This document shows, piece after piece, positions 1 through 64,000 of a stretch of DNA of 64,000 bases. Numbering within the stretch: the first letter of the stretch is position 1; every line of letters begins with the position of its first letter. The position numbers were made by a program, and so were the translations under genes. The notes under the pieces were generated by a model, which was not told the origin of the DNA, did not search any database, and saw nothing but the letters and a program-made list of their open reading frames with translations. The stretch is from Hemiscyllium ocellatum (taxonomy: Eukaryota): positions 20,170,341 through 20,234,340 of the forward strand of contig NC_083409.1 in the NCBI RefSeq assembly GCF_020745735.1, given 5' to 3'.

Positions 1-551
1 CAGAATTCACCTGCAGTTTGTGACAGGGAATCTGGAGTCAGTTGTACCGGTAATGCAATTAACTTAAGGTAACTACAAAGACATGAGGGAGGAGCTGGCC
101 AGAGTTGGTAAGAAGGGAAGCTGAGCATAAGAGAGAATGGAGCAGCAATGGCAGGAGTTTCTGGGGGTAATTTGGGAGGCAGAGCAGGAATTCAACCCAA
201 GGAAGAAGAAAGGTACTGAGTGGAGGCCAAGGCAACCATGGCTGATGAGGGAAGTCAGGGTCAGCATAAAAGCAAAAGAAAAAACATGCAATGTGGTGAA
301 GATTATTGGGAAGCCTTAAAAAACAGCAGAGAGTAACTAAAAAAAAGGTAAGGATGGGTGTGTAAATAAAATATAAGGGTCAGCGAGTTAGTAACATAAA
401 AGAATATTGCAAGAGGTTTTCTTTAGATATATGAAAGGCAAGAGGGAGTCAATAATAGAAATTGTACCACTGGAAAAGGCAGAAGTAGTAATGGGGAACA
501 AAGAAATGGTGGAAAAAGTGCATCGGTGCCTTAAATCAGCTTTCACAGTGG
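1..551 (+). mobile_element. CR1-type LINE relic (ORF2, region between endonuclease and RT)
   Basis: ORF 137-319 MEQQWQEFLGVIWEAEQEFNPRKKK resembles the CR1 ORF2 linker. It is colinear in inverted orientation with the CR1 relic at about 51330-51740. Confidence 0.7.
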
Positions 552-1156
552 TGTGGCAATGCTGCTCATTTCACAAGTTTGAGTTGTCCTTGGATTTTAT
601 TTTTCAAGAGGGGTTGTAAAGGCAGAGGTTCCAATTTGTCTGGGTTAGGGACTTTGCTCATGGCTAACAGATACTGCCTAAGGCAACAGTCAGGGAAATG
701 GCTTTTAGGTTTTATATTAAACACTTGTCCAATAAAAGGAGAATGGCCAGTTCTTACAGTTTGCTGTTTTTGACAAACAGTCGGTTGGAAGCTCCTGGAT
801 AAAGAAAGCTGCTGGTGAGAAAGGTACCCCAATTCAACATTTTCCAGTGGACTCACTGTCTGAAATCCCTCTCTTGTAAGAACCCCTGTATTTATATTTA
901 CCTTTTTGCCAAGGCTATTACAGCAAATTGGAACAACTCTTTATCAAGTTACATTTTTTCGTCAGTTGGGTTTTCAAATAGTTAAGTTATTCTAAATTCT
1001 GTTTTCTTTTGATTTTAAATAAATATTCTTTTCCTTCAAGCTGAGTGGTTTGGCCAGTTGTATCATTCCTGGAATATCCAGGTTACATTTGCTGAACACA
1101 ATTCGAAAAGGCTGCATTCTTAAAATGTTTTGAAGGGTTTGGCCTGGTCCATAACA
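552..1156 (-). mobile_element. possible solo LTR
   Basis: About 600-bp non-coding segment that interrupts a CR1. It is bounded by TGTGG...TAACA on plus (TGTTATGGACCAGGCC...CCACA on minus), giving TG..CA ends. No matching TSD found. Confidence 0.35.
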
Positions 1157-2945
1157 ATGTCACAGAGTCCTACAGCATGGAGACAGGCCATTTGGACCAA
1201 ACTGGTCCATGCCAACCAAAATGTCCATTTACGCTAATCCTGCACTTGGCCCATATCCTTCTGAATCCTTTCCTTTGCTGTATTTGTCCAAATGCCCTTT
1301 AAATGTTATTAATGTACCCACCTCAACCACTTCCACTGGCAGCTCATTCCATATGCGAACAATCCTATGTGTAAAAAGGTTGCCCCTCAGGTTCCCTTTT
1401 ATTCTTTCCCCTCTAACCTTAAACTGATGCGCTCTAGCTCATATTCGCAAACCTTGGGGAAAAGATCGAGTGAATTCATCCTATCCATGCCTCTCATGAT
1501 CTTATGAGGTCCTCCCTCAGTCTCCTACACTCTAAAGAAAAAAGTACTCTCCCTTTAACCCAAACGATTGAATCCTGGCAAAATCCTTGCAAATTTCTTC
1601 TGCACTCTTTCCAGTTTAATAACATCCTTCCTGGAACAAGGTGACCAAAACTGAACACAATATTCCAAGTGTGGCTTCACCAATGTCCTGTATAACTGCA
1701 ACATAACTTCCCAACATCTGTAGTCAATACTCTGACTGATGAAGGGCACTGCAGAAAAAGCTCTCTTCTCTGCTCTATTTACTGTGACTCCATTTTCAGA
1801 GAACTGCTTATCTGAATTCTAAGGACCCTCTGTTCCATTATATTCCTTAAGGTCCTATCATTCACCATGAAACTCCTACCTTGCTTTAAATTTCCAAAAT
1901 ACAAGACCTCACATTTGTCTGTATTAAACTCTATTTGTCATTTCTCGGCCCACTTCCCCAGCTGAGCAAGGTCTAGACTAGACTACTTCTAGACTAGACT
2001 ACTTACAGTGTGGAAACAGGCCCTTTGGCCCAACAAGTCCACACCGACCCGCCGAAGCGACAACCCACCTATACCCCGACATATACCCCTTACCTAACAC
2101 TACGGGCAATTTAGCATGGCCAATTCACCTGACCTGCACATCTTTGGACTGTGGGAGGAAACCGGAGCACCCGGAGGAAACCCACACAGACACGGGGAGA
2201 ATGTGCAAACTCCACACAGTCAGTCGCCTGAGGCGGGAATTGAACCCAGGTCCCTGGCGCTGTGAGGCAGCAGTGCTAACCACTGTGCCACCGTGCCGCC
2301 AAATTTCTGCTGCAATTTCTGATAACTGTCCGCACTGTCCACGATGCTGCTTATTTGAGTGTCATCAGCAAACTCACTAACCATGCCTTGTACATTCTCA
2401 TCCAAAACATTGTTATAGATAACAAACAGCAATGGGCTCAGCACTGACCACTGAGGCACTCCACTAGTCACAGGCCTCCAGTACAACAAGGATTCTTCCC
2501 CTATTACCCTGTGCTTTCTACCATCAAGCCAATCGTGTATTCAATTTGCCAGGTCACCTTGGATTCCATGCAATCTAACCTTCCATAACAGCCTACCATG
2601 TGGAACCTTATCAAAGGCCTCACTGAAATCCATATAGACCACGTCTACCATCCTGCCCTCATCAACCTTCCTGGTAAATTCATCAAATTACCTTAACAAA
2701 TTTGTGAGGCATATTCTCCCACTCACAAAGTCATGCTGACAACTCCTAATCAAATTCACTCTTTCCAAATGCATGTGTATCTTATCTTATCAAACAACTT
2801 ACCCACCATAAATGTTAAGCTTATAATTCGCAGGCTTTTGTTTTTCAGCCCTTTTTGAACAATGGCACAGTCTTCGCTATCCTCCAGTCTTCTGGCACCT
2901 CACCTGTGGCTAACCATGATGCTTAAATATCAGCCAGTACACCTG
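1157..2945 (-). mobile_element. CR1/HER1-type LINE 3' fragment (RT C-terminus and tail), split by an HE1 SINE
   Basis: ORFs 1555-1749 (LYRTLVKPHLEYCVQFWSP) and 2220-2489 (VTSGVPQWSVLSPLLFVIY..FADDTQI) are degenerate CR1 RT motifs. Confidence 0.8.
1972..2300 (-). mobile_element. HE1-type tRNA-derived SINE
   Basis: On minus: GGCGGCACGGTGGCACAGTGG (A box), GGTTCAATTCC (B box), central GTGTGGAGTTTGCAC..TTTCCTCCGGGTGCTCCGG domain, CR1-like tail ending (TAGTC)n. Confidence 0.9.
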
Positions 2946-2954
2946 ACCTTCAAG

Positions 2955-4600
2955 AGAGTTGGGAGCAGAAATGAATGGAGAGGGCATCACTAAGGTGGAG
3001 GGGTTGAGGCAGCTGAAAGGTCTGAAGGTGGATAAATCATTCAGACCCGATGGACTACACTCCAGAGTTCTGATGGAGATAGCTAAGGTAATTGTAGGGC
3101 CATTGGCTGTGATCTTTCAGAAATCACTGGAGTCAGGAGTGGTCCCAGAAGACTGGAAAATAGTGAATGTAACATCCCTGTTTAAGAAAGGAGGGAGGCA
3201 GAGATGGGACATTATAAGCTGGTTAGCCTGACCTCGGTCATTGGTAAGATTTTAGAGGTCTACTTAAGGGTGAGATTGCAGGTATTTGGAATCTCACCCT
3301 TAAAGCCTGGTAAAATTGCAGCCTGGTAAAATTGGGCTGAGTTAGCACAGCTTCATCAAAGGGAGGCATGCCTGATAAATCTGTTAGAAATCTTTGAGGA
3401 GGTAACAAGTGAATTAGACAAAGGAGAGCCAGTGGATGTGATCCATTTGGATTTCCACCAGGCCTTTGACAGGGTACAATAAAGGAGACTGTGAAGTCAA
3501 ATCAGAGCCCATGCTGTCAGGGGCAAGGCACTGCGAAGTGTAGAGGATTGGCTGGCCAGCACAAAGGCGAGAGTAGGGACAAAGGGATTTTTTTCTGGAT
3601 GGCTGGTGGTGCTTTGTGGCGATCCGCAGGGATCTGTGTTGGGACCACAACTATTCACATTATCCATTAACAATCTGGATAAGGAACTGGAGATATTGTT
3701 CATATGTTTGTAGATGACACAAAAATTGGTGAAAGGACAGGTGGAGTTGAGGAAATGGGGGAGATTGCAGAAGGACTTGGTCAGGCTGGGAGAATGTGCA
3801 AAGAAGTGGCAGGTGGAGTACAATGCGGGGACTTGTGAGGCTAGATACTTTGGTGGGAAGAATAGAGGCACAGATTGTTTTCTAAGTGAGGAAAGATTTC
3901 AGAAATCTGAAGCACAAAGAGAATTGGGAGTCGTTGCTCAAGTTTCTCTGAAGGTTAACGTGCAGGTTCACCATTGGCTGTTTGAAAGGCAATTACAATG
4001 TTAGCATTAACTTTAACGTCAGAGATGTACTGCTGAGTTTGTATAAGTCTCTGATCAGACCGCATTTGGAATTTTGGTCTCCTTATTAAGGAAGGATGTG
4101 CTGTCATTGGAGAGGGTCCAGAGGAAAAAGTGAGAAAGAATAAGAATAATCCTGGGAATGAAGGGGGTGTCATATAAAGAGTGGTTGAGGATTCTGGATC
4201 TGTATGCAGTTGTGTTTAGAAAGATGATGGGGGAATCTTATTGAAACTACAGAATATTGAGAGGCCTGGAGAACATGGAGAAGGTGTTTCCACGAATAGA
4301 AGAAACTTGGGCCCGAAGGCAAAGCCTCAGAGTGAAGAATGATCCGGCAGAACTGAGATAAGGAGACATTTCTTCAGCCACAGTGTGGTGAATCTGCGGA
4401 ATTCATTGTCACAGAGGTCTATGGATGCCAAGATGTTGAGAGCATTTAAAACAGAGACAAATAGGTTCTTGATCAGTAAGGAGATCAAATGTTAAAAGGA
4501 GAATGGGGTTGAGAAACACACCACACAAGATCAAATGGCAGAGCAGACTCTCTTCTGACTGGCCCAATTCTGCTCCTATATCTTAAGTATTTTGGGTTTA
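2955..4600 (+). mobile_element. CR1-type LINE relic (RT to 3' end)
   Basis: ORF 2959-3231 (LKVDKSFRPDGLHSRVL..VPEDWKIVNVTSLFKKG) and downstream CR1 RT/tail sequence with many stops. Confidence 0.8.
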
Positions 4601-4634
4601 TTTAGATGTTCCTTGAATCCCTGGAAAACTGGAA

Positions 4635-4975
4635 GTACGGTCACTTAGTGGTTTGCCCTGCTGCCTCACAGCGCTATGGACCCAGGTTTGATTCTAGCCT
4701 CGGGCGTCTGTCTGTGTGGAGTTTGCATGTTCTCCCTGTGCCTGCGTGGGTTTCCTCCGGGTGCTCTGGTTTCCTCCCACAGTCCAAAGCTGTGCAGGTT
4801 CGGTGAATTGGCCATGCTAAATTGCCCATAGTGCAGGTTAGGTACATTAGTCAGGAGTAAATGTAGATTAAAAAGGTAGAGGAGTGGGTCTGGGTGGGTT
4901 ACTGTTCGGAGGGTCAGCGTGGACTTGTTGGACCAAATGGCCTGTTTCCATACTGTAGGAATTCTGTGATTCTAT
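4635..4975 (+). mobile_element. HE1-type SINE (diverged)
   Basis: Same central domain and tail as the other HE1 copies; degenerate head. Confidence 0.85.
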
Positions 4976-5084
4976 GGACATTGAAAGTACTGGATTGTGG
5001 GCCCTGCTGTTGCTGTTTCTTAAAAGAACTTTGACAAAAGATAATCAGGGAGTGGTGAGAGTGAGCATCAGGTTGCATGAGGGA

Positions 5085-5975
5085 ACTGCTTGTCCTGCTT
5101 CCTGGAATACCATGAGTACAGGAAGTGTGGTCAGTGACAGCAGATGGAGCTCCGGGTTTCAGAGCTTGAGCAGCAGCTGGTGTCAGTGTGGAGCGTCCGT
5201 GAGGCTGAGAGCTCTGTAGAGAGCACGTTTCTAGATGTGGTCACTCTGCAGTTTCAGTGTATGCAGGGAGAGAGGGAATGGGGGAGCAGCAGACAGTCCA
5301 AAAGGACCAGGCAGCTAGTACAGGAATCCCCTGAATGCATCCCACTCTCCAACCAGGATTCAGTTCAGAATCCTGATGAGAATGATGGTTCATCTGGGGA
5401 GTGCAGCCAGAGCCAAGCACCCGGCACCATGGGGGGGCTCAGCTGTACAGGGGGGCACAAGGAAGGCTGGAAGAGCGATAGTGAGAGGAGATTCGAGAGT
5501 GAGGGCATCGATAGGTGTTTCTGCAGCTGCAGGTGGGAATCCAGGATGGTGTGTTATCTCCCTGGTGCCAGGGTGAAGGATGTCACTGAGCTGCTGCAGA
5601 GCACCCTGAGGGGAGAGGGGAAACAGGCAGCAGTGGTGGTCCACATCGGTCCCAGTGACAGAGGGAGAAAAGGGATGTGGTCCTGCAGTCAGAATTTAGG
5701 GAGTTCCAGAGGGAATTAGCAGCAATAGCTCAAAAGTAGGAATTTCCAAGATTACCCCCAGTGCCCCACACAACTGAGAATAGAAAGAGGAGGATAGCAC
5801 AGGTGACTGTGGAACTGAAAAGACAGTCCAGGAGGAAGGGCTTTCGATTATTTTAACTTTGGGACTGGCTTTGGGGGGAGATGGACATGTACAGACCAGA
5901 TGGGTTGCTCCTGAACAGTCCTGGGACTGAGCTCCTTTGGGGTGATTTACTCGTGCTGTTGGAGAGGGATTAAAC
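5085..5975 (+). mobile_element. CR1 ORF1 relic (coiled-coil plus esterase-like region); paralogous to 48430-49375
   Basis: ORF 5144-5719 ELRVSELEQQL...IPLSN...RMVCYLPGARVKDV...VVVHIG matches the CR1 ORF1 esterase-type layout. Confidence 0.75.
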
Positions 5976-6274
5976 TATCTTGGCCTATGGGATCCAGGAG
6001 GTAATACCAGAGAGGAACACAGAGGTGCATAGAATCCTGGGAGAGATAGATAGCACCAGAATAAGGAACAGAACTTCTTACCCAGTTTCAGAGTGAGGGA
6101 GAGAGAGTAATAAATTCAGGGTCACTGTGTAAGGATGGGACTGCACAGAGTGTTGGGAATAAGACTGGGAAGGTACAGCCACAGAGTGTTAAGTGGAAAT
6201 CTGATGTGTGTCTCTCACATAGAAACATAAGATAATAAGAACATTAGAAACAGGAGCAGGAGTGGGCTATCTGA

Positions 6275-6735
6275 CCATCGAGGATGAGGAACGTTAGTTA
6301 TGAAGGTAGACTGAAGACGTTGGGACTGTTTTCCTCAGAGAAGAGAAGGCAGAGAGGAGATTTGATCGAGAAATTCAAAATCAGGAGGGGTCTGAACAGA
6401 GTAAACTAGAAGAAAATGTTCCCACCTGAGAAAGAATTGAGAGGGAGAGGCCATGGATTGAAAATAATTGGTAAAAGAAGCAAAAGTGAGATGAGGGAAA
6501 AACATTTTCAGCCAGTGGGTGGTTCAGGTGTGGGATGCACTGCCTGAGAGTGGGGTGGAGGCAGCTTCAATTGAAACATCCCAAAGGGAATGAGACTGTT
6601 ATTTGAAAAGGAACAATGTGCAGGGTGAGAGGGAGAAGGCAGGAGAATGACACTCAGTGAATTGCTCATTCAGAGAGCCAGTACAAACAGGATGAGTTGA
6701 ATGGCCTCCTTGTGCACTGAAACGATTCTGTGATT
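6275..6735 (+). mobile_element. old CR1 3' fragment shared with 44660-45330 (inverted)
   Basis: Degenerate CR1 tail sequence. Its reverse complement aligns to 44660-45059 plus 45262-45330. Confidence 0.6.
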
Positions 6736-6790
6736 GTGTGATTGAGCAGAGTTAAAGCTGGGGGAGGTGGGAGCTCGGTGTCTCACTGTG

Positions 6791-6814
6791 CTGCTGCTGC
6801 TGCTGCTGCTGCTG
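6791..6814. repeat. (CTG)8 microsatellite in the J1 downstream intron block
   Basis: Eight perfect CTG units; paralogue is (CAG)7 at 44586-44606. Confidence 0.95.
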
Positions 6815-7183
6815 AGGTCAGTGAGATCAGGGACTGGGACAGGGAGCCAGAGCTCACATCAAACTCTGCCCGTGTCCGTCACACTGAGACTGGCAGGAGG
6901 CTACTCACTGATTTCACTCCATGCTGCAGGAATGGGACCACAGGCTGCAAATGGACAGAGCTCCTCCACACAGTGAGTAAAACTTACTGACTTATATCTT
7001 GCTGCTTAAGCAGGGCAATAGGACGACAGAAATACAGCTGGACACCCTGTTAGACACAGTGCTCCTCAATCAACCATTTCATTCACTGCAGCTCCCCATT
7101 AACACCTGCATCAATTCAGCATTTGTGATTTAGAAAGTTTCAGTATTGAAAGGGTTAATAACGGAGGATTGAGGTTTACTTAC

Positions 7184-7218
7184 TCAGTCTGAGCTTGGTT
7201 CCTTTACCGAACGTAAGC
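7184..7218 (-). CDS. IGKJ: Ig kappa-type light-chain J segment (unit 1), LTFGKGTKLRL
   Basis: Minus strand GCTTACGTTCGGTAAAGGAACCAAGCTCAGACTGA followed by donor GTAAGT; FGxG motif; identical to J2. Confidence 0.97.
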
Positions 7219-7257
7219 CACAGTGAGAGCTCCCAGTGCAGAGGCTGTACAAAAACC
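7219..7257 (+). other. 23-bp-spacer RSS of J1
   Basis: CACAGTG (7219-7225) + 23 nt + ACAAAAACC (7249-7257): perfect consensus. Confidence 0.98.
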
Positions 7258-7664
7258 TCAACTCTCTTCATCCCTCTGTCACTCTCACCCTCTCCCTATT
7301 TCCCAGTCTGTCGATCACTCTCACCCTCTTTTTGCCCCTATCAGTCTCTCCCTCATTCATGTGTCTTTCTGTCTCTGCCTCTGGGTTGTGAACTTTATTT
7401 TTTGTTGTTAAATCTTGCAGCTGTTCTTCACATGTGGCCATGGAGTGTAAGGGGGAAACCTGAGGCCTTCAGTGAGCGGTGGACACCACAGAGACTGGAG
7501 TGTGTCGTGGACAGTGACAATCCCAGCATGGGGTAATTTGTTCAGTTTCATTTAGATCTAACTGTGGGATATGACAGTTCAGGCAGTGGGACTGTGTGTC
7601 CATTATTATGCATTTTATATAACCGTGGATGTGTCAGTACAGGAGGTGATTCTGTGTGCTTTGA

Positions 7665-7692
7665 AGTTTTTGTACGGCTCTGTATCACTGTG
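7665..7692 (-). other. 12-bp-spacer RSS of V1
   Basis: Minus strand CACAGTG (7692-7686) + 12 nt + ACAAAAACT (7673-7665). Confidence 0.97.
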
Positions 7693-7989
7693 AAGGCCAG
7701 CTGTAATCCTGCAAACAGTAATAGTCAGCGACATCCTCATTCTGAACGTTGCTGATTGTCAGGGTGAAACTGGTCCCTGATCCACTGCCAGTGAATCGAT
7801 CGGAGACTCCTGTGAATCGAGTTGTTGCATCATAGATCAGGAGAGAGGGTTTCTGACCTTCTCGCTGCTGGTACCAGGAAAGCTCATTGCTAACAGATTG
7901 ACTGGCCGTACAGGTGAGTGTTGCGGTCTGGCCCAGTCCCACTGACAGCACCGGGGGAGACTGAGTCATGATGATGTCCCCACTGATAA
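7693..7989 (-). CDS. IGKV: Ig kappa-type (NS4-like) V exon, unit 1, unrearranged
   Basis: Acceptor CCCTCAG, then (V)[26 protein letters not shown]...[15 protein letters not shown]...[15 protein letters not shown]. Both Cys and the Trp are present, no stops, and it abuts a 12-RSS. Confidence 0.97.
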
Positions 7990-8175
7990 CTGAGGGGTCA
8001 GAGAGAAACGCAGTGAAATCAGAACTGTCACAGAAAGAGCCGGTCAAATGAGAAATTGTTGGAGGCACTGAGCATTCTTCTGGTTTCAGCATTTTCCCTT
8101 CAATCACAAGTCAGTGGAATTGGAGTGAAATGGAGAGCAGCTAAAGATTCAAGGTGGAAGGAGAGAGATTTGTAC

Positions 8176-8224
8176 CTGCGACACAGAATGCCAGGGGCCA
8201 GATCAGCTGGATGTGTGAAATCAT
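8176..8224 (-). CDS. IGKV: leader exon of V1 (MISHIQLIWPLAFCVA)
   Basis: ATG at 8224, 49 nt, phase-1 donor GTACAA, 186-nt intron to the V exon; identical to the unit 2 leader. Confidence 0.95.
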
Positions 8225-8284
8225 GATGTGTGCTCCTGTCCCTGTGCCTGGTTCCTGATAAACTCTCCCTTCACTGGGCTCTGC

Positions 8285-8375
8285 TTTATAAAGCTACAGC
8301 CTGTGAGAGTCTGACTGGGTGTATGTAAATAGCATCGGGCAGAGAGAGCCACGTCAGCCCCTCACACTTCCTCTT
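8285..8375 (-). promoter_or_regulatory. V1 promoter: TATA, octamer variant, PU box
   Basis: TTTATAAA 8285-8292. On minus: ATTTACAT (7/8 to the ATTTGCAT octamer) 8323-8330, TGACGTGG 8349-8356, AAGAGGAAGTG 8365-8375. Confidence 0.75.
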
Positions 8376-8409
8376 CTCTCTCTCTATCTCACTCTCTTTG
8401 TCTCAGAGT

Positions 8410-9360
8410 GATTGATGTGAACAGCACTGAATGAGGCCATTTGGCCCATTGTGTCTGTGCTGGTAAACAAAGATGTGATGACACTAATCCCATCCTCCAG
8501 CTCTTGACCCATGATCCTGGAGGCAACAGCAACACAAGGGAATATCTAAACACTGCTCCAATGTCATGAGAGTTTGTGACTCAACCAGCCTTTCAGGCAG
8601 TGAGTTCCAGACTCCCACCACCCTCTGGGTGAAAACATTTCTCCTCAATTCTTCTCTCACTCTGCAACTCAACTGGGCCTGGATTCACTCAAGTTTATAA
8701 GGATGAGACAGAATCTGATTGAAACATATAAAATTCTAACAGGCCCGGGCAGGGAGGAGGTTCCCCTGGTTGGGGAGTCTGGAACCAGGGGACACAGTCT
8801 CAGGGGGATACGGGGTAGAACATTTAGGACTGAGATGAGGAAACATTTCTTCACTCAGAGGATGGTCAACCTGATGAATTCTCTACCACAAACGGCTGTG
8901 GGGGACAAGGAATTGAATATATTCAAGAAAAAAAGAGAGATAGTTGTTTTGCATTTTAACAGCATGAAGGAAATGGGGAGAAAGCAGAAACACAGCATTG
9001 AGAGAGAGGATCAGCCATGATCGTACTGAATGACACACAAGATTCAAAGGGCTGAATGGCCTACTCCTGCTCCAAGTTTCTATGAGAACATGTCTGTGTT
9101 ACCTTCAATCTCTGTCCCTGGTTATTGAGTCCTTTACTCTTGTATAAAGTGCCTTCCTATGCAACGTATCACTGCCAACAATTATCTTATACCTCTCTAT
9201 CAGGTCCCTCTCAACCTTCAATGCTCCAAGGAAAACAGCCCCAATCTTTCCAATCTTTCCTCATAGCTGACCCTCCATCCCAGGCAGCATCCTGGGAAAT
9301 CTCCTCTGCCCCCTCTTAAGTATAATCACATCCTTCCCAGAATGTTGTGACCAGGACCTT
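8410..9360. mobile_element. cluster of short CR1 3' fragments upstream of V1, shared with about 41960-42935
   Basis: FTQRVVGVWNSLP / FFTQRMVNLMNSLP motifs in opposite orientations. The same nested set occurs inverted upstream of V2. Confidence 0.75.
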
Positions 9361-9695
9361 TCTCTCCCTCTCTCTCTTTTCCCCTTTCTGTCTCACATCT
9401 GCTACTTTGATCTCTCTACATCTATCTCTCTCTCCCACTGTTAATCTATCTCATATTCTCTCTCTCTCACTCTGTCTCATAGCCACTCTCTCCAACTCAC
9501 TCACGCTTCCTCACTCCGTCTCATAATCTTTCTCCATCTCTCACTGTCTCTGTCACTCGCTCCATCTCTCACTTCAATTGAAAACCTCCAAATGTTATCT
9601 ACCCCTCTCTATTTCTCCCTCTGTCTCTCCCTCCTTCTCCACATCCCACTCGACCTCTACTTCTCTTTCTCTGTCTCACTTCTCTCTCTTTCTCA
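9360..9695. repeat. degenerate (CT)n pyrimidine tract
   Basis: Low-complexity CT-rich run; paralogous GA-rich run at 41375-41950. Confidence 0.85.
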
Positions 9696-10034
9696 CAGTG
9701 TCCCAGGTGGAGACAGTTGAATTCAGGATAAATCTCTCTCTGCTCTGCCCCACTAATGGATGTTAACCCTTGACCCCAGAAGCATGTCTTCTCCTGGAGT
9801 AAAGGCCCATTTCCACATCGACCAGGTTTTGGTATCTCTTAGAAAGATGGACAGATTCTTGGTAAATGAAGGGCAGTTTTGTGCTGTTGGCCTATTCTCA
9901 CTGGGGATTGGTTTGGACACAAACCTCATTCCATGAAGGCCCAGCAGAGAGAGGAGATCCTCAGGCCGTCAGTGTGAGCTGGAGGGACAGGACAGGCTCT
10001 GACCCACTGACACATCCTATCCTTGCACAACATG

Positions 10035-10816
10035 GAGGAGAAAGTGAGGACTGCAGATGCTGGAGATCAGAGTTGAAAATGTGTTGCTGGAAAAGTGCAG
10101 CAGGTCAGGCAGCATCTAAAGAGCAGGAGAACCAATGTTTCGGGCATGAGCCCTTCTTCAGGAATGAGGAAACTGTGTCCAGCAGGCTAAGATAAAAGGT
10201 AGGGAGGAGGGACTTGGGGGAGGGGCTTTGGAAATGCGATAGGTGGAAGGAGGTCAAGGTGAGGGTGATAGGCCGGAGTGGGGGTGGGGGCGGAGAGGTC
10301 TGGAAGAAGATTGCAGGTTAGGAAGGCGGTGCTGAGTTCGAGGGATTTAACTGAGACAAGTGGGGGGAGGGGAAATGAGGAAACTGGAGAAATCTAGATT
10401 CATCCCTTGTGGTTGGAGGGTTCCTAGGCGGAAGATGAGGCGCTCTTCCTCCAGCCATCGTGTTGCTATGGTCTGGCGATGGAGGAGTCCAAGGACCTGC
10501 ATGTCCTTGGCAGATTGGGAGGGGGAGTTGAAGTGTCGAGCCACGGGGTGGTTGGGTTGGTTGGTCAACCATCCCATGGCTCAACAGACCATAGCAACAC
10601 GACGCCTCATCTTCCGCCTAGGAACCCTCCAACCACAAGGGATGAACCCAGATTTATCCAGTTTCCTAATTTCCCCTCCCACCACCTTGTCTCAGTCAAA
10701 TCCCTCAAACTCAGCACCGCCTTCCTAATCTGCAATCTTCTTCCTGACCTTTCTGTCCTCACCCCACTCCGGCCTATCACCCTCACCATGACCTCCTTCC
10801 ACCTATCGCATTTCCA
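10035..10816 (-). mobile_element. Penelope-like element 3' end with an inverted partial copy (hairpin)
   Basis: Minus ORF 10347-10577 (NHPVARHFNSPSQ..RWLEEERLIFRLGTLQPQGMN) is a GIY-YIG C-terminus. 10566-10816 repeats part of it on plus. Degenerate hammerhead core at about 10130-10165 on minus. Confidence 0.85.
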
Positions 10817-10821
10817 GTGCC

Positions 10822-11085
10822 AACAGTAAACATGGACGTCAGTTCACGAGAGTGCTCCATGGAGAAACATGGGCCTCCTTCCCACTGAAGCTCCCAATAG
10901 AGACCAGTAAACATGGACATCATTCCTGCTTGAGCCTCCAATAAAGACCAGGAAATGTTGGCCTCCTTCCTAATGGACTCTCCAAAGGAGACCAGTAAAC
11001 ATGGACCACCTTCTGACTGGATACTCCAAGAATACCAGTAAATGTGGGCCTCCTATTCACTTGTCGTTCTAATAGAGACAAGTGG
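10822..11085. repeat. degenerate ~44-bp tandem array (resumes at 12328-12395 after a CR1 insertion)
   Basis: Units with core ACCAGTAAACATGG start at 10822, about 10865 (truncated), 10903, 10947, 10991, 11034 and 11078 (spacings 44,44,43,44). Confidence 0.8.
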
Positions 11086-12325
11086 ATAGTTGAGTTTTTG
11101 AAGAAATAGATAAAAATAGATCAGTACACATTGTCGACATGGACTTTAGCAAGGCCTTAGACAAGATTTCCTATGGTAAACTGCTTAGTAAGATTATATC
11201 ACAGAGGATCTAGGGAGAGCTAACCAATTGGATATAAAATGGGCCTGAAGGTAGGAGGCAGAGGTTGGTGAGAGAGGGTTGTTCTTCAGACTGGAGGCCA
11301 CTGACCAGCCGTCTGCCACAAGAATCGATCCTGGATCCACTGTTGTTCATCATTTACATGAACAATTTGGATGAGAAAATAGCAGGAATGGTCAGTAAGT
11401 TTGTGGCTGACATTAAAATTGTTGGCATCATGGACAGGGAAGATGGTTATCTAAGAGTGCAATGTCATCTTCATCAACTGGGCCAGTGGGTCAACAAATC
11501 CAGATGGAGTTTAATTTCGATAAATGCAAGGAGTTGCATTTTGGTAAGACCAACCAGGGCAGGAATTACACAACTAATGGTAGAGCCATGGGGAGTGTTG
11601 TTGAACAGAGACACTGAGGGGTACAGGTGCATAGTTCCTTGGAAGTGGTGTCACAGGGAGACATGGTGGTGAAGAAGGTATTTGGCTCGTGGACCTTCAA
11701 TGGTCAAAGCAGGAAGTACAGGAGCTGGGACATCATGTTACAGCTGTACAAGGCATTGGTAAGGCCACATTTGGACACTGTGTACATTCCTGCTCACCCT
11801 GCTGTAGGAAGGAAGTTACTGCACTGGTTTGGATAAAAGAAAGATTAACAGGGATGTTACCAAGGTTGGTGAGTTTGAATTACAAGGTGAGGATGGATAA
11901 GCCGAGAGATTTTTCCTGTGAATGCAGGAGATTGAGGGGTGACCTTAGAGGGGTTTATAGAATCATTAGGGCCATAGATAAGGAGAATAGCCAAAGTTTT
12001 TTTTTCCCCAGAGTAGGAGAGTCCAGTACGAGAAGGAATATGTTTAAGTTGAGAGGGGAAAGAATTAGAAGGGACCTGAGAGGCAACCTTTTCACACAGA
12101 GGTTGGTGTGTATGTGTAATAAGCTGCCACAGGAAGTGGTGGAGGGGAGTACAATTACTAAATTTCAAGGACATTTTTACAGGAACATGGATAGGAAGGA
12201 TTTAGAGGGGATTGGGCCAAATGCATGCGGATGGGACTAGTTCAGTTTTGGAAACTTGGTCGGCATGGATGAGTTGAGCAGAAGGGCCTGCTGCCACGCT
12301 GTAAACCTCTATGGCTCTATGATGA
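11086..12325 (+). mobile_element. CR1-type LINE, 5'-truncated
   Basis: ORFs 11265-11672 (PQESILDPLLFIIYMNNLD..KFVADIKI) and 11689-12240; tail CTCTATGGCTCTATG. Confidence 0.85.
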
Positions 12326-13254
12326 TGTAAACATGGGGCACCTTCCCATAGGACCAACAAACAGTAAACATGGGCCTCCTTCCTGAGCTGCAAACCCCAC
12401 ATCCTGTCCATCACATAGGTCCCTTATTTCAATCTGCACAACATTGTTTGTCTCTGCACTACCTCAGCCTCTTGACCACCAAAACCCCAATTCCTGCTCA
12501 TCCCACCTCCTGACTCTATGATTTCAATGTCTTCTCCCAGCTTCCTGAAGCCACATTCCATCAACCCCAACTTGTCTGATATGGAGTGGTCCCTTCCCTG
12601 TCTCACAACTACAGTTGTTCCAGAATCTGACCTCACTGCCAGCCAATTGCCTCCATGGCCTCCCTCCTCCCTCACTCTGTGTCCTGCTGTAGACTCACAT
12701 TCCCTCCCTCCCCCTTCCATCTTCTGTCTCTGGTCTCCTGCCCATTACTGCTTCCTCCATCCCACCATTGACAGCAGAGCCTTCAGACCCCGAGAGTATC
12801 CTCTCTGCCTTCTTCATCCCTCCCTCTCTCGTTGTTTGTGCTATTGAATATACTGTTTAGTTCCATCACTTTTGGTTCGCTGTTCCCTTGCCATTGATTT
12901 GCTGATTTATTCTAGTAAATCTAGTCTGGTGTGTTCTCTGAGTTGGTTCAAGAGTGTTTTGCTTGAGAAAACACTTCCGTGAACTGGTTTGTCTGTTTCT
13001 CCCAGTCTTTGTGTAAAGGTGAGACTAAGTGTGGAAAAGCTGTCATTTCATGGAGCAATCCAGTCAGTCCCACCCCCTCCCCTACTCGACCCCCAGAGCC
13101 TTGTAGGTTTATTTCCATCAAGAGCCCATCCAATCTGCCATTGCAATCACTGAGTGTCTTCACCTGCCTCACCTGAATGGGCACTAATTTCCAAGTCATT
13201 ACGAATTGCTGCTAAAAGAAGTTCTTCCTGACATCCCATATCTCTTGCCCAACA

Positions 13255-13785
13255 AAATGCAAGGTAATCTCAATGTGAAGATGGGATTTTGTCTGCACAC
13301 GGACTGTGCAGTTGTCACCCTTACTGATACTGTCATGGACAGATACACCAGCAGCAGGCAGGTTGGTGAGGGTGATAGTGAGTATGTTTTTCCCTCTTGT
13401 TGGTTCCCTCACCACCTGCCCCAGGTCCAGTCGAGCAGCTGAATCAGGTGGAACCTGACCAGCTTGCTCAGTAGTGATGCTTCTGAGCAGCTCTTGATGG
13501 TGGACTTTGAAGTCCCTTACTCAGGGTATATCCTGCATCATTCCCTCCTTCAGTGCTCCCTCCAAGTGTTGTTCAACATGGAGGAGGACTGACTGCTCAG
13601 TTGAGGTTGGAGGGGAGGGCGGTGCTATGTGGTAATCAGCAGGAGGTTTCCTTCCCCATGTTTGACCTGTTGTCATGAGGCTTCATGGATTCCATAGTTA
13701 ATGGTGAGGACTCCCAGGGCAACTCCCTTCCGACTGTACACACCACTGTGTTGCCTCCCCTGCTTGGTCTATCCTGCCAGTTAAA
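13255..13785 (-). mobile_element. APE-endonuclease region of a non-CR1 LINE (clade unresolved)
   Basis: ORF 13212-13415 REPTRGKNIL..LTNLP..SVHDSISKGD. Same family as 39050-40340, same orientation, so an independent insertion. Confidence 0.6.
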
Positions 13786-13980
13786 AACTGAATGAGGGAA
13801 CAATTCCATTCAGGTTTTACAGCTTGGAGACAGAGCTGCTGCTGGATTCTGTTTCTGATCTCCGAGTGCAGGCGTATGTGTTTGTGAGAGAGTGACTGTC
13901 CTCTTTCCCATCACTGTGCTGTTTCTGAAAAGAAAAATCCCAGAACCAGCCTCCTGTGCTGTCAGGTTCTCGGGAGTGCA

Positions 13981-14220
13981 GACAGTTCACAGTTTTCTCC
14001 CGTCTCAGTAACAAACATCCAGCTGCTCCGAGCTCTTTATTTCACTTCCTCTTTTGGTGAAGTTTCAACCTTGCGATCTGACAGTCTTTGCAGTTATTTT
14101 TTACACTGGGGCTTTCTGCTGTGGTCAGAATCTCTAATAATAAGTGTCCAATCAGTGACAATCACAGCAACTAAGAGCAGTCAGGACTGAGGAGCCAGGC
14201 TCACTGGGAAACACATTGGG
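13981..14220. promoter_or_regulatory. conserved non-coding element, candidate B-cell enhancer (copy 1)
   Basis: 231/240 identical, no indels, to the reverse complement of 37753-37992. Contains an EICE (GGAAGTGAAA on minus, 14040-14049), CAGCTG 14020, TGTGGT 14120 and CCAAT 14148. Confidence 0.6.
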
Positions 14221-14879
14221 AAGATCAAAGCCATTCCTCTTCAGCTCCCAGTACAAACTCTATCCCTCTCCCTGAGCACTGCCTGCTGCTCAACCAGACT
14301 CTTTACAAACTTGGCCTCATCTTTGGGGCTGATCTGAGCACCATATCCTCCATCTCACAAAGATCAGCAACTGAAAATCTCTGTCATGTGCATGGGACTC
14401 CAAACATGACCATACCAATGTTGTGCTTGCACACATCACAGCCACTGCCCTCCGTAACCTTCAGCTCATCCCAATTTCTGCTGCCCCATATCTAAACTCG
14501 TATCAAATCCCATTCCTCCAACCCCCTGCGCCCTGTGCCTACATTGGCTCCTGGTCCAGCAACACCTTGATTTTCAAATTCTCATCCTTGTTCTCAAGTC
14601 CTTCCCTGTCCTCCACTCTCCCTATCTCTGTAACCTCCTCCAAACTGCCTCACTCAGTGTGATCAACAATCTTGGATATATGGCTGTCTATTCCTTCATC
14701 CAAGTCATTTAGAAATATCGTGAAATGCTGAGGTTCTAGCCCAATTCCCTGGCGACACCACTATCCACATTTTGCTCATTGGAGAGCACACACATTATCC
14801 CTCCTCTCTGTCTCCTACCTCCAAACTAATTTCTGACCAAAGATAAATACTTTTCTCTAACTGGCGAGAATGGGAGAAA

Positions 14880-15905
14880 GCAGAGGGACATAGTGGAAGG
14901 ATACTTGTCAGACTGGAGGCCTGAGTCTAGTGGAGTGCCTCAGGATTGATGCTGGGCCCATGATTGTTTGTTATCAATATCAATGATTTAGAAGACATTA
15001 CAATAGCTGGTATTGTGGACAATGAGGAAGGTTATCAGATATTGTAACAGGACCTTGATCAGCTGTGGAAGTGGGAAAAGAAATGATAAATTGAGTTTAA
15101 TGTAGATAAGTATGAGGTCTTGCATTTTGGAAAGTTAAATCAAGGTAGGAGTTTCATGGTGAATGGAAAGGCCTTAAGGACTGTAGTGGAACAGTGGGAT
15201 CTCGGAGTTCAGGTGCACAGTTCTCTGAAAGTTGAGTCACAGTTAGACAGGGCAGTGAAGAAGGCTTTTGGCACACTGGCCGTCATCAGTCAGGGCACTG
15301 GGTGTAGAAGTTGGGAAGTTATGTTTCAATTGTACATGACGTTGGTGAGGCTGCACTTGGAGTATTGTGTTCAGTTTTGGTCACCTTGTTATATGAGGGA
15401 TATTATTAAACTGGAAAGAGAGCAGAATAAATTTACAAGGATGTTGCCAGGTTTCAACATCTAAGTTTTTGGGTGAGGTTGGACAAGCTAGGACATTTTT
15501 ATGAAGAGTGTCGGAGACTAAAGGGGAATCTTTTAGAAGTGTATAAGATCTTGAGAGACATGGATAGGGTGACTGCACTCAATCTTTGTCCCAGTGTTGG
15601 GGAATCAAGGACTAGAGGGCATCAGTTGAAGGTTAGAATAAACGGGAAGCTGAGGGGCAACATTTTTACACAGAGGGTGGTACTCGTATAGAATGAGCTG
15701 CCAGTTGAAGTGATTGAGGCGGGTACATTAACAACATTTAAAAGGCATTTGGACAAATACATAGATAGTATGCAATTTGAAGGATATAGGCCAAGTGCAG
15801 GGAAATGGAGTTAGTGTAGAGGGATATTTTGGTCAGCACGGTCCAGTTTGGGCCAAAGGGCCTGTCTCTGTGCTGTAGGACTCGATGACTCTGTGACTCT
15901 ATAAT
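14880..15905 (+). mobile_element. CR1-type LINE, 5'-truncated
   Basis: ORFs 15120-15464 (LYMTLVRLHLEYCVQFWSP) and 15473-15691; GACTCTGT-type tail. Confidence 0.85.
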
Positions 15906-15939
15906 TCCATATGTTTCCATGTTTATGAACAGTCTCTCA

Positions 15940-17225
15940 AACATAGAAACAAAGGAACTAGGAGCAGGAGGAGGCCATTCAGCCCTTCGAGTCAGCTCTG
16001 CCAGTCAATATGACCATGGCTGATCATCCAACTTAGTCCCCTGTTCCCACTTTTTCTCCATAACCTTTAATCCCTTTCGTCCTAAGATCTTTACCTGTCG
16101 CCTTCTTGAAAACATTTCATGTTTTGGGCTCAACTGCTTTCTGTGACAGAATATTCCATGAGCTTCCCACTCTCTGGCAAAAGAAATGTCTCCTCAGCTC
16201 AGTCCGAAATGGCCTTTCCCTTTTCTTTAAACTGTAATTCCTGGTTCTGGACTCTCCAGTCATCAGGAACACAATTCCCGTGTTTACCGGTCTTATCCTG
16301 TTAGGATTTTACAGGTTTCAATGTGATTCCTCTCAAATTTCTAAGCCCCAGTGAATATAATCCTAACTGATCCAGTTTCTCATCAGATCTAAATGCTGTC
16401 CTCCCAGGAATCAGTCTGGTAAACCTTCGCTGCCCTCCCTCCACAGCCAGAACATCCTTCCTCAGATAAGGAGACCAAAACTGCACACAATAGAAACATA
16501 AAATCACACAGTGTAGAAGAGGCCCTTCAGCCCATTAACTGTGTACCAGCCAAACTACACTAAACCTACACGAGTCCCACTTTCCAACGTGAGGCCCATA
16601 GCTTGAATGTTATGATATTTCAACTGTTCACCCAAGTACTTTTTCAAGTTTGTGAGGTTTCCCACCTCAACTACCCTCCCAGGCTGTGCATTCCAGACCC
16701 CCACCACCCTCTGGGTAAAAAACACTTTCCTCAAAACATCTTGAAACCTCCTTTCTTTGACATTGAATGTGAGCCAACTTGTTATTGACCCTCCCAAGAA
16801 GGAGAACAGCTGCTTTCTCTCCTCCCTGTCAATTCCCCTCATAACCTTATACACCTTGATCAGGTCCCCCTCCACCTTCTCTGCTCTGAAGAAAACAACC
16901 CGAGATGATCCAATTTCTCATCATCACTGAAAGGTTCCATCCCACACAACATCCTGGTGATTCCCCTCTGCACCCCATCCAGTGCAATCACCTCCTTCCT
17001 ACAGTGTGGTGACCTGAACTGCACACAGTACTCCAACTGTGGTCTCACCAATGTTCTGCTTAACTGCAACATAGCCTCCTGCTTTTATAACCAATACCTG
17101 ACATGACAAAGGCAAGTGTCCCCTATGCCTTCATAACTGCTCTGTTAACCTGTCTTGCCATATTCAGGGGTCAGTGGAGAAGCACCCCAAGATCACTCTG
17201 TTCCTTTGAACTTCCTCAGTTCAAA
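15940..17225 (-). mobile_element. two adjacent CR1 3' fragments
   Basis: ORFs 16301-16507, 16555-16875 and 16860-17072 carry YCVQF and FFTQRVVGVWN motifs. Confidence 0.75.
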
Positions 17226-19277
17226 GAACAAAGAGCAATGAAAATTACAGCATAAGAACTGGCCCTTTGGCCCTACTAGCCTGCACTGGTCTATATTCTC
17301 CACCTAAACCTGTCATCAATTTTCCAAGGGTCTATCTCCCTTTGCTCCCTGCCCATCCATGTATCTATCTAGATATATCTTAAATGATGCTATTGTGCCT
17401 GCCTCTACCACCTCCACTGGCAACGTGTTCCAGGACCAATCACTTTCTGTGTGAAGAACTTTCCATACATATCTCCTTTAAATGTTTCCACTCTCACTTT
17501 CAACTCATGACCCAGAGTAATTGAGTCCCCCACTCTGGGAAAAAGCTTCTTGCTATCCACCCTGTCTACACCTCTCATGATTTTGTAGACCCCAATCAAC
17601 GTTCAACTTTCTAATGAGAATAATCTTAATCTACTAAGCATCTCTTCATAGCTAGTGCCCTCCATACCAGGTAATCCTGGTGAACCTCCTCTGCACCCTC
17701 TCCAAAGCATCCACATCTTTCTGGTAATGTGGCAACCAGAACTGTACGCAGTATTCCAAATGTGGCCAAGCCAAAGTCCGATATAATTCTAATATGACCT
17801 TCCAACTCTTGTACTGAATACCATGTCTGGTGAAGGAAGCTATGCCATATACCTTCTTGACCACTCTATCGACCTGTGTTGTCACCTCCAGGGTACAATG
17901 GACCTGAACACCCAGGTCTCTCTGGGCATCAATTTTCCCAGGGTGTTCCATTCACCGTACAGTTTACTCCAGATTTGGATCTTCCAAAATTCATCAGATT
18001 GCATTTGCCCGGATTGAACTCCATCCGTCCGTTTTCTGCCCAATTCTCCAATCTATCTATATTCTGCTACACTCTCTGACAGTCCCTTTCACTATCTGCT
18101 ACTCCACCAATCTTAGTGTCATTTGGAAACTTGTGACTCAGACCACCTATACCTTCCTCCAGATCATTTATGTATATCAAAAACAAGAGTGGTGCCAGCA
18201 CAGATTCCTGTTCTCCATTCTGAGAAACTCCTTCCACTACTACTGTCTGTCTTCTGTTGCCCAGCCTGTTCCCTATCCATCTAGTGAGTACACTCTGGAC
18301 CCCATATGACTTTAATTTCTTTATCAGGCTACCATGGGGAACTTTATCAAACACATTCCTGAAATCCATGTGTATGACATTCACGGCCCTTCCCTCATCA
18401 ATCAACTTCATCACTTCTTCAAAAGATTCTATAAAGTTGGTAAGACATGATATTCCCTGCACAACTTCATGCTCCCGATAACTGATAATTCAATTTTCGT
18501 CCAAATGTAAATAGATCTTATCCCTCAGTATCTTCTCCAGCAGCTTTCCTACCACTACATCAGGCTCACTAGTTGGTAGTTACCTGGATTATCCTGGCTA
18601 CCCTTCTTAAACATTAGCAATTCTCCAGTCCTCTGGGACCTCATCCATGTTCAAGGTTGCTACAAAGATATCGATTAAGGCCCCAGCTATTTCCTCTCTT
18701 GCTTCCCTCAGTAAGCTGGGATCGATCCCATCCCGACCTGGGGACTTGTGCACCTTGATGCCTTTTAAAATACCCAACACTTCCTCCCTCCTTAAACCGA
18801 CTTGACCCTGAGTAATCAAACATCTATCCCCAACTTCAACATCTGTCATTTCCCCCTCCTTGGTGAATACCGACGTAAAGCACTCATTAAGAATTTCATC
18901 CATTTTCTCTGACTCCACACATAACATTCCTCCTTTGCCCTTGAGTGGGCCAACCCTTTCTCTAGTCACCCACTTGCTCCTTATATATGAATAAAAGGAT
19001 TTGGGATTTTCCTTAATCCTGTTTGTGAATGATATTTTGTGACCCTTTTTAGCCCTTTTAGTTCCTCACTTCAGATTGGTCCTACTTTCACAATATTCTT
19101 CCAAAGCTTTGTCTGTTTTCAGCTACTTAGACCTTATGTATGCATCCTTTTTCCTCTTAGCTAGTCTCACAATTTCATCTGTCATCCAGCGTTTCCTAAT
19201 CCTGCCATTTCAATCCCTTATTTTCACAGGAACATGTCTGTCCTGACTCTAGTCAACCTCTCTTTAAAAGCCTCCCA

Positions 19278-19555
19278 CATATCAAATTTCAGAACTGAAA
19301 TGCGGAGACATTTCTCCAGCCAGAGGACGGTGGGCCTGTGGAATTCATTGCTGCAGAGTGCAGTGAAGGCTGGGATGCTAAATGTCTTCAAGGCAGATAT
19401 TGATAAATTCTTGATGTCACAGGGAATTAAGGGCTGTGGGAAGAATGTGGGCAAGTGGAGTTGAAATGCCCATCAGCCACGATTGAATGGCAGTGTGGAC
19501 TCAATGGGCCGAATGGCCTTACTTCCACTCCTATGTCTTATGGTCTTATGGTCTA
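19278..19555 (+). mobile_element. short young CR1 3' end nested in the older CR1
   Basis: FRTEMRRHFSSQRTVGLWNSL; tail (CTTATGGT)n; very similar to 21023-21300. Confidence 0.8.
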
Positions 19556-19603
19556 AATGTGGATTTCCCTTTAAACAGCTGCTCCCAATCCACATTCCCC
19601 AGC

Positions 19604-19880
19604 TGGGCGGCACGGTGGCACAGTGGTTAGCACTGCTGTCTCACAGCGCCTGAGACCCGGGTTCAATTCCTGACTCAGGTGACTGACTGTGTGGAGCTTG
19701 CATGTTGTCTGCGTGGGTTTCCTCCCACAGTCCAAAGATGTGCGGGTCAGGTGAATTGGCCATGCTAAATTGCCCGTAGTGTTAGGTAAGGGGTAAATGT
19801 AGGGGCATGGGTGGGTTGCGGGTCGGTGTGGACTTGTTGGGCCAAAGGGCCTGTTTCCACACTGTAAGTAATCTAATCTA
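19604..19880 (+). mobile_element. HE1-type SINE
   Basis: GGGCGGCACGGTGGCACAGTGG head, GGTTCAATTCC B box, GTAATCTAATCT tail. Confidence 0.9.
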
Positions 19881-22366
19881 AAAAACAAGCTCCTTCCAAA
19901 TTTTGCTGCAGTTGGCCTTCCCCCAGTTTAGCCGTCTACCTTTCAGACCACTCTTGTCTTTGTCCATGAGCATTCTAAAACTTATGGAATTATGGTCACT
20001 GTTACCAAAATAATCCCCTACTGAAATTTCAACCACCTGGCCGGGCTCATTCCCCAAAACCAGGTCCAGTATGGCCCCTTCCTGAGTTAGACTATTTCCA
20101 TATTACTCTGTAAAATCCTCCAGGATGCTCCTTACAAATTCTGCTCCATCTTAACTTCTAACATTAAGTGAATCCCAGTCAATGTTGGGAAAATTAAACT
20201 CTTCCATCACCACCGAGATGTAACTCCTACATCTTTCCATAATCTGTTTACATATTTGCACCTCTAGCCCAGGTTCACTGTTAGGAGACTTGTATATTAG
20301 CACCAACATCGTTACTGCACCCTTCCTGTTTCTGAGCTCTGCCCATATTGCCCCACTGCTCGAGTCCTCCATAGTGCCCTCTTTCACACACCTGTGGTAT
20401 CCACTCTGACCAGTAATGCAACTCCTCCATCCCTTTACCTGCCTCTCGAACCTATCTGATACATCTGTATCCTGGGATATTTAGTTGCCAATCTTGCCCT
20501 TCCCTCAACCACGTCTCCGTAATAGTAATAACATCATACTCCCAGATACTAATCCAAGCCCTAAATTCCTCTGCCTTACCTACTACACTTCTCACATTAA
20601 AACAAATGTGCCTAAGACCATTTGTTCCTTAGCGTTCATCATCTGCTCCCTACCTACTCTTAACCTTAGTCACGCTGACTTCAATATCTAGTTCCTGACA
20701 GGCTTTAGTTACTCCCTTCTTATTGCCCACTAACCTCCTCATTTGGTTCCCATCCCTCTGCTACACTATTTTGAACCCTCCCCAAGAGCGTGATCAAACA
20801 CATCCCTCAGGACACTGGTTTCAGTCCTGCCCAGGTGTAGACCACTCGATTTGTAATTGTCCCACCTCCCCAGGAACCAGTCCCAATGTCCCAAAAATCT
20901 GAACCCCTCCCTCCTGCACCATCTCTCAAGCCACGCATTCATCCTGCCTATACTTTCATTTCGACTCTGACTAGCACATGGCACTGGGAGCAATCCTGAG
21001 ATTACTACCTCTGAGATCCTACCATAAGACCATAAGACATAGGAGTAGAAGTAAGGCCATTTGGCCCATCGAGTCCACTCCGCCATTCAATCATGGCTGA
21101 TTGGCATTTCAACTCCACTTACCCGCATTCTCCCCGTAGCCCTTAATTCCTCGAGACATCAAGAATCTATCAATCTCTGCCTTGAAGACAATTAGCGTTC
21201 CGGCCTCCACTGCACTCTGCGGCAATGAATTCCACAGGCCCACCACTCTCTGGCTGAAGAAATGTCTCCGCATTTCTGTTCTGAATTGACCCCCTCTAAT
21301 TTTAAGGCTGTGTCCACGGGTCCTAGTCTCCTCGCCTAACGGAAACAATTTCCTAGTGTCCACCCTTTCCAAGCCATGTATTATCTTGTATGTCTCTATT
21401 AAGTCTCCCCTTAATCTTCTAAACTCCAATGAATACAATCCCAGTATCCTCAGCCGTTCCTCATATGTTAGACCTACCATTCCAGGGATCATCCGTGTGA
21501 ATCTCTGCTGGACACGTTCCAGTGCCAGTATGTCCTTCCTGAGGTGTGGAGACAAAAACTGGACACAGTCCTCCAAATGGGCCTAACCAGTAGCACAACG
21601 GTGCTTTTATATTCCAACCCTCTTGAGATAAGTGACAACATTGCATTCGCTTTCTTAATCACGGACTCAACCTGCATATTTACCTTTAGAGAATCCTCGA
21701 CTAGCACTCCCAGATCCCTTTGTACTTTGGCTTTACAAATTTTCTCACCGTTTAGAAAGTAGTCTATGCTTTTATTTTTTTTGCCAAAGTGCAAGACCTC
21801 GCATTTGCTCACATTGAATTCCATCAGCCATTTCCTGGACCACTCTCCCAAACTGTCTAGATCCTTCTGTAGTCTTCCCACTTCCTCAGTACTACCTGCC
21901 TGTCCACCTAACTTCGTATCACCTGTAAACTTCGCTAGAATGCCCCCAGTCCCTTCATCCAGATCATTAATATATAATGCGAACAGCTGTGGCCCCAACA
22001 CTGAACCCTGCGGGACACTGCTCATCATCGGCTGCCATTCTGAAAAAGAACCTTTTATCCCAACTCTCTGCCTTCTGTCAGACAGCCAATCCTCAATCCA
22101 TCCCAGTAGCTCACCTCGAACACCATGGGTCCTCACCTTGCTCAGCAGCCTCCCATGTGGCACCTTAGCAAAGGCCTTTTGGAAGTCTAGATAGACCACA
22201 TCCACTGGGTTTCCCTGGTCTAACCTACTTGTCACCTCTTCAAAGAATTCCAACAGGTTTGTCAGGCATGACTTCCCCTTACTGAACCCATGTTGACTTG
22301 TTCTAATCAGACTCTGCTCTTCTTAGAATTTAGAAACCTCATCCTTAATGATGGATTCTAGAATTT

Positions 22367-23221
22367 ATATTTCCTTCCCCTCCCCTATCAGTGTTCCGCA
22401 AAGACCACTCCCTTCGTGACTCCCTCGTCAGGTCCACACCCCCCCACCAACCCAACCTCCACTCCCGGCACCTTCCCCTGCAACCACAGGAAATGTAAAA
22501 CTTGCGCCAACACCTCCTCTCTTACTTCTCTCCAAGGCCCCAAGGGATCCTTTCATATCCGCCACAAATTCACCTGCACCTCCACACACATCATCTATTG
22601 CATCCGCTGCACCCGATGTGGCCTCCTCTATATTGGGGAGACGGGCCGCCTACTTGCGGAACGCTTCAGGGAACACCTCTGGGATGCCCGGACCAACCAA
22701 CCCAACCACCCCGTGGCTCAACACTTTAACTCTCCCTCCCACTCCACGAAGGACATGCAGGTCCTTGGACTCCTCCATCGGCAGAACATAACAACACAAC
22801 GGTTGGAGGAAGAGCGCCTCATCTTCTGCCTGGGAACCCTCCAACTACAAGGGATGAACTCAGATTTCTCCAGTTTCCTCATTTCCCCTACCCCCACCCT
22901 GTCTCAGTCAATTCCCTCGAACTCAGCACCGCCCTCCTAACCTGCAATCTTCTTCCTGACCTCTCCGCCCCCACCCCACTCCAGCCTATCACCCTCACCT
23001 TGACCTCCTTCCACCTATCACATCTCCATCGCCCCTCCCCCAAGTCCCTCCTCCCTACTTTTTATTTTAGCCTGCCTGGCACACTCTCCTCATTCCTGAT
23101 GAAGGGCTCTGGCCCGAAACGTCGAATTTCCTGTTCTTTGGATGCTGCCTGACCTGCTGTGCTTTAACCAGCAACACACTTTCAGCTCTGATCTCCAGCA
23201 TCTGCAGACCTCACTTTTTAC
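22367..23221 (+). mobile_element. Penelope-like element 3' part with GIY-YIG endonuclease reading frame
   Basis: ORF 22416-22940: CNHRKCKTC Cys linker, IIYCIRC..LYIGETGR..RFREH, HFN. Flanked by TCTAGAATTT (22357-22366) and TCTAAAATTT (23222-23231). Confidence 0.9.
23092..23127 (+). ncRNA. minimal type I hammerhead ribozyme motif
   Basis: ATTC-CTGATGA-A-GGGC-TCTG-GCCC-GAAA-C-GTC-GAAT. Full catalytic core, 4-bp stems I and II, palindromic ACGT in place of helix III, predicted cleavage after C23123. Confidence 0.8.
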
Positions 23222-24610
23222 TCTAAAATTTTACCAACAACCGAGGTTAGGCTAATTGGCCTATAATTTTCCATCTTTTGTCTTGACCCTTTCTTGAACA
23301 AGGGGTTTACTACAGCAATCTTCCAATCATCCGGGACTTTCCCTGACTCCAGTGACTCTCGAAAGATCTCAACCAATGCCTCTGCTATTTCCTCAGCCAC
23401 CTCTCTCAGAACTCTAGGATGTATCCCATCGGGGCCAGGAGATTTATCAATTTTAAGACTTTTTAGCTTTTCTAGCACTATCTCTTTTGTTATGGCAACC
23501 ATACTCAACTCAGCCCCCGACTCCCTTTATTCAGGAATTTTAATATGGTTCCTAACTCCCTAAATTCTGCTTGTAGGACCTCATTCCATTTATTACCAAT
23601 ATCATTCCTACATGAACCATCACAGCTAGCTGTTCACCTCCCCCTTCAGAAAGCCCTGCAGCCGATCTGAGACATTCCTGAGCCGTACAACTGGGAGGCA
23701 ACATGCTATTTGTGAGTCTTGTTTTTGACCACAGAACCGCCGATCTATTCCCCTTACAAAGTCCAAACAAACCATATCCATGGCCCCCCCTTATCAAATC
23801 CACTCGCTACATCCTCACACAATTCCAGTCAATCTCCCTTTCGACAATCCATGCTGACTCTGTTCAGTTCTGTCACTGTTTTCAAAGTACTAAGCTATAA
23901 AATATTTTATAATGAACTTGGGCATTTTCTCCACTGCTGATTTCTGGCTAATTGGTCTAAAATTTATTATTTTCCCTCTCTCCATCTCTCTCTCTCTTTC
24001 AATAATTGTGTTAAATTAGCTCTCTCCACTCTGTAGGACCTATTCCACAGTTGACAAACAGATAACCATCAATGTTTCTAATATTTTCCAACCACTTCCT
24101 GAAGCACTCCTGAAAATAGATTATTTGGCCCTGCTGATTTGACACACTTTAGTTTTCCCAGAACCATTTTACTCCAATAATTGACTTCCTTCAGCTCCTT
24201 CCACTGATAAAACTCCAAGTTCACCAACGTGTCTGAGATTTATTTGAGAATTCATTTGTGCAGAAAGATCCAGAATATGTTTATTTGTCATCTCTTTGTT
24301 CCAACTATGACATTATAACACTTGTGTGGAACTTCCTTGAATGTCATCTGGACATCCATATAAACAACACATTCCCTTATCTCATACATTAGTGGCCTTG
24401 TTAAAACATGTAACCAGGTTAATTAAAGATGTCTGACCCTTTTTAAATCCATACTGACTTACTCTGATCTGGTCATATTTGTCAGACAGTCGGTCTCTAA
24501 AACCAGATTTACTACTTCCCAACAATAGACATTCAACAGAGATGTTCATTGTGAGTGAGGTTAGTAAACAGCTAGCACTGACATAATGGGCTGAACAGCC
24601 CCCTCCTAGA

Positions 24611-27600
24611 GTCACAGAGTCAAAGAGAGGTACAGCATGGAAACAAACCCTTCGGTCCAACTTGTCCATGCCGACCAGACATCCCAAACCAATCTAGTCC
24701 CGCCTGCCAACACCTGGCCCAGATCCCTCCAAACCCTTTCTATTCATATACCCATCCAGATGCCTTTTAAATGTTGCAATTGTACCAGCCTCCACCACTT
24801 CCTCTGGCAGCCCATTCCACACTCGCACCACCCTGTGCGTGAAAAAGTTGCTCCTCAAGTCTCTTTTAAATTTTTCCCCTCTTACCCTAAACCTATGCCC
24901 TCTATTACTGGACTCCACCACCCCAGGGAAAAGACTTGGTCTCTTTGCCCTATCCATGCGCCTCATGATTTTATAAACCTCTGTAAGGTCACTCCTCAGC
25001 CTCTGACACTCCAGGGAAAACATCCTCAGCCTATTTAACCTCTCCCTATAGCTTAAATCCTTCAACCCTGGTAACATCCTTGTAAATCTTTTCTGAACCC
25101 TTTCAAGTTTCACAATATCTTTCTGATAGGAAGGAGACCAGAATTGAACGCAATACTCCAAAAGTGTCCTCGGTGATCTCCCAATTCCTGTACTCAATAC
25201 TCTGACCATTAAAGGAAAGCATACCGAATGTCTTCCTCATTATCCTATCTACCTATGACTCTTCTTTCAAGGAGCTATGAACATGCACTCCAAAGTCTCT
25301 TTGTTCAGCAACACTCCCGAAGACCTTACCATTAAGTGTATTAGTCCTGCTAAGATTTGCTTTCCCAAATGCCGAACCTTGCATTTATCTAAATTAAACT
25401 CCATCTGCCATTCCTCAGCCCAACGGCCCATCGGATCAAGATCCTGTTGTAATCTGAGGCAACCTTCTTCGCTGTCCACTACATCTCCAATTTTGGTGTC
25501 ATTTGCAAACTTACTAACTCTACCGCCTATGTTCATATCCAAATCATTTATGTAAATGACAAAAAGTAGTTGACCCAGGACCAATCCTTATGACACTCCA
25601 CTGGTCACAGGCCTCCAGTCTGAGAAACATCCCTCCACCACCACCTTCTGTCTTCTACCTTTGAGCCAGTTCTGTATCCAAATGGCTAGTTCGCCTGTAT
25701 TCCATGAGATCTAACCTTGCTAACCTGTCTCCCATGGGGAACCTTGTCGAATGCCTTACTGAAGTCCATACAGAGCCTGTCTAATGCTCTGCCTTCATCA
25801 ATTCTTTCTGTTACTTCTTCAAAAAACTCAATCAAGTTTGTGAGACATGATTTCCCATGCACAAAACCATACTGACTATCCCTAATCAGTCTTTGCTTTT
25901 CCAAATATATGGACAATCTGTCTCTCAGGATTCCTTCCAACAACTTCCTCACAACTGACGTCTGGCTCACTGGTCTACAGTTCCCTGGCTTGTCCTTACC
26001 ACCTTTCTTAAATAGTGGTACCAATTAGTGAACCTCCAGTCTTCTGGCACGTCATCTGTGACTATTGAGGATACAAATATCACAGTAAGAGGCCCAGCAA
26101 TCACTTCCCTAGCTTCCCACAGAGTCCTAGCGTACACCTAATTAGGTCCTGGGGATTTATTCACTTTTATGTATTTCACGACATCTGGCACCTCCTCGTC
26201 TGAAATATGAACATTTTTCAAGATGTCACCATCTATTTCCCTACATTCTATATCTTCAATATCCTTCTCCACAGTTAAACTGAAGCAAAATACTAGTTTA
26301 GTATCTGCCCCATCTCCTGTGGCTCCACATAAAGGTCGCCTTGCTGATCTTTGAGGGACCCTGTTCTCTCCTTAGTTACTCCCTTGTCCTTAATGTATTC
26401 GTAAATCCCCTCTGGATTCTCCTTAACCTTATTTGCTAAAGTTATCTCATGTCCCCTTGTTGCCCTCCTGATTTCTCTCTTAAGTATACTCCTACTGCCT
26501 TTGTATACCTCTAATGATTCACTCGATCAACCCTGTATATACCTGACATATTCTTTTTCTTAACCAAACCCTCAACTTCTCTTGTCATCCAATATTCCCT
26601 ACACCTACCAGCCTTTCCTTTCACCCTAACTAAAATATACTTTCTCTGGACTCAAGTTCTCTCATTTCTGAAGGCTTCCCATTTTCCAGCTGTCCCTTTA
26701 CCTGCGAGCAACTGCCCCCAATCAGCTTTTCAAAGCTTTAGATTAAATTACTTAGTGTGGAAACATGCCCTTCACCCCAACAAGTCCATACTGACCCTCC
26801 GAAGAGCAACCCACCCAGACCCATTCCCCTACGTTTACCCCTTCACCTCACACTATGGGCAATTTAGCATGGCCAATTGACCTAACATGCACATTTTTGG
26901 ACTGTGGGAGGAAACCGGAGCGCCCGGAGGAAACCCACACAGACACAGTGAGAATGTGCAAACCCCACACAGACAGTTGCCTGAGGTGGGAATTGAACTC
27001 GGGTCTCTGGCGCTGTGAGGCAGCAGTGCTAAACACTGTGCCACCGTGCCTGATACTGGCAAAATTAGCCTTCCTCCAATTTAGAACTTCAACTTCTGGA
27101 TCTGGTCTATCCTTTTCCATCACTATTTTAAAATGAATAGAATTACGGTCTCTGACCAAAAGTGCTCCTCCACTGACACCTCAGTCACCAGCCCTGCATT
27201 ATTTCCCAAGAGTAGGTCAAGTTTTGCAGCTTCTCCAGTAGGTACATCCACATACTGAATCAGAAAATTGTCTTGTACGCACTTAACAAATTCCTCTCCA
27301 TCTAAACCCTAAACACTATGGCAGTCCCAGTCTATGTTTGGAAAGTTAAAATCCCCTACTATAACCACCCCATTATTCTTACTGATAACTGAAATCTCCT
27401 TACAAATTTGTTTCTCAATTTCCCGCTGACTACTGGAGGGGGGGCTATAATATAATCCCAACAAGGTGATTACCCCTTTTTGCTCAGTTCCACCCAAATA
27501 ACTTCCCTGAATGTATTTCTGGGAATATCCTCCCTAAGTACAGCTGTAATGCTATCCCTTATCAAAAATGCCACTCCCCCTCCTCTTGTTCCTCCCTTTC

Positions 27601-28612
27601 TGTCCTTCCTATAGCATTTGTATCCTAGAACATTAAACGGCCAGTCCTGCTCATCTCTGAGCTGTGTTTCCGTAACTGCTATGGTATCCCAGTCCCATGT
27701 TTCTAACCACGCCCTAAGTTCATCTTCCCTCCCTGTTAGGCCTCTTGCACTGAAATAAATGCAGTCTAATTTATCAGTCTTACCTTGTTCTCTGCTTTGT
27801 CCCCGCCTGCCCTGACTGTTTGACTTGCCTTTGTTCTCAACTTTACCAATCTCAGATTGAAATCTTTCCTCACTATCTCCCTGGGTCCCACCCGCCCACC
27901 TTACTAGTTTAAATCCTCCCGAGCAGCTCTAGCAAATTTTCCTGCCAGTATATTAGTCCCCTTCCAATTTAGGTGCAATCCGTCCTTCTTGTACAGGTCA
28001 CTTCTACCTCAAAACAGCTTCCAAAGATCCAAAAAGGTGAATCCTTCTCCCGAACACCAGGTCCTCAGCCATGCATTCATCTGCTCTATCCTCCTATTCC
28101 TGCCCACAGTAGCTCATAGCACCAGGAGTAATTCAGATATTACTACTCTTGAAGACCTTCTTTTTAAATTCCTGCCTAACTCTCTGCAATCTCCCTTCAG
28201 AATCGCAACCGTTTCCCTTCCTATATCGTTGGTTCCAAAGTGTACAATGACATCCTGCTGGTCCCTCTCCACCTTAATAACATTCTGCACCCTCCCTGAG
28301 ACATCCTGATCCTGGCATCAGGGAAGCAACACAACATTCTGATATTTCACTGCTGGCCACAGAAACGTCTGTCTGTACCTCGGGTTAGAGAGTCCCCTAA
28401 CACAGTTGATCGTTTGGAACCCAACGTACCTCCCATTACATTAGAGCCAGTGCCAATACCAGAAACTTGGCTGCTCATGCTAAGTACCCCTGAGTTTCCA
28501 TCACCCCCTACATTTTCCAAAACAGCATACTTGTTTGAAATGGGAATAGCCACAGAAGACTCCTGCACTACTTGCCTACCTCTCTTGCCTTTCCTGGAGT
28601 TATGGTAAGAGT
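24611..28612 (-). mobile_element. CR1 element spanning ORF1 esterase region to 3' tail, degenerate, with HE1 insertion
   Basis: Minus ORFs 28347-28760 (IPISNKYAVL..VLGDSL), 27309-27497 (GDFNFPNIDW), 25686-26024 (DFSKAFDKVPH), 25267-25584 and 24694-25209. Confidence 0.9.
26738..27050 (-). mobile_element. HE1-type SINE
   Basis: Same head, core and tail as the other copies. Confidence 0.9.
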
Positions 28613-28799
28613 CCGTGGGATCCAAGGCATTTTGGCAAATTGGATCCAAATATGAGGCAAAGAGTGATGGTGGAGGGTTGTCTTTGTGATTGGAAGCCTG
28701 TGACCAGTGGTATAAGGGATTGGGGCTGGTACCCTTGCTGTTTGTAATGTATATTAACAAATTGACTGTGATTGTATAATTCGAAAGTTTTCAGAGGCC

Positions 28800-31700
28800 A
28801 CATAAATTGGTGGTGTTATTGATATTGACAATGAAGAGAAGGATGTGGAAGCATTTTTCATGTCATTAGTGAAGATAACAACACAAGTGAGATGGGAAAA
28901 ACAGGTTGGACCTTGGCCTTGCAAAAATGAACTTGGGAAGCACAAGAGGTTTCTACATTCCTGTCAGAGGAATGTTCTTGGGATCACGAGGAGGTGAAAA
29001 CGGCTATTCTAAGCACATATGAGTTGGCTCCAGAAACATACAGACAGATGTTTCAGAACTTACACAAACAGCCTGGACAAACCTGTACTGAGTTTAAGAG
29101 AGTTCAACAAAATAATGTTGACAGGTGGATAAGAGCATTAACAGCTGAGAATACTTACAATGCTCTCAGAGAAGTTATCCTTTGAGAAGAATTTAAAACT
29201 TCCTTCCCTTCTAGAATCAGAATTCATGTAGAAGACCAAAGGGGAACGACAGTAAGACAAACAGCTATAATGGCTAATGATTATAGACTTCGTTAAAACC
29301 AAAACCCTGCAGATGCTGGAATCCAAAGTAGACAAACAGGAGGCTGGAAGAGCACAACAAGCCAAGCAGCATCAGGAGGTGGAGAAGTCACCTGATGGGA
29401 GACCGATCCAGAAACCTTTTTCCCATCAGGCCCAGAAATGGGAGAAAAATTAAAATTGGGAGAGTCTAAGGACGGTAGATAGCCAGGGGAGAGAATGGAC
29501 AGGAGGGAACAGCCCGAGAACTCCTCCTCAGATTAAGAAGGAAATTGCTGAGGGTGGAAGTGATGATCAGAAGCTGAAATGTTTCTCTTGGAATAAGGTG
29601 GGCCATGTATGTTTGGAATGTTGGAAGTTGCGGTAAATCCATGGGATTTATGGGTGTTAGTAAAATGAGTCAGAGAAGGGAACACAGACAGATAATCCCA
29701 CGGAGCAGGTTGTAGCTGTAACTATAACAAAAAGGCTGGAGGTGAATTCTGTCATTGGTAAAGGAGGTTGTCAGGTAGGTGAGAGGTGGATAGGACTTTG
29801 ATCAAAAGGAATGGTGACTCCTTTTTCTTCAGCTAAACCCAGAACCAAACTGAGAGATACAGGAGCAACACAGTCACTTTTACTGGAGAAAGAATTGATT
29901 TTCCCTCCAGAGAGCTCGATGGAAGCTAAGGTATTAATCAATGGGATTGGTGGAGAATATATTCCACTTCCATTGTATACAGTACAACTGGAATGTGATT
30001 TGTTATCAGGAGAAATAATTGTCGGAATGGGAAAACATTCCATGTTGAAGGAGTCGATTTCCTTCTGGGGAAAGTTTTGTCAGGACTAAAGGCAGCAGCT
30101 TCCCCGATAATTACAGAATGTCCAAAGGAGGGCCAGGAAACAGAACAATGACAGGAACAGGTTCCTGGTCTCTCTCCTTCATGTGAGGTAACCAGGGCAA
30201 TGGTGAAACAAAATCCATCAATAAGGGTTGATGTGACATTACAGCGAGTGAAAGGATCGCTGAAACTTTCCGAAAGGGTGAAGATAATCCAGGTGGAGTG
30301 TTTGGTATGATGTCCCTAATTACAGCTGATCCAAAAAGCAGATCCTGAATGAAATAAATGAGCACAGTCAGCTCATACTGAGGTCGAGGCTGGAGGGGTT
30401 TCAGAGTGTTATTGTGTTCAGAATGGAGCACTGATGAGGAAGTGGAGATGCCCTCCCCCTCATCGACCCCAGATGAAGAATGGTCGGTTGGACATTGCCT
30501 AGTGGTCCCACCCAGCTATCATAGGGAGATAGTACAAGGGGCACATGAGACTCCCATGGCAGGTCACATGGGGATTTGGAAAACACAGGCATCCAGAAAC
30601 AGGTATTTTACTGAGCCACAATTGGATAAAGATGTGGTGCAGTTTTATAAAATGTGTCTTACTTGTCAAGTTATAGGTAAACCTCAATACAAAACCAGCA
30701 TCCTCAATTCCTCTCCCAGTTTTTGAGGAACCATCCCGTCATGTACAGGTTTGTCAAGTAGTGAGTATAACAGAGAAGGGGATCAGAAAAAGCTTGAGAT
30801 CAAAAAAGACCTGGGCACTTCCCAAAGTAAACTTCCTGTTATTAGATGAACAAATTCAGAGATATTTGAGACTTCAGACGCTGTATTTTTGAACCTGGAG
30901 AAAGATCAATAGGTAGATTTAGTGAAGTTGCTCAGACAATACAAAGATGCTTAAATGAGGAGTCGTTGAGGACTTTGGTTCTGTGCTTGATGGAGTTTAG
31001 AAAGATGAGAGGGAATGTCATTGAAACTTACAGAATACAGGGTGGCCTGGATAGAGTGGACATGGAGGAGATGTTTCTAATAATAGGAGAGTTGGAGACC
31101 CGAGAGCACAGCCTCAGAGTGAAGAGACGATCTTTCGAACTGAGTTGAGAAGGAATTTCTTCAGCCAGAGTGTCATTAATCTGTGGAACTGCAGAGGGCC
31201 TTGGAGGCCAATTCATTGAGTGTATTTAAGAAAGAGATAGATTGGCTCTTGATTGGTCAAGGGATCAAGATTTACAGGGAAAAGGGAAGGGATTGGGGCT
31301 GAGAAACATTATCAACTGTAAATGACCAGACATGATGGGCCAAATGGCCCAATTCCGCTCCTTTATCTTGTGGAATTGTATTGATACACTTAGATCTACC
31401 ATATGAATCAATTAGAACATGAATTTGGTAATTCAGACAAAATAAAACAAAAACCAACCGAAACCGGCAATGGAACAGAGGGTTTCCATGTTGGAGAATC
31501 AGCTGATTGAACCATATCAGAGTAATTGGAGTTCTCCTGTAATATTGGCTCCTGAACCAAACTGTTCAATTTAATTCTGTGTAGACTCGAGGAACGTGAG
31601 TCTCGTCACAAAACTAGATTCATTCCCTACTCCCAGCTGAGAAGGTTGTATAGAGAGGGTTTGTAGTATATCATTCTTGTATAAAATTGATTTATTAAAA

Positions 31701-31850
31701 GGATGTTGACAAGAACTCACTGATAACTAGAACTAAGCGAGTTTCTGTATTTATCACACCTAATGGATTATACCCAATGGCAAGTTTTGCTATGTGGACT
31801 TAACAACTCTCCAGTCACATTTGAATGATTATTGTGAAAGTGAACAAGGT
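28800..31850 (+). mobile_element. Gmr1-like Gypsy LTR retrotransposon relic (SCAN-like gag, Zn knuckle, PR, INT, RT)
   Basis: AILSTYELAPETYRQMF..DRW..LREVIL (28994-29185); DTGATQSL protease (29811-30089); AHETPMAGHMG..CLTCQ integrase zinc finger (30406-30726); RT fragments IEPYQSNWSSPV, IDLLKG, FITPNGLY from 31488. Order is PR-INT-RT. Confidence 0.8.
30955..31365 (+). mobile_element. CR1 3' fragment inserted in the Gmr1 relic
   Basis: ORF 30966-31148 RKMRGNVIETYRI..LDRVD..ETREHSLRV and CR1 tail. Confidence 0.75.
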
Positions 31851-32234
31851 TACACTCCCCCACATTACACTCCATCTGCCCAATATTTCTTCAAAGCCCA
31901 GCTGTATCTAATATTTAGTAGGATGGACCTTCACTGAGAAATAGCCATTTGTAACTAGAATAATGATATCTCTGAGAATCATATTAATCATTGTTTGTAT
32001 TGAAGCTTTCATTACTTCTGTGTTGATTGACACAATGCTCTGGTTTGGGCTTTGCTGTCTGTACAAACCATCTGTAATGTCTTTGCTGCAATGGTTCACA
32101 TTTACGTCATCAATCTCACACTCCAAATATCCCGTCATTATTCTCCATGGGATTCACTGGCATTGGCTCAGATCGAACTCCCAGCTGCTGAGATGGAGGG
32201 AGGGATATGGCTTACAGAGCAAGAGATGGAGCAC

Positions 32235-32400
32235 AGGGAGAGAGAGAGAGAGAAATAGATAGATAGATAGATAGAGAGATGGAACACTAAAAGAGAGGGG
32301 GATAGAGCTTGGTCAGAGAAAGAAGGATAGAACTTAGAGTGAGATCTATGCAACTGAGTTAGAGTGGGGTGGGGAGAAAGAGACAGAGAGAGAGAGATGG
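32235..32400. repeat. (GA)n/(GATA)n simple repeat
   Basis: Direct inspection. Confidence 0.85.
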
Positions 32401-32619
32401 AATCAAGGAGTTGTATGTCAAAGATAAATTATACTCTGTTAAAGATTGCACTAGATGAATGCTGACTCTCTGATTCTGAACACTACCTACAAAGCTGCCT
32501 AACTTTGTGACATTAGCAAACTAGAGTATCTGACTTTCTATGCCATTATTCAATGCATTAATAAATAATGTAAATAATTGAGGTGTGCACAGACATTCCT
32601 ATTGGACACCACTGATCAC

Positions 32620-34790
32620 ATCCTGCCAATTTCAGCATTTATCCATGATCCCTATTTTCTGTCACCTGTCACTCAACCAATTTCGGTATGGCAGTATTTT
32701 AGCCTCAATTCTGTGGATTTCAAACTGAGTTGACAGTTTCTTACATGCGATTTTATCAAATGCCTTCTGGAAGTCCCTATAAACAACATCCATTGACATT
32801 ACTGTGTCCAGTAATTTTGTTTCCTCTTCAAAAATGTTCAATGAGGTTTTTCACCATGACCAACTTGTCATGAATCCATGCTGATTCTCCTTGATTAACT
32901 GACCATTTTCAAGGTCTTCAGTTACCCCCAACCTTGATTATAGACTACAACAATTTCCACACCACAAACGTTGGCTTAGTGACCTGTAATTCCCTGGCTT
33001 TTCTCTAACAACCTTGTTAAATGTGAAATGAAATTTGCAATTTTCCAGTTCAGAGGTACGACTCCTGAATCCAGGTAACTCTGAAAGATTATAGTCAGTG
33101 TGTCTGCAATGTGGTCTATTACTACTTTATCACCCTCAGGTCCTGAGGATTTGTCACTCTTTAGTTCCATTATTTTCCTGATTACACATGTTATATTGAC
33201 ATTAACTTTATTCAGGTGACACAGTGGTTAGCACTGCTGCCTCACAGCACCAGAGTCCCAGGTTCAATCCCAGCCTTGGGTAACTGCCTGTGTGGAGTTT
33301 GCACATTGTCTGCAAGGGTTTCCTCCTACTATCCAAAGATGTGCAGTTCAGGTGAATTGGCCATACTAAATTGCCCATAGTGTTAGGTGCATTAGTCAGA
33401 GGGAAAATGGGTCTGGGTGGGTTACTCTTCGGAGGGTCAGTGTGGACTGGTTGGGCCAAAAGGTATGTTTGCACACTGCAGGAAATCTAATCAGTCCCTG
33501 ACACAGATCCTCTGTTAATTCCTTTGGGACTTCAGGCAAGTCCTCTTCCTTTTCTCCTGCAAATCTTGAGGTAAAGTATTTATTTAACATGTCTGTCATT
33601 TCCCCATTGTCACTGACAATATCCCTCACTTCCAGTCTTTAATGGCCAACATTGCTCCTGACCTCCCAGCTTCCCTTTTATGGAACTGTAACATTTCTCC
33701 TTATTGATTTTGTTATCCCGTACATGTTTCCTTTCAGAATCCCTTTTGGTAGCTCTTAGAAGCTGATATGGGCCCTTTTGTATCTTTCCCATTCAGTGGA
33801 ATCTGTCCTTATGTTTTGCTTTTCTGTAGGCCTTTTTTAAACATTTTATTCTTTCCCTTATCTCTTTAATTGACCATTGTTGTTTGTTCGCTTTTCCCTC
33901 TCAGGTATAAACTGGCTTTGTTTTGTGTTGAATGTTCCTCTAAATATTCCTCACTGTTCTTCAGCTGTTTTACCAATGAGCAGATTTTCCCAGTTTACTG
34001 TGGGCAGTCTCTGTCGCATCTCGTTAAAGTCGGCCCTTACCTTCATCTCAAAATCGAGCAGCTGATTCATGCTTTTTACTTTCAAATGCGACACTGAACT
34101 AGATCATGTTATGATCACTATTTGATAACTGTTCATGCACAAGTAGTTATGAACTAAATCTGGCTCATTATTCATTACTAATTCCAATATTGCTTGTCCC
34201 CTTGTTGTATCCAGGACCTATTGCTGTTGGAAACTATTCTGGACACAAAGCAGCAATTCATTACCTTTCTGATAGATGGCTTGTCTGTCTCCCAATCCAA
34301 GTTAAAGTTAAACTTCCCCATTAATAATACACTGGCTTTGCTACACACTTGTCTAATTCCTCCATTTATATAATCCAGCACCTCAGAGCTGCTGTCAGGG
34401 GGGTCTGTATCCAACATCTATTACAGTTTTAGATCCTTTCCTGCTCCTCAGTTCCACTGAGTGTTTTCTCCTCATTATGACCTCCCTCACCATTGAAGCC
34501 ATTTTTTCCTAATCAATAAAGCTGCTTCACCTCTTCTGCCATTTCCCCATATCCATCCTGTGAATCTTCTAACCCGATAATCTGAATGATTCTGCAGCTA
34601 TGTCTCAGTAATTGATCCGATGCCACAATCTTAAATGTGAATTTGTGCCTGCAGATTATTGAATTTATTCCTTACGCTCCGTGCATTTGTATATAGAACT
34701 CTTGTTTGGTCCATTCACTGGAATCTGTTCCTCAGCACTGATGCTGTATTCACCTCTTTCTTATTTCTCTCTATCTGTTTAATCAATATC
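32620..34790 (-). mobile_element. old CR1 ORF2 relic
   Basis: Minus ORFs 32976-33170, 33396-33629 and 34178-34417 (FNFNLDW) are heavily degenerate CR1 ORF2. Confidence 0.7.
33215..33492 (+). mobile_element. HE1-type SINE (diverged)
   Basis: CACAGTGGTTAGCACTGC head, GGTTCAATCCC B box, shared core. Confidence 0.85.
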
Positions 34791-35200
34791 ATAGAACATA
34801 GAACATAGAAAAATACAGCGCAGTACAGGCCCTTCGGCCCTCGATGTTGCACCAACCGAAGCCGACCTAACCTACACTAGCCCAATAACCTCCATATGCT
34901 TATCCAATGCCCGCTTAAATGACCATAAAGAGGGAGAGTCCACCACTGCTACTGGCAGGGCATTCTATGAACTCACAACCCGCTGAGTAAAAAATCTACC
35001 CCTAACATCTGTCCTATACCTACCACCCCTTAATTTAAAGCTGAGTCCCCTAGTAACAGGTGACTCCATTAGGGGAAAAAGGTTCTCACTGTCAACCCTA
35101 TCTAAAACCCTAATCATCTTGTACACCTCTATCAAATCTCCCCTAAACCTTCTTTTCTCCAATGAGAACAGCCCCAAGTGCCTCAGCCTATCCTTCTGAT
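34790..35200 (-). mobile_element. young CR1 3' end with (TTCTATG)n tail
   Basis: LGLFSLEKRRFRGDLIEVYK..RGRFFTQRVV; inserted in an ORF1 esterase relic. Confidence 0.8.
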
Positions 35201-36657
35201 AGCTTTCCTGATATTGTCCAAATAGGACCTTTTGCCGATTTTTGCTGATGTTATTGGTCCCAACACAAACAACAACAACTGGATCATCAACCCCCCCCAA
35301 ATCCCAAGTCTGTTATATTTAAAAGCTGGCTCGAGATGCCCTTACCTTGAAACGAGGCAGGCAACACACCATGTGGGACTCTCAATCCTGCTCACAAAGG
35401 ATGCTATCAGTTCCCCATATTATCAAGACCCCCCTTTTCTTTGTGCTCCCCAAGTCTGAGCGGCCTCCTGGACCATGGTGCAGTGGTTTCCTTCATTCAT
35501 TCATAGGAAATGGACATCTCTGGCCCAGCCAGCAATGACTGCCTGTTGGAGTCATTGAATCATAGAATCCATACAGTGTGAAACAGGCCATTCAGACCAA
35601 TGAGTCCACATCAACATTCTGAAGAGCATCCCACCCAGACTTGTCTCCCTACCTTATCCCTGAAAATCTGAAATCTCCCATGGCTAATGCACCTAACCTA
35701 CACATCCCGACATTTTCCCCAGTTTAGACATTATAATTTCTGCTCTGTCTTTATCTTATTATATAATGACTTTGAAACTTACAGAGTTATGGTCACGATC
35801 ACCAAAATCCTCAAACTACATTTGCCCATTCTCCCGACAATCCTTGTCCTCATTAACACAGGGAGCAAGTACCTCATTCCTGTTGGACAAGGAGCTGAGG
35901 CACCTGTAAGGCTAAATCCAGGCTGCATTGTCCTGTTCACTTTTGGTCACACCCTCCTGTCCCTGACCACTGGCCATAATTTGAAGTATTTAACCTACAA
36001 GGTGTGACTGTCTCCACAAACACAGTGTCCAGGTATTTCCCCACCGCCCCTCCCTGATGTGTCGCAGTGTTTGAAGGTCAGATTCCAGCTCATCAACTCT
36101 GAGCTGGAGTGCCTTGAGCAACCAACACTTGCTGTAGATGTGGTCACTCTGAGCTACAATGGGCTCCACCAGCTTCCCCATCGTACAATTACTACACATT
36201 GCCTGGCCCTGTATGTGGAAATTATTTGAGGAGTTTTTAATTTATATTTTAAAATTTGCTGCTGGTCTTTAGTTTTTAATCAGTAAAATATTTCCGTCCA
36301 GGAGACAGAGAAGGTGCCAGCACAGGAGGAGGCTGTTCAGCCCCTCGTGTCAGTGCCAGCTGTTTACGAGCCTCAATCACAATGAGCATCTCCATTGAAA
36401 GTCTGTTGTCAGGAAGTGATTGAGTCCATTTCTAGAGACAGAATAATGGACAAATATGAACTGGTCCGAGAGAGTCAGCCTGGATTGACAAAGGTTCAGA
36501 CATCTTTAACTAACCGGGCTACACTTTGTTAGGAGCTCACTAATGTGGGATATAAGGGAATGTCGATGGCTATTGTCTATAGTGAATTCCAAAAGACATT
36601 TAAGAATGTTCCACAAAAGAAACATTGATTCAGATCTTACACTCCACGACCATTAGT

Positions 36658-36964
36658 GGGCGGCACGGTGGCACAGTGGTTAGCACTGCTGCCTCACAGC
36701 GCTTGAGACCCGGGTTCAATTCCCGACAGACTGTGTGGAGTTTGCACGTTCTCCCCGTGTCTGCGTGGGTTTCCTCCGGGTACTCTGGTTTCCTCCCACA
36801 GTCACAAAGATGTGCAGGTCAGGTGAATTGGCCATGCTAAATTGTCCATAGTGTTAGGTAAGGGGTAAATGTAGGGGTATGGGTGGGTTGCGCTTCGGCG
36901 GGTCGGTGTGGACTTGTTGGGCCGAAGGGCCTGTTTCCACACTGTAAGTAATCTAATCTAATCT
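36658..36964 (+). mobile_element. HE1-type SINE
   Basis: Near-consensus head, core and (TAATC)n tail. Confidence 0.9.
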
Positions 36965-37083
36965 GATGAAGGAGCAGCGCTTCGAACGCTGATGCTTCCG
37001 AACAAACCTGTTGCATTAGAACCTGGTGTTGTGTGATTTTTAACATTTACACGACAGTCCAACATCGGCATCTCCAAATCATG
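36962..37083 (+). mobile_element. Penelope-derived terminal segment (family B) with degenerate hammerhead core
   Basis: CTGATGAAGGAGCAGCGCTTCGAACGCT; homologous to the arms of the 45060-45261 hairpin. Confidence 0.6.
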
Positions 37084-37752
37084 GAATTGGATTGAATTTG
37101 AGAAATGCATTTACCTTGGGTCAGGAATGGGTCTGTCTAGGAGACAGAGAGGAAGGATAACGTGCGTGTGTTCCAATGAGCCAGATGTGAGTAGTGGTAT
37201 TCCCAGGGATCTGTGCTGGGACCTCAGCTTTTCACGATATTTCTCAATGACTTGGATGAAGAAACAGAGAGCCATATGTCCAAGATTATTGATCACACTG
37301 AGTGAGGCAGCTTGGAGGAGGTCACAGAGATAGGGAGGGTGGAAGAGCAGGGAGCAGATTGAGAACAAAAATGAGAATTTGAAAATCGAGGTGTTGCTGG
37401 ACCAGGAGCTTATGTCAGTCAGTGAGGATTGTGGTGGCTATGGTGGGGTGGGGAGGCATGGGCAGGGGTATGGGGTGGACTTGGTGTGAGTTTGAACACA
37501 GACAGCAGAGTTTGGGATGAGCTGATGTTTACGGAAGTCAGTGGCTGTGATGTGGGCCTGGATAACATTGGAAAGTTCACAAAAACATGGTTGAGATTTT
37601 CAGTGGCTGATAATTGTGATGTGGAGGATTTGGGCCTCAAATCAGCCCCAAAGATGAGGCCAAAGTTGTAAAGAGTCTGGTTGAGCAGCAGACAGTGCTC
37701 AGGGAGAGGGATGGAGTTTGTACCGGGAGCTGAAGAGGATGACTTTGATCTT

Positions 37753-37992
37753 CCCAATGTGTTTCCCAGTGAGTCTGGCTCCTCAGTCCTGACTGCTCTT
37801 AGCTGCTGTGATTGTCACTGATTGGACACTTATTATTAGAGATTCTGACCACAGCAGAAAGCCCCAGTGTAAAAAATAACTGCAAAGGCTGTCAGATCGC
37901 AAGGTTGAAACTTCACCAAAAAAGGAAGTGAAAGAAGGAGCTCGGAGCAGCTGGGCGTTTGTTACTGAGATGGGAGAAAACTGTGAACTGTC
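37753..37992. promoter_or_regulatory. conserved non-coding element, candidate B-cell enhancer (copy 2)
   Basis: Inverted paralogue of 13981-14220. AAAAGGAAGTGAAA (EICE core 37924-37933), CAGCTG 37948, ACCACA 37848, ATTGG 37821. Confidence 0.6.
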
Positions 37993-38540
37993 TGTACTCC
38001 CTGGAATTTGACAGCACAGGAGGAGGCCATTCAGCCCATCAGGCCTTTGAATGACCCAGTTAATCCCACTGCTCCCTTCTCTCTCCCCGTAACCCAGCAA
38101 ATCTTTCCTTTACAGTTCAATCTCCAATTCCCTCTTATAGACCTCATGTCCACAAAGGGAGACTGCCCTGAACCTGGGCTACAAATTGGCATCTCATTCA
38201 TTCATTGGGAGACAAACTGCCTGGGCTGGGAAATGGAGCTCAGGATCTGGAACATTCCCTCTCCCCTCCTGAGGAACACTTCACCGGCTGGGTCAACATT
38301 ATTTACCCTGTCTCTAGTTGCCCTGGAGTAGGTGGTGGGAAGCTGCCATCTTGAATTGTTATCGTCCACAAGCTGTAAGTTGACCCACATTGCCAGCATT
38401 TTAACCCAGCAAGGCTGAGGGATCAGCGACATGTTTCCAAGTCCGGATGCTAAGCTTTTTCGAGGGGAACTTGCAGCTCACAGTGTTCCCATGTATCTGC
38501 TGCTCTTGTTCTAAATGGAAGTGAACGTGGGTTTGGAGGG

Positions 38541-38735
38541 AAACCAAAAGAACTGCAGATGCTGTAAATCCGAGACAAAAATAGAAAGTGCTGGAAAAGC
38601 TCAGCAGGTCTGGCAGCATCTGCGAAGAGAAATCAGAGTTAATATTTCATGCTCAACCCGAAATGTTAACTCTGATTTCTCTCCAAGATGCTGCCTGACC
38701 TGCTGAGCTTTTCCTGCAATTTCTATTTTTGTCCA
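38541..38735. mobile_element. Penelope-derived ~195-bp hairpin with TSD
   Basis: Inverted arms around 38645-38655; flanks TGGGTTTGGAGGG (38528-38540) and TGGGTTTGGAAGG (38736-38748). Confidence 0.7.
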
Positions 38736-39049
38736 TGGGTTTGGAAGGTGCTATCTGAAGATCGGTGATGAATTTCTGCAGTGCATCTTATCGATAATAC
38801 ACACTGCTGCTATGGAGCGTCAGTGACAGTGAGTTTGCGTGTTTTGAGAATGCGATGCCAATCAAGGAGTTTGCTTTGCTCTGGATGGTATCAAGCTTTT
38901 TGAGTGGATAAGAAAGACATAGGATACAATAGACAGAGATAGGAAAGGTTTCAAGGGATAAGTGTGAAATGCAGGCAAATGAGACTCGTTCACTTCAGAT
39001 AACCTGGTCAGCGTGTAGAAGTTTGGCTTAAAGGTTTGTTTCTGTGCTG

Positions 39050-40340
39050 TATGACTCTGTGACACTATCAATCTATGAATGTTGTTGGAGCTGCACCCTT
39101 CCAGGCAAGTGGGGAGTATTTGCTCACACTCCTGACTTGGTTCACAGGCTTTGGGGGGACCAGGAGGTGAGTTACTCGAGGCAGTATTTCTCGCCTCTAA
39201 CGTGTTCTTGTAACCATTGTGTTTCTTTGGTGAATCCAGTTGTGTTTCTGGTCAATGGTACCTCAAGAATGTTGATAGTGGGAGTTCAGTGATGGTAATA
39301 GCATTGATTGTCAAGGGGCGATGTTTAGATTGTCTCTTATTGGTGATGGCGATTGTCTGGCATTTGCATGGCACAATTGGGAAATGGCACTTCTCAGTTG
39401 TCCAAATATTATTGCATTTGCACGTGGACTGCTTCAGTATCTGAGGAGTTGAGAAGAGTGCTGAGCATTGTGCAATCTTTGGCAATCATCCCCATTTACG
39501 AGTTTGCCTTGAGTTGCAATATCTGTTCGGAGTCTGTCCTATTTAGTACGGTGATAGTACCACACAACACAATGGAGGGGATTCTCAATGTGAAGGTCAG
39601 ACTTTGTTTCCACAAGAACTGTGTGATGGTCACTCTTACCAATACTGTCAAGGATAGATGCACCTACAGCCACAAGATTGGTGAGGATGGGGTCAAGCAT
39701 CTTTTTCCATCTTTTTGGTTCCAGCTGCAGAGCCAGTCCCTCAGCTACATCCATGAGGAACCAACCAGCTCGATCAGTAATGCTGCTGCCGAGCCACTCT
39801 CAATGGTGGGCATTGAAACCCCCCCAACCAGAGTACACTCTCTGCTGTCATCACCCTCAGTGCTTCCTCCAAATGTTGTTCAACATCCAGGAGAGACTGA
39901 TTCATCAGCCGAGGGAGCAAGATATCTTGTAATCACCAGGAGGTTTCCTCGCCCATGTTTAACCTGGTGTCATGAAGTCCAGAGCCAACTTTGAAACTTC
40001 CCAGGGTAACTCCCTCCTGACTGTAGACCACTGTGTCATCAGCTCTGCTGGTTCTGCCTTTCTGGTGGGACAGGATACATGCAGGGACAGTGATGGTGGT
40101 GTCTGGGACATTGTCTGTAAGATATGGTTCTGTGAGTATGACTGTTGCATGACTAGTCTGTGAGAGAGCTCTCCTGAATTTGGCACTAGCTCCCAGATGT
40201 CAGTAAGGAGGATGGAGCAGGGTAGACAGGGCTGTTTCTGTCATTGTCTTTTCGGTGTCTAGATCGATGCCTGTGGTCCGTCCGGTCTCATTTCTTTGTT
40301 GAAACATTGTCACAATTGATACAACTGAGAGCCTTGCTCG
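39050..40340 (-). mobile_element. APE-endonuclease region of a non-CR1 LINE (clade unresolved)
   Basis: ORF 39539-39754 LDPILTNL..DSIGKSDHHTVLVETK contains the SDH motif. Confidence 0.6.
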
Positions 40341-41208
40341 GCCATTTCAGAGGGCACTAGAGAGTCAACCACATTGCTAGAGGATAGTGCCATGTACTCC
40401 GGCAGTACATTCCGACCTCCCCCACTTCCCCATTCTGTATATGGAAGGCGGAAGCCTGCCAGCAGGATATTCAACCGCAGGAGCTATCACAGCCCGTGCG
40501 CAATTCTGTCCTCACATTAAATCCACACAAATCTTGAATTCACATAACTCCTTCCATGTCCAAACATTCCACGAATGTTCACAAAGTTGCAGTAAGAGGG
40601 ATGGGGGAGAGGGTGGAGGAACATAAGAACTAGGAGCAGGAGCAGGCAATTCAGCCCCTCGAGCCCACTCCACCATTTAATACAATCATGGCTGATCCCA
40701 TCTCAGACTCAACTCCACTTTCCTGCTCACTCTCCATCATCCTTTAACCCATTACCCATTAAATATCTGTTCATCTCCTCCTTGGTGTGAGACAGGGAAA
40801 TGACCACTCCATTTCAGAAAAGACTGACCATGGAAGGGGAAGGAGAGGGGAAGGGATTGGAACATGTTGTGAATGGACAGGATGAGTCAGTGGTCAGAGC
40901 CTGTCCTGTCCCTCCAACTCACACTGATGACCTGAGGATCTCCTCTCTCTGCTAGGCCTTCATGGAATGAGGTTTGTGTCCAAATCAGTCCCCGGTAAGA
41001 ATAGGCCAACAGCACAGAACTGCACAGAACTGCCCTTTATTTGACCAGAATCTGTCCATCTTCCTGAGAGAAGCCAAAACCTGGTCATCGTGGAAATAGG
41101 GCCTTACTCCAGGAAAAAGACAGGGGTCAAGGGTTAACATCCATTAGTGGGGCAGAGCAGAGGGAGATACATCCTGCATTCAACTGTCACCACCCAGGAC
41201 ACTGTCAG

Positions 41209-41345
41209 NNNNNNNNNNNNNNNNNNNNNNNNNNNNNNNNNNNNNNNNNNNNNNNNNNNNNNNNNNNNNNNNNNNNNNNNNNNNNNNNNNNNNNNNNNNN
41301 NNNNNNNNNNNNNNNNNNNNNNNNNNNNNNNNNNNNNNNNNNNNN
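41209..41345. other. assembly gap (137 N)
   Basis: Run of N at the edge of the GA-rich tract. Confidence 1.
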
Positions 41346-41374
41346 GCATCTGATACGGTGTAAGATATGTAAGG

Positions 41375-41950
41375 GGACCAAGAGAGAGGTAAGAGGGAGG
41401 TAGAAATGGTGAGGCTGAGGGATAGAGAGAGAAACAAGATGTGAGACAGTGTGACTGAGAGGGATGGAGAGAGAGAGAGAGACAAAGAGACACAGAGAGA
41501 GAGAGAAAGAGACAGGATGGGTCTGAGACTAAGCATGAAGAGAGTTGAGAGGGAGGGTAGGGTTGAGTGTGTGAGAGAGAGAGAGAGAGATGAATATGGG
41601 TAGATTTATAATGACGAGAGAGAGAGAGAGTATAAATTGGGAGGTAGAGAGGGAAGGAGAGAGAAAGAGGGAGGAATAGAGAGTGACAGATAACAATTGA
41701 AGGATTTTAATTGAAGTGAGAGAGGGAGCGAGTAACAGAGACAGTGAGAGATGGAGAAACAGATGATAAGATGGAGTGAGAAAGCATCAGTGAGTTGTAG
41801 AGAGTGGCTATGAGACAGAGTGTGTGTGAGAGAGAGAGAGAGAGAGAAAGCGAGAGGGAGAGAACATAAAAGAGATTAACAGTGGGAGAGAGAGAGAGAG
41901 AGGTAGAGAGAAAGTAATGGTAGATGTGAGTCACAGAGAGAGAGGGACAA
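41375..41950. repeat. degenerate (GA)n purine tract
   Basis: Low-complexity GA run; inverted paralogue of 9360-9695. Confidence 0.85.
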
Positions 41951-42983
41951 GTCCTGGTCACCACACTCTGGGAAGAATGTTATTGTACCGGATAGGGTAC
42001 AGGGGAGATTTCCCAGGATGCTGCCTGAATGTGAGCTTTGAGCAGTGAAGGCTTAAAAGGGACCTGATAGAGAGGGATAGGATTATTCAGGACAGTGATA
42101 GGATAGGTAGGATGGCACTTTTTACATGAGTAAAGGACTTAATATCCTGGTACAGAGATTGAAGGTAACACAGACATGGACACGTAGAAACTTGGAGCAG
42201 CAGTAGGCCATTCGGCCCTTTGAGTCTGCTCTGTCATTCAGTATGATCATGGCTGTATCAATTTTTGAATGTCATCATTTTTTCGAGGGTTGGTGTGGTC
42301 TTGTTTCCACACTGTAGGCATTCTATGATCTATGTCTGATCCTCTCTCTCAAAGCCATATTCCTGCCTTCTCCCCATTCTCTTCAAGCTGTTAAAATGCA
42401 AAACAATTATCTCTCTCTTTTTCTTGAATATATTCAGTTTCTTATCCTCCACAGCCTTCAGTGGTAGAGAATTCCACAGGTTGACCACCCTCTGAGTGAA
42501 GAAATGTTTCCTCATCTCAGTCCTAAATGGTCTACACTGTATCCCCCTGAGCCTGTGTCCCCTAGTTCCAGACTCCCCAACCAGAGGAACCCTCCTCCCT
42601 GCCCAGCCCTGTTACAATTTTATATGTTTCAATCAGATCCCCTCTCATCGTTTTGAACACGAGTGAGTCCATGGCCAGGCGAGTTGGAGAGTGAGAGGAG
42701 AGTTGAGAAGAAATGTTTTCACCCAGAGGGTGGTGGGAGTCTGGAACTCACTGCCTGAAAGGCTGGTTGAGTCAGAAACTCTCGTGACATTGGAGCAGTG
42801 TTTAGATATTCCCTTGTGTTGTTGTAACCTACAGGGTAATGGGCCAAGAGCTGGAGGATGGGATCAGTGTCATCAGATCTTTGTTTACCAGCACAGACAC
42901 AATGGGCCAAATGGCCTCATTCAGTGCTGTTCACATCAATGACCATGAGACAAAGAGAGCGAGATAGAGAGAGAGAGAGAGAG

Positions 42984-43082
42984 AAGAGGAAGTGTGAGGG
43001 GCTGAAGTGGCTCTCTCTGCCTGATGCCATTTACATACTGAGGAACACCCAGTCAGACTCTCACAGGCTGCAGCTTTATAAA
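42984..43082 (+). promoter_or_regulatory. V2 promoter: PU box, octamer variant, TATA
   Basis: AAGAGGAAGTG 42984-42994; ATTTACAT 43029-43036; TATAAA 43077-43082, about 60 nt before the ATG. Confidence 0.75.
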
Positions 43083-43142
43083 GCAGAGCCCAGTGAAGGG
43101 AGAGTTTATCAGGAACCAGGCACAGGGACAGGAGCACACATC

Positions 43143-43191
43143 ATGATTTCACACATCCAGCTGATCTGGCCCCTGGCATTCTGTGTCGCAG
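43143..43191 (+). CDS. IGKV: leader exon of V2 (MISHIQLIWPLAFCVA)
   Basis: ATG 43143, 49 nt, donor GTACAA, 186-nt intron ending CCCTCAG at 43377. Confidence 0.95.
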
Positions 43192-43377
43192 GTACAAATC
43201 TCTCTCCTTCCACCTTGAATCTTTAGCTGCTCTCCATTTCACTCCAATTCCACTGACTTGTGATTGAAGGGAAAATGCTGAAACTAGAGGAATGCTCAGT
43301 GTCTCCAACAATCTCTCATTTGACCGGCTCTTTGTGTGACAGTTCTGATTTCACTGTGTTTCTCTCTGACCCCTCAG

Positions 43378-43676
43378 GTATCAGTGGGGACATCATCATG
43401 ACCCAGTCTCCCCCGGTGCCGTCAGTGGGACTGGGCCAGACCGCAACCATCACCTGTACGGCCAGTGAATCTGTTAGCAAGTGGGTTAGCTGGTACCAGC
43501 AGCGAGAAGGTCAGAAACCCTCTCTCCTGATCTATGAAGCAACAAAACGATTCTCAGGAGTCTCCGAGCGATTCACCGGCAGTGGATCAGAGACCAGTTT
43601 CACCCTGACAATCAGCAACGTTCAGAATGAAGATGTTGCTGACTATTACTGTCAGCAGCATAGGAGCTACCCTCGA
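43378..43676 (+). CDS. IGKV: Ig kappa-type (NS4-like) V exon, unit 2, unrearranged
   Basis: (G)[57 protein letters not shown]; open frame, abuts a 12-RSS. Confidence 0.97.
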
Positions 43677-43704
43677 CACAGTGACACAGAGCCATACAAA
43701 AACC
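43677..43704 (+). other. 12-bp-spacer RSS of V2
   Basis: CACAGTG + ACACAGAGCCAT + ACAAAAACC: perfect consensus. Confidence 0.98.
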
Positions 43705-44137
43705 TCAATACATAAAGCACGACCTACTGTACTGACCCATCCCACAGCTACATAAAATGTATAATAATGGACACACTGTCCCACCACCTGAACTGATATA
43801 TCCACAGTTCGATCCAAATGAAACTGATCAAATTACCCCAAACTGGGATTGGCACTGTCCACGACACACTCTAATCCCTGTGGTGTTTCAACGTTCACTG
43901 AAGGCCTCAAGTTTCCCTCTTACACTCCATGGCCACATGTGAAGGGCTGCTGCAAGTTTTAAAATCGAAAAATAAATTTCACAAACCTCCCGAGCCCAGC
44001 TGGAAACAACCCAGAGAGACAGAGAGAGAAAGACACATGAATGAGGGAGAGACAGAGAGAGGCAGGGAGAGGGTGAGAGTGAATGAGAGACAGAGACAGG
44101 GAGAGGTTGCCATTGATAAGAGGGAAGCAGAGAGCAG

Positions 44138-44176
44138 AGTTTTTGTACAGCCTCTGCACTGGGAGCTCTCACTGTG
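44138..44176 (-). other. 23-bp-spacer RSS of J2
   Basis: Plus strand AGTTTTTGT (44138-44146) + 23 nt + CACTGTG (44170-44176); spacer identical to that of J1. Confidence 0.97.
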
Positions 44177-44211
44177 GCTTACGTTCGGTAAAGGAACCAA
44201 GCTCAGACTGA
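44177..44211 (+). CDS. IGKJ: Ig kappa-type J segment (unit 2), LTFGKGTKLRL
   Basis: FGKG motif; donor GTAAGT at 44212; phase matches the C exon. Confidence 0.97.
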
Positions 44212-44585
44212 GTAAGTAAACCTCCATCCTCTGTTACTAACCCTGTCAATACTGAAATACACTTTCTAAAATACAGTTGCTGATTTGTTGAAGGTGTTAG
44301 TGGGGAGCTGCAGTGAATGAAATGGTTGATTGAGGAGCACTGTGTCTAACAGGATGTCCAGCTGTATTTCTTTACTTTCATGCCCTCTTTAAAAAATGCA
44401 AGATATAAGTCAGTCAGTTTTACTCACTGGGTGGAGGAGCTCTGTCCATTTGCAGCCTGTGGTCCCATTCCTGCAGCATGGAGTGAAATCAGTGAGCAGC
44501 CTCCTGCCAGTCTCAGTGTGACGGACATGGGGCAGAGTTTGATGTGGCTCTGGTTCCCTGTCCCAGCCTCTGATCTCACTGACCT

Positions 44586-44606
44586 CAGCAGCAGCAGCAG
44601 CAGCAG
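44586..44606. repeat. (CAG)7 microsatellite
   Basis: Seven perfect units. Confidence 0.95.
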
Positions 44607-45059
44607 CACAGTGAGACACCGAGCTCCCACCTCCCCCAGCTTTAACTCTGCTCAATCACACAATCACAGAATTGTTACAGCGCACAAGGAGACCACTCTG
44701 TCCATCCTGTATGGACTAGCTCTCCGAATGAGCAATTGACTGAGTGTCATTCTCCTGCCTTCTCCCTGTCACCCTGCACATTGTTCCTTTTCAAATAACA
44801 GTCGCATTCCCTTCGGAATATTTCAATTGAAGCTGCCTCCACCACACTCTCAGGCAGTGCATTCCACACCTTAACCACTCACTGGCCGAAAAAGTTTTCC
44901 CTCATCACACTTTTCTTACTTTTTCAATTACTTTCAATCTGTGGCCTCTCGGTCTAAATCCTTTCACAAGTGGAATCATTTTTTCCCTATTTACTCTGTT
45001 CCAGGCCCCTCCTGATTTTGAATTTCTGGAACTATTCTCCTCACTGCCTTCTCCAAAGA

Positions 45060-45261
45060 CTTGGAAGTGCCGGTGTTGGACTGGGGTGGACAAAGTTAAA
45101 AATCACACAACACCAGGTTATAGTCCAACAGGGGGTTTATTTGGAAGCACTGGCTTTCGGAGCGCCCCTCCTTCATCAAATGGTTGTCAGTGGCGCTCCG
45201 AAAGCTAGTGCTTCCACATTAACCTGTTGGACTATAACCTGATGTTGTGTGATCTGTAACT
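45060..45261. mobile_element. Penelope-derived ~200-bp hairpin (family B) with 11-bp TSD
   Basis: Inverted arms; TTCTCCAAAGA at 45049-45059 and 45262-45272; absent from the paralogous site near 6340; degenerate hammerhead core on minus. Confidence 0.75.
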
Positions 45262-46138
45262 TTCTCCAAAGAAGACAGTCCCAAATTCTCCAATCTATCT
45301 TCATAACTGATATTCCTCATCCCTGGAATGATCTTTGTGCATATGTTTGCCAGCTCTAAAAAAAATTCACACCCTTCCTGCATTATTCACATTATTTATG
45401 TCCCTCACGATTTTATAAACCTCTATAAGGTCACTCCTCAGCCTCCGGCACTTCAGGGTAAAAGATCTCAGCTTTTCCAGCCTCTAATTGTCACGGAGTC
45501 AGACAGCGTGGAAACAGATCTTTCAGTCTAACTTCTCCATGCTAATCAGATATCCAAAACTGACCTCATCCCATTTGCCAGCATTTAGCCCACATCCCTC
45601 TAAACCCTTCCTATCCATGTACCCATCCAAACATCTTTTAAATGCTATAATTGTATCTGTCTCCAGCACATTCTCTGACAGCTCGATCCATACACGTACC
45701 ACCCTCTGTGTGACAAGTTACCCCTCAGGTCCCTTTTGCATCTTTTGCCTCTCATCTTAAACCTATACCCTCTAGTTTTGGATTCCCTTTCCCAAGGCAA
45801 AGACCTGGGATATACACCCTGTCCACCCTTCAGTCTCCGATCCTGCAGGAAAAATAACCCGTTTATTGAGCCTCTTCCGACAGCTTAAACCCTCCAGTTC
45901 CAGGCAACATCCATGTAAATCTTTTCTGCAGAATTTTAAGTTTAACAGTATCCTTCCTATCACAGGATGATCAGAATTGTTCACGTTATTCCCAAAGTAG
46001 CCTCACCAATTTCCTGTACAGCTGCAAATGATGTCCCAACGCTGATACTTAGTGCAGTGACCAATAAAGGCAAGTGTACCCAACACCTTCTTCATCTCCC
46101 TATCTCCCTGTGACTCCACTGTCAAGGAATAATGCCCA

Positions 46139-46204
46139 TGCACCTGCCCCTGCACCTGCCCCTGCACCTGTCCCTGCCCCTGCACCTGCCCCTGCCCCTG
46201 CACC
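46139..46204. repeat. tandem (TGCACCTGCCCC)/(TGCCCC) repeat
   Basis: 12- and 6-nt units containing four CACCTG. Confidence 0.9.
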
Positions 46205-46329
46205 CCGAGGTCACTTTGTTGAGCAACACTCCACAGGGCCCCACCATTAACAGTATAAGTCCTGCCCTGGTTTGACTTTCCAAAATGCAACATCTCACAT
46301 TTATCCAAGTTGAACTCCATTTGCCACAC

Positions 46330-46541
46330 GTTTAGATCAGACTGGTGCTGGAAAAGCACAGCAGGCCAGGCAATATCCAACGAACAGGAAAATCGACGTT
46401 TCAGGCAAAAGCCCTTCATCAGGATTCCTCTAGCTGAAACGTCGATTTTTCTGCTCCTCGGATACTGCCAGACATGCTGTGCTTTTCCAGCACCACTCTG
46501 ATCTAAACTCTGGTTTCCAGCATCTGCAGTCCGCACTTTTG
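46330..46541. mobile_element. Penelope-derived ~210-bp hairpin with 14-bp TSD
   Basis: Arms 46330-46403 and 46434-46508; TCCATTTGCCACAC at 46316-46329 and 46542-46555. Confidence 0.8.
46391..46426 (-). ncRNA. minimal type I hammerhead ribozyme motif
   Basis: Minus strand AATC-CTGATGA-A-GGGC-TTTT-GCCT-GAAA-C-GTC-GATT; core intact, stem I perfect. Confidence 0.75.
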
Positions 46542-47646
46542 TCCATTTGCCACACCTCTGCCCAATTCCCCAAATGATCAAGGTCCCACTGTACTCTCAG
46601 ATAAGCTTCTTCACTATCCACTGTACCACCAATTTTGGGGTCATTTACAAACTCGCCATAATTCCTATATTCACATCCAAATCATTTATTTAAATGATGA
46701 AAAGCCGTGGACCCAGCACCAATCCTTGTGGCACACAGCTGACATCTGATCTCCAGTCTGAAAAGCAACCCCTTACCACCACTCTCTGTCTCTTATCTTG
46801 AAGTCATTTTTTTTACCCAAATGGCTAGCTCCCCCTGGATCCCATGTGGCCTAACCTTACTAATCAGTCTATCATACGGAACCTTGTCAAATGCTTTGCT
46901 GAAGTCCATATAGACAGTGTCTACTGTTCTGCCGACATCAATCTTCGCTTCAAACAACCTCAATCATGTTAGTGAGACGCGATTACCATGCACAAAACTG
47001 CATTGATTGTCCAAATGCATGTAAATCCTGTCCCTCAGAATTCACTCCAATAACTTACCCAGCACTGACATCAGGCTCACTGGTTTATAGTTCCCTGGCT
47101 TTTCCTTAAACAATGGCTAACATTAGCCAACCTCTCTGGTTCTCCAGAACCTCACTCATGGCTTTCAATCAGAAACATACCTCAGCAAGAAGTCCAGCAA
47201 TCTCTTTCCTAGCTTTCCACAATGTCCTTGGATACACCTGATCAGGTCTTGGAGATTTATCTACCGTCTTGCACTTTAAGAAATCCTCTTCTGTAATGTG
47301 GACTTGTGTCAAGACATTACTATTTACTTCCAAAATTCCCAAATTCCCATGTCTTTCTCCATGATAAATACTGACCTGGAATGTTCATTTAAGACCTAAA
47401 CCATTTCCTGTGGATCCACCCAGAGGTACATTGTTCATCTTCATTGGGCCCTATTCTCTCTCTAGTTACTCTTTTGCCCTTTTCTTATTTACCATAATTC
47501 TACCACTTTTGCCCTTGAGTAAGTTCAGAAATTGTTTGCCTTCCTTCAAATGTATCTCGACTATACCTGGTCCACATCCTCTACTATTCTTTTCAGGACT
47601 TTCCTGCCAACCTTTGATCCCACTTTATTCAGATCCGATACATCCA

Positions 47647-47957
47647 TTAGATTAGACTTACAGTGTGGAAACAGGCCCTTCGGCCCAACAAGTCCACACC
47701 GACCCGCCGAAGCGCAACCCACCCATACCCCTACATATTACCCCTTACCTAACACTACGGGCAATTTAGCTTGGCCAATTCACCTGACCCGCACATCTTT
47801 GGACTGTGGGAGGAAACCGGAGCACCCGGAGGAAACCCACGCAGACACGGGGAGAACGTACAAACTCCACACAGTCAGTCGCCTGAGTCGGGAATTGAAC
47901 CCGGGTCTACAGGCGCTGTGAGGCAGCAGTGCTAACCACTGTGCCACCGTGCCGCCC
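47647..47957 (-). mobile_element. HE1-type SINE
   Basis: Near-consensus copy. Confidence 0.9.
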
Positions 47958-48429
47958 ATATCCATATCCTATAGAAGCTGGCATTTCCCCAGTGAAGATG
48001 TTTGACCCTGAAAAGGCCTTTGTTCTTTTCTACCGTCACCCTCAACTTTGTGATACAATGATCACTCTTCCTTAAGTGTCCTCTCATTGACACCTCATCC
48101 ACTTCGGCCTCCTCATTCCCAAGATCCAGATCTAACAGAGCCTCCTTTCTCATTAGACTGGAAACATGTGGCTGGAGAAAATTCACATGAACACACTCTC
48201 ACGACCCTGGCCCCTCTCTGTCCTTCAGACTGCTACTACCCCAGTCTATATTCAGAAATTAAAGACATTCCACCCCCCCCCATTTATAATGACTATTATA
48301 TTTGCAGGTCTCTGTAAATTCCTTGCAAATGTAGTCCTCTAAATCCTTCCCACTGGGTGGTAACTTATTGACTGCACTAATGATTCTGTGGACATTGGTG
48401 TTCCTCTCTGACAGTTCCTCCTGGCTCCC

Positions 48430-49375
48430 ACAGCCCTGTCAAGTTAGTTTGAACCCTCTCCAACAGCACGAGTAGATCACCTCAAAGGAGCTCAGTGCCA
48501 GCTCTGTTCAGGAGCAACGCTGTCTGGTCTATCCAGGTCCCATCTCCCCCAGACCCAGTCCCAATGTCACAAGAATCTAAAACCCTCCCTCCTGGATCCT
48601 CTTTCCAGCCCCACAGTCACTTGTGTTATCCTCCTGCTTCTCTTCTCACTTGCCTGGGGCACTGGGAGTAATCTGAAGATTCCTACTTTTGAGTTCCTGA
48701 TGTTAATTCCCTCCAGCGCCCCCTAAATTCTAACTGCAGGACCACATCCCTTTTCTCCCTCTGTCACTGGGACCGATGTGGACCACGCCTGCTGCCTGTT
48801 CCCCCTCTCCCCTCAGGGTGCTCTGCAGTCGCTTAGTGACAGCCTTGACCCTGGCACCAGGGAGACAACACACCATCCTGGATTCCCATCCGCAGCTGCA
48901 GAAACACCTATCGATGCCCTCACTCTCAAATCTCCTTTCACGATAAGTCTTCCAGTCTTCCTTATACTAACACCCCTCCACCCCCCCTCCTCCCCCCCCC
49001 CCCCACCACCCCCCCCCCCCCCCCAACAATATAGCTGAGCCACCAGTGATGCCATGGACTTGGCTCTGGCTGTACTCCCCAGATGAACCATCATTCTCAT
49101 CAGGATTCCAAACTGAATCCTGGTTGGAGAGTGGGATGCACTCAGGGGATTCCTGTACTAGCTGCCTGGTCCTTTTGGACTGTCTGCTGCTCCCTCATTC
49201 CCTCTCTCCCTGCATACTTTGAAGCTGCAGAGTGACCACATCTCGAAACGTGTTCTCCACGGAGCTCTCAGCCTCACGGACGCTCCGCACTGACACCAGC
49301 TGCTGCTCAAGCTCCGAAACCCGGACCTCCAACTGCTGTCACTGACCACACTTCCTGTACTCATGGTATTCATAG
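48430..49375 (-). mobile_element. CR1 ORF1 relic; inverted paralogue of 5085-5975
   Basis: Shares diagnostic substitutions with 5085-5975; carries an expanded C-run at 48971-49024. Confidence 0.75.
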
Positions 49376-49529
49376 GAGCTAGGAAGCATTCTGAAATTCC
49401 CACATGGATGCACACTCTCTCCACTCTTTGGTTATCTCTTGGCAAAGTTCTGATGACAAACAGCTCCAGCAGGGCTCACAGTCCAGTGGGTTCAGTGGTC
49501 CACGGTTTTGGGGAAACTCTCGAGAAGTC

Positions 49530-52400
49530 TTTAAGAAATAGAAGCAGAAATCAGCCATTCAGCCCATTGAATTTGCTCTGCCATTTGATCTTGGCAGATA
49601 TGCTTCTCACCCCCATTCTCCTGCCTACTCCACAGGAACGTTCGATCCCCTTTACAATCACAAACCTATCTATCTCTGTCTTAAATACACTCAGTGACTT
49701 GGCCTCCACTGCCCCTTGTTGCTGTGAGTTCCACAGATTTACCACCCTCTGGCTGAAGAAAGTCCTCACCTCAGCTCGAAAGGGTCAGCCTTTCATTCTG
49801 AGGCTGTGCCTTGATTACCTAGTCTCTCCTGATATTGGAAACATCTTCTCTGCATCCACTCTATCCAGGCCTATCAGTATTCTGTAAATTTCAATAGGAT
49901 CCCTCCTCACCCTTCTAAATTCCATCGAGTACAGACCCAGAGTCCTCAACCACACCTCATATGACAAGTCCTTCATCCCCAGGATCATTCTTGTAAACCC
50001 CCCCCCATGCCAGCACATTGTTTCTTAGAATATGGGTCCCAAATCTGCTCACAATATTCCAAATTCAGTCTGATGAGACTCTTACACAGCCTCAGCAGTA
50101 CATCTCTGCTCTTGTATTCTGGCCCTATTGAAATTAATGCTATTATTTCATTTGCCTTCCCAAGCACAAACTGGACCTGCCTGTTAACCTGAAGAGAGAC
50201 CTGAATGTGGTTTGTGCTTTAGATTTCCAAAGGCTTTCCTTATTTAGAAAACAGCCTTTGCATCTCTTCTTCCTCCCAAAGTGCACACCCTCACACTGTC
50301 ACACATTGTATTCTATCTGCCACTTCTTTGCCCACTCTCCGAGCTTATCCAGGAGCTTTTGCAGCCTTCCCACTTCCTCAACACTATCTGTCCCTCCACC
50401 TACCTCATGTCACCTGCAAACTTAGCAACAATGTCTTCACTTCCTTCATCCAGATTGTTAATGTATAACGTGAATAGTTATGGTCCTAACATTGACACCT
50501 GCAGAACTCTACTCGTCACCAGCGGCCATTGTTCCTCACGCTCTGCTTTATGCCAACCTGCCAGTCCTCGGTCCATGCCAGTACATTGCCCCTAACACTA
50601 TGGGCGCTTATCTTATGTCAAATGCCTTCTGGAAATCCAAATAGATTACTTCCTCGGACTCTCCTTTGTCTGACTGTCTCATTGCCTCCTCAAAGAATTC
50701 TAACAGTTTTGCCAGGCATGACGTCTCCTTGATGAAGCCATTGCACTTCCAAGTCCTCTGCAATTTCATCCTTAAATTGAAGTCTAAAACCTTACCAACA
50801 ACTGAGTACTGGCTAACTGGCCTATAATGTCCCATCTTCTACCTCCCTCCCTTCTTAAACAGGGGTGGTATGTGAGCCATTTTCCTGTCCCTTGCCCCCA
50901 CCAAATCCGTCCCCACCCCTCCTCCACACCCTGACTCCATTGATTCCTGAAAGATCATCACCAATGTCTCCACACTCTCCTCAACAATCTCCTTCAGAAC
51001 ACACGGGTGTAGTTCGTCCAGTCTGGGTGCATTATCCACATTCAGACCTTCCAGCTTCCCCAGTACCTCTTCCTTAGTGATGTCCACTACACTCCCCTCC
51101 TTCCCCTGACAGTCTTGAATTACTGGTACACTGCTGGTGTTTTCCATGGTGCAGACTGATGCAAAGTATCTATTCAATTCCTCTGCTATTCCTTCATTTC
51201 CTGTTATTCTTTCTCCAGCCTCATTTTCCAGTGATCCATAGTCTATTTTTGACTCCTTCTTCCTTTTTATACACCTGATAAAACTCCTGAAATCTTCTGT
51301 TATATTACTGGCTAGATAACTCCCAGATTTCACCTTCTCCACCCTTAATGTTTTTTCAGTTATCCTCTGCAGGTTTTTAAAGGTTTCCTAATCCTCTGGC
51401 TTACCACTATTCTCCACCACATTGTGTACTTTTTCTTTTGCTTTTATGCTGTCCTTTACCTCCCCCATCAGCCATGGTTGCCTTGTCCTCCCCTGAGTAT
51501 GTTTCTTCTTTTTTGGGATGAATTCCTGCTCTGCTTCCTGAATTACCCCCAGAAACTCTGCTGTTTGCTGCTCCACCATCTTACTTGCTCGGCTCCCCTT
51601 CAAACCAACTCTGGCCAGCTCCTTCCTCATGTCTTTGGAGTTACCTTTACACAACTGAAATACTGTTCAATCTGATAGCAGCTTCTCTCTCAAACTACAG
51701 GGGGAATTCTATCGTATTATTGTCATGTATCCATTGGGATATTTTCACCTTAAACTCACTAATCAAGTTTGCCTCAATACACATCACAGAATCCAGACCT
51801 GCCTGTTCCATAATGGCTCAACCACAAGCTGCTCCAAAATCCATCTCGTCGACATTCCGCAAAATCCTTTCCTTGAGCCGTGCTACCCAGTCCACCTATC
51901 CATTGAGGTCTGCCCTGATACTTTGTGTATGACTTTTCTGTCTCCTGATTGATTTCCTTCCCCACACCCTGCTTCCTGCTTGGAGACCTGGACATAACTT
52001 GCATCAGATTCTTTATTTATTGCAGTTCCTCAGCTCTACCCACACACATTCTACACCTTCTGACTCTCCATCACTTCTTGCCATAGATTTAATTTCATTT
52101 CTCACTAACAAGGCAACACTTGTTCCTCTGCCCATCTGCCTGTCCTTTTGATGGGACATGTATCCTTGGGTATTTAGTTCCCAGCCTGGATCCCCTGACA
52201 GCCATGTCTCTGTGATACCCATAACACCGTACCTGCCAGTTTCAATCTGCACTACAATCTCATTGTGTACACTGTGTGCATTTAAGTACAACACCCTCAG
52301 TCCTGCATTGACTGCCCTCCTTCCCATCATTGTCCCCTTATCTGCTGTGCTTTACGTTCAATTCCTGATCCTTTCTGTACTCTCTATCCTTTTACATCTT
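49530..52400 (-). mobile_element. long degenerate CR1 ORF2 relic
   Basis: Minus ORFs 52013-52330 (LYLNAHSV..GITETWL), 51388-51654, 50839-51342 and 50608-50835 (YLDFQKAFD). Confidence 0.85.
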
Positions 52401-52914
52401 CTAGAAACTTGAATAACCTTTCCTGAGCCCTCCTCCACTTTAACTAGTTTAAATTCCTTAGAAACTCAATTTATCTCAATGTGTGGCATCACTTTTACGC
52501 CCTTACTCGGAATGCTTTGTGCATTTAGATACAACCTCTTTAAGTTTGTACTATTATTGATTTTCCATGCACTTTCATGGTTCCTTTGATGTTCAAAACT
52601 TCCATCCCTTTCTTTTATTTTCTGGTCACAATCAATCCCATCACTAACCACCATTCCACCTTCTCCTTTACCTTCCATTTTCTCATTTTCCATCCAACTG
52701 AACCAAATTACTTTCTCTTTGGGTTGAGTTCAGGCCAATATTTATCGTTAAGCCAACATCATTATTACTCTTTGATCTCATTGCTTCTAGTGGGATCTTG
52801 CTGTGCAGAAACTGGCTGCCATGTTACTGACATTGCAACAGTGACTGCTTGTCAAACAAAACTGTCTGTAAATGTCTTTGGGAGAGCCTGAAGTGTTAAG
52901 GGCTGGATTGAAAT

Positions 52915-53397
52915 ACAATTAGAGTCAGAGAAATGGACAGCACAGAAACAGACCCTTTGGTCCAACTCGTCCATGCTGACCAGATATCCAAAATTAACCT
53001 AGTCCCATTGGCAGCATTTGGCCCATATCCCTCTAACATCTCCCAATTTACATATCCATGCATTTTAAATGGTGTAATTGTACCAGCGTTCACCACCTCC
53101 TCTGGCAGCTCATTCCATACATTTAACACCCTCTGAATGAAAATGTTGTCCCTTAGGTCCCTTTTAAATCTTTCCCCTGTCACCTTCAGCCTATGCCCTC
53201 CAGTTCTGGACTCCCCCACTCTGGAGTAAAGATCTTCTCTAGTCACCCTATCTGTGCTGCTCATGATTTTATAAACCTCTATACGGTCACCCATCAACCT
53301 GCAATGATCCAGGGAAAACAGCCTCAGCCTATTCAGCCTCTCCCTTTCACGCAAACCCTCCAACCTTGGCAACATCCTTATAAATTTTTTCTGGATC
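52915..53397 (-). mobile_element. CR1 3' fragment split by the L1 (continues 59210-59360)
   Basis: ORF 52896-53375. Joining the two L1 flanks restores continuous CR1 sequence. Confidence 0.85.
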
Positions 53398-53735
53398 TTT
53401 TTTTTTGTAGATATTTTTATTGAAATTTAACATTTTTGCAAATTTACAAAAATAAACAAAACTCTCAAATACAAACATTGATGTACAATTAAATCATATA
53501 TACAATAGTCATAATTTAACAAAGAAAAGAGAAAGAAAGAAAACAAAAAAAGAAAAAAAGAAACGAAAAAAGAAAAAAAACTCAACTTTCTACTGATCTA
53601 ACCTATAACTAACCAGAGTGTATACCTAAGTCTCTTACATGCTCGGAATGTATAAACATCAAATATAATAAAACCCGTATTCACGCAGGATTCCTCTCCC
53701 AAGGGGCCCCGGAGCAGCCCGGTCTGAATTCTTCA

Positions 53736-56700
53736 CTAAATAAAAGCCCTTGTTAGGATAGCCGAAATATCTGCATTTATATAATTCAAAAAGGGCTGCC
53801 ATATTTTATAAAATAATTCAGTCTTTCGGTGCACCATATTTGTGAGGAAGTCAAGGGGGATATATTCCATAATTAATCTGTGCCAATTTGAAAGTCCAGG
53901 GGGGCCCTCAGCCACCCAGTTCACCAAAATGTTTTTCCTTGCACAGAAAGAGAGAATAGAAAATAGTCTCTTCCCATGCATATCCAGAGATGAGAGGTTC
54001 GAAAAGCCCAAAAGGAGAGATACAGGGTCCACCCTAATTTCCGTTCCTAAAATTTCTGTCAGGGTATTTACCACTTTAGTCCAGTATCTGCGGATTTTCT
54101 GACAAGTCCACAAACAATGTACAAGAGTACCAACCTCTATTTTGCATTTAGGACACATTGGAGATGCTCCTGCCTTAAATTTTGCCAGTCGAGCCGGAGC
54201 TATATGGGCCCTATGAAGTATCTTTAGTTGGATAGCCTGAGTTCTGTTACAGATAGCAATTCTTCTAGCATTTTCCCAAATGTCATTCCACATATCCTCA
54301 GAGATTTCTAGCCCCAAGTCCTGCTCCCATGTTTTAAGCAGGTCATCCATGTCTCCTGAGACTCCATCATGTAGCAAATGGTATATAGTACTAACGGAGG
54401 ATGCCCCCGCTGGTCGTAAGACATTACGTTCTCTGTCTGATTTATAAAGACTATCTATTAATGTAGTCTTCCTCTGTATATAATCTCGAACTTGGAAGTA
54501 TCGAAAGAGATCCCCATTAGGTTTTCCGAATTTCAGACGCAGCTGCTCAAAGGACATCAGGATCCCATCTTTAAATAGGTCCCCTAAGCATGAGATGCCC
54601 CTGGATCTCCAGAGTTTAAAGGTGGCATCTGTAATCCCCGGTTGGAATCCCCATGCGCCTACTATTGGTGCATGGGGGGATGTTTTATGTGAGTTACCCT
54701 CATTTTGCCGCATTATATTCCAGGCCTTAATTGTGTTTAATATTATGGGATTTTTACAGTGGTCTGTAATGATTTTCCTCTTATCTGAAAATAAAAGGTT
54801 AATAAGTGGGTATTTTACTTGGGAGGCTTCGACATCCAGCCAAATTGATTGTGGATCAGATGAAATCCAATCAGCTATGTAACTTAGTAGGGAGCTTAAC
54901 TGATATTTCCTAAAGTCTGGGAAGTCCAGTCCTCCCCTTGCCTGTGGAAGCTGTAGCTTCTTCAGCTTAATAAGGGGCCGTCTATGGTTCCAAATAAAGG
55001 AGCCCAACCAGCCATATAATTTACGTAGGGCTAGCCTTGGCAGCATCAGCGGGAGCATTCTCATAGGATATAAGAGACGGGGCAGAACATTCATTTTAAT
55101 TAATGCTTTTCTCCCTAGCCAGGAAATCGGAAGGTCTCTCCATCGCTGGAGGTCCTGCCTTATCCTTTCCATTAATTGTACAAAATTAGCCCTATACAGC
55201 TGATCAAATACTGGCGTGATAAAAATACCTAAATATAAGAAGCCCTCCAGGGACCAACGGAAGGGAAAAGGGGATCCGTCCATTAAGTGGGGTATCATAG
55301 CCAGACCACCCATTGGCATGGCTTCCGATTTTGAAAAATTAATTTTATAGCCTGAGAATGCACTAAATGTATTAATAACTTGAATTAGACGAGGCACTGA
55401 CATTAAAGGATTACTGAGGAATAAGAGAACGTCATCTGCATAGAGGGTAATTTTGTGTTTACCTGTACCAATCCTCGGGGCCGTTATATTAGGATCAGTC
55501 CGGATGGCTTCTGCTAATGGTTCGATTATCAGTGTAAACAACAATGGTGAGAGAGGACATCCTTGACGGCAGCCCCTACCCACACTGAAGCCATCCGATC
55601 TTAACCCATTAGTAATAACAGCTACTTTGGGGTCATTATACAATGTTGAAACCCATTTGGTAAACACTTGTCCAACGCCAAACCTTTCCAATGTGTAAAA
55701 TAAATATGACCATTCAACCCTATCAAATGCCTTTTCCGCATCCAATGAAATTACTACTCCTGGTATCTTTCCCTGATGACAGGCTTGGATCATATTCAAG
55801 ACCCTTCTGATATTATTGGATGATCTGCGGCCCTTAATAAATCCCGTCTGGTCCTCCTTTATAATATATGGCAGTACCCTTTCTAGTCTTAGTGCTAACA
55901 TTTTTGAGAGAATTTTAAAGTCTACATTTAGTAAGGATATTGGTCTGTAAGATGCACAATCTTCTGGGTCTTTTCCTTTTTTGAGGATAAGAGAAATATT
56001 TGCTTCTTTCAGCGTGGGCGGGAGACAGACCTGACTATGCGCAAAATTATACATATCCATAAGTGGGTCAACCAATATTCCGTAAATTCTTTATAGAATT
56101 CAGCTTGAAAACCATCTGGGCCCGGTGCTTTTCCGCTCTGAAGTTGCCTAATTGCCTCAAGTATTTCTTGGACTGTTAAAGGGGTATTTAGGGCTGACAC
56201 CTGTTCCGGAGTCAGGCCCGGGAAGGTCAAATTTTTAAAAAATGACTGCATCCTCCTAATCCTATCTTCACAATCCTGCGATCTATATAGTTCAGAATAA
56301 AATTCTTTAAAGGTCGCATTGATCTTTTTATGATCATGAGTCAGGGTACCTGTACTTTCCTTGATGGTCGGAATAGTTTGAGGGGCTTTCTTTTTCTTTG
56401 CAAGAAATGCTAAGTATCTACCCGGTTTGTCGCCATATTCATATAATCTTTGTTTCGCAAATAATATTTCCCTTTTAGCCGTTTGAGTAAGCGCGGTGTT
56501 TAAAGCTGACCTAAGAGCTGTAATCCTCTGCAATTTTGTGATAGAAGGTCTATCAGCGTATGCTGTTTCGGCTGCTTTTAGGCGAGCTTCGAGCAGACGC
56601 TGTTGCTCTCCCTTCATTTTCCTCTGGGTCGCTGAATAGGAGATGATCAAACCTCGTGCATAAGCTTTGATGGTCTCCCACATCATTGACGGATTGCTAG

Positions 56701-57547
56701 CCGTACCAGTATTAATTTCTAAAAAGGTTTTAAGTTCTTGGGAGAAGTACTTTAAAAATTTGCTATCTTTTATCAGGAAGGGGTCCATACGCCAATGCCG
56801 AGCAGATGTCCCATTGTTCTTTACCTTAGTTTCCATGTATACAGCGGCATGGTCAGAGATTGCTATAGTACCTATTTTACAGGTTGCTATAGAGTTTAGA
56901 AAAATCGATGGGGCAAAAAACATATCAATTCTTGTGTGACATTTATGTGGATTAGAGTAGAAAGAAAAATCTCTACCCTGTGGATGGAGACATCTCCATA
57001 CATCTACCAATCCTAATTCTTTATTCAGGTCCGCCAGTTGTCTAGATCTGGGAGATACTCCAGCGGCACTCTTGGGAATCCTGTCTATTTCCGGATCCAT
57101 AATACAATTAAAGTCTCCCCCTATAATTGTATGACGGGCACCAAAGGCCATCAGTTTTGAAAAAGCTTCCGTTATGAATTTAAAGGGGTGTGCCGGGGGG
57201 CAGTATACATTTAAGATCCCATATTCCTCTCCATTTATGAGGGCTTTAATCAAAATATATCGTCCAGATTCGTCTTTTATCTGATTTAGAATTTTCAAAG
57301 GGAAGTTCTTCCGGACAAGGATAACGACTCCCCTGCTTTTTGAATTAAAAGAGGAAAAAAAGGCCTGATCAAATCCGCCCTGTCGTAATTTTAAGTGTTC
57401 TTTATCCGACAGGTGTGTCTCCTGTAGGAGAGCTATATCAACTCTCTCCTTCTTAAGATTTGATAATATTTTCTTCCTTTTAACTGGCGAATTACTCCCC
57501 CCGACATTCCAGGTGCACCACTTAACCGACTGTTCAGCCATAATCAT
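53736..57547 (-). CDS. L1 ORF2 (APE endonuclease, RT, C-terminal Cys/His knuckle) with one apparent 1-bp deletion at 56078-56079
   Basis: TWNVGG..LLQETHL..GGDFN..SDH; PGPDGF, YRPISLLN, LDAEKAFD, RQGCPLSP, LYADD; CPKC..HCLWTC. Adding one A joins the 512- and 779-aa ORFs into about 1270 aa. Confidence 0.9.
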
Positions 57548-58173
57548 CTGGACAGATCCGAGACCCCTCGGGAGGGGAAACCCTATCTAGAACATCCCGA
57601 GCATGGAGCATACAAGATTTACAAAAGTAAAGATTCTCTGATACACTCAAAACAATATAACAAAAAACTCTTTCTAAGTATAAAAAATATAAAACATTCC
57701 GAATTGGAGATTTTCTCCCTTGTTCCCAGGGAGCGTCACTTCCTCTCCCACAGTCCATCTTACCCTCTTCCAACCAGTGCCCCACCCTTGACCCAGGTGT
57801 TCCTCAATAAAATGAGGAGAATTCAAATATAATATAAAGCTAGAGTTAACAGTGAACACCCCACCCCCACCCACACCCACATCTAAATATATTTGGGAAT
57901 ATTAATACCATATATAACTATAAGATTACAATCTCAACATGTAATACTTAAATATAATACCACAAAATAACAGGGGAAAGAAAAACAACCCCGCTCCTAA
58001 AAACAGAAGTAAAATAGAATAAGGTAACCACCTCTCCCCATCAACATTAACCAAACGCCCCAACATATATATATATATATACATACACACATAGGGGGAA
58101 AGATAAGAAAAGATGAAGGGATGTAAACCAAAATAATGGGAAAGGCAGACCAGCGTCCACAATCTCTTACAGT

Positions 58174-59036
58174 TTATTTAAGAGAGTCCAAGAATTCCTT
58201 AGCTTTCTCCGGTGATCCGAAGTTATATATGGATCCTTCGTGGCTAAGGCGTAGCGTCGCTGGATATCGTAAGGAGTACTGATATTTAAGTCCCTTAAAC
58301 GCTTCTTCGCCTCATCGAATGCCTTCCTCTTTCGGACCAAAGCTGGGGAGAAGTCCTGGAACAGCATGATCCTGGATCCTTTGTGGGTCATAGCTTGGGG
58401 ATCTTTTCCCAGATTTCTTGAGGCTTCCAGGAGCATCTGCCTCTCCCTATAGCTCTGCAGCTGGAACAGGGCCGGGCGTGGGCGCTGGGTTGAGCCGGGC
58501 CCACGTACTGTGACCCGGTAGGCCCATTCTACCCTTACCCGGCCTGATCCATTATGCAGATTTAAAAGTTGTGGCAGCCAATGCTCTAAGAATACTGTTA
58601 GCTGACCTCCCTCCTCCTGTTCGGGCAGGCCCAACAACCGAATATTTTTTCTACGACATCGATTTTCGAGGTCATCAATGTGGTTTTCTAGGTTCTGGAC
58701 TCGATTCTCGAGAAAACGGATGTGGTCGGCTGTTGATTTTATCCCAGTCTCTGAGGCTGCGGCCTTCGACTCCACCTCTCTGACTCGGCACTCCAATTCC
58801 TGAATGTCTCTGCCCTGCTTCTGCAGCTCGGCTGATAGTGCTTCTCTGCTCTGCCGAGACTCATCGATAAAAGCATCAATCTTCGCCTCCCACCTGGCAA
58901 ACATCTCCTCAAAGCTCATCTTCATTGGTAAATCTCCTGAAGCAGCTGAAGACACCTTTGTTGCAGATGAAGAGGGAGAGGGTGGGGGAGGGGTCCCTGC
59001 TTTCTTAGAGCCGCCTGTTCCCTTCCCTTTACTCAT
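58174..59036 (-). CDS. L1 ORF1 (coiled coil, RRM, CTD) with one apparent 1-bp deletion near 58281
   Basis: LENRCRRKNIRLLGLPE and FQDFSP..RK motifs. The shifted frame gives the expected C-terminus QYSLRYPATLRL..FGSPEKAKEFLDSLK*. Confidence 0.85.
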
Positions 59037-60513
59037 TTTCCAGCTAGTATTAGACTATTTAAATGTACTAATAGGTAACTATTTAAGGTTAACAACTATT
59101 ATAAATGGTTTAGTGAGTGTGGTGGGGGTGGATAGCCCACTTTTCCCAAGTTTTGGGTAGAGCACTGTGGACTCAGTCTTGCTGGGTCGCCGCCATCTTG
59201 GATCCCCCCTTCTGGATCATTTTAAGGTTCACAACATTTTTCCTCCAGCAAGGAGAACTGAATTACGCACAGTATTCCAAAAGTGACCTAACCAATGTCC
59301 TGTACAGCCGCAACAGCTCCCAACTCCAATACCCAATGCACTGCCCATTAAAGGAAAGAAAACCAAATGACTTTGTCACTCCCCTACCTTCCTGCAACTT
59401 CATCTTCAAGGAACTATTCTTCATTTTTTCAATGAACTGAGAGTCTTTCAGTTGTGAAAGATGCCATTCCATGGCACTATTGGATGAAGAGCAGGCAGTT
59501 CCCCCTGGTGTGCCTGGTCAATATTTATCCCCCAATCAAAATCACTCAGAATGTATTTCTCTGCTAATTATCACATGGTGTTTGAGATATTGCTGGTCAC
59601 AGTCTGCTGGAAAGATCCAGTGGGACATCCTGAGTTGGGGAAAGGTGGCACACAAATACAAGTCTTTCTTTAAGGGTTGGAGTCTCCTGATCTGGATCCT
59701 CATCCATTGGCTGCGCACTCTCACCTTCCAGGAGTCATGGGGTCATTAGGAGCAGTGACCCTGTCTGACCCTAGGACACTGAGACTCTTTGCAGCCTTAC
59801 CCTTGATCTCAGCCCAATAGTGTGCAGCAAGGTTTGAAATATAATCTAGAATCTTCTACACAGACACCCAATGTGACTCTTTCATGAAGTGTGTGGATTC
59901 AAGTCTGCTCCAATGTTCTTGGATAAAGTTCTCCTGATCTGTGGGGGATCGGAGGTTTGTTAAAGAGATATCGAGCTCCATCCCACTTTCCAGCTCTTGC
60001 TCCATAGTTCTGGAGGTTTTGCTGTTTGAAGTGAATATCCAAGTGTTTTTTTTCAATATGATGAGGGTTTCTGCCTCTCCCACGCTTTCAGACAGTGAGT
60101 CCCACATCCCACCAACCTGTGGCTGAAAACAAATACCTTCAACTCCCCTATAATCCTGCCCCCAACTGATTTCAATCTCTCCCCATGGTTATTGCCCTCT
60201 GTGCTGGTGGAAATCACTCCTTCCTACCCAGTCTGGCCAGGCCCCTCATCATTTTACACACCACCATCAAATCTCCCCTCTGCCTCCTCTGTTCCAACGA
60301 AAACATTCCCAGCCAATCCAACCATTCCTTAAAGCTCAAAGTCCCCACTCCAGACAAACTCTTCCTCTGTCCTGGTCTCTCGAGAGATCACATCCTTCCT
60401 GTAATGTGGTGACCAGAACCATACACATTCTCTCACTGTGCTCTAACTGGGGTTTTATACAGTTCCAGAATAAACAAACTCATTGCTTTCATAGTCAACC
60501 AAAAATGGGATAA

Positions 60514-60850
60514 GGGAGGTGATGGTCTAATGGTGTTATTGCTGAGCTGTTAATCCAGAGATCCAGGTAATGTTCTGGGGACCAGGGTTAGAATCCAGCA
60601 GATGGTGGCATTCAAATTCAATCAAAAAAAAATCTGCAATTAAGAGACTAATGATGACCATGAAACCATCGTTGATTGTCATGAAAAAGCATCTGATTCC
60701 CTTATGTCATTTAGGGAAGGGAACTGCCATCCCTACCATGTGACCCCAGACCCACAGCAATGTAGGTGACTCTAAACTGCCCTTTGGGTGATTAGGGATG
60801 GGCAATAAATGCTGCCGATTCAGCAATGCCCTCATTCCATCAAGGGAAAA
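60514..60850 (+). mobile_element. tRNA-headed SINE resembling the DeuSINE/SacSINE1 group
   Basis: Core TCATTTAGGGAAGGGAACTGCC..GTGACCCCAGACCCACAGCAATGTAGGTGACTCTAAACTGCCCT and tail TAGGGATGGGCAATAAATGCTG; recognised from recalled consensus only. Confidence 0.6.
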
Positions 60851-61981
60851 AGTAGAACAGTTTCTCCCATGTGTCTTCTGAACCACCTCACTGACCTGCA
60901 TTCATTAGTCACCATGGCCACATCTTCCACCTCCACACACATCTGACTTCCTGCTTCAAAATGATGAGAGACATTCCTTCATTATCTGAGAAATAGATAG
61001 AAACATCAAACACAGGAGCATCAGTAGGCCATTCGGCCCTTCAAGCCTGCTCCACTATTCAGTATGATCATGGCTGATCATCCAACACAGATCCCTGTTC
61101 CTACTTTCTCCCCACATTCTTTGATCCCTTTAATCCTAAGTATATCTAATTCCTTCATAAATACACATTGCATCTAATTCCCTTTTGCTGGAAAAATGGA
61201 TGACAATTATTGGGTTGTTATTTTTTGACCAGTATGGACACAATGGGCTGATGGGCCTTTTGGGTCCCTATGACTCTATAGTTATATATTATGAATAACT
61301 GGGTACCAAGGGCTGACCCCTGTGGCACCCTAAGTTGTTATTACCTGCCATTCAGAAAAAGACTCATTCTTTCTGTGCTGCCTGCCAACCAGTTCCCAAT
61401 CCAAGTCTGTACGTGAACCCCAATCCTCTTGTTCATTTGGTCTAGATCTGGAAGTCCCACCCTTACTCATTGTGGGAACAGATTCTGAACAGTCTGTCTT
61501 ATCCTTCGAGGGCTCCCACTGCCCTGACACTGATTTCCCATCATGCCATTGGTTCCGATCCACTTTTACCAAAGCACCGCACAGTTTCATAAAATGAAAA
61601 CTTTTACACTTGCTCCATGGTTCTCCATTTCCATCCCTACTCTCAATCTCACTGAGTTCTGATCACTGTCACTAAAATGCTCCCACATTGATAGCCCTTC
61701 CAGATGCCCACATTCATTCCATAACCGATGGTCCAAAACTGTCCCTTCTCTCTCTGCTGCTTCACCATCACCTTCTCAGGGGCAACTAGGGACGGTAATG
61801 AATGCTGGCCCTGCCAGTGACACTCAGATCCCAAGAAGCAATTTGAACAGTGTCTGTTCTTTTGTTGGGTTTATTCTGTATTGACTACAAATGTTCAAAA
61901 AGATTGTATTGCCAGTGAATATTGTGAGGGTTGAATTCCCTTCAAATGGCAGGGATTAAAATTGTTTCTCTTGCCTTTCAG

Positions 61982-62310
61982 CCCGTGACAACTCTCAGCC
62001 CAAGCTGACCCTGCTGCCCCCCTCCCCGGAGCAGGTCAATGCCAAGGGCACTGCCACCCTGGTGTGCCTTGCCAACCACTTCTATCCCGATGAGCTGGAG
62101 GTGCAGTGGAAGAAGGATGGTGCAGTCATTTCGGACGGGGTTCAGACCAGCAACTACCTGCGAACTTCGGACAGCACCTACAGTGTCAGCAGCCTGCTGA
62201 CCCTCTCTGGGTCTGACTGGGAGTCTAATGCTCACTTCTCCTGTGCCCTCACCCACGTGACCCTCCCCTCTCCCCTCAGCAAGAGCATCAGGAGATCAGA
62301 ATGTGTGTAG
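61982..62310 (+). CDS. IGKC: Ig kappa-type light-chain C exon
   Basis: Acceptor TTGCCTTTCAG; A|CC phase fits J2; (T)RDNSQPKLTLLPPSPEQV..ATLVCLANHFYPD..QW..YSVSSLLTL..FSCALTH..SECV*. Both domain Cys, the Trp and the penultimate Cys are present. Confidence 0.97.
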
Positions 62311-62836
62311 AGAGTGTGAGTAAGTCCACAGAGGAGACACAACTTTAAATAGAACAGGGCTGAGCTGGCAGGACAAAGGTCATTGTCAGCACTGAATTTC
62401 AACTCTCTTCCTTCTCAGGACTGTTCAGAGAACCTTCTGAGGTTTGGATGTAAAAGCAGGTCATTGCGACAGTGTCGACGGAGCTTTACGCTGTGTCAAA
62501 CCCCATGCTGTCCCTGTTCTGGGAGTGTTTGATGGGGACAGAGTTGACTTGTGATGGCAAGTAAAATCTCTTGAAGTTGCTGAAGACTGTCAGCTGTACA
62601 AAACAATGTGAACCTCAGAAGTCTCTGCTTCAGTAAACCAGATCTCCTTCCTGCTCAGCTGTCAGTTCCAATTTAAGGTTTTGTCACTGTTTAAAGGGAC
62701 AGGATTCTCATGTTATTGAGAAAACCTCCACAAGTGTTTTCCTCAAGCTCCATTGTGGCTGTGAATTTGAGCAGCCTCCTCTGTCTGGGCTGTTAATTGC
62801 AGTTTTTTTTTCTGTCAATGTGAATGTGGAAAAGGG

Positions 62837-62842
62837 AATAAA
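62837..62842 (+). terminator. probable polyadenylation signal of the kappa transcript
   Basis: First AATAAA after the stop, followed 15-35 nt later by a TG-rich stretch. Confidence 0.55.
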
Positions 62843-63210
62843 GATGAAGATTCAGTCTCTGTCTCTGTGTGCTTTGGAAATAGATGACCTTCCCCACCCC
62901 CCAGTTGATTGGCTGCATTTCAGCAGGTCATTGTCAAGATTGGCTGGTTGGCCTGTCAATCAATTACAATCATCAATCATTAATCATTTTCAAATGATCC
63001 CTTTGGTCAGGAATTTATGCAGGTTACAAGATTCCAAAAAGAACAGAAACTGAAAGTTGTTAGGACTCAATAAGTACAATCTGACGCATTCCCTCTTCAC
63101 TCTGTTGGTCCAGGCCCGGCTGATGGGATCGCACTGTGCAATCTCTGCTGTATGTTGGGTAGCAGCTGAAACAATCTTTGCCCAAACATTGTCAACTCTG
63201 TCTCTCTGAG

Positions 63211-63450
63211 GTAAAAACAAGGACTGCAGATGTTGGAAACCAGATTCTAGATTAGACTGGTACTGGAAAAGCACAGCAGTTCAGGCAGCATCTGAGGAGC
63301 AGGAAAATCGCCATTTCGGGCAAAAGCCCTTCATCAGGAATAGAGCTTTATTCTTGATGAAGGGCTTTTGCCTGAAACGTTGATTTTACTGCTCCTCTGA
63401 TGCTGCCTGAACTGCTGTGCTTTTCCAGCACCACTCTAATCTAGAATGTG
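63211..63450. mobile_element. Penelope-derived hairpin with two opposed hammerhead-like cores
   Basis: Arms 63244-63342 and 63349-63447. Cores at 63306-63341 (minus, degenerate) and 63350-63385 (plus, TTGATGA..GAAACGTT). Flanks TGTCTCTCTGAG and TGCCTCTCTGAG. Confidence 0.75.
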
Positions 63451-63518
63451 TGCCTCTCTGAGTGCGAGTGTTTAACTTAATGCTGCTTGGAGGGGTCTCT
63501 CTCAGTGTGGATTTGTTA

Positions 63519-63667
63519 CTCAGAGAGACACCTACAGGCAGCGTTCAGTGACGCACCCACATTCGGAGACACCTATCTACAGCATGGAGTGTGATCATGT
63601 TCCTCAGTGCAACCTGTCTCACAGAGTGAGTGTGTTACTCTGTGCTGCCTGTAGGTGTCTCTCTGAG
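63519..63667. repeat. 24-bp perfect inverted repeat with 101-nt spacer
   Basis: CTCAGAGAGACACCTACAGGCAGC (63519-63542) and its exact reverse complement (63644-63667). Confidence 0.9.
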
Positions 63668-64000
63668 GTATGTGTCTGAGCGATGGATTGAGAATGGGCT
63701 TTGTGCTGGGGATTGAAGATTAGGCTTTAATCTTCTCAAATCATGAATGGAAAACAGTTCTGCTGATTCAGTCTGAGATGGCAGCTCATTCAGATGGCCG
63801 AAGTTAAAACATCCAACAACTCCAGGTGATAGTCAAACAGGTTTATTTGAAAGTAGAAGCGTTCAGAGCACTGCTTCTTCATCAGGTAGCTGGAGGGGCA
63901 GGATCATTGGACACAGAATTTATAGTAAATTCAGATGGCAGCTGAGAAAGGTGAATACTGAGAGTGTATTCTCAGTAAGGGAGGGATTTCAGAGGCAGTG

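What the first reader, a model, noticed from the sequence alone, without database searches (positions are those of the whole stretch)
7219..44176. Head-to-head geometry permits cross-cluster inversional V-J joining that would be invisible at the junction
Within-unit joining is deletional (474-bp and 500-bp circles). V1-12RSS and J2-23RSS face the same way, as do V2-12RSS and J1-23RSS. So 12/23-compliant inversions of 36,484 bp (7693-44176) or 36,458 bp (7219-43676) would swap which C each V uses, and the other V could still join the other J afterwards. J1 and J2 are identical in coding sequence and 23-spacer, so cDNA junctions cannot reveal it. The only pair with two perfect nonamers is the cross pair V2 x J1. 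Shark Ig clusters are generally held to rearrange internally, whereas inversional use is known in teleost light-chain loci. A real event here would be a small combinatorial system in a shark.
Basis: partly seen in the sequence, partly recalled or inferred. Interest (0 to 1): 0.75.

Follow-up and report, generated by a model that had tools for sequence, protein, structure and literature searches.

The report
Head-to-head shark kappa light-chain miniclusters
Two intact shark antibody kappa light-chain mini-genes lie head to head 36 kb apart in an old inverted duplication, so cross-joining by DNA inversion is geometrically possible, but nothing shows that it happens and it would add no antibody diversity.

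Summary
Cluster 1 (- strand) has J1 ending at 7218, its 23-RSS at 7219-7257, the V1 12-RSS at 7665-7692 and the V1 exon at 7693-7989. Cluster 2 (+ strand) has the V2 exon ending at 43676, its 12-RSS at 43677-43704, the J2 23-RSS at 44138-44176, J2 from 44177 and C2 from 61982. The intervals of 474, 500, 36,484 and 36,458 bp are correct, as are the identical J coding sequence and 23-spacer and the nonamer pattern. In-silico inversions reproduce the claimed products.

The N gap (41209-41345) lies in a CT-rich non-coding tract 2 kb upstream of V2. Its flanks are colinear with the left arm, so the orientation is credible.

The two units are arms of an inverted duplication at least 14.8 kb long and about 88% identical. 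It is neither an assembly artefact nor a pair of alleles.

The geometry permits cross-joining, but J1 and J2 encode the same residues, so no V-domain diversity is gained. The number of joining attempts stays at two. Each J also has its own V 0.5 kb away.

C1 is outside the window. The scan noted the same idea before on another piece of this genome (s1-228448), where a follow-up judged the layout routine.

The parts
7184..7218 (-). J1 exon (kappa J; LTFGKGTKLRL, phase-1 end before donor GTAAGT)
   Evidence: identical to J2
7219..7257 (-). J1 23-RSS: heptamer 7219-7225, 23-bp spacer 7226-7248, consensus nonamer 7249-7257
7258..7664 (-). V1-J1 intervening DNA between the two signals (excised with both RSS as a 474-bp circle, 7219-7692)
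   Evidence: only 75% identical to its counterpart in cluster 2
7665..7692 (-). V1 12-RSS: heptamer 7686-7692, 12-bp spacer, nonamer ACAAAAACT 7665-7673
7693..7989 (-). V1 exon (end of leader plus kappa V domain, open frame, ends CLQDYSWP)
8176..8224 (-). V1 leader exon (ATG 8224-8222, donor GT); octamer-like ATTTACAT and a TATA-like box lie upstream
2..14860 (.). Left arm of the inverted duplication (interrupted by transposon insertions)
37097..51710 (.). Right arm of the inverted duplication; core 42319-45053 is 88% identical to 9032-6343
41209..41345 (.). Assembly gap (N) inside a CT-rich low-complexity tract, 2 kb upstream of the V2 leader; it touches no exon or RSS
   Evidence: flanks align in order and orientation to left-arm positions 9648 and 9692
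43143..43191 (+). V2 leader exon; the promoter/leader block 43068-43270 is about 100% identical to cluster 1
43378..43676 (+). V2 exon (open frame, ends CQQHRSYP)
43677..43704 (+). V2 12-RSS with consensus heptamer and consensus nonamer
44138..44176 (+). J2 23-RSS (nonamer AGTTTTTGT, spacer identical to J1's, heptamer CACTGTG)
44177..44211 (+). J2 exon, identical to J1
61982..62310 (+). C2 exon coding part (kappa C, 108 residues plus stop), 17.8 kb downstream of J2
   Evidence: 95-98% identical to Chiloscyllium punctatum and Hemiscyllium ocellatum kappa C, 91% to nurse shark NS4

Best explanation
This is an old inverted segmental duplication of one cartilaginous-fish kappa (type III/NS4) light-chain minicluster. 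Non-coding divergence between the arms is about 0.11 substitutions per site. Each arm keeps its own conserved promoter, leader, V exon, 12-RSS, 23-RSS, J and upstream conserved block, so each is a self-contained unit. Each unit most likely rearranges as published for shark kappa genes: RAG joins V to the J 0.5 kb downstream and deletes a 474- or 500-bp circle. The head-to-head layout is a by-product of how the duplication arose. It does make V1 x J2 and V2 x J1 legal inversional partners under the 12/23 rule. I infer that such joins are absent or rare by-products, roughly 0.2-1.5% of joins if contact frequency falls as distance to the power -1 to -1.5. They would also be functionally silent, because J1 and J2 encode the same residues and kappa C regions of different clusters differ by only a few residues. 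Shown here: the anatomy, the geometry, continuity across the gap, and the age and extent of the duplication. Inferred: autonomy of the units, rarity of cross-joins, and the existence of an intact C1 outside the window.
For: All four RSS and the exons are intact, and the stated intervals are exact. The arms are colinear over at least 14.8 kb at about 88% identity, each with its own transposon insertions, and part of the right arm lies on the same contig as cluster 1. Identity is about 100% for promoter and leader, 89.6% for the V exon, 74 of 75 bases for J plus 23-RSS, and 75% for the V-J intervening DNA. That pattern fits two separately maintained functional units. V and C are nearest to orectolobiform kappa chains. 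Published work says shark V-J segments are about 500 bp apart and rearrange within the cluster, that 78 of 78 analysed IgH rearrangements were within the minilocus, and that long-distance recombination between loci is 'rare, if it exists'. The window holds no signal-joint footprint and no further V, J or C. The logic of the products was checked by simulation: the V domain is the same and the number of attempts is the same.
Against: Nothing in the sequence forbids cross-joining. The signals are consensus-grade. The 36-kb distance is well inside the 81 kb documented for zebrafish inter-cluster inversions. No CTCF-like motif separates the units. Shark IgH V segments are known to trans-rearrange to TCR delta. 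Published within-cluster evidence comes mostly from loci at least 82-120 kb apart and would not detect a swap between identical J segments. No reads could be examined. C1 was not seen.
Confidence: 0.7

Rival explanations
1. Cross-cluster inversional joining is a frequent event (several percent or more of joins by these V segments). The head-to-head pair then works as one four-segment locus, although the protein repertoire does not change.
For: The signals are 12/23-compatible, oriented the same way and consensus-grade. The distance is shorter than in documented zebrafish inter-cluster inversions. No CTCF-like boundary motif lies between the units. Such events would escape junction-based cDNA studies because the J segments are identical.
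Against: Each J has its own V 0.5 kb away, inside what would be the same recombination centre. The shark literature finds within-cluster joining only. Earlier scan notes, which I did not check, describe head-to-head pairs where a germline RAG join hit one unit and left its partner split, which is a within-cluster event.
Confidence: 0.1
2. The pair is a selected 'small combinatorial' or second-chance system: inversion swaps which C each V uses and allows a further join afterwards.
For: The geometry allows a second, 974-bp deletional join after a first inversion. Comparable arguments have been made for zebrafish and mammalian kappa loci.
Against: J1 and J2 encode the same residues, so no new V domain arises. 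There are two joining attempts by either route, so no extra chance is gained. After a normal deletional join the cluster has no RSS left, so editing is impossible. Kappa C regions of different clusters within one related genome differ by only a few residues. The identity of J and its spacer is family-wide rather than pair-specific.
Confidence: 0.03
3. The head-to-head geometry is an assembly artefact: the sequence right of the N gap is mis-oriented or misplaced, or two alleles were scaffolded as an inverted repeat.
For: An N gap of estimated length lies inside the right arm, between the two V genes.
Against: The left contig alone already holds cluster 1 and about 4 kb of the inverted right arm (37097-41208). 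The sequence on both sides of the gap aligns in order and orientation to a continuous stretch of the left arm (9281-9648 and 9692-10034). The gap sits in a CT-rich tract where assemblies typically break. Divergence of 11-12%, different CDRs and arm-specific transposon insertions exclude alleles or a collapsed repeat.
Confidence: 0.04

Closest known systems
Nurse shark NS4 / horn shark type III (kappa) light-chain miniclusters (Lee et al. 2000, PMC2193156; review PMC5192425)
   Same: One leader-V with a 12-RSS, one J with a 23-RSS about 500 bp downstream, and one C exon. The octamer-like promoter is present. V and C sequences are 84-91% identical to a nurse shark chain.
   Different: Here two such units lie head to head only 36 kb apart as arms of an inverted duplication, whereas published nurse shark Ig clusters are described as spatially distant. 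The J2-C2 intron is 17.8 kb long and carries a LINE insertion.
Zebrafish IgL inter-cluster inversional V-J rearrangement (Zimmerman et al. 2008, PMC3014032)
   Same: Multiple V-J-C clusters lie on one chromosome with V and J signals oriented the same way. Joining therefore inverts the DNA in between and attaches a V to another cluster's J-C. The distance is comparable (up to 81 kb there, 36 kb here).
   Different: In zebrafish the events were demonstrated with cDNA clones fitted to germline V and C. Many of those V segments have no deletional partner nearby, and the J and C segments differ. Here nothing is demonstrated, each V has its own J 0.5 kb away, and the two J segments are identical.
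Mammalian Ig kappa inversional V-J joining and receptor editing (discussed in PMC3014032; PMC2191736)
   Same: Kappa-type signals (V 12-RSS, J 23-RSS) are used, and inversion retains the intervening segments for a later join.
   Different: Mammals have many V and several J segments before one C, so secondary joins can replace a first one. Here each unit has one V and one J, so a first deletional join leaves nothing to edit with.
Known departures from cluster autonomy in sharks: IgH V to TCR delta trans-rearrangement, and switching between IgH clusters (PMC12227049; PMC5192425)
   Same: They show that shark V segments, or whole VDJ units, can become attached to constant regions outside their own cluster.
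   Different: They involve heavy-chain or TCR loci, and switching is a non-RAG mechanism. None involves light-chain clusters or an inversion between paired clusters.

Membership tests
Cartilaginous-fish kappa (type III/NS4) light-chain minicluster | Leader plus V exon with kappa-type sequence and an open frame | tested here: met
   Both V genes have an ATG leader, a GT/AG intron and an open V exon. The best protein matches are shark kappa light chains at 79-84% identity.
Cartilaginous-fish kappa (type III/NS4) light-chain minicluster | V 12-RSS and J 23-RSS in deletional orientation about 0.5 kb apart | tested here: met
   Intervals are 474 and 500 bp, with consensus heptamers and 12- and 23-bp spacers. 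Nurse shark has about 500 bp.
Cartilaginous-fish kappa (type III/NS4) light-chain minicluster | A single kappa C exon downstream of J | tested here: inconclusive
   Met for cluster 2: the C2 exon at 61982-62310 is 95-98% identical to Chiloscyllium and Hemiscyllium kappa C. Cluster 1's C is outside the window. Its presence is only inferred from the conservation of J1 and its RSS.
Inter-cluster inversional V-J rearrangement (zebrafish IgL type) | V and J signals of different clusters are 12/23-compatible and point the same way on one chromosome | tested here: met
   products simulated; continuity across the gap supported.
Inter-cluster inversional V-J rearrangement (zebrafish IgL type) | Transcripts or DNA in which a V of one cluster is joined to the J-C of another | not testable with these tools
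No protein of this genome was among the database hits.
Inter-cluster inversional V-J rearrangement (zebrafish IgL type) | Chromosomally retained signal joint | tested here: not met
   The germline window has no heptamer-to-heptamer junction, even with two mismatches allowed. This speaks only to the germline, not to lymphocytes.
Mammalian-type kappa editing locus | Spare V and J signals remain after a first join, so a secondary join can replace it | tested here: not met
   The window has only two V, two J and four strong RSS. A deletional join removes both signals of its unit.

The most novel reading that the evidence does not exclude
In lymphocytes of this shark, V1 x J2 and V2 x J1 inversional joins really occur at a measurable rate (0.1% of joins or more). 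That would be the first RAG-mediated inter-cluster rearrangement of light-chain genes shown in a cartilaginous fish, and would show that the 'autonomous minigene' rule depends on distance and orientation rather than being absolute.
Probability: 0.3. Interest if true: 0.55.

Novelty: new member of a known kind. Interest (0 to 1): 0.3.

Why it matters
Shark antibody genes are the textbook case of self-contained V-J-C minigenes that rearrange only within themselves. The usual explanation is that clusters lie far apart and all point the same way. This locus, and by earlier scan notes several others in the same genome, breaks both assumptions: two intact kappa units lie 36 kb apart in opposite orientation. 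The within-cluster rule therefore becomes directly testable with one PCR. A positive result would show that the rule is kinetic rather than absolute. A negative result would show that something beyond distance and orientation confines RAG to a cluster. Either way the antibody repertoire would not change, because the two J segments are identical. This limits the biological weight of the finding.

Tried and rejected

(2) Layout of kappa genes in a related chromosome-level genome: the look-up of encoding contigs returned no DNA or coordinates for the Chiloscyllium punctatum record because the file was too large. It showed only a 9.2-kb gene with no called neighbour within 10 kb.

(3) CTCF-like boundary motifs between the clusters: one match in 64 kb, outside the interval, against 0.9 expected by chance. 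This is uninformative.

(4) Germline footprints of a past cross-join: no signal-joint-like junction and no extra V, J or C in the window.

(5) The nurse shark kappa-cluster paper of Iacoangeli et al. 2015 is not held in the library and no held paper led to it. Its abstract is cited from memory only.

(6) Assembly-artefact and allele explanations were rejected on divergence and on colinearity across the gap.

(7) The 'perfect nonamer pair' as a sign of preferred cross-joining was rejected. The two imperfect nonamers differ from consensus only at position 9.
Full report
WHAT IS THERE. The window holds exactly two kappa-type V exons, two J segments and one C exon (tblastn and pattern search).

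Cluster 2 is on the + strand:
- leader exon 43143-43191 and V exon 43378-43676;
- V 12-RSS at 43677-43704 (CACAGTG, 12 bp, ACAAAAACC);
- J 23-RSS at 44138-44176 (AGTTTTTGT, 23 bp, CACTGTG);
- J exon 44177-44211 followed by GTAAGT;
- C exon from 61982, after a 17.8-kb intron.

Cluster 1 is on the - strand:
- leader 8224-8176 and V exon 7989-7693;
- V 12-RSS at 7692-7665 (nonamer ACAAAAACT);
- J 23-RSS at 7257-7219 (consensus nonamer);
- J exon 7218-7184.

Both V genes have an ATG leader, GT/AG splice sites, an octamer-like ATTTACAT, a TATA-like box and open frames. A scan for heptamer-spacer-nonamer sites finds these four strong RSS, two weak look-alikes (13912, 39061) and nothing else. Shuffled sequence gives 0.17 sites.

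The within-unit intervals (474 and 500 bp), the cross intervals (36,484 and 36,458 bp), the identity of J coding sequence and 23-spacer, and the statement that only V2 x J1 pairs two consensus nonamers are all exact. I carried out both inversions in silico:
- Inverting 7693-44176 places the V1 coding end against J2 and fuses the two heptamers at 7692.
- Inverting 7219-43676 does the same for V2 and J1.
- In both cases the remaining V and J end up in deletional configuration, 974 bp apart.
The geometry claim is therefore correct.

THE ASSEMBLY GAP. The N run at 41209-41345 lies between the two V genes, so the head-to-head orientation could in principle depend on a scaffolding decision. Three observations argue that the join is right.
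- The contig left of the gap already contains cluster 1 and about 4 kb of the inverted right arm (37097-41208). The inverted duplication therefore exists without the join.
- A continuous stretch of the left arm aligns, inverted, to both sides of the gap in the expected order: 9281-9648 to 42027-41638, and 9692-10034 to 41208-40863.
- The gap sits in a CT-rich low-complexity tract that is also present, in shorter form, at the matching place in the left arm.
The gap is 2 kb upstream of the V2 leader and touches no exon or signal. I did not try to fill it. Its length is only an estimate, so the two 36-kb figures carry that uncertainty.

WHAT KIND OF LOCUS. Self-comparison shows an inverted duplication with arms of at least 14.8 kb (2-14860 against 51710-37097). 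Arm-specific transposon insertions interrupt the arms, and a 22-kb transposon-rich centre separates them. Identity over the core is 88%, and the Kimura distance in non-coding flanks is 0.11. That is far too diverged for alleles or a collapsed repeat.

Conservation is uneven in the way expected for two working genes:
- promoter and leader, about 100% over 200 bp;
- J plus 23-RSS, 74 of 75 bases (chance about 8 in 10,000 at the 88% background, my calculation);
- V exon, 89.6%, with differences concentrated towards CDR3;
- V-J intervening DNA, only 75%.

V2 is 79-84% identical to kappa chains of Chiloscyllium punctatum, Hemiscyllium ocellatum, nurse shark and others. C2 is 95-98% identical to the two hemiscylliid species and 91% to a nurse shark chain of the NS4 type. 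The genes are therefore orectolobiform kappa (type III/NS4) miniclusters, whose V-J distance of about 500 bp is published.

C1 is not in the window. By colinearity it should lie roughly 5-10 kb before the window start. The strong conservation of J1 and its signal suggests it is intact. Both statements are inference.

DOES THE GEOMETRY MEAN ANYTHING?
- In nurse shark IgH, 78 analysed rearrangements were all within the minilocus, and long-distance recombination is 'rare, if it exists'.
- Zebrafish is the documented case of inter-cluster inversional light-chain joining, over up to 81 kb.
- Sharks are also known to trans-rearrange IgH V segments to TCR delta.
So nothing forbids a cross-join here, and no CTCF-like motif separates the units (a weak, uninformative null).

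Three points of logic reduce its significance.
- J1 and J2 are identical, so a cross-join yields the same V domain as a within-cluster join. Only the C changes, and kappa C regions of different clusters within one related genome differ by a few residues only.
- The pair gets two joining attempts by either route (V1J1 then V2J2, or V1J2 then V2J1), so there is no extra chance. After an ordinary deletional join, that unit has no signal left, so the pair cannot edit a receptor as mammalian kappa loci do.
- Each J has its own V 0.5 kb away, near the optimum for DNA looping. With contact frequency falling as distance to the power -1 to -1.5, a partner 36 kb away would be used in roughly 0.2-1.5% of joins. 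This is my rough estimate, not a measurement.

- The 'two perfect nonamers' argument rests on nonamer position 9, which is among the least constrained positions according to classical RSS mutagenesis (my own knowledge).
- The identity of J and its spacer is not special to this pair. A Chiloscyllium punctatum gene model that reads through its J signal gives the same peptide string as the window's reading of the J2 signal.

The 'invisibility' also needs qualifying. It holds for spliced cDNA junctions. The J1 and J2 introns differ from intron base 14 onwards (A at 7170, C at 44225, and 15 further differing positions, four of them a 4-base indel, within 90 bases). The last 25 bases of V1 and V2 differ at 10 or more positions. 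A single read of about 100 bases from genomic DNA or unspliced RNA would therefore reveal a cross-join.

A look-up of a related species' chromosome returned no DNA. The nurse shark kappa-cluster study that states, as I recall its abstract, that functional kappa clusters are at least 100 kb apart and that each rearrangement is local to its minigene (Iacoangeli et al. 2015) is not in the held library.

EARLIER NOTES OF THIS SCAN (leads, not evidence).
- The same idea was raised for another head-to-head kappa pair on another piece of this genome (s1-228448). Its follow-up judged the layout routine in an array of about 200 copies, with each unit joining within itself.
- Other notes list further head-to-head pairs (s1-236454, s1-198116, s1-223295).
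- In two of these pairs, one unit is germline-joined while its partner is still split. If correct, these are natural experiments in which RAG acted within one cluster of a head-to-head pair.
- Notes of germline signal joints elsewhere in the genome (s1-195743, s1-233851) suggest that inversional RAG events do leave visible footprints in this genome. None is present here.
I could not check any of these notes.

VERDICT. The locus is a further example of shark kappa miniclusters, arranged as an old inverted duplication. The cross-cluster inversional pathway is mechanically legal, undemonstrated, probably rare and functionally silent. Its value is as a clean and cheap test of the 'clusters rearrange only internally' rule.

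Noticed in passing
window 53736-59036 (- strand): A nearly full-length L1-like LINE lies inside the J2-C2 intron. It has a coiled-coil ORF1 (58167-59036), an endonuclease ORF (56009-57547) and a reverse-transcriptase ORF (53736-56075), the last two overlapping in different frames. It accounts for about 5 kb of the 17.8-kb intron.
   Followed up: partly
window 13950-14483 and 37503-38023: A block 5-6 kb upstream of each V is kept at 88.6% identity between the arms, while the DNA nearer each V (10034-13950 on the left, 38023-40863 on the right) does not align between the arms.
   Followed up: no
window 44415-44660 and 6985-6740: Highly conserved blocks (96-100% against an 88% background) lie in the J-C intron 240-480 bp downstream of J, next to a CAG/CTG triplet run. 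They include an isolated CACAGTG heptamer with no nonamer. This may be an intronic control element. The heptamer alone is within chance expectation.
   Followed up: no
window 61982-61984 with J at 44211: The J-C junction codon of cluster 2 is ACC (Thr). Related species' kappa chains have Ser at this place (LRLSRDNSQ). This could serve as a cluster-specific marker only 36 bases from the V-J junction.
   Followed up: partly
window 41346-41700 and 9560-9690: A CT-rich low-complexity tract upstream of both V genes is much expanded in the right arm, and the assembly breaks there.
   Followed up: yes
window 22416-22937 (+), 21489-22253 (-), 24694-25209 (-): The 22-kb centre between the arms is a patchwork of retroelement fragments (reverse transcriptase, and a GIY-YIG domain of Penelope type). 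No cellular gene and no Ig segment was detected there.
   Followed up: partly

What the first reader, a model, noticed from the sequence alone, without database searches (positions are those of the whole stretch)
13981..14220. Upstream element 5-6 kb from each V promoter with a canonical PU.1/IRF composite site: candidate shark kappa enhancer
The two copies are 231/240 identical, with an 84-nt perfect stretch (14086-14169), although the DNA between them and the promoters has been replaced by different TEs in each arm. Both keep GGAAGTGAAA with an A-rich 5' flank (AAAAGAGGAAGTGAAA and AAAAAAGGAAGTGAAA). This matches the EICE (GGAAnnGAAA) known from mammalian Ig lambda-B and kappa 3' enhancers. 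They also keep an E-box, a RUNX site and CCAATCA. Both copies lie between the divergent promoters, so each could act on either unit. I know of no characterised shark light-chain enhancer in this position.
Basis: partly seen in the sequence, partly recalled or inferred. Interest (0 to 1): 0.7.

Follow-up and report, generated by a model that had tools for sequence, protein, structure and literature searches.

The report
Conserved enhancer-like block upstream of shark kappa genes
A roughly 355-base non-coding block about 5-6 kb upstream of each of two shark antibody kappa light-chain genes changes about four times more slowly than its flanks, recurs at the same place in a bamboo-shark contig, and carries the binding-site set of bird and mammal light-chain enhancers, so it is a credible but untested candidate for the genes' B-cell switch.

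Summary
13981-14220 and 37753-37992 (inverted) are 231/240 identical, with an 84-nt perfect run.

The conserved unit is larger than reported: about 355 nt, at 13950-14304 and 37670-38023. It lies 5.7 and 5.1 kb upstream of two head-to-head kappa V genes.

A third copy lies 6.4 kb upstream of a kappa V gene in a Chiloscyllium punctatum contig, in the same orientation. The three copies are equidistant at about 95% identity. Their flanks are 80-84% identical, so the core changes about 4 times more slowly (P 1e-5 to 1e-11).

All three copies keep these sites:
- GGAAGTGAAA, the mouse lambda-B PU.1/IRF core
- a MEF2 site
- CAGCTG
- a RUNX site
- two CCAAT boxes

There is no NF-kB site.

Nothing points to another kind of element. 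There was no Rfam match, no stable RNA fold and no protein match for its reading frames. No other copy or repeat-family match turned up in the 95 kb I hold. Contig depth in public runs resembles cluster-linked DNA, not high-copy repeats.

Contigs from three further organism labels laid on the window carry the block; six labels in all share its words.

The most likely reading is a cluster-linked cis-regulatory module of the enhancer type. Activity, chromatin state and transcription are untested.

The scan had already noted the same module at eight or more other kappa clusters of this genome.

The parts
13950..14304 (-). Conserved core, copy A, read towards V1. High A/B identity continues to about 14340.
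   Evidence: 94.9% identical to copy B and 94.6% to C. punctatum L001:3268-3620. Flanks are 80-84%.
37670..38023 (+). Conserved core, copy B, read towards V2.
   Evidence: Inverted partner of copy A. 94.9% identical to L001 in the global alignment and 95.4% in the BLAST match.
14040..14049 (-). ETS-IRF composite element GGAAGTGAAA, copy A, with flank AAAAGA.
   Evidence: Same core as mouse lambda-B AATAAAAGGAAGTGAAAC (PMC4872103).
37924..37933 (+). ETS-IRF composite element GGAAGTGAAA, copy B, with flank AAAAAA.
14134..14143 (.). MEF2 consensus site (TTATTATTAG / CTAATAATAA), copy A. Copy B: 37830-37839.
   Evidence: Matches YTAWWWWTAR on both strands and is invariant in three copies.
14020..14025 (.). 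E-box CAGCTG, 14 nt beyond the EICE, copy A. Copy B: 37948-37953.
   Evidence: Invariant in three copies.
14120..14125 (+). RUNX core TGTGGT, copy A. Copy B: 37848-37853, read as ACCACA.
   Evidence: Invariant in three copies.
14148..14154 (+). CCAAT box (CCAATCA), copy A. A second CCAAT lies on the other strand at 14214-14220. Copy B: 37819-37825 and 37753-37759.
14305..14862 (.). Duplicated flank made of old retroelement pieces, used as the neutral control. Copy B: 37097-37669.
   Evidence: 79.5-80.8% identical among the three copies. 14611-14751 (-) translates to a reverse-transcriptase fragment.
7694..8224 (-). Kappa V1: leader ATG 8224, V exon 7978-7694, 12-spacer RSS. J1 at 7211-7191.
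43143..43673 (+). Kappa V2: leader ATG 43143, V exon 43389-43673, 12-spacer RSS. J2 at 44184-44204, C exon at 61999-62307.
   Evidence: The C exon is 96-99% identical to C. punctatum kappa C.

Best explanation
The block is a cis-regulatory module that belongs to each kappa V-J-C cluster and is kept by purifying selection. Most likely it is a B-lineage enhancer.

Inferred mechanism: a PU.1/Spi-B-type ETS factor recruits an IRF4/8-type partner on GGAAGTGAAA. MEF2, E-protein (CAGCTG), RUNX and NF-Y-type factors bind the neighbouring invariant sites. The assembled complex then activates the V promoter 5-6 kb away, and with it transcription and probably accessibility of that cluster.

Shown here: the block exists, it is linked to kappa V genes at a fixed side and orientation in three loci, it changes about 4 times more slowly than its flanks, and it holds these sites.

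Inferred: that the factors bind, that the block enhances, and which promoter it serves.
For: Structure
- Two inverted copies lie upstream of two head-to-head kappa V genes.
- A third copy is at L001:3268-3620, 6.4 kb upstream of a kappa V gene in C. punctatum contig BEZZ01005289.1. Order and orientation are the same.

Rate
- The core is 94.9, 94.6 and 94.9% identical in the three pairs.
- The retroelement flank is 79.5-80.8% and the V-side flank 84.2%. Fisher P ranges from 1.7e-5 to 1.3e-11.
- The equal distances argue against recent homogenisation within one genome.
- The block is kept nearly as well as the V promoter and leader.

Other organisms
- A 785-nt contig of organism E matches only 13976-14373, at 94.5%. 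A contig of organism D matches 14075-14389 at 93%.
- Six organism labels in 12 studies share its 31-mers.

Motifs
- EICE, MEF2, CAGCTG, RUNX and two CCAAT boxes are invariant in all three copies.
- EICE, MEF2 and an E-box occur together in a random 355 nt with probability of about 5e-5.
- Within the 95 kb held, only the three cores have an EICE with MEF2, an E-box and RUNX all within 355 nt.
- Human, mouse and chicken Ig lambda enhancers share E-box, NF-kB, MEF2 and PU.1-IRF4 sites (PMC3972084).
- Copy B shares the 14-nt AAAAGGAAGTGAAA with the mouse lambda-B site (PMC4872103).

Not something else
- No Rfam match.
- RNA fold z-scores are +1.2 and +0.4.
- No Pfam match for either reading frame tested. 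A word-based search of the core frame gave no hit; the whole-library search of the frame over the core's outer end (14175-14492) gave only chance matches.
- No similarity to any other DNA or ORF in the window or the loci.
Against: - No activity, chromatin or binding data exist.
- No run on record as RNA holds the block. The small 'RNA?' runs have depth profiles that track the DNA runs.
- The motifs were picked after the fact, and at 95% identity their retention in three copies is expected anyway.
- The NF-kB site of amniote lambda enhancers is absent.
- The position, upstream of V, differs from every characterised light-chain enhancer.
- The leader intron is just as well kept. Some homogenising process may therefore act in these clusters.
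- In one run (X12) the summed depth over 14100-14299 is 3-7 times that of cluster-linked DNA. Extra copies elsewhere are not excluded.
- The outer 90 nt of the core looks retroelement-derived. That rests on my recollection only; searches did not confirm it.
Confidence: 0.55

Rival explanations
1. It is a cis-acting element of another kind linked to the cluster. Candidates are a promoter of sterile upstream transcripts, a boundary or accessibility element, or chiefly a targeting element for somatic hypermutation (DIVAC-like) rather than a transcriptional enhancer.
For: The conservation and linkage are the same as for the enhancer reading. Two CCAAT boxes and an A/T-rich site could serve a promoter. 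In chicken cells, E-box, MEF2 and PU.1-IRF4 sites of Ig enhancers target hypermutation with little effect on transcription (PMC3972084). Sterile transcripts of unrearranged shark IgL are reported (PMC5192425).
Against: No run on record as RNA holds the block. No CTCF core is present. The AATAAA in copy A is private to that copy. The review states that promoters appear to be associated only with V segments (PMC5192425).
Confidence: 0.2
2. It has no function. The island of identity comes from gene conversion or another homogenising process among clusters, or from chance variation in rate.
For: The V leader intron is 92-97% invariant in four sequences, which selection on coding sequence cannot explain. 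Only three copies were compared.
Against: The three copies are equidistant in core and flanks, including a copy from another assembly. Recent conversion within one genome would make A and B closer to each other. The limits of the island coincide in three copies and in a contig of organism E. The contrast with both flanks has P of 1e-5 or lower.
Confidence: 0.12
3. It is a piece of a transposable element or a dispersed repeat that merely travelled with the cluster duplications.
For: It abuts retroelement fragments that were duplicated with it. Summed contig depth shows it is multi-copy. The outer part of the core reads like the continuation of a LINE tail, but this is recollection and unverified.
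Against: There is no other copy in the window or the three loci, at DNA or translated level. Depth is about 1000 times lower than the SINE at 9900-10299, and in three of four runs it is similar to cluster-linked DNA at 9700-9899. A neutral repeat would not be 4 times better kept than its flanks. An old repeat origin would not exclude present function.
Confidence: 0.06
4. It encodes a structured RNA or a small exon.
For: An 80-96 codon frame is open through the core in copies A and B.
Against: No Rfam match. Folding is no better than shuffles on either strand. There is no Pfam match and no protein relative. No conserved splice donor sits at the boundary.
Confidence: 0.03

Closest known systems
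Mouse and human Ig lambda enhancers (E-lambda 2-4 / 3-1, with the lambda-B PU.1/IRF4 site) and the chicken Ig lambda enhancer
   Same: They share a MEF2 site, a PU.1-IRF composite site and an E-box downstream of it, in that order (PMC3972084). The GGAAGTGAAA core and its A-tract flank are identical to lambda-B (PMC4872103).
   Different: The shark block has no NF-kB site. It lies upstream of V instead of downstream of C, it serves a kappa-type gene, and there is one per mini-locus. Homology outside the motifs was not tested. No activity is shown.
Mouse Ig kappa 3' enhancer (PU.1 / NF-EM5 site plus E-box)
   Same: It has an ETS-IRF composite next to an E-box in a kappa locus (PMC3972084, supplementary legend).
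   Different: The mouse core is GGAACTGAAA and lies 3' of C-kappa. An earlier scan note claims equal spacing between the sites. I could not check that here.
DIVAC elements (Ig enhancers that target somatic hypermutation)
   Same: The site set is the same: E-box, MEF2 and PU.1-IRF4 (PMC3972084).
   Different: That function is defined by an assay in DT40 cells. Nothing of the kind has been done for sharks.
Teleost Ig enhancers (catfish IgH E-mu3')
   Same: This is the nearest characterised fish Ig enhancer. It also uses an E-protein site (PMC1800861 abstract).
   Different: It belongs to a heavy-chain locus, its core has octamer motifs and it has no EICE. The shark block has no octamer.

Membership tests
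EICE-type Ig light-chain enhancer (amniote lambda and kappa 3' enhancers) | ETS-IRF composite element GGAAnnGAAA | tested here: met
   GGAAGTGAAA is present in all three copies. Consensus from PMC4334403.
EICE-type Ig light-chain enhancer (amniote lambda and kappa 3' enhancers) | MEF2 site and E-box accompanying the composite site | tested here: met
   TTATTATTAG lies 92 nt before GGAAGTGAAA and CAGCTG lies 14 nt after it. Both are invariant.
EICE-type Ig light-chain enhancer (amniote lambda and kappa 3' enhancers) | NF-kB site | tested here: not met
   No match to GGGRNWYYCC in any copy.
EICE-type Ig light-chain enhancer (amniote lambda and kappa 3' enhancers) | Position in the J-C intron or downstream of C | tested here: not met
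   The block lies 5.1-6.4 kb upstream of the V leader in three loci.
EICE-type Ig light-chain enhancer (amniote lambda and kappa 3' enhancers) | B-cell-specific, orientation-independent activation of a promoter; factor binding | not testable with these tools
   Needs reporter, binding or chromatin assays.
EICE-type Ig light-chain enhancer (amniote lambda and kappa 3' enhancers) | Sequence homology to amniote enhancers beyond the motifs | not tested
Conserved non-coding element under constraint | Slower change than flanking non-coding DNA in independent comparisons, with syntenic position | tested here: met
   About 5% versus 16-20% divergence in three pairs. Same side, order and orientation relative to V.
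Transposable element / dispersed repeat | Many copies unlinked to the gene family; similarity to TE proteins or termini | tested here: inconclusive
   No other copy in 95 kb. Depth resembles cluster-linked DNA in three of four runs and is higher in the fourth. No genome-wide census was possible.
Structured RNA family | Match to a covariance model, or a fold more stable than shuffles | tested here: not met
   Rfam gave no match at E up to 1. Fold z-scores are +1.22 and +0.42.

The most novel reading that the evidence does not exclude
The MEF2 / PU.1-IRF / E-box grammar of bird and mammal light-chain enhancers was already in place in the common ancestor of jawed vertebrates. In sharks it sits as one private copy upstream of V in every kappa mini-locus. 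There it both switches on that cluster independently of the others and directs somatic hypermutation to it. This would be a physical basis for how a genome with dozens of clusters activates them one at a time.
Probability: 0.25. Interest if true: 0.85.

Novelty: new variant of a known kind. Interest (0 to 1): 0.62.

Why it matters
I found no characterised immunoglobulin enhancer in cartilaginous fish. Two reviews of fish immunoglobulins do not use the word at all (PMC4279169, PMC5192425), and searches for shark light-chain enhancers returned nothing relevant.

How sharks activate only a few of their many separate V-J-C clusters per B cell is an open question. The heavy-chain exclusion study proposed infrequent formation of a promoter-enhancer complex as the limiting step (PMC2435157).

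This finding supplies a defined 355-nt candidate element, one per cluster, with mutable sites. It gives that model a concrete object to test. It also allows a direct comparison of enhancer grammar between sharks and amniotes.

Tried and rejected
- Fishing for more copies through the open frame across the core: the protein search found nothing. That search only sees proteins of 44-140 aa, so it says little.
- Testing whether 14175-14492 is a LINE open-reading-frame tail: the whole-library profile search gave two repetitive chance hits. Pfam found nothing and the Atlas gave no usable hit. There are no other copies of the recalled tail motifs in the DNA held. The LINE-tail reading of 14213-14600 therefore rests on recollection only. 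14611-14751 (-) and 14863+ are confirmed reverse-transcriptase fragments.
- Fetching the upstream regions of kappa genes from Scyliorhinus torazame, Cetorhinus maximus, Heterodontus francisci and Hemiscyllium ocellatum: gene models exist, but no DNA was served. One further look-up failed for lack of a slot.
- Two more C. punctatum contigs (L002, L003) end 2.2-2.7 kb upstream of V, so they cannot show the block.
- An LTR-like reading (CCAAT, TATA-like, AATAAA) was rejected. The AATAAA is private to copy A, and the 'TATA-like' site is a MEF2 consensus.
- A host gene between the two blocks that they might serve: only RT fragments and a GIY-YIG (Penelope-type) ORF were found there.
- Depth as copy number: the runs are contigs, and depth is a per-contig mean. 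Only rough comparisons between bins were used.
- Checking the claimed equal EICE to E-box spacing in the mouse kappa 3' enhancer: the paper holding the probe sequence is not held in full.
- A look-up of earlier findings by sequence was blank.

Full report
**What the window holds.** The window contains two Ig kappa light-chain clusters arranged head to head.
- V1 is on the minus strand: leader ATG 8224, V exon 7978-7694, heptamer/12-spacer/nonamer, J1 at 7211-7191.
- V2 is on the plus strand: leader ATG 43143, V exon 43389-43673, J2 at 44184-44204.
- A kappa C exon follows V2 at 61999-62307.
- The C exon is 96-99% identical to Chiloscyllium punctatum kappa C, 95-98% to Hemiscyllium ocellatum and 92% to nurse shark. 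The animal is therefore a hemiscylliid or close to one.
- The two clusters form an old inverted duplication, 4989-10034 against 49487-40863, at 78-89% identity.

**The observation.**
- 13981-14220 matches 37753-37992 in reverse complement at 231/240, without gaps. The perfect run of 84 nt is 14086-14169.
- GGAAGTGAAA occurs twice in 64 kb, both times in this element. The expectation is 0.33.
- The E-box, the RUNX core and CCAATCA are present in both copies.
- The homologous stretch is longer than reported: 13950-14860 against 38023-37097.
- It has two parts. The core of about 355-390 nt (13950-14304, fading by 14340) is 95-96% identical. The rest is about 80% identical and is built of old retroelement fragments.
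- One of those fragments, 14611-14751 (-), translates to a reverse-transcriptase piece.

**A third copy in another assembly.** A search with the V2 exon found C. punctatum V-gene models. One of them lies on a 16-kb contig, BEZZ01005289.1 (L001).
- Its V gene is at 10001-10561. The core recurs at L001:3268-3615, 6.4 kb upstream, in the same order and orientation relative to V as in both arms of the window.
- Core identity is 94.9% (A-B), 94.6% (A-L001) and 94.9% (B-L001).
- The retroelement flank gives 79.5, 80.8 and 80.8% for the same pairs. The V-side flank, which B and L001 still share, gives 84.2%.
- The core therefore changes about four times more slowly than both flanks. Fisher P ranges from 1.7e-5 to 1.3e-11.
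- All three copies are equidistant in core and in flanks. A single slower rate in the core fits this better than recent homogenisation within one genome.
- The V-side limit of the core falls at the same base in all three copies.
- I cannot say whether L001 comes from the same species as the window. No C. punctatum protein is identical to V1 or V2; the best matches are 94% and 82%.

**Public runs.**
- Words of the block are held by runs of six coded organism labels in 12 studies.
- I laid four runs on 8700-14699. I used arm A because arm B holds a run of N, which I left alone.
- A 785-nt contig of organism E fits only 13976-14373, at 94.5%. A contig of organism D fits 14075-14389 at 93%. The same runs match other cluster-linked DNA (9664-10034) at 85-93%.
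- At 14170 nearly all contigs of all four runs read G, as copy B does. The A in copy A is therefore a private change.
- All four runs are contigs, so depth is only a rough guide. Summed depth over the core is about a thousand times lower than over the SINE at 9900-10299.
- In three of the four runs the core's depth is within about two-fold of cluster-linked DNA at 9700-9899. In run X12 it is 3-7 times higher, which I cannot explain with certainty.
- The counts of distinct contig variants over the core (4-22) resemble those over 9700-9970 (7-30). They are below those over repeats (50-75).
- This fits one copy per kappa cluster. About 60 kappa genes are estimated in nurse shark (PMC5192425). It does not prove the point.
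- No run on record as RNA holds the block. The small runs guessed to be RNA have depth profiles that follow the DNA runs, so there is no evidence of transcription.

**What it is not.**
- Rfam gives nothing at E up to 1.
- Neither strand folds better than shuffles; the z-scores are +1.22 and +0.42.
- The open frame through the core has no Pfam match. It has no relative among short proteins either.
- No other DNA or translated ORF in the window or the three loci resembles the core.
- The 22 kb between the two copies holds reverse-transcriptase fragments and a GIY-YIG ORF, but no host gene that the block might serve.

**The sites.** Read towards V, the core holds these sites in order:
- a CCAAT box
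- two TGGGAA on the other strand
- a second CCAAT on the other strand
- a MEF2 consensus, TTATTATTAG
- a RUNX core, 8 nt further on
- GGAAGTGAAA with an A-rich 5' flank
- CAGCTG, 14 nt after it

All are invariant in the three copies, except one TGGGAA that L001 lacks. No NF-kB, octamer, EBF or CTCF consensus is present.

The central 130 nt has only three variable positions. The 8 bases flanking the composite site hold four variable positions, while its 11-base core holds none.

GGAAnnGAAA is the ETS-IRF composite element bound by PU.1/Spi-B with IRF partners (PMC4334403). The mouse lambda-B site is AATAAAAGGAAGTGAAAC, and A-tracts 5' of GGAA mark high-affinity PU.1 sites (PMC4872103). Copy B shares 14 consecutive bases with that site.

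Human, mouse and chicken Ig lambda enhancers share E-box, NF-kB, MEF2 and PU.1-IRF4 sites, and the mammalian ones have a further E-box downstream of PU.1. Mutating these sites abolishes their targeting of hypermutation (PMC3972084). The shark block has three of those four site types, in the same order.

In a first-order random model, a 355-nt stretch holds an EICE, a MEF2 site and an E-box together with probability of about 5e-5. The choice of motifs was made after the fact, so this figure overstates the significance. Retention of the sites in copies that are 95% identical adds little.

**Reading.** The firm result is a conserved non-coding element linked to kappa V genes; I put that at about 0.9. 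The most likely function is a B-lineage enhancer of its own cluster, working through a PU.1/IRF complex with MEF2, E-protein and RUNX partners (0.55). PU.1-family factors exist in cartilaginous fish (Anderson et al. 2001, cited in PMC5192425).

Rivals are:
- another cis function, such as a sterile promoter, accessibility control or hypermutation targeting (0.2)
- homogenisation without function (0.12)
- a repeat carried along with the duplications (0.06)
- an RNA or an exon (0.03)

The equally strong conservation of the V leader intron (92-97% invariant in four sequences) warns that some non-selective process may act in these clusters.

**Comparison with what is known.** The block works like, or at least looks like, the EICE-type light-chain enhancers of amniotes. 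It fails two of their descriptive features: position downstream of C, and the NF-kB site. Its defining feature, activity, is untestable here. I therefore file it as a new variant of a known kind, not as a member. I found no described Ig enhancer of cartilaginous fish in the library.

**Earlier notes of this scan.** The scan had already noted the same module upstream of kappa V genes at eight or more other places of this genome. I used these notes as leads only. My independent checks (third copy, rate contrast, site map) agree with them. I did not see their sequences.

Noticed in passing
window 8041-8290 (minus strand); partner about 43080-43330: The V promoter, leader exon and leader intron are 92-97% invariant across four sequences (both arms plus two C. 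punctatum contigs). That is better than the V exon itself (65-82%). Such conservation of an intron suggests constraint or homogenisation.
   Followed up: partly
window 6527-6626 and 6713-6951 (J1-C intron side): There are two further small islands of conservation downstream of J. One is 88% invariant in four sequences and the other 94.6% between the arms. They could be a second regulatory element in the J-C intron.
   Followed up: no
window 53739-59036 (minus strand): An apparently intact LINE lies in the J2-C2 intron: a coiled-coil ORF (58170-59036), an endonuclease ORF (56012-57547, Exo_endo_phos) and a reverse-transcriptase ORF (53739-56090, RVT_1).
   Followed up: partly
window 44204-61999: J2 and the C exon are about 17.8 kb apart, far more than the few kb of classical shark clusters. 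The gap is filled by repeats. No C exon for cluster 1 lies in the window.
   Followed up: no
window 22416-22937 (+): An ORF with a GIY-YIG nuclease domain, as in Penelope-like elements, lies next to reverse-transcriptase fragments at 21492-22322 and 18070-18462.
   Followed up: no
window 43020-43143 and 39362: The V2 promoter has ATTTACAT, an octamer with one change, and TATAAA upstream of the leader ATG. The only canonical octamer in the window (ATTTGCAT, 39362) lies between core B and V2.
   Followed up: no
L001:3034-3267 and L001:3616-3898: In the C. punctatum copy, two insertions of about 235 and 284 nt sit exactly at the two ends of the conserved core. The insertions spared the core itself.
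   Followed up: partly
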